Positions 1-36,935 of a stretch of DNA of 36,935 nt are shown here, in pieces. How positions within the stretch are numbered: the stretch's first letter is position 1; every line of letters begins with the position of its first letter. The position numbers and the translations under genes were made by a program. This DNA is from Sanchytrium tribonematis (lineage: Eukaryota). The stretch lies in assembly GCA_018985235.1 (NCBI GenBank), contig JADGIG010000032.1, positions 1-36,935 on the forward strand, given 5' to 3'. The notes beneath the pieces are model-generated. The model saw only the letters and a list, made by a program, of their open reading frames with translations, did not search any database and had not been told where the DNA came from.

Positions 1-1
1 C

Positions 2-322
2 CACTATGCCACAAATCAAAGAGAGTTGGCTCAATATGTGGAGGACTCAAAGCACCTATCAAGTAATTCTGCGGTTGTATTTAGTCAAAGTGTCCCACAA
101 GAGGAGGACTTAATGGAGGTTTGGAGCACTTCTATAAATGATATTTTATGCCATGGTAAAGTCAGCCTCGAGCACGACTTAGATACGCAACAATTTACCG
201 AACTGAGTCTATCTTTGATAGGGATACCATTTGATGCATCCATAAGATCGAAAATTGAAGGTCTATACATTTTATTCAATGTCTATAATGAATTCAAAAA
301 TAGCGGGCATTTTAAATTTTAA
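2..322 (+). CDS. 3' end of a hypothetical protein (partial, starts upstream of window)
   Basis: Frame is open from nt 2 (HYATNQRELAQYVED...) to TAA at 320-322. The stop lies 13 nt from the convergent TOP1 stop. No recognisable motif. Confidence 0.6.
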   Translation, partial: HYATNQRELAQYVEDSKHLSSNSAVVFSQSVPQEEDLMEVWSTSINDILCHGKVSLEHDLDTQQFTELSLSLIGIPFDASIRSKIEGLYILFNVYNEFKNSGHFKF

Positions 323-335
323 GTAAATCACATAC

Positions 336-2505
336 TTAAAACTCCCAGTCTTTATCTACAGTTAGGGCCCATTTAAATTTTTCTCTGAGCGTTTTATTCA
401 ACATCTTCTCGATTGGAACATCATGGGTTTTGCACCAAGCAACTGTTATTCTAGGATCAATGTAGTTTTGCTTGGAAGTACCGAGGGCGGTCGTTTTACC
501 TTCATCTTTATCAACAATGGCTGTTTCATACTGTTCAAGTCGTGCAGTAAGTCGCTCATACTCCTTTAACAGACCATCTACAGTTTTACTCTTTTTAGGT
601 GCATTTTTCTTTTCCAAAAATTCATCCCATGAAATTTGTTCTTCCCCATTTTCTTTTCTCTTTTCTGAATCTTTTTCAAATTGCTTTTTGAGCTTCGCGG
701 CATTATTTTCTGCTTCAATTTCCAGATAGTCGGCAATCCACTCATCTGTTATTTCTTTTTCCTGATTAGATGTGTCTGGTAATTTGATTGTAGCACCACT
801 TTCGTAAATTTTTTCACGACATACAATTCTTTGATAAATAACAGCCAGGATTTTATCTCTCATTTTCTTCATCTGTCCATCGTGACCTTTGCTCACGGAT
901 TTCTGGTGATTGCATAATATGGCAACTTGCCGATTAGATCTATTAAATGCAAGCACTTTCTCACCCAAATTAGCATTTTTCGGGGTGCTTTTCAGCTCAA
1001 CTTGGAAGGTATGCGAAGCATTATAAGTACGAAATACTTTTGCAGTAAGACCTTTCATCAGACCATTCAAGTGCTTATTCAAGGAAGTAGTCTAAGTGAA
1101 TAAATTATACAGATAGCTTATCAAATAAATCTTGACCTTCGTCTTTGTCTTTCTTCAATTTTTTCAAATTTTCAAATACAATGTTTGGAACAGGAACCTC
1201 GTTGTGATATCTAATTGAGTCTTTACCTAAAAAGTCAAACACAATTACATTAGAGGGTTTAAAACTGACATGTTCCACCCTCAAAGAGCAGCATCCCACT
1301 GTGTCAGCCTCTTCGTCACCTTTTTCATTTCCAGCTCTTAATGCTAGTTTATCAATTAAGTACAAGGCAGTTGCTCTCTGCATGATTTCTAAATCTGTGC
1401 TTTTCAGATCTTGAGTGTAATCAATCCTGATCTTTTCAATAAATTTTCCAAGCTCTCTAGCTTTTTCAAATTTTTTTACGTCGCTTTGAGATTTCCACAT
1501 CGACCCATGCGATAGGAATACATACTTAAAATTATTATTCACATTTTCTTTCCACATTGCGAGCCAAGTCACATTTGGATTATGCACCACTTCCTTCCAT
1601 GGAAGATTGTAAGGATTTTTTGGTATTGGTGCGTCTTTAGCTATGTTTATAGTAACATCATTAGGCATCAGTCGCTTCTTTAATTTTCCAGTTTTGGGGT
1701 GTTTGCCTCTCCCTCTAAAGAGACCTGGCGGCTCAAGCCTAAAGTTACCAATTTTCTCCTTTCTTCCATCAATAATTGCTTTGCCATATTTCTCCTCGAT
1801 CTTTAATTTGTCTTCTTTGATAACCAATTTTTCTTCTTTAGTCATATTTTTTCTCTGGGTTTTGAGCTCTTCCAAATGTTGATGTATCAAGGTAAAATCA
1901 CATTTCTCAAATTCCCGGATAGGATAAGTATTTTCACAAGCATTTAAAACTTGCATGAAGTCATCGAAAAAATTTTTGCAAAATGTTGCATTTTGATGAT
2001 AGTCGGTATTGATGATTGCTGCAAAAAAGGTTGCCACTTCTTCTGCTTTCGGTTCAAGATGAACTTCTTCGCCATTGTAGATCAACGGAATTCCATGAGG
2101 TATATATTCGGGAGCAAAATACACACCTTGGTGTTCAAGCGTTTGCCACTTGACTTCCCCATCATCCAACAGTTGATCTATATCCACATCGCTCTGTTCC
2201 AAATCATCTTCTGTAGATTTTTGAGAAGATTTTCTGGGCTTTTTCAAATCAGCAACTTTTTTTGCTGGAATAGAGCCATTAGCTTTCTTTTCTATTTTTT
2301 TCTTTTTGCTTTTGGATTTAGATCGCTTATTAATTGCAATAGAATCAGAGTCGTCAGATTCCTCTTGGTAGGAATTTTTCGGCGCTTTCCGCTTCCTAGG
2401 TTTTGGCAAATCTTTGATCATTATTTCATCTGATTCAGCGTCTGAAGCTGGATTGGATCTCTCTTTGAGTTCTTTTAATTTCTTGAAATTTATGTCTGTT
2501 GCCAT
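336..2505 (-). CDS. TOP1: DNA topoisomerase I (type IB), 716 aa; exons 2505-1111 and 1091-336
   Basis: Motifs EPPGLFRGRG, LRAGNEK, DFLGKDSIRY, AKVFRTYNAS, LCNHQ and catalytic SKQNYIDPR. Removing the 19-nt intron gives DKLS|TTSLNKHL. Confidence 0.97.
1092..1110 (-). other. 19-nt spliceosomal intron in TOP1
   Basis: GTATAATTTATTCACTTAG; removal fuses the two TOP1 ORFs in frame. Confidence 0.93.
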
Positions 2506-2547
2506 TTTGTTACAAAAATTAAAAACTAACTAAAAAATTATTTATTT

Positions 2548-4553
2548 CTAATCTGGGTAGCTAGAAAGAGGATAACCTTGATCATAACGGCTATCATTTC
2601 TTCTCATTTTTAGTCTGTTATAGCGAGTTCTAATTCGAGGAATTGTACATCGTAAACAACCAATAAACATAAACAAAATGAGCAATAATAAAGCTATACC
2701 TAAATAAGGTTGGTCTTGAAAGTATGATATCAGCTGGTCGAAAATATTTTTGTACGCACAAGAACCATCTTTACAAAAGCCATTATATCCGCAACTTGTG
2801 CCGTCGATAAAATTACCAGTGAGCTGGACGCAAGCATTATAACTATTGGAATAACAGGTCAATTCACAGCTATTTTTAAGATCAGGACATGCCCCAGTCA
2901 TTCCAGATTTGCTACCACGAGCTTTGCATTGAATGTCCCTGCTAGTACAGAAGCCGCTTGCGCATTGCGCACTTACTCCATCTACCGCGCAAACTGTTCC
3001 GTCATCTTTATGAGTATCTGGAGGGCAATCGCCTGTATTTCCTTCACAAGTTTCTTCAAAGTCACAGTCTGGGTTGATGGCTTTTCGACAAGTACTGCCT
3101 TTTGATTTAAACTGACAATTATTGCAGCACAACTGGTTTTTGTCAGAACATTTGGCTCCATTTTTCAATTTACAATCCTTTGTGCAACAAGAATCTTTAT
3201 CGCATTGGTCTCCACAATCGCATTCTTCACCATCTTCTTTGATACCATTACCACAAACTTTGCCTTGAATAAGAGGTTTGCTGTTCGGTGGAAGAAGACA
3301 TTTGCCGTTGCTAGCTAAATTATTGCATATGTCTTTAATACTACAGGGAGAGAAATCATTCGACTTAATAGAAGCTGTTGGATTCATAATAAATTGACCA
3401 TTACAATCACAATTATCTGAACAAGGGCAACAACCTGAATTTGAAGCACCATTTGAGCAATCTAGTTTTGTACAGTCATGAACAGCTCCAAAATTATGTC
3501 CTATTTCGTGAGCGATGACTTGGAAACTGTCTCTGGAAGCCGCAGAGCTGACCCCGGCCCCGGATACTTGCTGCAATTTACCATCGACCTTTTGACTAAC
3601 CAATTCTGTCTCACAAACCTGATTCAGCCAAGCAACTCCAACCGTCGATCCGCTTGGACATGTCGTCACTATATAAGAATTATATTACCTAGATGCCATA
3701 GTCCAGCATCATTGCCACCATTAGTGGCCCGCCAAGACGAGAAATCTGACAATCTTTGAGTTATATCGTAATTGTCACTACAATCCTGATTCCACGTCGA
3801 GCTATCGGTTCCCGGACCGCATTCCATTTTTATATTGACTTTGAACAATCCCAGGCCTACATTAAATGTTCTTTCGTATATAGAGGAGGCCTGCGCAAAA
3901 TTTGAAATTAATTGCTGAACAATTTGACTTTGATCATTATCCAAAAGTCTGGCGTAAGTGCAATCAGTACTTGCGCCTAAATACAAGACTTTTTTATCTT
4001 GAGGACACCCTTGGGGGACATCCCTTTTACTTAATCTCAAAAAATACGGTTTTTTGCCTTGAATTATTTTGTTGTAAGGTAAATTGTGAGAGTTACAGCT
4101 CGGTGCTCCACTCAAATCAACAAGTTCTTCTTCTTTATATGAGATAAACTCAAATTTTTGTGGAGGATAAACATCATCCGATTTTCTGCTTCTGAGATAA
4201 ACAGATCTTTGCTTAATAATAAATGTTCCCTCTGTTGTAAGAATTCGACCTTCGTAAATTAAATTAGTTTGAGTTAATCGACCAACACCAATCTGTAAAT
4301 TTTGGAAAAGAACATCAACGTCGTAAACTTTAAATGTATTTTTGTGCAGTGCAGTTCTATTTAGATATTCAAATTGGATAATGGGATGAAAATTAATTGG
4401 CGTGAGCTTTAAATCGAATGTTTTGTTGTCTAATTTTAAATGTATCAAGGTATCATCCGAATGCAAACCTGTAAATTCTGCCCTGTTGATATTCCGAATT
4501 CCATCTAAAACCAATTGAGAGCCCAGGATAACATGCAAAAAAAGAAGCTGCAT
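2548..4553 (-). CDS. Fungal-type ADAM (disintegrin and metalloprotease), 661 aa; exons 4553-3689 and 3668-2548
   Basis: Hydrophobic N-terminus, prodomain, HEIGHNFGAVHD zinc motif, Met-turn FIMNP, disintegrin CGNGIKEDGEECDCG, Cys-rich region and C-terminal TM helix. Splicing gives GLWHL-VTTCPSG. Confidence 0.92.
3669..3688 (-). other. 20-nt spliceosomal intron in ADAM gene
   Basis: GTAATATAATTCTTATATAG; removal restores the frame inside the metalloprotease domain. Confidence 0.9.
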
Positions 4554-4666
4554 CAATTTTTCTCCTGTGTAAGCAATCAATTTAAAATGCAATTTCGATC
4601 ACAACTTGATTGGTTAAGAAATTGAAACCAATTTCAAAATTACAAAAAATTTATTGACAACTAAAA

Positions 4667-5258
4667 TTAATCCTTTAGCAAAGGTAAGGAAAAAAAGCCA
4701 GAATCTGGGAATTCTTGATGGTGCATGTGTTCATGCATTTGAAATGATCTTGTTCTTTCTTTTTTAACTTTTTGATACAACTGAATTGCGACTTGTTTCG
4801 CATTATCATATACATTATTATTATACATTCTAACGAAGATGGGGCATCTCATGAGATGGTTTTTTAATACGTCTGGCCGTCCACCTATTTTTATAAGCTT
4901 TCCACAATAATCGCAAGGGTATGGTGGAGCGTGAACCTACATTAATTTAATCTACGTTTTTGAGATGTCTAAGGGCGGTGCTTTGATCACAAAATTGTTT
5001 TTTACAAACGGGACAAACTGGGTCACCGCTGATTAAAGCGTTTCGTTTTTTCTTCTGGATAGGTTTTACTAAAGGTGGAAGGGGTAACTGAAATGGCGGA
5101 AGGGGTTGAAATTCCTCGAACCCGCAATATAGATTTAGTTTAATATCCATTTCTTCAAGATCGTGAGAGAGCATTCTTTTTGTTTCAACTTCGGTCAATG
5201 ACGCGAACGTCTGGTTTTGAAAGCCAAGATTTAAACGTGGAATGTAGACGGCATTCAT
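4667..5258 (-). CDS. Zinc-finger protein (C2H2 finger followed by a C2HC finger), 190 aa; exons 5258-4956 and 4936-4667
   Basis: Spliced product reads CPVCKKQFCDQSTALRHLKN|VHAPPYPCDYCGKLIKIGGRPDVLKNHLMRC. The second His of finger 1 appears only after splicing. Confidence 0.8.
4937..4955 (-). other. 19-nt spliceosomal intron in zinc-finger gene
   Basis: GTAGATTAAATTAATGTAG; joins ORFs 4947-5258 and 4667-4852 and completes the zinc finger. Confidence 0.88.
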
Positions 5259-5368
5259 TAAGTATTACTGGTAATAGAAGCATAAAAGTCTAAAGGTATA
5301 AAACAGTCGCTGGCTCATTCTAAAGGTCATGGCATTTTGACTTTACGTATTTATTCATTATAGAGACT

Positions 5369-6040
5369 TCATCCAATAACAAGCTTACCTTCATCAGTAA
5401 ATTGATGAGGAGGAATTTCCAGATTAAGAGGAGCCGGACCTTTTCGAATTCTGCCGCTGATGTCATAGTGACTACCGTGGCAGGGACAGTACCAGCCACC
5501 ATAGTCTCCAGAATTGCCTATTGGCACGCAACCTAAATGAGTGCAAACTCCTAGCATCACAAGCCATTCGGGATTTGTAGCACGGTCTTCGTCCTGTTCA
5601 GGATCTCGCAGAGTAGATATATTGACAGCTTTTGCTTCTTCAATTTCGCCCTGAGTTCGATGTCTGATAAAAATTGGCTTTCCTCTCCATTTAATCACAA
5701 TGTTCGTAGCTTCTGGAATTGCAGCTAAGTCGACTTCTACTTTGGCTAAAGCGAGAACATCAGCAGAAGCACTTAAATTTCCTAGAAAATCATGAACTGT
5801 ATTCTTCGCAGCAACAGTAGCCAACGCACCTGCGGAACCGACCATCGCATAAGCTAATTTGGAATTACCCTCAGTTCCTTCTTGATGATCAAAGGTTGGA
5901 GGAGCAGTATAATATCTCTTTTGAATAAAAGATTTGGGTGTAGGTGTAAATTGAGAGGAAGATTTAGTAGAGGTGCTTTTCATCATGGAAATTTTGCTTT
6001 TCACATTAGTTCTCCCAATTGATGTGAAGCTCTTCAACAT
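5369..6040 (-). CDS. RIP1: Cytochrome bc1 Rieske iron-sulfur subunit, mitochondrial
   Basis: Rieske motifs CTHLGC and [33 protein letters not shown]; Ser/Lys-rich presequence. Confidence 0.97.
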
Positions 6041-6073
6041 CTTGAATCAAGGAGATTTTTCCAAGAATTTATT

Positions 6074-6463
6074 TTATAAATTTTTACAAGCTGCCATGGA
6101 GATCATGCAATTACTAAAATCAAAAGGAACAGAAAGCATATTGCTTAAGTATGAGTTGTCTGGACAAAATTCGATAACTTGGCCTTTGATGTGAATTTTT
6201 GATTGATCAGATTCATAGACTATTGCTATGTTTGCGGTTTTCTCATTGATTCCAAAATATTCTAACGAACGTTTCACGCTCTTGAAAGGAGATAGGTAAT
6301 GTAGCAAATTATTAGAGTTGTTGTCTTTAATTTTGTTGTATTGGGCAATGTGAATATTTTTAAGACTTGGAATTGATGACATATTAAATATCGAATAGCC
6401 TTTGTTGCAGTACTGTAATAAATATGCTGGATCTTCGTTTAGTTTATAAAATTCTATTTGCAT
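6074..6463 (-). CDS. CGI121: Probable KEOPS subunit Cgi121/TPRKB (divergent)
   Basis: LLHYLSPFKSVKRSLEYFGI resembles the conserved Cgi121 segment (I-x-x-x-L-S-P...S-L-x-x-F-G-I). The size and the C-terminal MAACKNL fit. Confidence 0.65.
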   Translation of the reverse strand: MQIEFYKLNEDPAYLLQYCNKGYSIFNMSSIPSLKNIHIAQYNKIKDNNSNNLLHYLSPFKSVKRSLEYFGINEKTANIAIVYESDQSKIHIKGQVIEFCPDNSYLSNMLSVPFDFSNCMISMAACKNL

Positions 6464-6493
6464 TAAAATTTACACAACTTCTCCAAGTATCAA

Positions 6494-7916
6494 ATGCTTG
6501 ACATTTTGATTCTAAAGCAATCAAATGAATTGGAATTACTGAAAAAAAGTGAAAAGAGCCGCAACTCAAAGTTGAGTATTGATGAGATAGTTAAGCTCGA
6601 CGACGAATACAGAGCAACTAAATACGAAATGGACAATACAAATCGGAAATTCAATGAAATTTGCAAAGAAATGGGTAATTTATACAAAAAAAAAGATAAA
6701 TCAAATGAGGAAACTAAAAAAATTGAAGTTTTGAAATCAGAAAAGTTATTGATCGAAAATAACAAAAAGCAATTGATCCAATCTCAACAAACTAAATTAG
6801 ATAATTTATTGAAAGTATGGAAGAGCGTCGGAAATCTTGTTCATCCGAGTGTAAAAGTGTCAAACGATGAATCTGATAATGAAATTATCCGCAAGTGGGA
6901 TCCGCATTTAGAGCAAGTTCCAGATTCTAATATCCTTAAGCCTAAAACTCCACTTTCTCACCACCAAATTTTGGATTTGATCGGTGGATACTCTCCAGAT
7001 CAAGGCGTCAAGGTAGCAGGCCACCGTGGATATTTTCTGACTGGCGTAGGATGTAAACTATGGAGGGCATTAAGTAATTATGGTATTGACTTTTTAGAAG
7101 AACGAGAATACAGCCAAGTTTATACTCCGTTTTACATGAAAAAAGAAGTTATGGCGAGGACTGCCCAGTTGTCACAATTTGACGAAGAATTGTACAAAAT
7201 GGTAGGCGAAGAAGAAGCGTACCTGATTGCAACATCCGAGCAGCCATTATCCGCTTACCACATGAATGAATGGATAGAGCCTTCGAAACTGCCAATAAAG
7301 TATGCTGGATATTCGACTTGCTTCAGAAAAGAGGCAGGGTCTCATGGCAAAGATACTTGGGGAATATTTAGAATTCATCAGTTTGAAAAAATTGAACAGT
7401 TTGTATTAACTTCTCCTGAAAAGAGTTGGGAAATGCATGAATCGATGCTATCTGCGGCGGAAGACTTTTATCAAAGCGTAAACTTATTTTATTTAGTTGA
7501 ATGTTTCCTACAGAGTTGTCTCTATTGTTTCTGGTGCTTTAAACAATGCTGCTGCAAAAAAATACGACCTGGAGGCCTGGTTTCCCTTTCAGAACGAATA
7601 TAAAGAGCTAGTTTCATGTTCGAATTGTACAGACTATCAGTCTCGAGATTTGGAAATCCGTTACGGAACATCGGGTAAAGGAAAAGGTAATGAGTCTACA
7701 GAATCCGATGAAAAGAAATATGTGCATTTATTGAATTCGACTCTTTGTGCAGTCCAGAGAGCTTTGTGCTGCATTTTGGAAACATATCAGACAGATGAAG
7801 GCGTTGTTGTACCGAAAGTCCTACGAAATTATGTTGGTAAAGATTTTTTACCATTTGTTAAAAGTAAGGAAGAAATTTCAAAAGTTAATGCTAAGATTAA
7901 AAAAGGATCAAAGTAA
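6494..7916 (+). CDS. SES1: Cytosolic seryl-tRNA synthetase, 467 aa; exons 6494-7477 and 7497-7916
   Basis: Begins MLDI; motifs LIATSEQP, CFRKEAGSHGKDTWGIFRIHQFEKIEQF, ELVSCSNCTDYQSR. Splicing gives FYQS|LNVSYRVV. Confidence 0.97.
7478..7496 (+). other. 19-nt spliceosomal intron in SerRS
   Basis: GTAAACTTATTTTATTTAG; removal repairs the frame switch between the two SerRS ORFs. Confidence 0.94.
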
Positions 7917-7921
7917 ATATT

Positions 7922-8365
7922 TTACTGAGAAAGATTCCTATTTTGATGATCCAAAGGCAACTCATTTTCATCGGCACCATCAGAACCCGGTTGGCCAATT
8001 GATACATCATCATCATCATTCTCACCAAATCTGATAAATGGTTCGCGTATTCTTATTCTTGGCTCGATCCTCTCGGTAGTATAGGATGGTCTTTGCTGAC
8101 TACTGTACAAAATTCTATCTAATAATTCTGACAATTCATGGTTATGAATATGCTCTTGAGGCTCCACTTCAGGTTCATCGAATTCGTCCTCAATATCCTC
8201 CTCCTCATCGATGTCATCATCGTCTTCCTCTACTCTAGGATAAGGATAATTTGAATGCGAATTTTGTAGAGTTATATCTCTGAAGTTTGAAATTGGTTGA
8301 TGAAAGGTCCCTTGGTAGTTTCTTAATGTGAAGGGAAGTTGTGAGTTTCTTAGTAGTCCGGGCAT
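7922..8365 (-). CDS. Hypothetical acidic, probably disordered protein (147 aa)
   Basis: ATG-initiated ORF filling the space between neighbours, with D/E tracts. The stop lies within CAGTAAA like other genes here. Confidence 0.7.
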   Translation of the reverse strand: MPGLLRNSQLPFTLRNYQGTFHQPISNFRDITLQNSHSNYPYPRVEEDDDDIDEEEDIEDEFDEPEVEPQEHIHNHELSELLDRILYSSQQRPSYTTERIEPRIRIREPFIRFGENDDDDVSIGQPGSDGADENELPLDHQNRNLSQ

Positions 8366-8444
8366 CTCAAATTTATTTTGAAAAAAGGGCCACTTTTTGG
8401 CTTTTTCATCGTGTTTTCATTTTCAATTTTGTAACAAAAATTAG

Positions 8445-8642
8445 ATGAACTTTGAATCTATCAAACCTTCGAGATTAAATATTAAAAAAAAGAATCAATT
8501 ACAGAAATCCAATAAGACAAAAGCTCAAAAAAATGCGGAAGAGGCTATGAGAACGAGAATAAAACCAGAATTTGCAACACATTCAGAAAAAATACGGAAA
8601 TTGAATAAGCAACTGGAAAAGGTAGTAGACTCGTTTGACTAG
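8445..8642 (+). CDS. Small basic protein, FAM32A/DUF1754-like
   Basis: KTKAQKNAEEAMRTR...ATHSEKIRKLNKQL resembles the FAM32A core (T-x-A...TH-x-E-K/R...N-x-x-L). The family's usual C-terminal motif is absent. Confidence 0.5.
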   Translation: MNFESIKPSRLNIKKKNQLQKSNKTKAQKNAEEAMRTRIKPEFATHSEKIRKLNKQLEKVVDSFD

Positions 8643-8648
8643 TAAAAT

Positions 8649-11481
8649 TTATTCATTATCACTATCAATTGTAAGGCCTTTAGAGGGTCGCTTATAAATT
8701 TCTTTATCAGCAGCTATGTTGTCGGGCTGTTCAGGCTGCTTTTCCAAGTCATTCCTTTTCTTTCGTTTCCCCGATTTCGCTTTCTTCTTAATTTTATCAT
8801 CTTCTGAATTTGTTCTTTTTCTTGATTCCTCAGTGTATAACATCTCTTTCATTTTTTCTAAAAGTTGAACTCGCTCTTCCGAAAGCTCTTCCTGATCCTC
8901 TACCTTTTCAAATGTCATTTCTTTGACCTCTGTCATATCGGGCATGGTTGCTCTAGTTTTTTCTGACTTTAAAAAATGTTCATGTAAATTTCTTAGATTT
9001 TTGACGTCGTTTTCATAATCAAATAGTTTTCCAACTACTGAAGAAACATCAAGAAGTTGACGAAAGTGTTTATCTTCTATTGCCAATTTTATAGATTTCA
9101 AGCCAATTTCTGCCAGCTTTATTTTTTCATCACTGACAAATGCAGCATTCTTTAAAAAAAACTGTGATGTTTCAGACAATAATTTGTAAAAGTCAATAAA
9201 ATTTCGAAGGTGTGAAGGATTTTGAAAAGCGCATCTCTGGGAATATAATAAAGCCGATGAAAGCTCACTCTCATTGGATGTTATCAATGATGATTTGAAG
9301 TAAGCCCTTGAAATGTAAAATAGTAATTTTCCAAAAGTATTATCAGCGATTTCTAAATGCGCCAACGCAATTAGATACTCTTGAACTGCTTCCGTATATC
9401 TTGCTTCTTGCATTAGCAAATGAGCGTAGTTTGTTTGAATCATTATAATTTGTGGATGCGAAGCTCGAAGAATATTTAATTGTTGCAAGGCTTCGTGATT
9501 TTTACCTAATTTGTGCAACAATATGATAAAGGCATTTGCTACATACGGATTTTTTGGACTCAGTTGAAAAGCCACTTTAAACCATTTCAAAGCATTTTCG
9601 CACATTTTTTTAATTTCATTTTCATTAACTTTACCTAATTTGTTTTGCTTGCTTTCAAGAATATTAAGAAAGCAATTGCCCATATACAAAATTACCAAAA
9701 CACTAGATCTATCAATTTTGTTTAATTCGCTAAACAGAATCGCGGAAGAGTCGGGTTCATGCTTATTTGCCCAATATGCCAAATAAAATCTCGCCATAAA
9801 GTTTTCTGGATTTTCTTTGATTAGAGCCTCCAATTCGTCTTTTGGATTTTCACCGTGAATAGCAAGATAAAACGACAATCTTCGAATTACTAGATTAATC
9901 AAAATAACCATGTTCATGTAAGTCGCTGTCGAGCAAATCCTTATATTTCGAATATGCAGATTTTGGATCAGACACCTCTAGAAGTCGTAATTGATTAAAG
10001 CGCAATATGTTTAGCATATTACCTTGATGCTTCAATTGATTTAAAATAGATTCGATTTGGCCTAAAATGCATTTACAGTCACTATATCGCTTTTGATCAA
10101 ATAACAAAGCAGAATAGACTGTTAGATCTTTGACAACCTGCAAATTTGAACCATCTGCGTGAAAATATTGCAGAGCTTCTGGTTTGTTACTCATTCGATA
10201 AATTCGACCTTGTAAGCGAAAAAGGTCATTTTCGGTGAAGTACTTTTCACAATTTTCAATTTTAAATAGTATGTCCATTGATTTTTGAGCATGATTTAAG
10301 TGATTATAAAACTCTATTAAATGATTTCTTTTCTCGTCAGTTTTTTTCAGATCAAGCAGTTCAAATTTTCGCAACCTTAAAGAAATCTCGACATGCGACC
10401 AAGCTTTTAAAAATAAAATACTGATTGATAAAGCCTCATTGTTACTTGAAAGTAAGTTTTCAACTTTCTTTATCCTATTTAAAAACAATTCTGGAGATTT
10501 GTCATCCAAAAGGCAAAGCTGTGCGTGGTAGACAACAGATGGTTCGTCTCTAGTTTCACTTGCCATAAATTTATACATTTTTCTCGCCTTATCGAATTGT
10601 TTTTCAAAGTGAAATATCAAACCTAGACCCTTAGCAGCTAAGCATTTTATCTTCTTTGTTTGAGAATGGTCGTAAACAAACTGGAAAAGAATTTTGGACT
10701 TTTCGTAGGAACGTTCTAAGAAATAAATTTCTGCCAATTTCGAGATCATTCCCATATCGGGTCTAAGTGAATACTCTAATGCTTTTTTTAAGCACACAAT
10801 TCCCAATTTATCACTTTTTTTTAATAAAATTACACTAAGTAAATGCAAAGCTCTCTCATTTTTAGAATTGGTTGCCAAAATGTTGTGGCAAGCTAATTCC
10901 GCTTCTTTGTTCAGGCCCAAAGCTTCATAGCAAACAGCAATCTGTATCTTAATAGGCAAACCATCTATCTCCAAGTGATACGCCCATCTGAGAATTTTTT
11001 GAAATGCATCCAGCGCTTTTTCGTATAATTCCAATTGAACTAAACATAATCCGCGTATAAATTCAACTGAAGGCAAAAGGCTGACCAAATTTTGTTGATA
11101 AGCCTTTTTATATACTGAAAGGCAACCTGATAAACAGGTTTTGTAATCTTGCTGTAAATAGTAGAGTAAGACTTTCAAAAATTCAGATTGACAGGCCAAC
11201 ATATCGATTTTTTCAATTTCATCAATTGTGGCATTTAGCTGTTGCTTCTCCGTATTGCAAAAATGAGTTATACCTTTTAATAATTGACAAACCAATGTTA
11301 ATGGAAATTGCAAGTTACTTTCAAATTCAGTAGGTTGTTGCAATTCATTCATTAATAATCGAAAATGATGGTCATCAAGATCATGCGTACACAAAATTGG
11401 AAGAAGTTTAGAATAATGATCTACCACATCAGGTTTAGCAACTTCTAAAGTTTTCCCATTGTTCAGATTAAACTTTAACAT
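8649..11481 (-). CDS. Large TPR-repeat protein, probably divergent Paf1-complex subunit Ctr9, about 937 aa; exons 11481-9909 and 9889-8649
   Basis: TPR-like helices throughout (FKVAFQLSPKNPYVANA, TNYAHLLM) and a charged C-terminal tail ending TIDSDNE, as in Ctr9. Start placed at ATG 11481 because the longer ORF overlaps the transporter stop. Confidence 0.6.
9890..9908 (-). other. 19-nt spliceosomal intron in TPR gene (GTT donor)
   Basis: GTTATTTTGATTAATCTAG; joins the two ORFs in frame (LHEH-VIRRLSF) and matches the TNAYNTAG 3' consensus. Confidence 0.85.
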
Positions 11482-11518
11482 TTTGAAATCTCCGTGGAAA
11501 ACATAAATTTTATTTAGG

Positions 11519-13093
11519 TCAGTCATCATCAATGATAATCTCTTCTTCATTTACTCGGTCTTTGTAAGGAACATAGTAGTATGCAATAGACATGAAAAAT
11601 ATTAATGCACTCCATATCATGATCGAATAAAATAACATTTCATTTGACAAGCTTGAAAATAATTTCGACTCGGCTATTACGACTACAATCAAATTCCCCA
11701 AAGCTACAGTGAGTAGCCAACCCGCCTGAGCCATGGATTTGAGAGAAGAAGGAGACTCTGCGTAAGCAAATTCTAATCCAGTAATAGAAAACATGATTTC
11801 AGCAGCTGTTACTACAACATATTGAACAATTTGCCACAGAATGCATACTCCTGAATTTGGATCTGCCTCGTTAAAAGGATTTTTATCGATAGACAACTGA
11901 AGAAAGGAGCTGATTAAAAATGAAAATCCGCATAACAACATCCCAAGACTCATTTTTCGCAACGGCTTATGATGAAATTGCAAAGGATATGGCAGCAATT
12001 CCGACATGGGGTACACTACTTTAACAAACAAAGGAATAAATGCCAAAATTAAAACAGCGTTTGTGGTCGGCATTTGATCAGGCTTAATGCTAAACTCAAT
12101 ACCTAAAAATGTCACATGAGGATTCATCAACATGGCCTGGCTTGTCCACCTACTACCCTGTTGGTCATATAAAGCCCAAAATAAGGGAAGCGGAATCATG
12201 ACTTTAAAAACAGAGAGTAAAGCTTTAAATTCTAAGACTCGTTTTCGAGAATGACCTTCAGAAATAGGGTGAATCCAAAATTGGGACTCTGAGTAGCCCT
12301 TTTCGCTAAAATCTTTTAAAAAGCCAGAAACACCACTAACAATGACATTCGAAAATTCTGTAAGTAAATTATTTCCACTGGCAGGTACCATCAAGTACTC
12401 CCTTTTACCAGCAACAAATATAAACGTAGCCAGCATCATAAATAAAGATGGGACTCCAAAGGCAGCAGGGAAGCAATCATCTCTTCCAAAGCATTTTAAA
12501 TCACCGCGCAACATGGGAGTAAAAAACATCGATAAAACCGAGCCTGCGTTTATACTGAAGTAAAATAAACTGAAAAATAACGGCAGATATCTTGGAGTAT
12601 TGACCAATTGATCAGCTCCGAAGCTAGAAACGTTTGGTTTGATGCCTCCAGTACCAATGGCTAAGAGTAATAAACCGAACAAAGTTAGTTGATCATACAT
12701 ATCAGGCATTGCAGATATAGCTATCATAACACTCCCAAAACAATACAATATTGAGAGGTATAAAATTGTCTTATATTTACCCCAATAACTGTCTGCTAAA
12801 ATACTTCCAATTAGTGGCATAAAGTAAGCCAACATGTTGAAAGAGTGTAATAACGCTGTCGCATTATCATTATCCCATTTTTTAAAACTTGTCAGAAATA
12901 TAAAAAGTACCGCTTTTATGCCATAAAACGTAAACCTTTCAGCAAATTCGTTTCCGACAATAAAAGCGATACTTCTTGGAAACCTTTGGCTTTCAAATTC
13001 GTCAATTATAGGATTTTCTATATCGAGAACATCTTTTTTCTTAATAAGTGGGGAGTGCTCATCGACAAGCTTTTTGGATGGCGTGAATTCCAT
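11519..13093 (-). CDS. POT/PTR-family proton-coupled oligopeptide transporter (SLC15/PepT-like)
   Basis: ExxERFxxYG motif (NEFAERFTFYG), ADSYWGKYKTI, GTGGIKPNVSSFGADQ, FYFSINAGS, GLEFAYAESP; about 12 TM helices. Confidence 0.95.
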   Translation of the reverse strand: MEFTPSKKLVDEHSPLIKKKDVLDIENPIIDEFESQRFPRSIAFIVGNEFAERFTFYGIKAVLFIFLTSFKKWDNDNATALLHSFNMLAYFMPLIGSILADSYWGKYKTILYLSILYCFGSVMIAISAMPDMYDQLTLFGLLLLAIGTGGIKPNVSSFGADQLVNTPRYLPLFFSLFYFSINAGSVLSMFFTPMLRGDLKCFGRDDCFPAAFGVPSLFMMLATFIFVAGKREYLMVPASGNNLLTEFSNVIVSGVSGFLKDFSEKGYSESQFWIHPISEGHSRKRVLEFKALLSVFKVMIPLPLFWALYDQQGSRWTSQAMLMNPHVTFLGIEFSIKPDQMPTTNAVLILAFIPLFVKVVYPMSELLPYPLQFHHKPLRKMSLGMLLCGFSFLISSFLQLSIDKNPFNEADPNSGVCILWQIVQYVVVTAAEIMFSITGLEFAYAESPSSLKSMAQAGWLLTVALGNLIVVVIAESKLFSSLSNEMLFYSIMIWSALIFFMSIAYYYVPYKDRVNEEEIIIDDD

Positions 13094-13207
13094 TGAAACG
13101 TATTTCGTTTTAAAAAATTTAGAATTTTATAAATTTATTAAAATTAATGTCATCCAATCAAGAGGGCGAATCAGATTTGCGCAAAAATTTTATTCAATCA
13201 TAAAAAT

Positions 13208-13468
13208 TCAAGTCCGTTGCCTCCTATGGCTTGACTTGTACTGCTTATATACATTATTTTCCTCATTATCAGCAACAAAATCAATGAGAGAACGGCTCGA
13301 CCTGAGTTGTGGCGGTTTATCACGTTGATTTAATCTTGAAAAATTGAGATCGACTTCGCTATGTGCTGAATCTTGCCTTTGCGTCTTCTTTTGGCTTCTT
13401 CTTTGCCTTCTTATATCTGCGACTGGATCCTGAGTAAAAAAACTAACTATCTTTTGAAAAAACCCCAT
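13208..13468 (-). CDS. Hypothetical small basic protein (86 aa)
   Basis: ATG-initiated ORF (MGFFQKIVSFF...) occupying the gap between CCT5 and the transporter. No known motif. Confidence 0.55.
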   Translation of the reverse strand: MGFFQKIVSFFTQDPVADIRRQRRSQKKTQRQDSAHSEVDLNFSRLNQRDKPPQLRSSRSLIDFVADNEENNVYKQYKSSHRRQRT

Positions 13469-13541
13469 GAATTGTAATGGCAAACTAGTTTCACCCTACA
13501 CCAAATGATCGAATTTTATCTTTATAGCTGTCGCGAAAAAT

Positions 13542-15174
13542 TTATTGATGGTCAACGCCTTCGCCGTGATGAATAACATCGTCAATTTTCAATACCATCT
13601 TTACCAGTTGAGTAGCTAATAGGAATTGTGATCGTTTTGAGGTATAAGGATCAAAAACCTTATTTTTTAATTTAGCTGGCTCTCCAGTGAAGCAATCTAC
13701 ACCGACTCCACCAAAGTCTTGCGTGTTTTTCAATTTCCTTTGCTCGGCAATTACTCTTGTAACAAGTTGCATGCCATCATGTCCAGCATTGTCAGCCAAT
13801 GCAGTTGGAACAGCGAGTAATGCTTTTGAAAATGCACGGCAGGATAATTCCACCACATCGTCATGTCTCTCTGCAACATCCTCTACTGCGATCGCACATG
13901 CAATATCTGAAGCGCCTGCTCCGCAGACTATTTCTGGAGAGGAAATTAACGTTCTAACTACACACAATGCATCATGTAAAGACCTCTTTGTCTCCTCGAT
14001 TAACTAAATTAATTTAAACTACCATTTCATTGCCACCTCGGACTAATATTGTGCAAGTTTTTGGATTAGCACAATCTTCAATTACTAACATTTTGCTGTC
14101 GGTTGTTCCAAACCCAATTGTTTTGACTAATCCAGCTTTCCCTAACTTTTCTTTCGATAATTCGCTAAATCTAGGAACAATTCTGCCATGCGTCGCAATA
14201 GCCAATCGTTCTAAATCTGGACCCCCCACCCATCTGACAGCAGGTAGCTTTTGCTGATAAAGTAAATGATTCGCCTCATCGTCAAATCCCCACTGGCACA
14301 TAACTACGTTTGCTCCACTATCTTTACACTGCTGCACCATTTTGGTGAAAATCTGTTGTTCATATTCTGACAATTCTTTGTATGCTTTTGCATCTTTAAC
14401 ATCAAGTTTATGTTTAGTTTTTGGCTTGGGTGGTTCAAAGGGACAAGTGAGAATAGCAATTTTAGCATCTTTTACAGACTCTGGCATTTGAGGGTGTGAA
14501 AAGGATTTGTCAATAATAACACCCTGAATTAACTGAGTTTCTTCTAGTGATCCGCCGAGTTTACTTGTTACGTGAACTAGTTCTAAGTTGACTCTCCCAT
14601 TTTCATTTACAGATTGAACTGCATCAACCGCCATTTTCGCGAATTTATCATGAAATTTTGCGACAATTTTTGAGGAAAGACTAGTTTTGGCAGCTTGATA
14701 TAGCATGTCTGTATCAGCTTTCGATTTGATTTGATCTAAAGTTTTTATAGCTTCTTGGCAAGCAATATCGAATCCTTTAGCAATTCTAATTGGATGTATG
14801 CCCAAATTGATGAGGTGCTCTGCTTCTTTGAGTAGAGCTCCTGCTAAAACAACAACACTTGTTGTACCATCCCCGCATTCATTGTCTTGGGATAAAGATA
14901 ACTCGACCAAGAGCCTTGCTATCTGATGATTTACGTTCATTTCTTGCAAGATAGTAGCCCCATCATTAGTTACCATAACATCTCCATCTTGGCCAACAAG
15001 AATTTTATCCAGTCCCATTGGACCCAAGCTGGTTTTTATAATCTGTGTTAAAGAAGTAGCAGCAAGGATATGAGACTTGATTGCATCAGTTCCGCTAATT
15101 CTAGCTTTCTTTTCCTGTTCTCTGACTATTAGAAATGGTCTTCCCATTTCATCAACCGCTGTCGTGTATTGCAT
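13542..15174 (-). CDS. CCT5: Chaperonin CCT/TRiC epsilon subunit, 537 aa; exons 15174-14023 and 14003-13542
   Basis: [48 protein letters not shown]. Splicing gives [23 protein letters not shown]. Confidence 0.97.
14004..14022 (-). other. 19-nt spliceosomal intron in CCT5
   Basis: GTAGTTTAAATTAATTTAG; removal restores conserved chaperonin sequence. Confidence 0.94.
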
Positions 15175-15264
15175 CTGTTTTAAGGAGATTTATTTTACTT
15201 ATAACAACTAAAATAAAACGTTATTTATTTGGCAGCTTATTAAAACACTTACACGAGCACGCAC

Positions 15265-15603
15265 CTAAACTTCTTTGATTGAAAAACTGTGACCGCATCC
15301 ACAAGAAGACTCGGAATTAGGATTATCTAAGGAGAATGCAGATCCCATAGCCGTAGTTCTGTATTGCAGAGTGCTTCCTTTGATAAGGTCTAAGGCCATT
15401 TTATCTACCACTACAGAAACATCACTGCTTTGAATGACTTCGTCAAACTTAGGATCTATTTTGGAGTCCAATTTAACATCATACGAAAAGCCGTGACAGC
15501 CTCCACTAGAGACCTCAATTCTTAATATTCCTTTAACAGTGCGAAGTTTTTGAGCTGCGCTTTCGGAAATAATAATTTTGCTGGCAAATCTCCTGAGCAA
15601 CAT
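15265..15603 (-). CDS. ISA2: A-type Fe-S cluster carrier (HesB/IscA family), Isa2-like
   Basis: [15 protein letters not shown] and C-terminal SSCGCGHSF; short Arg-rich presequence from ATG 15603. Confidence 0.85.
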
Positions 15604-15628
15604 TTTCGAAACACTGGAATTTGCGATT

Positions 15629-16808
15629 ATGACCACCAAGGAAGAAGCTTTAGAAAAATATCGCGCTGCAGTTGAACAGCACACTGCATTAAATGAACAA
15701 TTGAAACAGTTGCGAAATAAGATTAAAGAAGGGCAGGCTGCGTTTGATCAGTCCGAAAAAGAGTTAGCATCGATTCAGAGTGTTGGGCAAATGATTGGTG
15801 AGGTTTTGAAGGTTTTGACTGAAGAGCATTATATTGTAAAATCGTCATCCGGACCTCGATATGTTGTTGGAAAGCGCCCAAAACTTCGTGCAGTAACTCA
15901 GGGCATGCGTGTCAGCTTAGACATGACTACTCTTACAATTATGAGAATATTGCCTCGGGAAGTTGATCCCATGGTTTATAACATGACTATGGAGAGCCCT
16001 GGCAATATTAACTTTGATGCTATTGGGGGCTTATCGGAACAAATTAGATCACTAAGAGAAGTTATTGAATTACCATTAGTTAATCCAGAATTATTTTTAA
16101 GAATCGGCATAAAACCACCAAAAGGTGTTTTATTGTATGGACCTCCTGGAACTGGTAAAACTTTGCTTGCTAGAGCAGTAGCTGCTACATTAGAAAGTAA
16201 TTTCATTAAAGTAGTTAGTTCTGCTATCGTGGACAAATATATTGGAGAATCTGGAAGAATTATTAGAGAAATGTTTGGTTATGCCAAAGATCACGAGCCT
16301 TGCATCATTTTTATGGACGAAATTGATGCGATTGGGGGAAGACGATTTAGCGAGGGTACTTCGGCCGACAGAGAAATCCAAAGAACCCTAATGGAGCTGC
16401 TACATCAGATGGACGGATTTGATGTCTTGGGAAAAACTAAGATTATCATGGCAACAAACAGACCGGATACTCTTGATCCTGCATGTAATCTTTATTTACT
16501 TAGTACTTCGCCCTGGAAGATTGGATCGTAAAATTGAGATTCCTTTGCCAAATGAACAAGCGAGAGGTGATATTCTAAAAATTCATTCCAATCCTATGGC
16601 TAAAAACGGAGAAATTGATTACGACCCAGTTGTCAAATTGAGTGATGGATTCAATGGTGCTGATCTTAGAAATGTGTGTACTGAGGCCGGAATGTTTGCT
16701 ATCCGAGAGGACCGAGATTACGTAATTCAGGATGATTTTATGAAGGCAGTTAGAAAAGTGGGCGACTCAAAGAAGCTTGAATCAAAGCTTGATTACAAGA
16801 AAGTTTAA
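15629..16808 (+). CDS. RPT4: 26S proteasome AAA-ATPase Rpt4, 386 aa; exons 15629-16484 and 16504-16808
   Basis: [62 protein letters not shown]. Splicing gives [14 protein letters not shown]. Confidence 0.97.
16485..16503 (+). other. 19-nt spliceosomal intron in RPT4
   Basis: GTAATCTTTATTTACTTAG; removal restores the invariant DPALLRPGR motif. Confidence 0.95.
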
Positions 16809-16865
16809 TAAAAAAATTCTTGAGATTTTGAAACTTGAGTTTTCAGTTTGAAACAAATTTCTAGA

Positions 16866-17835
16866 ATGTCGTCCTTCGCTCAACAAACTTTATCTGGGTT
16901 CCAACCACTCTTTACACCGCTTACCATGATAATGACTTGGATGGTGTCGTCTGTTGTATTTATAATTTCTGGAGTTTTGTTTGTATTATATTCACCAGCT
17001 CAAATTATAATTGACTACACGACATGTACTGGTAAATCAGTAAGACCAGACTATGTGAAAGATGATTCAACGGATGTTAAGCTTTGCAGACTAAAATTTA
17101 CTTTGGACAGAGATTATAATGATGTTTTGATTTATTATCAACTAAATAATTTTTACCAGAATCATAGAAAGTACGTTAAATCCAAAAATGATGATCAATT
17201 ATTTGGTACAGCCGTATCTGAGTCCAGTTTGTCCACTTGTGATCCCTTGATTACTGGTAAAAATGGCAAACCTATATATCCTTGTGGACTAATAGCGAAT
17301 TCGATGTTCGATGATCAAATTGCATTTTTGAATGACGGCAACAGCAATGTAACTTTGATATCTACAGGAATATCTTGGAGCAGCGACAAGGATAGATACG
17401 GAAAGACAAAATACTCTGCTGCAGATGTTGTTCCACCACCAAATTGGAGCTATAAATACAAAGATGGACTTTACACTGACGACACTATTCCAAATTTGCA
17501 GGAATATGAAGATCTTCAGGTTTGGATGAGAGTGGCCCCTTTTTCTAATTTTAATAAGCTTTGGAGGCGGGCCAGTTCTCTCAAGAAGGGAGATTATGTT
17601 TTAGGAGTATATGATCACTTTGATATTGTTTCATTTGGAGGTCAAAAAAAAGTTTTAATAACGACATCTTCTGTTTTAGGTGATTCTACAAATCTTGGAT
17701 ACATGTACGTCGGTACTGGGGTTATTTGCCTGATACTTGGGGTTACATTTTTAATAAAGCACAGAATGCACCCAAGGTATTACATACTAATTTAGAAAAC
17801 TCGGAGATACCTCTTACTTAAGTTGGAATAAATAA
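16866..17835 (+). CDS. CDC50/LEM3-family P4-ATPase flippase beta subunit, 316 aa; exons 16866-17776 and 17796-17835
   Basis: YYQLNNFYQNHRKYVKS, PCGLIANSMF, VWMRVA and two TM helices. The spliced C-terminus HPRKLGDTSYLSWNK matches the fungal Cdc50 tail. Confidence 0.93.
17777..17795 (+). other. 19-nt spliceosomal intron in CDC50-family gene
   Basis: GTATTACATACTAATTTAG; removal reveals the conserved PRKLGD..YLSWN terminus. Confidence 0.92.
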
Positions 17836-17840
17836 ACATC

Positions 17841-18890
17841 TTAGTTGCTCAAAAAATCAGATCTCCACATTTGGTCAATTTTCGAATATGGTTCCAATGG
17901 CAATTTATATGGTATATTACATGCCCCCTTTTCTAAAATTCCAAGTTCGTAAGACTTGATAAGAATTCCTGAGCCATCACTTAGACCCCACGCCGCAGTT
18001 GAAATATTATGTGATGTTGTTAAAATATATCGAAGTTCGCCATTTTTCAATATGCAAAAAGTCTTGATATGCGGAATGCATTGATTTAAATCGCTATCCT
18101 GGCAAACCCATTTATACAAATGGGGGATTAGCCAGTTTTTATGAAGTTTGTAGTTTTTTTCTTGATGAGGCAAGGAAAGGCCTGAATCTAATCCAGCATA
18201 ACTTCTTTTTACATTTTCTAGTGTGGGATATATAAATTGAAAATCTTTACAATTGAACGCATTCATCAAAGAGTAGATTGGAGATTTTTTGAAAGTTGTC
18301 CCAAGTCTGCCGATGCTACTGCATTGTATAATAAGCGTATCAAATTCTATATCTTTAAATAAGGCCCGTACCTTTGCCAAACCGTAATTACTAGCATTAG
18401 TGTGCCCAGGTACAGATGCAATAAGCACGAGGCTGGTGTCGAAGTGGTATAATTTTAAAAGACTACTAAGAACAGATAAATTACCATAATGCTTAACGTA
18501 ATCAATTAGGTCAGATCGAAAAGTTGATTCAGTTGACCCCAGTTGACCATCAATACGGTAAAAACCCTGAGTTTTATGCTTCCAATCTCTAGGAATAATA
18601 TTTGCTGTGTGAACAATAATAGTACATTGCTCTCTCGATAGGGCAATAAACATTTTGGTATGATGAGTGCCATAAGTGTATGGCATTTTAGGAGTGATGT
18701 ATCTAAATTCGCTCAAGTGGTCTGTTTTTTGGGCAATAACGGTCATGCTTTTGAAGTTGTAATTAGCAAACAAAGATTTGCAAAATGAAGATTCAAACAT
18801 GTAATTGAACACAAATAAATGATCATAATTTTGGTTTTTGAACATCTTAGCTATGGTTTTAAGTGGATCAAATGGGTCAAAAGTTTGCAT
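17841..18890 (-). CDS. TDP1: Tyrosyl-DNA phosphodiesterase 1 (catalytic core only)
   Basis: Two HxK motifs (YGTHHTKM...HTAN; PHIKT...SHNISTAAWG), plus LIASVPG and SYELGIL. Confidence 0.92.
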   Translation of the reverse strand: MQTFDPFDPLKTIAKMFKNQNYDHLFVFNYMFESSFCKSLFANYNFKSMTVIAQKTDHLSEFRYITPKMPYTYGTHHTKMFIALSREQCTIIVHTANIIPRDWKHKTQGFYRIDGQLGSTESTFRSDLIDYVKHYGNLSVLSSLLKLYHFDTSLVLIASVPGHTNASNYGLAKVRALFKDIEFDTLIIQCSSIGRLGTTFKKSPIYSLMNAFNCKDFQFIYPTLENVKRSYAGLDSGLSLPHQEKNYKLHKNWLIPHLYKWVCQDSDLNQCIPHIKTFCILKNGELRYILTTSHNISTAAWGLSDGSGILIKSYELGILEKGACNIPYKLPLEPYSKIDQMWRSDFLSN

Positions 18891-19062
18891 AAAATAACTC
18901 AAAAATTATAGAATGTTTGGAAAATTTTTCACTTGGGGAATTTCATGATGTATAAATGGAGACAATTTGACTTGTTGCTAAAACTTCAGCTTGTTAATTA
19001 AATTATAAAAAATTACCAATCAACCACTTAAATCAATCAAAAACTTTTTTTAACGAAATTAG

Positions 19063-19350
19063 ATGATACACACAATGGAATCAGTGATTGACCCTTTGGA
19101 AGAATTGATCAAGTATCAATCCCAAAAAACTACACAAATCGAAGCTCAAAGGAGTCGAAGAAGACGAATGAATGATACGTACGGGCTTTTAAAGCTTGAG
19201 CTTTCGCGGTATCTAGATGAAACCCAATTTCACACAAAGTTGCAAATTATTGAAAAAACTATTTTAGCAATTCAACAATATAAGCAAAGAAAGGTGGAAT
19301 TGGAGATCGAAAGAAGTCAACTGACTGAAGCATTTAATTCAAAATTTTGA
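19063..19350 (+). CDS. Small bHLH-leucine-zipper-like protein
   Basis: Basic region QRSRRRRMN, helix 1, loop, helix 2 TKLQIIEKTI..I, then a Leu heptad (LEIERSQL). Confidence 0.7.
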   Translation: MIHTMESVIDPLEELIKYQSQKTTQIEAQRSRRRRMNDTYGLLKLELSRYLDETQFHTKLQIIEKTILAIQQYKQRKVELEIERSQLTEAFNSKF

Positions 19351-19390
19351 TTTCTAATAAATAAGTATTTTCTATTAACTTCAACAGGAG

Positions 19391-19585
19391 ATGGGATGTG
19401 AGAGAGCCAAACTACAGCTTTTAAATTGTATAAAAAGTTCCGATTGTCATAAGCAAGGCGGTAAAAACTGTCTTAAAAAAGAAAATCGACCTCAAGAATG
19501 CCACGAGTCATATATTGCATTCTTCAATTGCAAAAGAGCAATGTTGGATCCCAGATATCGATTTAAAGGCAACGTATTTGAGTAA
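19391..19585 (+). CDS. PET191: Cytochrome c oxidase assembly factor Pet191/COA5
   Basis: Twin CX9C pattern and C-terminal CKRAMLDPRYRFKGN. Confidence 0.9.
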   Translation: MGCERAKLQLLNCIKSSDCHKQGGKNCLKKENRPQECHESYIAFFNCKRAMLDPRYRFKGNVFE

Positions 19586-19591
19586 ATTCAT

Positions 19592-19723
19592 TTATTTAAG
19601 CAAAAGATTTTGCCTGTATAAACTCGGTGGAATTTTATGCTCTTTAGCTTCTATAATGTAGGTTTTTGTGGTTAAATTCTTTTTAAGTTGTGTTTCGTAA
19701 ATACGTTGTAACATGCGGATCAT
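19592..19723 (-). CDS. Candidate 43-aa microprotein (below the ORF-track cutoff)
   Basis: MIRMLQRIYETQLKKNLTTKTYIIEAKEHKIPPSLYRQNLLLK*. Fills the gap between PET191 and the DRC9-like gene and ends in AAATAAA. Confidence 0.4.
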   Translation of the reverse strand: MIRMLQRIYETQLKKNLTTKTYIIEAKEHKIPPSLYRQNLLLK

Positions 19724-19733
19724 CAAAATTTAA

Positions 19734-20576
19734 CTATTTTATTTTTAGCTTTGGATTTCTTTTTTTCTTACCCTCAGTTGAAGGCTTTGATTTTTTATTC
19801 TTTTTTCTCCACCATCTTTGTAATAAAAGTATGGCCGTAACTTGCATCTCCATCTGTTTCTTAGCTTTATCTTTTTTCAACTCTTCTTCGCGGTCTCTTT
19901 CCACAACTTTATTTTTAGCTTCAAATTCCTCCTCAACTTTTAAGAGTGCCTCCGATACTTTAAATATCTCATTCCTAAGAAACTCTATTTCTTTTTCTTG
20001 ATCAGAAATAGTTTGATCGTACTTTTTCACCCAAGTGTCCAATATTATAGTTCTTTCCTCTCTTGCAGAAAGGTACAAATTTTTTAAGATTTTCATCGCA
20101 TCTGTGCATTTTGTCTCTTTGAATGTATGATTATCAACGAGCAAGGAGATTTCCTCGAGCATGTGCCGCTTTAAGGCTTCGAAGTTTGATTTTTCAAACT
20201 GGATATGTTCTTCTAACAATTCTATTTGTTTCCTAGAAGAATGTACAATCTGATTTCGTTTGAGTTTCAAGTCAATTAAGCATTTTTGCCTGGTCTCGAT
20301 TTCTTTGCTTGAAGACTCATAAAGCAAATATGTTTGGTTCTTTTGCACTTCTGAAGCAACCATCATTCTTTCATTGGCCAAATTTAAGCAATGATAATCT
20401 TTCATCAATTTTGCAGATTTTGAAATGTAATTGTCATAATTTTCGCCAGGATTCAATTGCATTTGATGGAGAATTTTGATGATTCTTTCAATTCCATTAA
20501 GTTTGTCAATTTCGATAGATTTTACACTATTTCTAAGTGCATCGATAAATCTATCAATAAAATGAGAATTTTGCAT
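19734..20576 (-). CDS. Coiled-coil IQ-motif protein, dynein regulatory complex DRC9/IQCG-like (DRC10/IQCD also possible)
   Basis: W-x-x-KYD (TWVKKYDQ) followed by coiled coil, IQ-like LLLQRWWR and a Lys-rich tail: the C-terminal layout of IQCG/IQCD. Confidence 0.65.
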   Translation of the reverse strand: MQNSHFIDRFIDALRNSVKSIEIDKLNGIERIIKILHQMQLNPGENYDNYISKSAKLMKDYHCLNLANERMMVASEVQKNQTYLLYESSSKEIETRQKCLIDLKLKRNQIVHSSRKQIELLEEHIQFEKSNFEALKRHMLEEISLLVDNHTFKETKCTDAMKILKNLYLSAREERTIILDTWVKKYDQTISDQEKEIEFLRNEIFKVSEALLKVEEEFEAKNKVVERDREEELKKDKAKKQMEMQVTAILLLQRWWRKKNKKSKPSTEGKKKRNPKLKIK

Positions 20577-20591
20577 GACCAAAAAAATTTA

Positions 20592-21371
20592 CTAAAAAAA
20601 CGAAATAGGATTAGATCCCAATTTGGAACCAGCATTTTCCTTCAAAATCGCATTAATTTTTTGAAATAGTACTTTGCCATTTTCAATTGCATTAGTCACC
20701 ATATTTTTTAATAAAAGTGGAGTGCATAATCCACCATTTGTTGTGCTGACATGTAAGACTTCAGTAGCAATTAAAACATGTATGACGATATCTCCAGCCT
20801 GAATTTCTTCTAGCCTTGGATCGAGGCAAAATGTAGAGCCTAAATTGACTGCGGTGCATGAAATTGGGAATTTGTCAAATGATGGAAGCCGAGTGGCTAA
20901 ATAAATATCCTCTTGGACTTCTATTTCGCCATTTAGAACCTTTAACTTGGGAAGAGTAGTATCCCAAATTGCTGCTTTCATAGCTATTAAGCAACAGTCG
21001 ACAATATTTCCATCAGCATTTAGAAATGAAATTGTCACATTTAATTTCCAATTGTATTTCTCATCAATATGCGGAACAGGAATATTTATATTTGTCAAAA
21101 CAGATTCTAAGTCGCCTATTTGTTCTTCTGTAACATCGCTTTTTTTATCAATTGTTATACCGAGAGTTTTGGAAGAATCCCCCACTATTTCTCCCATAAT
21201 TTGCACAACGCAAATCACCGAACCTAAATTGCACTTGGAGCTTCCATTTGCTCTCGGAAGCACTCCAATACTTATGCTGATATCATTAAAATCAAATATT
21301 TGTCTGCCGTCGATTCTGCAGTTTTTAAGTACTCCGTTAGAAATGTATTTCTTTTCCGTCAGAGACATCAT
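20592..21371 (-). CDS. RRP42: RNA exosome RNase PH-like subunit Rrp42
   Basis: SLTEKKYI..GV....RIDGR, ANGSS, DGNIVD, DTTLP, LDPRLEE. Confidence 0.82.
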   Translation of the reverse strand: MMSLTEKKYISNGVLKNCRIDGRQIFDFNDISISIGVLPRANGSSKCNLGSVICVVQIMGEIVGDSSKTLGITIDKKSDVTEEQIGDLESVLTNINIPVPHIDEKYNWKLNVTISFLNADGNIVDCCLIAMKAAIWDTTLPKLKVLNGEIEVQEDIYLATRLPSFDKFPISCTAVNLGSTFCLDPRLEEIQAGDIVIHVLIATEVLHVSTTNGGLCTPLLLKNMVTNAIENGKVLFQKINAILKENAGSKLGSNPISFF

Positions 21372-21385
21372 CCGATTTCCCCTTT

Positions 21386-21697
21386 ATGACCACTGAATTT
21401 CAAGACTCTGTATACGAGATCACAAAAATTATACCAGCGGGAAAAGTATCCACATATGGTGCTATTGCTAAAATATTGAATACTTCACCGAGGGCAGTCG
21501 CCAGAGCATTGTCAAGAAATACAATTCAAGAGGTTCCTTGTCATCGAATTGTTGGTTCTGACGGAACATTAAAAGGTTTCTTCAAAGAAACTGATGAAAA
21601 AGCCATATTAAAAAAGAAAGCTATTCTTGAGAACGAAGGAGTTTTATTTGAAAATAGAAGGGTTTGTAAGATTTGTTTCTACGAGCTGTCATCATAA
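21386..21697 (+). CDS. O6-alkylguanine-DNA alkyltransferase (MGMT/Ogt family), C-terminal domain only
   Basis: IPAGKVSTYGAIA, SPRAVA, active-site VPCHRIV, LENEGV. Confidence 0.9.
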   Translation: MTTEFQDSVYEITKIIPAGKVSTYGAIAKILNTSPRAVARALSRNTIQEVPCHRIVGSDGTLKGFFKETDEKAILKKKAILENEGVLFENRRVCKICFYELSS

Positions 21698-21711
21698 GTG
21701 CTATAAATGAA

Positions 21712-23522
21712 TTATTCTAAAACGACACCTAGGTTCTTTTCCGCATCTTTGTCACTTTCATTTTCACTTTCAATGCTCATGTTTATTGACGATCCGTTGC
21801 CCGATGCATCAATTTTAAAGGATTGTTGACTAGGCAAAGGAGATAAAATTGCTTTTTGAATTTGAGGGTTGGAACTATTTGCCCCCCTGCTACTCAAAGA
21901 AGTACTCAATCTTGGCTCTGAGGGATGTGGTGATCTCATGTGTAGTTCTGTCATGCTACCTCTTCTGGAAATGGCTTTTTTAAAATCAACCACCATATTT
22001 GAAAACGAGGAAGATAGCCTCCTTACGCCTCTTTTCAGCTTATCCATTATAGTAAATGCGTTTTCTACCTCATTTTGGGTAACTTCAATAACATCGTAAT
22101 TCGATGGACTGGTTTCGGCCAGCCACCTTGTAACTTGTTCCTCAGTCATCTCTTTTATTATCCATGGATGCACTTTGATCTCATCTAAAGTGATTCTTTT
22201 ATCCCAACGTTTTTCTAATAGTTTTTTAAGTAGATTTTTGCATTCTTCAGATCCGCCTGGTGGAAATTCAAGCTCCTGTTTGGGTATAATGTCAAGCAGT
22301 TCGTATTCATTTGCAGCAGTAAAAGGTACCTGGCCATAAATTAAACAGTATAGAGTAACACCTAATGCCCATATGTCAATACTTTTTGTAATATAAACTT
22401 TATATGAGGGGTCATCTATAAGAGGATGCGGTTCGTCGTCATACTTGATAGGGGTGTGGAGCTCGTCAGTTGCGACGCAAAGTTCGGGTGCAAAAAATGC
22501 GGGTGACCCAACAGTCTTTTCCAATTCTGGATCTTCCTCAATTTGTTTTCTAGGATTGTTTTGATCATGTTGGAGTTTAGGAGAAAAGTGAGAAACACCA
22601 AAATCTGTGATTTTGACGATAAGTTGTTTTTCATTATCTTCGTTCGTTTCATAGGTGTATAGCAAATTTGCAGGTTTTATATCTCTATGAATGACACCTT
22701 GGTAATGCAGATAATCTAGACCACTTATAACTTGTTTAATTATATATCTAGCCTGATCTTCACTTAAAACAGCAACATATTCAATAGATTCATCACTATC
22801 TGTACTAAAATGATCACCAACATAAAATTGAGACCCACTTTGCTGCTCACTCCAATTATACATTTCTCGATGAGGCTCCAAATGGCGAAAATCTTCGTTT
22901 TCCTCAGGATAAGGATTAGTATCTTGATCTGTCCAGAGCACTGGAGAATTCATAGAAAAATCTTCCTCGTCGCTAGAATCCGAAATGCTAAACGAATTGC
23001 TTCTAAAAATTGAATCAAAATCCTCCGGAGTAGCATTTGGATGTCCATTGGTTTGATGGCTAGATTTCCTACGCCATTTTACATGACCGTAGCAGTATTC
23101 CATAATTAAATAAACATTTTGGTCAAATGGATCTTCAATAACTTCCAAAAGTCGCACAACATTTGGGTGATTTAATTTTTTCATAATGGCTATTTCTTTT
23201 TTAATTAAATTCAAATATTGATGCCCATTGGAAAAATTTCCTTTTTTTGTTTTGGGTATGACTTTTATCGCAACAAAGAGATTGTCTGAGTGAGAAGTTG
23301 ATTTTCCCATACAGACCTTTCCATGAACGCCTTTACCGATAGTTTTTATAACTAAATTATTTTGATAATACCAATAAATTGATTAATTTGTTTATAACCA
23401 AGAGGTGAAGTTCCTTTCACCAATGCATTAGTATATTTGACTGGAGGAGTTACACTGCTGACGCTCCCATGTCTAGATATTTCGACTTCATCTTCTTTTT
23501 TTGGTTTTAAGAGTCCTTTCAT
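21712..23522 (-). CDS. CaMKK-family Ser/Thr kinase (Sak1/Tos3/Ssp1-like), 596 aa; exons 23522-23372 and 23351-21712
   Basis: Splicing gives KQINQFI-VIKTIGKGVHGKV (Gly loop). Also VAIK, EIAIMKKL.HPNVV.L.EVIEDP, HRDIKPANLL, DFGVS, TVGSPAFFAPE, DIWALGVTLY. Confidence 0.92.
23352..23371 (-). other. 20-nt spliceosomal intron in kinase gene
   Basis: GTATTATCAAAATAATTTAG; links an ATG-initiated 151-nt exon to the Gly-loop frame. Confidence 0.88.
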
Positions 23523-23648
23523 TGAAACTAAGGAGTTTAGTAAATGTGCGCTATTAATTTTAATTTAAACTATTTTCGAAGAAGTAAGCACATGTCGACT
23601 ATAATCCTGTTAAACTCAAACAGCTACTTATTTATTATCGCGATTAAT

Positions 23649-24857
23649 TCAAGCATTGGTAAGTGAGATATTAGAAGAATCATCTTTCACCAAAATTACA
23701 TCCTCAATTCTTATCCCAATCCCCCAATACTCTTTTGGAATATCGCTGCTAGGATTAAAATAAACTCCAGGCTCGATTGTGATTACTGAATTTTTGGGAA
23801 ATAATTTAGTTCCTGATATAGTAAGCGTGTCATGCACATCTAAACCAATATAATGGGTGACTGAATGTGGAAATATATTATTAATGTTGACAAAGGGAAA
23901 CTCTTTATGAAGCAACTCTTTAGATTTTAATTCTAATATTGCAGGAGATGCTGCTGTGGTTGCCATTTGAATCAGTTCGTATTGAACCCTTTGTAATTTA
24001 TCATGAATTTCAGTATACAACTGAGTAGGGCGATATTTCCATGATCGACACATATCCGAGTTATAATTCTCTATCGTTACTCCGAAATCCACGACCATAT
24101 GATCCTTTTTGGATATTGGCATATTATTCTGGTGATAGTGTGGATACAGAGTATTTGTACCGCTGGCGATAAACGGCGTGAAAGCAAGTTGGCCTTTATT
24201 TCGATTCACTTCAAAACATATTTGGCTCAAAATATCATTTTCGTTTTCAAATATGTTATTTTGAATACTTTTCATTACTTCTGAATTGATTTTACAAGCT
24301 TTGCTTATTAATTGAATTTCTGAATCTGATTTCGAGCAACGTAGCTCATCCAGTAACAAAGGACGAGTATTAATTTGCTCTGCACAATAGAGTTTCCATC
24401 TTTGTTGAATGGAATGAGGAAAATTTGTATTGAAAGGCGGCTGATTTGTATAAACAAATTTTGGATTTAATTTCCGCATGAAATTGGAAAACTCTGCTAT
24501 GGAATGAACCGCGCAATCTTTTAATTCCGGGTACGGCGAAGAGTAAATGTCCCTTTTAGGTGTAAATAAATGATATTCGTACGAAAATCTAGTGGGTAAT
24601 AATATTGCAATACAATCAGGTATATTTAATCCAGTCAAATAGTAAAATGAAGAATTTTGCTTGAATGGTACGGATACATGTGGAGAATAAAAGAGGCTAT
24701 TATTCCCAAAAACAACAATCGGTTCTTGTTTGTCTTTTAAAACTATGGATCTTCTAGATTTGAATTCAGTGTTTGTTATAAACTGCTCCGGATGGCCCGT
24801 TTTGAGTTTGAATTCTATATTGGGCTGAGATTTAAATTTGTTGAAAATTTTCCACAT
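23649..24857 (-). CDS. Xaa-Pro aminopeptidase (M24B), Icp55/XPNPEP3-like
   Basis: FKQNSSFYYLTG; metal ligands VDFG..YNSDMCR, HYIGLDVHD, TIEPG, GIRIEDV. Confidence 0.88.
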   Translation of the reverse strand: MWKIFNKFKSQPNIEFKLKTGHPEQFITNTEFKSRRSIVLKDKQEPIVVFGNNSLFYSPHVSVPFKQNSSFYYLTGLNIPDCIAILLPTRFSYEYHLFTPKRDIYSSPYPELKDCAVHSIAEFSNFMRKLNPKFVYTNQPPFNTNFPHSIQQRWKLYCAEQINTRPLLLDELRCSKSDSEIQLISKACKINSEVMKSIQNNIFENENDILSQICFEVNRNKGQLAFTPFIASGTNTLYPHYHQNNMPISKKDHMVVDFGVTIENYNSDMCRSWKYRPTQLYTEIHDKLQRVQYELIQMATTAASPAILELKSKELLHKEFPFVNINNIFPHSVTHYIGLDVHDTLTISGTKLFPKNSVITIEPGVYFNPSSDIPKEYWGIGIRIEDVILVKDDSSNISLTNA

Positions 24858-24932
24858 CAATAGCTAGCCCCTGGCTTATTTTTAATAGGTGGGATTTTAT
24901 GTTTATTAAACCTCAACTTGAGAGAGAAGTAA

Positions 24933-25005
24933 GCCTTTATAGCTCAGTTGGTAGAGCGCTGCACTAGTAATGCAGAGGTCTTCAGTTCAACTCTGAATGG
25001 AGGCA
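24933..25005 (+). tRNA. tRNA-Thr (anticodon AGT), intronless, 73 nt
   Basis: Acceptor GCCTTTA/TGGAGGC, D arm GCTC..GAGC, anticodon stem CTGCA-CTAGTAA-TGCAG, T loop TTCAACT. A T5 tract at 25009-25013 is a likely Pol III terminator. Confidence 0.95.
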
Positions 25006-25124
25006 ATATTTTTCATCAGAATTACTATTGTAATCTCCATTTCGCTTACTATCTTTGTTAATTATTAAATCACACCTATTTAAATTGATTTGTAGATATT
25101 TGAGTCAGCAAATTTTTGTGACAG

Positions 25125-25322
25125 ATGTCTGCTCCTTATTCAAATTTACTCAGTTCATCGAAATTAGATAATTCATTGTTTGGAACTTATACATTTCTTT
25201 CAACAGGAATTATTCAAGGACTCTTAGTATTTTTGATTTTTGTGTGGGTAATTGTAGTAGCCGTATCTTGGCTAACTACATTAGATGTACCCAAATATGT
25301 ACCAGAAAAAAAAGAACAGTAA
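25125..25322 (+). CDS. 65-aa protein consisting of a V-ATPase Ac45/Voa1-like TM domain
   Basis: LFGTYTFLSTGIIQGLLV...VSWLTTLDVP resembles the Ac45/Voa1 TM signature (LF..Y.FF.PGI..GL). Ends in a di-lysine ER-retrieval-like EKKEQ. Confidence 0.65.
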   Translation: MSAPYSNLLSSSKLDNSLFGTYTFLSTGIIQGLLVFLIFVWVIVVAVSWLTTLDVPKYVPEKKEQ

Positions 25323-25327
25323 ATTTA

Positions 25328-26615
25328 TTAGTGTTGCGTCCACTGAATTGTCTTTAAATCGATTCCTTCTTCGACTGCCATTTCCCACAAGGGACTCATT
25401 TCTCTTAATCTGTTGACTTGCATAACTATTATTTGAATTAGTTCATCTACTTCTTCCTCTGTTGTAAATCGACCTATTCCAAATCTAATCGAAGAGTGTG
25501 CCATATCGTCGTCCGTTCCTAAGGCACGGAGAACATACGATGGTTCCTAAATTAAAAAGGGTTACCAAAGAGGCGGAAGTGCATGCAGAGCCACTTGAGA
25601 GAGCATGGCCATTAAGCGCCATTAATAGTGATTCACCTTCGACGTATCCAAAACTCAAATTCACACATCCAGGATATGTATGATTCAAATCCCCATTTCT
25701 TGTAACATGAGAAAGTTTGGAAGTTATTCCTTGAACGAGCCTATTACTTAAAGTTTCAATTCTTTTAGATTCTTCTGCCATGTGATCAATCGCGAGTTGG
25801 CAAGCTTCACCGAAGCCGACAGTCAGTGGGGTCGGGACAGTACCACTTCGTAACCCTCTTTCTTGGCCACCACCATGTATTAAGGGTTCCAGTCGCACTC
25901 GTGGTCTTCTTCTGACGTACAAAGCACCAATCCCTTTCGGGCCATATATTTTATGACCAGATAGAGATAGCGCAGCAATATTCCAAGATTTGACGTCTAT
26001 AGGTATTTTTCCAAGGGCTTGAGCAGCATCAGTATGAAGTAAAACTTTTGTATCCTTGCATAGCTGTCCAATTTCCTTCATAGGTTGAATTACACCAATT
26101 TCATTATTGACCGTCATAATGCTAACCATGATAGTGCTTGGACGAATCGCATTTTCAAGATCCTTCAATTTAACAATACCTCCCATATCAACTGGCAAAT
26201 AAGTAACCTCGAATCCTTGAGTCTGTAAATATCGACATGAATCCAGAACACATTTATGCTCAGTCTGAGTTGTAATGATATGATTTTTAGACTCAGATTT
26301 GTAAAATCTAGAAATGCCTTTAAGTGCAGTATTATTTGCCTCAGTGGCACCACTTGTAAATACGATTTCTTTAGGATCCGCATTTATAAGTTTGGCAATT
26401 TGACTTCGAGCTAATTCAACTGCTTTTTCGCTCTCCCAGCCAAAAGCATGTGTTCTGCTATGTGGATTGCCGAACATGACATCAAAATATGGCAACATTC
26501 TCTGAACAACCCTTGGATCTGTTGGTGTAGTAGCCTGGTAATCAAAGTAAACCGGAACGCCATTTCTTTTTACCAATTTTGGCACGAAATGTATCGATCT
26601 ACAAAAATGTGTCAT
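25328..26615 (-). CDS. NFS1: Mitochondrial cysteine desulfurase, 422 aa; exons 26615-25566 and 25546-25328
   Basis: [34 protein letters not shown]. Splicing gives [21 protein letters not shown]...SPLWEM...IQWTQH. Confidence 0.97.
25547..25565 (-). other. 19-nt spliceosomal intron in NFS1
   Basis: GTAACCCTTTTTAATTTAG; removal restores SASLEPSYVL and the conserved C-terminus. Confidence 0.95.
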
Positions 26616-26661
26616 CCTATTAGAAGCCAAATATACAATTTATACACTCCTTCAAACGGAA

Positions 26662-27093
26662 ATGGAACTTTTAGTACAAGCAGAAAAACTAAAAGCTCGA
26701 GTTGATCAAATCAATGAAAGGATAAGAAATGCAACAAAAGTGAGTAAAGAAGATTTAGATCAAAGATCGGTTTATATTGGAAATGTAGACTACAATATCA
26801 CTCCTTCTGATCTATATGAAAAAATGATTGAGAATGGGTGTACTAATATAAATAGAGTGACCATATTATGCAATCAAAATGGAACTCCCAAAGGCTTTGC
26901 ATACGCCGAATTTGAATCTCCAGATTATGTTGAAAAAGGTTTAGAATTGACTGGACTCGTAATCAATGGTAGGGATCTAAGGGTTAGTGTTAAGCGGACA
27001 AATGTTCCTGGCATGGGACGCGGTGGGCGTGGAGGAAGAGGCAGAGGTAGAAATTTGAGAAGAGGAAGGGCTCGCGGTCGCTATGCACAATAA
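26662..27093 (+). CDS. Nuclear poly(A)-binding protein PABPN1/Pab2-like (single RRM plus RGG tail)
   Basis: DQRSVYIGNVDY, INRVTILC, PKGFAYAEF, KRTNVPGM, RGG repeats. Confidence 0.9.
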   Translation: MELLVQAEKLKARVDQINERIRNATKVSKEDLDQRSVYIGNVDYNITPSDLYEKMIENGCTNINRVTILCNQNGTPKGFAYAEFESPDYVEKGLELTGLVINGRDLRVSVKRTNVPGMGRGGRGGRGRGRNLRRGRARGRYAQ

Positions 27094-27105
27094 ATATCCC
27101 AAAAT

Positions 27106-28339
27106 TTACTTTTGAATTTTTAAAAATGAATCTCCTAGATCATTAAGAAGATCTTGAGTATCTTCAACCCCACAGCTTAAGCGGATAAATCCATCATTAA
27201 TTCCTAAGGTTGCTCTATCTTTAGGATCGACGCTAGCATGTGTCATACTAGCTGGATGTTCAGCAAGTGACTCTACTCCTCCTAAGCTTTCAGCACATAC
27301 AAACACACTCAAGCTATCTAAAAAAGTAACACAGTCTTTGTAAGATCCTTTTAAAACAAAAGATACCATACCACCAAAAAGTTGAACGTTACCATAATGA
27401 TGGCCCATTTGTTTTTTTGCAACAGCATGTTGTGGATGCGACTCCAATCCAGGATAAATTACCTTATCAACAAGTGGGTGAGTTTCCAAATATTTCGCAA
27501 CAGCCAAACCATTCTTGGAATGTTGCTGCATTCTCAAGTGTAATGTTTTAATACCTCTCATAACTAGGTAACAATCAAATGGAGAGGGAACATTTCCAAG
27601 GCAATTTTGCATAAATTTCATTTCCTCATAAATCGCTTCGTCATTAGTGATGCAAATTCCCATAACAGCATCAGAGTGTCCATTAATGTACTTTGTGATT
27701 GAATGTACAACAATATCTGCTCCTAAGTCCAGAGGTTGTTGCAAAATTGGGGAGCAAAACGTATTATCCACAACAACAAGGGTGGTAGGGCTTATCGACT
27801 TTACAATTTTTACCGTCTCCGCAATATCCACCACCATTACTATATTATATAAAACTACATGTTGGGTTTGTAGGTGTTTCAATCCATACTAAAGGTACAT
27901 TTTTTAAAGCCTTCAATTTGTCCTTGAGAGTATCAGGCTTAGTCATATCACAAAAGCTCACATTCTTGTATAGCTTTGTAAAATAACGATACGTTCCCCC
28001 GTAAACGTCAGACATACATAATATGTGAGATTCTGGAGCGCGTTTGAAGCAGATTTCAGCCAACAATGCAGTACAGGCAGAACCACTTGACAAAGCTACT
28101 CCAAATTTTCCCTTCTCTAACTTTGCTAGTCCATCTTCGAGCAAATGGCGTGAAGGGTTTCCACTTCTTCCATATTCAAAATTAATCTTAGAAACCTTGC
28201 TTTGTCTAGTTGGAGAAGGCTCCCTTCGAGTTTTAAAAGTTGTGCTTAATGAGATCGGTGCAATAACTGCATTGGTCAATTCATCGATTTCATCAACATG
28301 AACACTTAGAGTACCCAAATTTTTTTGCTCTCTTCCCAT
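27106..28339 (-). CDS. CYS3: Cystathionine gamma-lyase (Cys/Met metabolism PLP enzyme), 404 aa; exons 28339-27859 and 27839-27106
   Basis: PISLSTTF, EYGRSGNP, DVYGGT, spliced WIETPTNPT-LMVVDI, VVDNTF, HSITKYINGHSD, AESLGGVESL. Confidence 0.9.
27840..27858 (-). other. 19-nt spliceosomal intron in cystathionine gamma-lyase
   Basis: GTAGTTTTATATAATATAG; removal restores ETPTNPTL..VDI. Confidence 0.94.
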
Positions 28340-28508
28340 GGTTTCAAAGAGCAATTAGGAAAAATAATTTTGCTGCTATTTGTCGACTGGAATCTTTAGT
28401 AGTGGTTATTAGAAATTTAATCATTTAAGGTTATGTAATATTTGACGGGTGAAATGAAGCAAAACTACTCTTATCATAAGATGATACTGCGGCCATTAAA
28501 TTAAATAT

Positions 28509-28763
28509 TTATTGATCAGTCGCAATAACTTCATCAATGTTCTCTTCGGGACGGCGTCCGCGAAGTCTATCTTCTGCGGCTTTTAGTTTTTTCCTTTCAT
28601 CTTGATAAGCTTCATGTTGCTTTCTCTTTTCTTCTAGCCATTCTTGCTTCATCTGGGAGGTTTCTGAGAAAGAGCTTACCGCAACAGTTGCAACAGTATT
28701 TGTAGAAGTTAATGTTTGTGATTTTCTACGCGTCAAGCTGGTAGATGCACTTTTTTTGAACAT
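28509..28763 (-). CDS. Hypothetical protein (84 aa; S/T-rich N-terminus, charged helix)
   Basis: ATG-initiated ORF; the stop lies within CAATAAA like bona fide genes here. Confidence 0.65.
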   Translation of the reverse strand: MFKKSASTSLTRRKSQTLTSTNTVATVAVSSFSETSQMKQEWLEEKRKQHEAYQDERKKLKAAEDRLRGRRPEENIDEVIATDQ

Positions 28764-28960
28764 AATTTTTTGAAAAATGGCTTTCTTTACGTGCTGGTGA
28801 TTTGCGACTTAATTATAATTTGAACGAGTCAGTGCCAGAAATTTGAACGCATCGAAACACATGCCGTGATTTCGGTTCTCAATATACACGTTTTGTTGAT
28901 AATTTCGTGTCGTCGCCAGTTTGGCAAATACGAACCTGCTCCTTTTTTCTGTGAAACAAA

Positions 28961-29815
28961 ATGCCTCAGAGTAAAAGAGTCAAGCAAGAAATTTTGCCAA
29001 CCTTATCTGTGCAATTGCAGGACGAATCTAACGTTGATCTGAAGACTATCAAAAACGCGGTATTCTTTTTCTACCCAAAGGCCAACACTCCTGGTTGTAG
29101 TAAACAAGCTGCAGATTATAATGAAAAGTATTCAGAGTTTGAAAGTAAAGGGTTCAAGGTTTTTGGTGTATCTAAAGATTCTTGCAAAGTTCTAAGCACA
29201 TGGAAGAGCAAGGAAGAATTTCAATATCCTTTGATTAGTGACAAAAATGGTGATTTTGCAAAACATTTTGGATTGAATAAGGACAAGTCAATTATTCGGG
29301 GCCATGTAGTTGTTAAAGATGGAAAAGTTATCGATGTGGTATCTGGTGTAAAACCATTAGAGAGTGCTGATAAAGCTTTAGAAATCATTGAAAATCCACC
29401 TGCAGATGATGAAACTGAGGTGGATGCTCCTGTTAGAAAGGAAACTACAAAAACTGATAAAAAAGATGTAGTAATGACAGAAGCTGGTAAAAAAGACACT
29501 AAAGCTGCTGACAAACCAATTGCTAAAGCTTCTACAGTCCCTTCACCATCTAAAGCTGCCGAAGCCAAGTCTGTGGCAGAGAGCCCCTCAAAAGTCAAGG
29601 TGGAATCAAGCCCTAAGAAAGTTGGAAAAGAACCTGTCAAGACTAAAGAAGAAATTATTCATAACGCATCACATGACAAAACTCAAGAAGAATTAAAAGG
29701 AAAAGTTGTTAAGGAATTAAAGGCAAATGAACCTGTTCGTCAAACTGAGAAAAAAGAGAAAGAACATACCAAAGCTTTGAAGAAGGAAGTTTTAGCTGAA
29801 ATCAAAAAACAATAA
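28961..29815 (+). CDS. Peroxiredoxin, BCP/PrxQ (Dot5-like), with long K/E-rich C-terminal extension
   Basis: FFFYPKANTPGCSKQA (PxxxTxxC), VFGVSKDS, YPLISD and catalytic Arg in IIRGHVVV. Confidence 0.9.
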   Translation: MPQSKRVKQEILPTLSVQLQDESNVDLKTIKNAVFFFYPKANTPGCSKQAADYNEKYSEFESKGFKVFGVSKDSCKVLSTWKSKEEFQYPLISDKNGDFAKHFGLNKDKSIIRGHVVVKDGKVIDVVSGVKPLESADKALEIIENPPADDETEVDAPVRKETTKTDKKDVVMTEAGKKDTKAADKPIAKASTVPSPSKAAEAKSVAESPSKVKVESSPKKVGKEPVKTKEEIIHNASHDKTQEELKGKVVKELKANEPVRQTEKKEKEHTKALKKEVLAEIKKQ

Positions 29816-29829
29816 AGGAGTTAGGAGAT

Positions 29830-30666
29830 ATGGATCCGATTGCAAGTTTTTCCTTTTCCATTTTAGGCATCAATTCCATACTTTTTGCTATTGGAGTTAC
29901 TAATGCATTATTCACTTTTAAGAGAAAAACATCTCTGCCATGTATTATTGTTCTGGCTGGTCTAGTGTCAATGTACGTGAGCACAATGCTAAGCTTTTCT
30001 GCAGCCTATTTTGACCCAAGCAGATCGCCTTCTTATGTGCTAGCAGATACATTCTTTTATACTCAAATGGTGCAATGGACTCTATGGAGTTATTATTTCA
30101 GAATTAAGACGATACCAAAATATGGATTTTTTGACAAATATATATTTTGCATCCCATTTATTATAGCTATATTTCAAATTCCGGAGGCAATTTACTACAA
30201 CTTAGATTCTAGATTTGAAAACTATGATTATTCAATGCAAATAACAGCAACTTTAAGCGGACTTGCTATTATTACTTCAGAATTTTTCATGTATTTTGTA
30301 CTCATCAAAAAGTTATTTGCATTTATAGAACAAAGATCAGAGGTTTGGATCCTGAAATTATCGTTGACAATGACAATTTTACTTTTGCTAGATCTGACTG
30401 AAATTGTTTTATATTTTGTAGATGTTGAAATAAGCACAATATTTTACTCGCTATCCTTCAATGTGAGGCTGAATGCCGTAGTGCTTTTCTATGGAAACTT
30501 AGTAAGTTATGTTAAAAAAGGTTCTGGTTGGAGATCACACGTCAATACTCCATTGAATTCCAACAATGAAGCTTCGTCGGAAATTGAAAGTGCTGCAAGT
30601 GTCTCAACTACCAATTACTCTATGTTAAAATTTCATAGCAAATCAAATTTAAACGGTGATCAATAA
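29830..30666 (+). CDS. Orphan multi-pass membrane protein (about 7 TM, GPCR-like topology)
   Basis: About seven hydrophobic segments and a Ser/Thr-rich C-terminal tail; no family motif recognised. Confidence 0.7.
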   Translation: MDPIASFSFSILGINSILFAIGVTNALFTFKRKTSLPCIIVLAGLVSMYVSTMLSFSAAYFDPSRSPSYVLADTFFYTQMVQWTLWSYYFRIKTIPKYGFFDKYIFCIPFIIAIFQIPEAIYYNLDSRFENYDYSMQITATLSGLAIITSEFFMYFVLIKKLFAFIEQRSEVWILKLSLTMTILLLLDLTEIVLYFVDVEISTIFYSLSFNVRLNAVVLFYGNLVSYVKKGSGWRSHVNTPLNSNNEASSEIESAASVSTTNYSMLKFHSKSNLNGDQ

Positions 30667-30708
30667 ATTTCTCTCGTTTTGTGCTATTTTCTGAAACAAT
30701 TTAAATTT

Positions 30709-33640
30709 ATGCATCGGTTTTTAATTGCAATTTATGAGTTTGCAGGCGATTCTTCGCAAGATGAAATGTCCATAAAAGAAAACGATTTGATGATAGCAAT
30801 CTCTGAAGATGATCAGTGGTTATTAGTGATTTTACTTTCAAAATTAATAGATAACTTCCAAGTTTTAAAATTGGTTGGAAATTTAGATGAGAAACTCGAT
30901 AAAATGAGATCGATAGGTGGCTTGGTCCCTAAAAATTACGTTCAAGATTATGTTGGCGAGGTGGGTTACGCATTACACGATTACTCTGCACAAGATGAAG
31001 AAGAACATTCGTTGACAGAAGGTGAACAAATTCAACTGTATGATGCAAAAAAAGATGACTGGATTTTTGCTATGAAAGGCGGAAATATCGGATTAATACC
31101 TCGTTCATACGTGGAGAAAGGTGAAATTGAAGTAATCAAACAGCCAAGTTCTGAAAAATTTGAGGATGACGACAATATATTCATGACTGTCATGGATACT
31201 GCGCCCATGAATATCGCGTACCACTCAGCTAGTCACATTCCTACTAGTACATCATCTCGAAAACATGGCACACAGGGAGCTTTGGGGGTTAGCAACACCA
31301 GTGTTTTGTTTGTTAATCTAAAGGTTCTAACTGTATACAAAAATTTCAATGTAATGTCTTGTAAAGTCGTTAAAATGGAAAAGAAGATCTTGCAAATTGA
31401 AGATATGTTTTTTAAATTAGAATCTTCAAAAGACGTTGAGGAGTTTCTCGATTCCTACAACAAAGCAAAAATAGGAAAATCTGTGGAAAGAGACTTGGTG
31501 AAAGAAACGATGCAAAATGGGCCAAAATCAAAATCCGATAATGAGGGTATAAGAAAAGAGAATATTAAGGTTCTTCATGATACTGTTCAAAAAACTGCAT
31601 CAGGTACTCCCGCCATAAAGAAACCTGCACCTGTTGTTGAGCCTAAGTACGGAAAAGTTTTATATGATTTTGTTGCTGAAGAAATTGAAGAAATTTCAGT
31701 CTCAAATGGTCAATTTCTACTTTTGTTGAAAGAAGATCAAGATTGGATTGAAGCCCAATTACTTGATGAGGCGTTAGAGCCGACTGGCAAAAAGGGATGG
31801 GTACCACTAAATTATGTAAATTTTGAATCGAAAGAAAATCTAAGACGTCTATCTCGTAAAATGCCATCTGCTCCTATTCAGCAAGTACCAGCACTCCCTG
31901 AAAGAGATCAGATGATCCAAGAGCCAAAACTCGATCCGGTACAATTTCGCTTGCCAACTCCTACTAAACCTATCAAGGACAAAGAAGCAGTTGTATTCTC
32001 TGAGCCACCACAATTGCCGGCTAGAGAAAAACCTCCATTGCCAGACAGAATCGAAACTCCGAAATCCGCAGAAAAAGAGGACGTAGTCATGCAAAAGCCT
32101 GAAATGCCTCCGCGGCCATTAGACCGACCGAAAATGCCTCCAAGACCAAATACTTCGCAAAAGGCTGCCCCTCCTAAAGCAAACAGTCTTGCCCTTGAGC
32201 AGGTTGACGCAATCAAGGAGCTTCCCAATAGCGAAAATTTGAGAGTTTGGAAAGATAAATCAGGGGGGTTTTCTGTACGTGCAGAATTCCTTGGCTTATT
32301 TGATGATAAAGTACATTTGTTTAAAACAAACGGTGTTAAAATTGGTGTCCCGTTAGAAAAATTAAGCGACGAAGATCGACAATTTATCTCGAAAAAATTA
32401 AATGACAACACAATTGTTGAGACAAATAGCACAGCGTTTCAAGGATTTGATTGGCTTCCTTGGTTTATGAGCAATTGTTCATTAGACGAAAAAACAGCGC
32501 GAAAATACTCTGAAATATTTGTTAAGGAGCGAATCGATTTGTCTTTACTAAGAGAAATGACAAAAGAAGATTTGAGATCGTTGGGTTTTGCTCAAGGTGA
32601 CGTTATCAGAATATTGAAAGCGACGAATTCAGAACCAAGCAATGAAATCAAAGATCAAGTGATGGAGAAAGAGAAAGAAGTGAATGTTCAGCGAATTGAT
32701 GAGTATTTTGCTGATAAGATGAAAAAAATGGGCTCGGCTATTTCAAATACGATGACTTCTGATAAAAAATCAGATTTCAATAACCGAAATGAATACCCTT
32801 TAGGTTCCAACAATTTGAGCGATAAAGATAAATTTGGCAGCTTGAAGGAATCAAATACATCAAGGCAACAAATATATTTTAATTCTGTTAAAGAAAGTAA
32901 ACCATCACATCGAGAACCAATTAATAATGTAGATTATTCTCAAGATTCTATCATCACCAAAGTAAGAGAAGATCCCAAACCAATTATTGTTGAGAGGAAA
33001 AAAGAAATTCCAAAATCACAGACGTACAGCGAAGGCTTCGCTAATCCTCCGACTAGGCAAAACCGGGCTCATTCAGGAAGCGAAAAATCATCGATACTAC
33101 CCACAGATAGTGCTTCTCAAATCCACTCTCCGACAAATATTCAGTCAAATTATTCGAATTACGCTACTAGGCCTAGCCAATCGCTTTATTACAATCCGGC
33201 TTTGCAAAATATGCAAAGGCAGCAGCAAATGCGCCCCTCTCAACCCTTGGTGGCTCAACCCATTCAATCATTTCAACAATCGCAACCACCAAATTCATAC
33301 CAACAACCTGTTTTTCAAATGCGTCCAAATATTAACCAAATCCAACAAGGATACCAAATGCAGCAACAATTTCAGCATCAAAATCCTCAAATGTATAATC
33401 AATTGCAGCAAGTGCCTCAGCAAATGTCAAATGCTCAGTTTGTTCAACAATATCAGAATAATAGACCAGGCCCTCAAGCTTTCCCTCAACAATTTCAGCC
33501 AAGTACTTAAATCTAATTTAGCTGCGAACGATCTATTCGGAAGACTGCAGGGCAACCAACCTACTTATGGAACTCAAGACAAATATTCAGCCATGCAAAA
33601 CCAGAACGTTTTTGACAACCGGTTCCAAAAAAGAAGATGA
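30709..33640 (+). CDS. SLA1: Endocytic adaptor Sla1, 970 aa; exons 30709-33502 and 33522-33640
   Basis: Three SH3 domains, Pro-rich linker, SHD1 (RVWKDKSGGFSVRAEFLG..VHLFKTNGVKIGVPLEKLS), SAM-like SHD2 (FDWLPWF..LGFAQGDVIRI) and Gln-rich tail. Confidence 0.92.
33503..33521 (+). other. 19-nt spliceosomal intron near the SLA1 3' end
   Basis: GTACTTAAATCTAATTTAG matches the consensus. Removal extends the CDS to TGA 33640, 8 nt from the convergent NRPS stop. Confidence 0.82.
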
Positions 33641-33648
33641 GCAATGTT

Positions 33649-36600
33649 TTACAGGTTTATTAAATATGCTTTAATCAATTCTAAATCCAGTGGAAAAGTT
33701 TCCCAATTATAATGACCGGAGTGACTTTTTAAAGTAAAATTGTCTGGAAGTAGACTGTAAAAAACGCCCAATTGCGAGGCGTTGCAACTTTTCCAATCTT
33801 TCCATTCGGTTAGTTTGCTTCCTGGTAGGCATCCAACAAGATCTTGAATTTTGTAAGTTTTTGGAGGCAAGAAATTAATAACTGCTTGGTCAGAAAACAT
33901 TTTCGATTCAATTTCTTTTGCAATAATATCTACTGGGGTCCATTCAATTTCAAATTCGATATCAGGAATTAGTTTCGATTTTTTGATGCAGGAAAGCATA
34001 TTTGAGATCAAATCGGATGCGAAGTATTGTCCGTAAACAGAGTCTCCCGTTATTTGACCGATGCGGTATATAGAGCAGGGGTAATTTAGTCTCTGATAAT
34101 TCAGGCAAACCTTTTCCGCAATCAATTTTGAGAGTACATAATTATTCGGAGAGTCTGTTGGAGATTCAACGTCCATGCAACTCAATGTAGATATATATAT
34201 AAATTTAGGCTGTCTTTCTGAACAATAACAATTGTGCAGCAATTCTTTTGTAAAGTCAACGTTGAAGGCTTTCATTGAGTCGTAAGTGTCCACAAAGTTA
34301 ACTTGAGCTGCGCAGTGTAAAATCAAATGAAATTCTTCAACATTAATTTTAGAAATGTCTATAAATTCTATGTTCTCAAAGTTGGCATTTTCCAAGTATT
34401 TGTATCTCAATGTGAGATCATGTATTTTGGAAATGTTGATTTGTGGGTCACGAATCGCACATGTAGTTTTGTATTTCTGACTTAAATTGGACATGATGTA
34501 GGAACCCACAAATCCGCTCGCACCTGTAAGCAAAATCTTGGTGTCTTGGCTCTCTTGTTTTGATCTACTTTTTATAATGACATCGTCCACTATATCAGCG
34601 TCACTCAAATAGTCTCGATCTGCTTGTTGCGCTCTATTCCCCAAGAACGAAGCGATGCCCCTGACAGACTGATATTTAAAAATGATACTTATTTTCACAT
34701 CTAAAAATTGTGACAATTTCGAAGCCATCGTGGAATTTCCACCGATGCTAAAAAACGATGATGTGACACTCACTTTTTCAGGCCCAATTCCCAAAACATC
34801 TGCTACCTTGGCTCTTACGTTTGACTCAATTTCGGATTCTGGCTCGACAATAACACTTGAAAAAAAATCGTCTTCCATTGGCAAAGGAAATCCTTTGACA
34901 TTAATTTTTCCATTTACTTGGGTTGGGAATGCATCAAGTTTAACAATAGCAGAGGGTATCATGTAATATGGCAAGCATGATTGGCACTTTAAGAAAATGT
35001 TTTCAATTTGTACCTCACCCAAAACATATGCAGTAATATAAGGCTCTGATCTATTTTCCAACACTAAGCATATACAGTCTTCCACATTTCGAACTTTGGA
35101 GATGATGCTTTGAATCTCATTGAGTTCAACTCGAAAACCGCGGACTTTAACTTGAAAATCTTTTCTTCCAAGATATTGTATAAAACCGTCATGTGTGATT
35201 CTAGCTATGTCTCCGGTATTATATACCAATCTAGTTTTATTCAAAAGGCTGCATTCAAAGAATTTTTCTTTGGTTTTTGCCGCATCTAGATAGCCACTGC
35301 CAACACCACATCCGCTGACGCATAAATCTCCATAGACTCCAATTGGCAGCAAATTTTTATTATGATCTAGAATCCAAACATTATACCCAGGTAGTGGCTG
35401 ACCAATATTGTTTCGCAAATCTTCATAATGCTCATTTAGCTTTAAAGTTGTGCATGCTACTGTGGTTTCTGTTGGACCGTACATGAACCAAATTTCGAAA
35501 TTCTTGTTACATTTGAACCATTGAGGTATTCTAGACTTATCTAAATTTTCGCCACCAAGCTGAATCCGCACCAAATGTTTCGGGCAATACTCAAATTTTA
35601 ACATTTTATAGAATACAATAATAGGAATACTTACATGAGACAATCTTTGATTTTCAATTATTTCCCATATTTTTTGTGGATTAAACATATCTTCATCTTG
35701 AAATAGGTACAATGTGCATCTATTCATCAAGGCAGTCATAGATTCTTGTAATGAGACATCAAAAGTAAAAGTATGCATCATGCTTCCCTTGTCGGTTTGA
35801 GATATTTCTTGCATTTGTGAGAGTGACGTAATATAGGAAACCAGATTAAAATGAGTTATAAGAACCCCTTTGGGAATCCCAGTACTACCGCTTGTAAATA
35901 AGCAATATGCAACATCTTCTCCACTGACATTCCTCTCTGGATTGAATTTTGACCTATTTTTTAATGCAACTAAGCTTGAATTTTCAACTTTGAAAGGCAT
36001 TTTGTCAGAAAATAAAATAAAGTTAATGTTGGATTGCTCAACGATGAACTTCAATCGATCATCGGGTATTTTTGGATCTAAGGGTACAAAAATACAGCCA
36101 GCTTTCCAGATAGATAAAATGCTTACGATCATTTCTATTCTTCTATCCATAAATACACCAACATAAGATTGAGTCCTACAATTTTTGCAGATTATTTGAG
36201 CATAGTAATTGCTAATCTCCACCAAATCCTTGAAGCTTATTGTTGTTTCTCCAAAAATAATAGCAGGCTTATTCGTGGCAATGCTGGCAGAAAGATCGAT
36301 AATTTCGTGAGCGGTGTTGCCGACTTTATAAACTAACGTGTCGTAGGGCTGGCATATCAAAGAACGCGTATTTTTTAAAGATATAGACGAAATGGGTCGG
36401 CTTAGTCGTGATAGGCTCAATTCGAGAATCAACGCCTCATATGAATTAAGGAACTCTGTGGCAACTAAATCGGAATATTTGCGTTGGTTAAATTCCATAT
36501 TCAGACTCATTTCTCCAGATTTTTTATAGTCAACAACAACCGATATGTCAAATTTGCAAGAATTATTATGTAAAATTTTCGTCTTGACATCCCCTATGAC

Positions 36601-36935
36601 GTCCAATGACTCTTGGGCGACAAAACAGTAGTCAATAGATCCTAAATCCTTATTAGCAGAAATAATACTTTCATATGGTAAGTTTTTGTGTTGAAGTACA
36701 TCAAGTAATTGAAGTTTGATTCTTTGAAAGTATACAATCAGGTCAATATCATCAATGACCTGAAATAAGAACGGAATAGTATTCACAAAAAACCCTATAG
36801 TATTTTCGAATTTAGGATCGTCTCTCAATGAGACTGGAGTGCAAACGGTGCAATCGTTTTCATTTAGATATTTTAACAAATGCAACCCAAACGTGCCGAA
36901 CAGAAAAGCGAAAGGTGCTATGTTCAAAAATTTAC
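33649..36935 (-). CDS. Non-ribosomal peptide synthetase, terminal module C(partial)-A-T-R; 5' part outside window
   Basis: C-domain motifs IGFFVNT and LPYE; A-domain FTSGSTGIPKGV, FDVS, YGPTE, YNTGD, GRKDFQVKVRGFRVEL, NGK; PCP FFSIGGNS; reductase ILLTGASGFVG, HCAAQVN, YVLSK. Frame is open to the window edge. Confidence 0.93.
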   Translation of the reverse strand, partial: KFLNIAPFAFLFGTFGLHLLKYLNENDCTVCTPVSLRDDPKFENTIGFFVNTIPFLFQVIDDIDLIVYFQRIKLQLLDVLQHKNLPYESIISANKDLGSIDYCFVAQESLDVIGDVKTKILHNNSCKFDISVVVDYKKSGEMSLNMEFNQRKYSDLVATEFLNSYEALILELSLSRLSRPISSISLKNTRSLICQPYDTLVYKVGNTAHEIIDLSASIATNKPAIIFGETTISFKDLVEISNYYAQIICKNCRTQSYVGVFMDRRIEMIVSILSIWKAGCIFVPLDPKIPDDRLKFIVEQSNINFILFSDKMPFKVENSSLVALKNRSKFNPERNVSGEDVAYCLFTSGSTGIPKGVLITHFNLVSYITSLSQMQEISQTDKGSMMHTFTFDVSLQESMTALMNRCTLYLFQDEDMFNPQKIWEIIENQRLSHVSIPIIVFYKMLKFEYCPKHLVRIQLGGENLDKSRIPQWFKCNKNFEIWFMYGPTETTVACTTLKLNEHYEDLRNNIGQPLPGYNVWILDHNKNLLPIGVYGDLCVSGCGVGSGYLDAAKTKEKFFECSLLNKTRLVYNTGDIARITHDGFIQYLGRKDFQVKVRGFRVELNEIQSIISKVRNVEDCICLVLENRSEPYITAYVLGEVQIENIFLKCQSCLPYYMIPSAIVKLDAFPTQVNGKINVKGFPLPMEDDFFSSVIVEPESEIESNVRAKVADVLGIGPEKVSVTSSFFSIGGNSTMASKLSQFLDVKISIIFKYQSVRGIASFLGNRAQQADRDYLSDADIVDDVIIKSRSKQESQDTKILLTGASGFVGSYIMSNLSQKYKTTCAIRDPQINISKIHDLTLRYKYLENANFENIEFIDISKINVEEFHLILHCAAQVNFVDTYDSMKAFNVDFTKELLHNCYCSERQPKFIYISTLSCMDVESPTDSPNNYVLSKLIAEKVCLNYQRLNYPCSIYRIGQITGDSVYGQYFASDLISNMLSCIKKSKLIPDIEFEIEWTPVDIIAKEIESKMFSDQAVINFLPPKTYKIQDLVGCLPGSKLTEWKDWKSCNASQLGVFYSLLPDNFTLKSHSGHYNWETFPLDLELIKAYLINL

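Follow-up and report, generated by a model that had tools for sequence, protein, structure and literature searches.

Candidate 19- to 20-nt spliceosomal introns in Sanchytrium tribonematis, at sites partly shared with relatives

Ultrasmall introns in other lineages

Ultrasmall introns have been described before in a few lineages; those that we describe here from Sanchytrium tribonematis would represent a new, independent origin. In the ciliate Stentor coeruleus, introns of 15–16 nt combine GT–AG ends and AU-rich sequence with a branch A at position 10 of 15 or 11 of 16, that is at −6, leaving a 5-nt tail (PMC9505925). The sanchytrid introns are alike in ends, composition, putative branch position and tail, but are 3–4 nt longer, belong to a fungus with a compact parasite genome (approximately 0.35 introns per kb of coding DNA), and have an invariant T at −8, whereas the branch region described for Stentor lacks a strong consensus (PMC9505925). 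Stentor also retains most core spliceosome proteins, and its published spliceosome table, which is imperfect in that CDC40 is listed as missing and PRP17 as found, gives Slu7 and Prp18 as not found (PMC9505925), as does the incomplete annotation of a sister species of S. tribonematis discussed below.

Chlorarachniophyte nucleomorph introns range from 18 to 23 nt, with 19 nt the commonest size in Bigelowiella natans (PMC4494063), and share with the sanchytrid introns their size band and mode, GT–AG ends, a compact genome, and positions common to relatives. They belong, however, to the relict nucleus of an endosymbiont whose genes each have several introns and for which the account cited reports U4 as not found (PMC4494063), whereas the sanchytrid introns are in the main nucleus of a fungus and occur once per interrupted gene. 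The 16–17-nt introns of Mikrocytos mackini are likewise those of a parasite, very narrow in size range and conserved in sequence, but number just 224, with 17–19 spliceosomal proteins reported (PMC10245619); for S. tribonematis we extrapolate approximately 3,600 introns from the DNA analysed, and the protein set of the sister species is much fuller. Encephalitozoon cuniculi is also a Holomycotan parasite with very short GT–AG introns (22–76 nt), but its introns are few and exceed 19–20 nt, and in this separate lineage the 5′ and branch motifs are strict, introns are spliced poorly and there are approximately 30 spliceosomal proteins (PMC3629993). Myxobolid myxozoans and dicyemids (median 22–27 nt), again parasites, resemble sanchytrids in a 5′ signal reduced to GTa and in keeping U2AF, but have broader length distributions, and their putative branch A lies farther from the AG in longer introns (PMC13644364).

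Intron set, sequence signals and junction support

The window, by which we mean the whole 36,935-nt stretch of DNA analysed, had been credited by a sequence-only reading with 12 GT–AG introns, ten of 19 nt and two of 20 nt, and none longer. We located all 12 at the positions given (Table 1), in 12 of the 33 genes (four on the + strand, eight on the −), with correct GT and AG termini on the coding strand; both size counts were reproduced, and each removal leaves a stop-free reading frame, as had been claimed. The 33 gene models span 93.7% of the window and hold no further frame break, in agreement with the absence of longer introns noted earlier, a count that stop-free in-frame (3n) introns in poorly conserved genes could escape.

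Table 1. Positions of the 12 inserts in the window, with the basis for each junction
Gene	Positions	Strand	Length (nt)	Phase	Support or remark
TOP1	1092..1110	-	19	0	homologues; exons 2505-1111, 1091-336
ADAM-type metalloprotease	3669..3688	-	20	1	Pfam, approximate
C2H2 zinc-finger gene	4937..4955	-	19	0	motif
Seryl-tRNA synthetase (SerRS)	7478..7496	+	19	0	homologues
TPR-repeat gene	9890..9908	-	19	1	frame and splice signals
CCT5	14004..14022	-	19	0	homologues, relatives
RPT4	16485..16503	+	19	1	homologues, relatives
CDC50	17777..17795	+	19	2	frame, signals; last exon ~12 residues
CAMKK/Ssp1-like kinase	23352..23371	-	20	1	frame, signals
NFS1	25547..25565	-	19	0	homologues, relatives
Cystathionine gamma-lyase (CGL)	27840..27858	-	19	1	homologues
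SLA1	33503..33521	+	19	1	frame, splice signals; low-complexity C-terminus

All 12 introns end in T-N-A-Y-N-T-A-G, with T at −8, A at −6, Y at −5 and T at −3 holding without exception, and the branch-type A stays at −6 in 19-nt and 20-nt introns alike. This motif at −8/−6 did not figure in the sequence-only reading and is new here. No within-intron shuffle in 200,000 gave even two invariant interior columns, compared with three in the real set. The pattern GT..T-N-A-Y-N-T-A-G at length 19 was observed 10 times; 200 simulated windows averaged 1.7 occurrences and reached 7 at most. At lengths 14 to 40 other than 19 it did not rise above its own simulated maximum; the motif used in this test was taken from these same introns, the length was not. 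Intron interiors have a GC content of 11% (36.5% in coding DNA). G at +5 is part of the extended 5′ consensus of major-class (U2-type) introns, and none of the 12 matches it there, although this base is a typical rather than a required feature and is reduced in Stentor and myxozoans also. The hallmarks of minor-class (U12-type) introns, RTATCCT at the 5′ end and TCCTTAAC at the branch, are absent from all 12 sequences.

Each junction allows between 44 and 121 alternative GT..AG pairs; at 10 of the 12, no shorter pair than the intron listed carries the branch motif. Six junctions are residue-exact by homologues, four are supported approximately or at motif level, and two have no homology support. 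Among the first six, the Pfam domains run on across the junction in TOP1 (PF01028 2-132 then 133-222, with 1nh3_A numbering continuing from 366 to 370), SerRS (PF00587 8-98 then 97-179; exon 1 ends at residue 329 of 3qne_A and the third residue of exon 2 is 332), CCT5 (PF00118 1-347 then 348-488, gap-free against the Amoeboradix gromovi protein P0003) and CGL (PF01053 2-152 then 151-380; exon 1 ends at residue 164 of 2nmp_A and the second residue of exon 2 is 167, exact with the split codon). RPT4 is continuous at the junction in 119 of 119 homologues, its spliced model matching P0245 at 92% identity with no gap, and CTSASLEPSY spans the NFS1 junction in 116 of 116. P0245 is itself uninterrupted, and may come from a gene that lacks the intron and not from a spliced RNA.

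In the ADAM-type gene, for which a PDB search gave no match, PF13688 is continuous to within about two positions (4-98 then 97-196). The zinc-finger gene has a complete C-x2-C-x12-H-x4-H, which we take to define the C2H2 motif, in its spliced form only. The CDC50 and CAMKK/Ssp1-like junctions are supported at motif level: the spliced CDC50 C-terminus presumably matches the CDC50 C-terminal motif, and removal of the CAMKK intron links the sole upstream ATG exon with the start of the kinase domain, a stretch with no PDB match at the cut-off used. Frame and splice signals are the sole support for SLA1 and for the TPR-repeat gene, which at a guess is CTR9-like; the intron of the latter has the lowest leave-one-out score of the set, and its matches were the window's own piece and eight weak ones, none spanning the junction.

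Variants of 16 nt at CCT5 and CGL were rejected, the extra residue being absent from homologues. Weight-matrix and motif scans returned an in-frame RPT4 candidate, rejected as coding by alignment, and further in-frame candidates in TDP1, ADAM and PTR2 that appear to be coding. One more in-frame candidate, of 18 nt, lies on the − strand at 13430-13447, within an uncharacterised ORF.

Host lineage, relatives and alternative readings

In an NFS1 tree the window organism groups with A. gromovi (Sanchytriomycota) with support of 100/100, apart from other fungi; a quick CCT5 tree gives the same pairing (SH-aLRT 100), and protein identity to A. gromovi is 80–86%. Such placement identifies the host as a sanchytrid, a small fungus parasitic on algae, and bears out the earlier suggestion of a fungal host. 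Eleven proteins of relatives are interrupted at the same RPT4, NFS1 and CCT5 sites, the RPT4 site in six relatives and the NFS1 site in three of three close ones. Seven of the 11 inserts decode to a single length (five of 19 nt, two of 22 nt), A. gromovi lengths not being decodable because stops lie within its introns. T at −8 and A at −6 are permitted in six of the seven; in the P0122 insert, A at −6 is impossible under a 19-nt decoding that is itself based on just seven exon bases. Read-through codons rule out G at +5 in nine of 11. The near fixed-length system proposed earlier is supported by these relatives, which share sites at 19–22 nt.

The CCT5 site also holds GT–AG introns of 47–67 nt in four loci of other organisms (L030, L042, L051 and L072), so this is likely an old intron reduced in size, which together with the sanchytrid host agrees with the independent origin claimed earlier. 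A metagenome scan with CCT5 returned 80 loci and no close relative (best segments 45–65%). The sister group of sanchytrids has ordinary introns, and the direction of change can therefore be polarised.

We put at roughly 90% the probability that the inserts are spliceosomal introns of the major class (U2-type) in a sanchytrid genome; they likely arose by shortening of ordinary introns in an ancestor, and the spliceosome likely removes all 12. The introns might be real and the window unrepresentative, with lengths broad genome-wide or splicing weak as in microsporidia, where 30 of 37 E. cuniculi introns are spliced below 50% (PMC3629993); we have 12 introns from 37 kb of DNA, to which relatives add three sites, and lengths of 21–22 nt are already seen in them. 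We regard this as unlikely, in view of the uniform size of all 12 introns in so densely coding a window (median gap 42 nt), the restriction of all seven decodable introns in relatives to 19 or 22 nt, and the essential nature of the host genes. The latter include proteasome, chaperonin, tRNA synthetase and Fe–S genes, which cells need intact.

Removal without the spliceosome is highly improbable, whether by ribosomal bypass or by the Ire1/tRNA-ligase route that splices fungal HAC1 introns, which at approximately 20 nt resemble the inserts in size. The Ire1/HAC1 consensus places CNG/CNG loops on stem–loops at both borders, but no insert has such a border at either end; folding is weak and inconsistent, terminal repeats are absent, all inserts show GT–AG ends and a branch-type motif, and the CCT5 site is elsewhere occupied by an ordinary intron. 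That assembly or amplification artefacts, or pseudogenes, account for the inserts is scarcely credible: identical codons are broken in the 11 proteins from other genomes, the inserts have a motif in common, and the spliced RPT4 model aligns with P0245 without a gap. DNA reads over 1-19000 show neither a joint nor an indel at any of the eight introns in that part; they may be the window's own source and hence not independent.

Splicing machinery and implications

Spliceosome proteins were searched by identifier in the A. gromovi annotation table. The annotation includes most core spliceosome proteins, among them PRP8, BRR2, SF3B1, U2AF1, U2AF2, BBP/SF1, U1-70K and PRP40, as well as PRP22, PRP17, CWC25, ISY1, YJU2 and the lariat debranching enzyme (DBR1); U1-70K and DBR1 are present among 171 annotation rows for S. 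tribonematis. Slu7, Prp18 and U1C do not appear in the A. gromovi table, which covers approximately half of the proteins and derives from unspliced ORFs, and a loss of Slu7 and Prp18 in the sanchytrid lineage is suggested. The modified spliceosome of the sequence-only reading is a possibility. Rfam detected no snRNAs in the window, its sole match there being a tRNA.

If the inserts are spliceosomal, the whole intron would be read as one short unit, U2 snRNA pairing with the T-N-A-Y element and bulging the A at −6, where we infer the branch point. This A would attack the GT 13–14 nt upstream to give a lariat loop of 14–15 nt and a tail of 5 nt, and the AG would dock at a fixed distance with neither polypyrimidine tract nor scanning. 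Given so short and fixed a branch-to-AG geometry, the second-step factors Slu7 and Prp18 would be dispensable; short branch-to-AG substrates dispense with both in yeast in vitro (PMC3683925), and the Stentor match (A at −6, no Slu7 or Prp18 found) turns that result into a comparative prediction. Lengths would likely stay within the 19–22-nt band, with deletion bias pressing them downwards and a steric limit setting the minimum. More tentatively, it is possible, though we think it doubtful, that sanchytrids have thousands of 19–22-nt introns with the A locked at −6 and have lost Slu7, Prp18 and pairing at the +5 G but otherwise retained the spliceosome, as in Stentor but independently.

Every new origin of ultrasmall fixed-length introns tests the floor on intron size. 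In human cells splicing is reported to fail at donor-to-branch distances below approximately 46–50 nt (PMC11291888), and here that distance would be 13–14 nt. Our search of the open-access literature found no report of such introns for Sanchytriomycota, and the sanchytrid introns, if spliced, are likely shorter than any reported fungal intron that we found. Introns are not discussed in the main text of the genome paper that founded the phylum, which describes both genomes as annotated by ORF calling on genomic contigs without splicing (PMC8371127). EukProt contains 11 of the 12 intron genes, in unspliced pieces; a protein collection lacking source labels has the remaining gene as one such piece. 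The sequence-only reading had predicted misannotation by gene finders with too long a minimum intron; the genes are indeed in pieces, but the likely cause is ORF calling without a splicing model rather than a minimum-intron setting. It may therefore be necessary to re-check how many genes the phylum has, which of its proteins count as "lineage-specific" and which genes are listed as lost. Should the more tentative proposal prove true, there would be a repeated rule by which Slu7 and Prp18 are lost where the branch-to-AG distance is fixed, and a fungal phylum would need re-annotation of its published gene sets and of its lists of lost genes.

Micro-introns and the continuity of their proteins

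The sequence-only reading had listed 12 segments of the window as introns, and its coordinates are right: all 12 run from GT to AG on the coding strand, ten being 19 nt and two 20 nt long, and excision of each leaves a stop-free gene, as it had claimed. Its statement that none is longer also holds, as the 33 gene models (31 whole, two cut by the window ends) need no frame break beyond these 12. Together the models account for 93.7% of the window, and the gaps between genes have a median length of 42 nt. Of the 33, 12 are interrupted, each by a single intron. Intron interiors have a GC content of 11% versus 36.5% for coding DNA, and phases 0, 1 and 2 are represented by five, six and one introns, respectively. 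In this small sample no interrupted gene has two introns (P = 0.028 under random per-codon placement), and nine of the 12 carry theirs in the 3' half of the coding sequence, in contrast to the 5' intron bias of intron-poor genomes.

Protein continuity was assessed junction by junction. At five junctions the profile coordinates of the Pfam match continue from one exon to the next (see table), and when exons were searched one by one against the PDB, residue numbering continued exactly across the junction for TOP1 (1nh3_A), SerRS (3qne_A) and cystathionine gamma-lyase (CGL; 2nmp_A). The RPT4 and NFS1 sites are continuous in 119/119 and 116/116 homologues; at the CCT5 site, 64 of 118 are continuous, one relative has its break at this very position, and 53 fall outside the search pattern. 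Spliced RPT4 aligns gap-free with the uninterrupted relative P0245 (92% over 382 residues), and spliced CCT5 with Amoeboradix gromovi P0003 at 84%, its single 2-residue gap lying away from the junction. The second histidine of the C2H2 zinc finger is present only in the spliced form. Known motifs would support the CAMKK and CDC50 junctions; those of SLA1 and the TPR gene are based on frame and splice signals; a search for TPR homologues gave no match spanning the latter.

Junctions, introns and other features by position
Feature	Sequence	Position	Remark
TOP1 junction	Pfam profile	2-132 / 133-222	positions run on
CCT5 junction	Pfam profile	1-347 / 348-488	positions run on
SerRS junction	Pfam profile	8-98 / 97-179	positions run on
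ADAM junction	Pfam profile	4-98 / 97-196	positions run on
CGL junction	Pfam profile	2-152 / 151-380	positions run on
CCT5-site intron	metagenome L030		47 nt
CCT5-site intron	metagenome L042		63 nt
CCT5-site intron	metagenome L051		67 nt
CCT5-site intron	metagenome L072		50 nt
CCT5-site intron	metagenome L011		donor only
Short introns	metagenome L064	781-800, 1075-1094
Short introns	metagenome L066	3152-3171, 3446-3465	same in L067-L070
Short introns	metagenome L077	10387-10406, 11196-11217	same in L079
Short introns	metagenome L080	140-160, 435-456
IFT46 C-terminal part	window	2-322 (+)	Pfam
Small ORF	window	8445-8642 (+)	gap-filling, 64-65 residues
18-nt in-frame GT..AG with motif	window	13430-13447 (-)	within 86-residue ORF lacking known identity
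24-nt GT..AG with branch-type motif	window	15175-15198 (-)	abuts CCT5 start codon
Small ORF	window	19391-19585 (+)	gap-filling, 64-65 residues
IQ-motif coiled-coil protein	window	19734-20576 (-)	no Pfam match
tRNA-Thr(AGT)	window	24933-25005 (+)	intron-free
Small ORF	window	25125-25322 (+)	gap-filling, 64-65 residues
Partial ORF	window	33649-36935 (-)	>1,094 residues; condensation, adenylation, carrier, reductase domains; no intron across 3.3 kb

Splice signals and proposed mechanism

With the 3' ends aligned, positions -8 and -3 are T, position -6 is A and position -5 is a pyrimidine in all 12 introns; the T at -3 may in part reflect that introns were sought by their YAG ends. The -8/-6 motif is a new signal, absent from the sequence-only reading. 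Among 200,000 within-intron shuffles, 0.5% gave one invariant column and none gave two; three were observed. The A stays at -6 in both 20-nt introns, so its spacing is to be counted from the 3' end. Eleven of the 12 begin with GTA, G at +5 occurs in none, and there is no space for a polypyrimidine tract. The pattern GT..T-N-A-Y-N-T-A-G occurs ten times in the window at 19 nt and five times at 20 nt, versus simulated means of 1.7 each (maxima 7 and 6; 200 runs); at other lengths from 14 to 40 nt, counts were inside the simulated range. The 24-nt element in the table is either a 5' UTR intron or chance, and the 18-nt element is possibly a hidden 3n intron.

Machinery was surveyed by term in Supplementary Data 1 of PMC8371127, across all 3,755 A. 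gromovi rows and 171 of the S. tribonematis rows. Annotated there are PRP8, BRR2, U2AF1, SNRNP40, SNU13, SUB2, U1-70K, SF3B1, U2AF2, BBP/SF1, DBR1, CWC25, ISY1, PRP22, PRP17, PRP40, YJU2/CCDC94 and U1A/U2B''; PRP16 is without separate confirmation. A. gromovi BBP/SF1 comprises two adjacent ORFs, a split probably caused by a further micro-intron. Slu7, Prp18 and U1C had no match in the table by name or by the identifiers used, which is weak negative evidence, about half of the proteins being unannotated and the ORFs fragmented. The missing Slu7 and Prp18 are of interest because the Stentor spliceosome table, in the available text, also lacks both and the Stentor branch A is at -6 (PMC9505925), and because purified yeast spliceosomes without them are reported still to ligate exons, at about half yield, if the branch lies 7 nt from the 3' site (PMC3683925).

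Beyond the termini, lengths, 3' motif, continuity and shared sites, which are read directly, removal would be U2-type splicing by intron definition. The A at -6 would serve as branch point, giving a 14-15-nt lariat loop and a 5-nt tail, with the AG docked at a fixed distance; more speculatively, Slu7 and Prp18 may have been lost and U1/U6 pairing at +5 altered. Readings as Ire1-type removal, bypass, artefact or pseudogenes were discarded.

Shared sites in relatives and distant loci

A. gromovi is the nearest named relative for CCT5, RPT4 and NFS1. Trees from 26 (NFS1) and 22 (CCT5) hand-picked rows out of 120 matches each unite the window, A. gromovi and two further relatives on a long branch (NFS1 100/100; CCT5 quick tree 100). 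Sanchytrids are reported to adjoin Blastocladiomycota (PMC8371127, available text), a placement with support of just 50/4 in our trees. ORFs from the window occur in EukProt and differ from those of A. gromovi; with two sanchytrid genomes described in PMC8371127, Sanchytrium tribonematis is the probable source. Eleven proteins of relatives are broken at window sites (RPT4 six, CCT5 two, NFS1 three), three by an intron-internal stop, including both from A. gromovi. Genomic ORF calls run into the intron, and its length was decoded from the read-through peptide (range 10-60 nt, exon bases covered). Seven gave a single length, 19 nt in P0243, P0122, P0246, P0004 and P0255 and 22 nt in P0121 and P0244. 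Of the 19-nt set, P0122 is decoded from just 7 exon bases and P0004 from 8, and a final stop acting as the acceptor would also permit 27 nt in P0004 and 51 nt in P0255; P0002 gives 21 nt provided its stop is the acceptor. T at -8 with A at -6 is permitted in six of the seven, the exception being P0122, and G at +5 is ruled out in nine of the 11. The uninterrupted A. gromovi CCT5 and P0245 RPT4 reflect either intron loss or transcripts. By record name, A. gromovi CCT5 and RPT4 (P0003, P0242) share a contig, and the pairs P0002/P0244 and P0004/P0243 in two further relatives lie on contigs of equal length; local gene order is likely conserved within the group.

Five of 80 distant CCT5 loci have an intron exactly at the window's site; 71 are continuous, many of them probably transcripts, two carry theirs three codons upstream, and two stop short of the site. 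CTAAC/CTAAT-like elements occur in three of the four complete introns and G at +5 in four of five. The simplest reading, drawn from this one site, is that this intron would be old and shrunk in sanchytrids. GT-AG introns of 20-22 nt also occur in unrelated metagenome CCT5 loci, with A at -6 in seven of eight distinct ones; in-frame stops suggest a ciliate-like code in L064, L066 and L080 and are almost lacking in L077/L079.

Gene content, annotation and comparison with known systems

Two of the small ORFs presumably resemble PET191/COA5 (19391-19585) and a V-ATPase assembly membrane peptide (25125-25322). The large partial ORF is Lys2-like or NRPS-like. The IQ-motif protein, at a guess IQCD/DRC10-like, and IFT46 are flagellum-related, in a lineage whose flagellum is non-motile and for which IFT-A and several IFT-B proteins are described as lost (PMC8371127, available text). 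DNA sequencing run X1 has lower-depth secondary contigs with scattered differences over 8841-10380 and 17394-19000, representing alleles, repeats or a second strain.

In EukProt, 11 of the 12 intron-bearing genes appear as unspliced read-through or single-exon pieces, and the twelfth occurs in the representative library as a piece of 551 residues. Fourteen of 18 window-derived sequences were present; of the four absent, two (NFS1, TPR gene) were found under another start codon, and the other two are second exons. A prior published mention of these introns seems rather unlikely to us. ORFs in PMC8371127 were called on assembled contigs with TransDecoder, and its main text contains 'splic' nowhere and a single 'intron', in the title of a cited work. 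The available text of PMC8371127, PMC10459994, PMC10406608 and PMC6349667 holds no description of sanchytrid introns, and no report was found elsewhere in the openly accessible literature.

In a 2026 paper on ultra-short introns the known exceptions are given as ciliates, Microsporidia and dicyemids (PMC13644364, available text), and the shortest fungal-side intron found in the accessible literature is 22 nt, in E. cuniculi. The same literature gives ultrasmall introns of 15-16 nt in Stentor, 16-17 nt in Mikrocytos, 18-23 nt in nucleomorphs and about 22 nt in myxozoans, and the fixed branch geometry here matches that of Stentor. Judged from sequence, the micro-introns are real and of a known kind; they would represent an independent origin in a fungal phylum, apparently unreported so far.

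Follow-up and report, generated by a model that had tools for sequence, protein, structure and literature searches.

Gene content and short inserts of the window

The window, by which we mean the whole stretch of 36,935 nt analysed here, is a gene-dense eukaryotic sequence with 32 gene models in the standard code, which together make 34.3 of its 36.9 kb coding. Twelve of the 32 genes (38%) carry a single GT-AG insert, 19 nt long in ten cases and 20 nt in two, and none of the models has more than one. Each insert, once cut out, gives one open frame, and all 32 models are then open. The lengths are never a multiple of three (12/12), the interiors are about 89% A+T and differ from one another in sequence, and three of the inserts lack an in-frame stop. 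Nine lie in the 3' half of their gene, whereas intron-poor fungi usually have theirs biased towards the 5' end. The sample consists of 12 introns from one window, in which stop-free introns of a length divisible by three could escape detection. The inserts, with the support for each junction, and the single RNA gene are as follows.

1092-1110, reverse strand: topoisomerase I (TopI), 19-nt intron, phase 0; best of 374 deletions, exact PDB register
3669-3688, reverse strand: ADAM metalloprotease, 20-nt intron, phase 1; frame restored, the two halves of Pfam Reprolysin meet to within about 2 profile positions
4937-4955, reverse strand: C2H2 zinc-finger gene, 19-nt intron, phase 0; frame restoration only
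7478-7496, forward strand: seryl-tRNA synthetase (SerRS), 19-nt intron, phase 0; best of 984 deletions, relatives decode to 19 and 22 nt at the site
9890-9908, reverse strand: Ctr9-like TPR gene, 19-nt intron with GTT donor, phase 1; frame restoration only
14004-14022, reverse strand: CCT5, 19-nt intron, phase 0; exact register with CCT-epsilon PDB chains
16485-16503, forward strand: Rpt4 (proteasome ATPase, gene 15629-16808), 19-nt intron, phase 1; best of 1165 unfiltered deletions
17777-17795, forward strand: Cdc50, 19-nt intron near the 3' end, phase 2; frame restored, PDB alignment of exon 1 stops exactly at the donor
23352-23371, reverse strand: protein kinase, 20-nt intron, phase 1; frame restoration only
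24933-25005, forward strand: tRNA-Thr(AGT); ARAGORN and Rfam
25547-25565, reverse strand: cysteine desulfurase Nfs1, 19-nt intron, phase 0; best of 1022 deletions, tied with equivalent shifts; relative P0259 decodes to 19 nt
27840-27858, reverse strand: cystathionine gamma-lyase (CGL), 19-nt intron, phase 1; exact register with 1n8p
33503-33521, forward strand: SLA1-like gene, 19-nt intron near the 3' end, phase 1; frame restoration only

The Rpt4 insert at 16485-16503 is GTAATCTTTATTTACTTAG, with a putative branch A at 16498. ARAGORN and Rfam searches of the window returned no snRNA gene, the tRNA-Thr being the only RNA gene. An intronless ORF of more than 1094 aa at 33649-36935 (reverse strand) resembles, by eye, an adenylation-thiolation-reductase (Lys2-like) enzyme.

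The best Rpt4 matches, 94% and 92% identical, cluster with a protein of Amoeboradix gromovi, and identity to A. gromovi itself amounts to 90% for Rpt4, 74% for SerRS and 80% for Nfs1. In a midpoint-rooted SerRS tree (32 rows picked from 120 matches, aphelid and rozellid rows absent), the window protein, that of A. gromovi and two ENA proteins form one clade with support 100/100. Judged by these proteins, the window organism is a sanchytrid fungus of the A. gromovi clade, a parasite of algae, and distinct from A. gromovi itself.

Placement of the junctions

For the scoring of junctions, all deletions of 10-60 nt around the break that restored the frame without a stop were made, with fixed edges and no splice-signal filter, and each resulting protein was compared with 12 homologs. 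The 19-nt GT-AG cut obtained the top score in Rpt4 (1/1165), SerRS (1/984), Nfs1 (1/1022) and TopI (1/374), tied only with shifted cuts that yield the identical protein; the margin over other 19-nt cuts is small for SerRS (431.8 versus 431.2). At the Rpt4 junction, the proteins of six relatives break at the identical codon, and a seventh protein, P0125, is continuous across it. Together with CCT5 and CGL, these genes give six junctions pinned by homology independently of any motif. The inserts themselves and their boundaries at these six genes are direct observations.

The other six junctions (Cdc50, ADAM, Ctr9-like, kinase, zinc finger and SLA1-like) have no exact homology pin. The Ctr9-like intron is the least secure of the 12, since alternative joins are possible there and a PDB search returned no homology spanning the junction; for the protein kinase junction, there was no PDB match at 1e-15. 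As expected of U2-type introns, removal of GT...AG restores the frame in 12/12 genes, and a conserved protein where homology pins the junction.

An invariant end signal with A at −6

An earlier note on this DNA described an invariant intron ending, TNAYNTAG, in which the branch point is fused to the acceptor. All 12 endings that it gave are present in the sequence, and the motif is observed directly, with T at −8, A at −6, Y at −5 and the terminal TAG in 12/12 introns. Its other counts also stand, namely a GTA donor in 11 of 12, with GTT at 9890-9908 (reverse strand) as the exception, and no polypyrimidine tract. The statement that CAG never occurs holds within the window (0/12) but not outside it; CAG ends two decoded 19-nt introns from other organisms, and the exclusive use of TAG is therefore a local feature. 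Conservation reaches further upstream, with W at −10 in 12/12 and Y at −9 in 10/12, and A at −7 is found in 8/12. By these columns, the motif extends to a degenerate form, WYTRAY, of the branch consensus WCTRAY given in excerpts of PMC2483917. Selection for stop codons was rejected as the cause of the motif, given that −7 varies and that three of the introns have no in-frame stop.

All six homology-pinned introns contain TNAY, which was matched by 1 in 50,000 shuffles, and all six have A at −6, matched by 20 in 50,000. When the 12 introns were shuffled internally, at least three invariant columns never arose (0/200,000) and any invariant-A column arose 20 times in 200,000. Among AT-rich 19-mers ending in TAG on both strands, 29 of 238 contain TNAY, 12 of these being the introns, which leaves a background rate of 17/226 outside them.

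Pairing with U2 was assessed by sliding the canonical GUAGUA motif, which may not be that of this organism's U2, along the introns. Register −6 is the sole one with an A in 12/12, and averages 4.5 of 6 pairs, while no other register exceeds 3.6; the U2-type arrangement of GUAGUA pairing around a bulged A is thus found at −6 for the canonical motif. The long invariant 5' consensus of U12-type introns (RTATCCTT) is absent, with positions +4 to +8 varying freely. The earlier note had inferred that the −6 A is the branch point, and this agrees with the best U2 register, with the retention of the A in relatives and with the spacing in Yarrowia and Stentor; the −6 A likely acts as branch point.

A minority reading, to which we give a low though not negligible probability, accepts the introns as real and takes TNAYNTAG for a protein-bound extended acceptor word, comparable with TTTCAG in Caenorhabditis elegans; branching would then use an A of variable position, or no ordinary lariat would form, as proposed for the nucleomorph 'caliper'. 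Excerpts of the literature offer precedents, in that C. elegans conserves positions −6 and −5 (PMC2483917) and Bigelowiella natans has introns of 18-21 nt without a branch A, for which a caliper was proposed (PMC6009652), and other As are on offer in the window, at −7 in 8/12 and at −10 in 7/12 introns. However, the conserved letters are those that U2 pairing predicts (T at BP−2, Y at BP−3 and BP+1), no second register has an invariant A, and the identical geometry is read as a branch site in Yarrowia and Stentor, all of which argues for branching at the −6 A.

Introns of relatives

Intron-blind gene callers translate through tiny introns, and the introns of relatives were decoded by back-translating the resulting protein tails. 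Counting the window's own protein in each case, proteins broken at the window's intron position number 7 of 126 for Rpt4, 7 of 122 for SerRS, 4 of 120 for Nfs1 and 22 of 139 for TopI; of the 22 TopI rows counted as broken, P0382 alone gave a good decode and several are divergent full-length proteins, and the weak decodes P0439 and P0487 were left out of the counts. Clear decodes gave introns of 19 nt (P0123, P0139, P0259, P0228/P0375 and P0382, with P0126 weaker) or 22 nt (P0001/P0124 and P0137). In the five informative cases, all phase 0, codon identity dictates both the A at −6 and the Y at −5 (5/5), with endings of three TAG and two CAG, and the A stays at −6 when the length goes from 19 to 22 nt. 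Four decodable Rpt4 relatives are compatible with the motif, but their codons do not fix −6. P0125, a sanchytrid Rpt4 of 387 aa, runs straight through the junction and may represent a spliced transcript or an intronless gene. P0002, P0121, P0138, P0257, P0258 and P0208 were not decodable and were excluded; three proteins of A. gromovi end inside the intron and cannot be decoded for that reason. P0002 is a possible counter-example, since an intron of 19 nt together with TGG as the Trp codon would put G at −6; alternatively, TGA is read as Trp or the intron is longer.

These data bear on two further readings. That the motif is an artefact of a small sample, AT richness and by-eye picking of introns, with motif-free introns also present in the genome, is improbable; the sample of 12, the A+T content of the interiors, the invisibility of stop-free 3n introns and the possible exception P0002 would favour it, whereas the six junctions placed without regard to the motif all carry it, against the shuffled and background rates given above, removal of a motif-bearing intron repairs each of the window's broken genes, and relatives keep the −6 A. 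The least probable reading, of unspliced assembly errors, pseudogene lesions or recent mobile elements, can appeal to the facts that no RNA run is among the matches listed for this DNA and that X1, the only sequencing run matching it, may be its own source, but is contradicted by breaks in essential single-copy genes at GT-AG boundaries, by relatives in which the breaks fall in the same codons and the interior sequence is different, by unrelated eukaryotes that break at the same TopI and SerRS positions, and by X1 contigs that, among the matches listed, are gap-free at every insert. Introners would have similar interiors and new, lineage-specific positions; here the interiors differ, and unrelated eukaryotes have breaks at the TopI and SerRS positions too.

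Run X1 also contains lower-depth variant contigs, up to about 8% different, at 17394-17675, 18861-19014, 10300-10350, 23558-23619 and 24149-24222, which represent a second haplotype or paralogs.

Probably old positions and a likely second origin

Two of the 19-nt decodes, P0228/P0375 (SerRS) and P0382 (TopI), come from outside the sanchytrids; both end in AAY-CCAG and lie at the window's positions. The 32-row SerRS tree places P0228 with Kappamyces, Entophlyctis helioformis and Batrachochytrium (support 100/99), and a chytrid that is not a sanchytrid therefore likely has the same 19-nt design. This Rhizophydiales-like chytrid would likely represent a second fungal origin of 19-nt introns. No placement was obtained for P0382.

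In nine more TopI proteins, the break falls in this codon too, with a GT-compatible Val, which suggests that the TopI position is old and that introns there shrank in place. Given also the SerRS breaks in unrelated eukaryotes, the introns of TopI and SerRS, at the least, probably go back to old intron positions at which they became shorter. A sanchytrid Rpt4 sequence pattern had 0 matches in metagenome, viral and genome contigs, a small-intron SerRS pattern had 0 in metagenome and genome contigs, and no SerRS or CCT5 locus was found in viral contigs.

Donor choice and intron length

Donor information ends at GTA, with G at +5 in 0/12 introns. The ruler-like recognition proposed in the earlier note is retained for the 3' distance, which the 22-mer P0137 keeps as well, but the 5' distance covers a range and is not a strict ruler, introns being 19-20 nt here and 19 or 22 nt in relatives. 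Both CCT5 and CGL bypass a GTT donor that lies in frame at 16 nt. Among 28 TNAYNYAG words on the sense strand of coding sequence, there are 0 with a GT at 19-20 nt against 2.7 expected (P=0.07), and 4 with a GT at 17-22 nt against 9.8 expected (P=0.04); this avoidance of decoys is weak and also seen at 23-35 nt (P=0.06-0.10). Intact ADAM coding sequence contains a perfect TAATTTAG for which GTA donors exist at 27 and 30 nt. The pattern of decoys and skipped donors fits a length-limited choice of donor, for which it is weak evidence when taken alone.

Motif matches at 1299-1319, 3315-3341, 5533-5548, 18605-18625 and 20897-20918, longer or of 3n length, were read as decoys because they are located in intact conserved coding sequence, from which we infer that they are not used. 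The one at 18605-18625 (reverse strand), a 21-nt GTA...TCACACAG match within the Tdp1 domain, is suited as a decoy for length or TAG specificity. At 7687-7701 (forward strand), a 15-nt in-frame GTA...CAG without TNAY lies in a lengthened SerRS loop and is probably coding. An 18-nt in-frame GTT...TTACTCAG match at 13430-13447 (reverse strand), in an 86-aa ORF without family assignment, is a possible 3n intron.

Comparison with known short-intron systems

By length, the 12 introns of the window (19-20 nt) are candidates for the ultrashort fixed-length class (Stentor, mikrocytids and nucleomorph), in which all introns lie in a narrow range of about 21 nt or less; relatives give 19 or 22 nt. The following comparisons are made with excerpts of the cited papers. 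The earlier note had suggested convergence with ciliates, and the spacing in Stentor is indeed equal; the closest precedent for the fused end is, however, a fungus, Yarrowia lipolytica, in which there is no polypyrimidine tract and ACTAAC + 2 nt + AG puts the branch A at −6 (Irimia & Roy 2008, PMC2483917; Mekouar et al. 2010, PMC2911113). For Yarrowia, a joint reading of branch point and acceptor has been put forward before (PMC2483917, PMC2911113). Yarrowia introns differ in their median of 204 nt, strong ACTAAC and GTGAGT, and mostly CAG acceptors (PMC2483917, PMC2911113), against 19-20 nt, degenerate TNAY, a bare GTA donor and TAG in the window. With the fixed BP-AG class (Yarrowia, Trichomonas and Giardia type), the window introns share a branch motif at a fixed distance, 12/12 at −6, without a polypyrimidine tract, but not the strong ACTAAC-like branch and strong 6-nt donor, only TNAY being invariant.

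The introns of Stentor coeruleus, 15-16 nt, are likewise tiny and AT-rich with a GUA donor (Nuadthaisong et al. 2022, PMC9505925); the putative branch A is nt 10 in 15-mers and nt 11 in 16-mers, which is −6 in both, and the most common intron ends in UAUAUAG (PMC9505925). Stentor differs in being a ciliate, in its 10-nt loop versus 14, and in its mostly 3n lengths (PMC9505925), and the two designs are of independent origin. Chlorarachniophyte nucleomorph introns are similarly AU-rich, GU-AG and 18-21 nt long, with a caliper model proposed (Wong et al. 2018, PMC6009652), but belong to a relic endosymbiont nucleus, have no discernible branch A and number about 3 per gene (PMC6009652), compared with 12 in 32 genes here.

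Microsporidia are also reduced parasites of the fungal lineage with very short GT-AG introns, and have a CTAAYTT branch motif; Encephalitozoon cuniculi differs in its 22-76 nt range, about 37 introns, strict donors and heavily reduced spliceosome (PMC3629993, PMC6349667). The window introns are shorter and uniform, occur in 38% of genes, and lie in the 3' half in 9/12. Narrow classes of very short introns are known from other parasites, namely mikrocytids (16-17 nt, PMC10245619), which are rhizarian, and myxozoans and dicyemids (median 22 nt, PMC13644364), which are animals; the A-rich branch signal of myxozoans is weak and drifts from the AG as introns lengthen (PMC13644364), whereas here it is fixed at −6.

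Proposed splicing mechanism and the spliceosome

We consider that the inserts are, with a probability of about 0.8, ordinary U2-type spliceosomal introns shrunk to 19-20 nt, with the −6 A as likely branch point, which forms with the acceptor a single end signal of 8 nt. TNAYNTAG would be marked by BBP/SF1 and U2AF35, and U2 GUAGUA would pair with intron nt 9-15, bulging A14. The donor, little beyond GTA, would be picked as a GT 13-14 nt upstream, A14 would attack G1 to give a 14-nt lariat loop, and the AG five nt past the branch A would be used for ligation without scanning. The suggestion of the earlier note that U1 and U2 could hardly bind at the same time needs qualifying, in that their predicted RNA footprints (+1 to +6 for U1, +9 to +15 for U2) do not overlap and leave 2 nt between them, and U1-70K, U1A/U2B'' and Luc7 are annotated in A. 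gromovi. On such a short intron, a protein clash with SF3b is plausible. A minimum distance between branch point and acceptor is normally imposed by Prp18 and Slu7, and a lesser need for both is predicted.

According to excerpts of the cited papers, Slu7 is dispensable where branch and acceptor are no more than 9 nt apart (PMC10158995); in S. cerevisiae, Prp18 imposes a minimum of about 10 nt, and 7 nt is the shortest distance seen in its absence (PMC10711555). By the convention of PMC10711555, the distance here is 5 nt. Points that speak against the U2-type reading set out above are the small sample of 12 introns from one window, the weakness of the decoy avoidance, the four Rpt4 relatives whose codons leave −6 unfixed, the possible G at −6 in P0002, the six junctions without exact homology pins, and this distance being below the 7 nt seen in prp18-deleted S. 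cerevisiae, although the consensus of Yarrowia also has 5 nt.

A term search of the eggNOG sheet of A. gromovi (PMC8371127 supplement) finds Prp8, SF3B1, Brr2, U1-70K, U1A/U2B'', Luc7, U2AF35, U2AF65, BBP, Isy1, Cwc25, Prp17 and Prp22, and the spliceosome looks fairly complete by annotation. As for U2AF65/Mud2, whose degeneration the earlier note proposed to look for, U2AF65 and U2AF35 are both annotated in this sheet and hence not lost in A. gromovi. The same term search returned no entry for Slu7, Prp18, Prp28, U1-C or Prp40; the absence of Slu7 and Prp18 is only a lead, because the annotation covers 3757 of 7220 proteins, from intron-blind ORFs.

A wider reading that joins these threads is speculative and, in our estimate, doubtful. 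Sanchytrids would have the shortest modal introns of opisthokonts (19 nt) and would have shed Prp18 and Slu7, perhaps also Prp28 and U1-C, which act on the U1-donor helix; the 8-nt word would set branch and acceptor, with the donor measured back from it, and a Rhizophydiales-like chytrid would have arrived at the same design independently. If this were true, the 19-nt design with a −6 A would be a structural floor for lariat splicing in fungi.

Novelty and consequences for annotation

The fused branch-acceptor itself is known from Yarrowia and Stentor; its pairing with a 19-nt length in a fungus appears unreported. We found no report of sanchytrid introns or splicing in the literature on Sanchytrium, Amoeboradix and Sanchytriomycota, nor, among the matches listed in the short-intron and chytrid literature, of a fungal intron below 22 nt, most subscription journals being outside both searches. 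If the pattern is true genome-wide, the fungal floor of intron length drops from about 22 to 19 nt, and one, probably two, independent origins are added to the tiny introns of Stentor type with A at −6. Sanchytrid introns would then bear on what sets minimum intron length, and sanchytrids offer a direct test of whether very short branch-to-acceptor distances go along with loss of Prp18 and Slu7.

For the published sanchytrid proteomes, TransDecoder was run on genomic contigs, and the predictions are intron-blind. In EukProt, 10 of the 10 intron-bearing window genes looked up are truncated, unspliced read-through proteins, and sanchytrid gene counts, phylogenomic alignments and claims of gene loss may need re-annotation. 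BBP/SF1 appears in the searched A. gromovi sheet as two adjacent ORFs, as an unannotated intron would produce.
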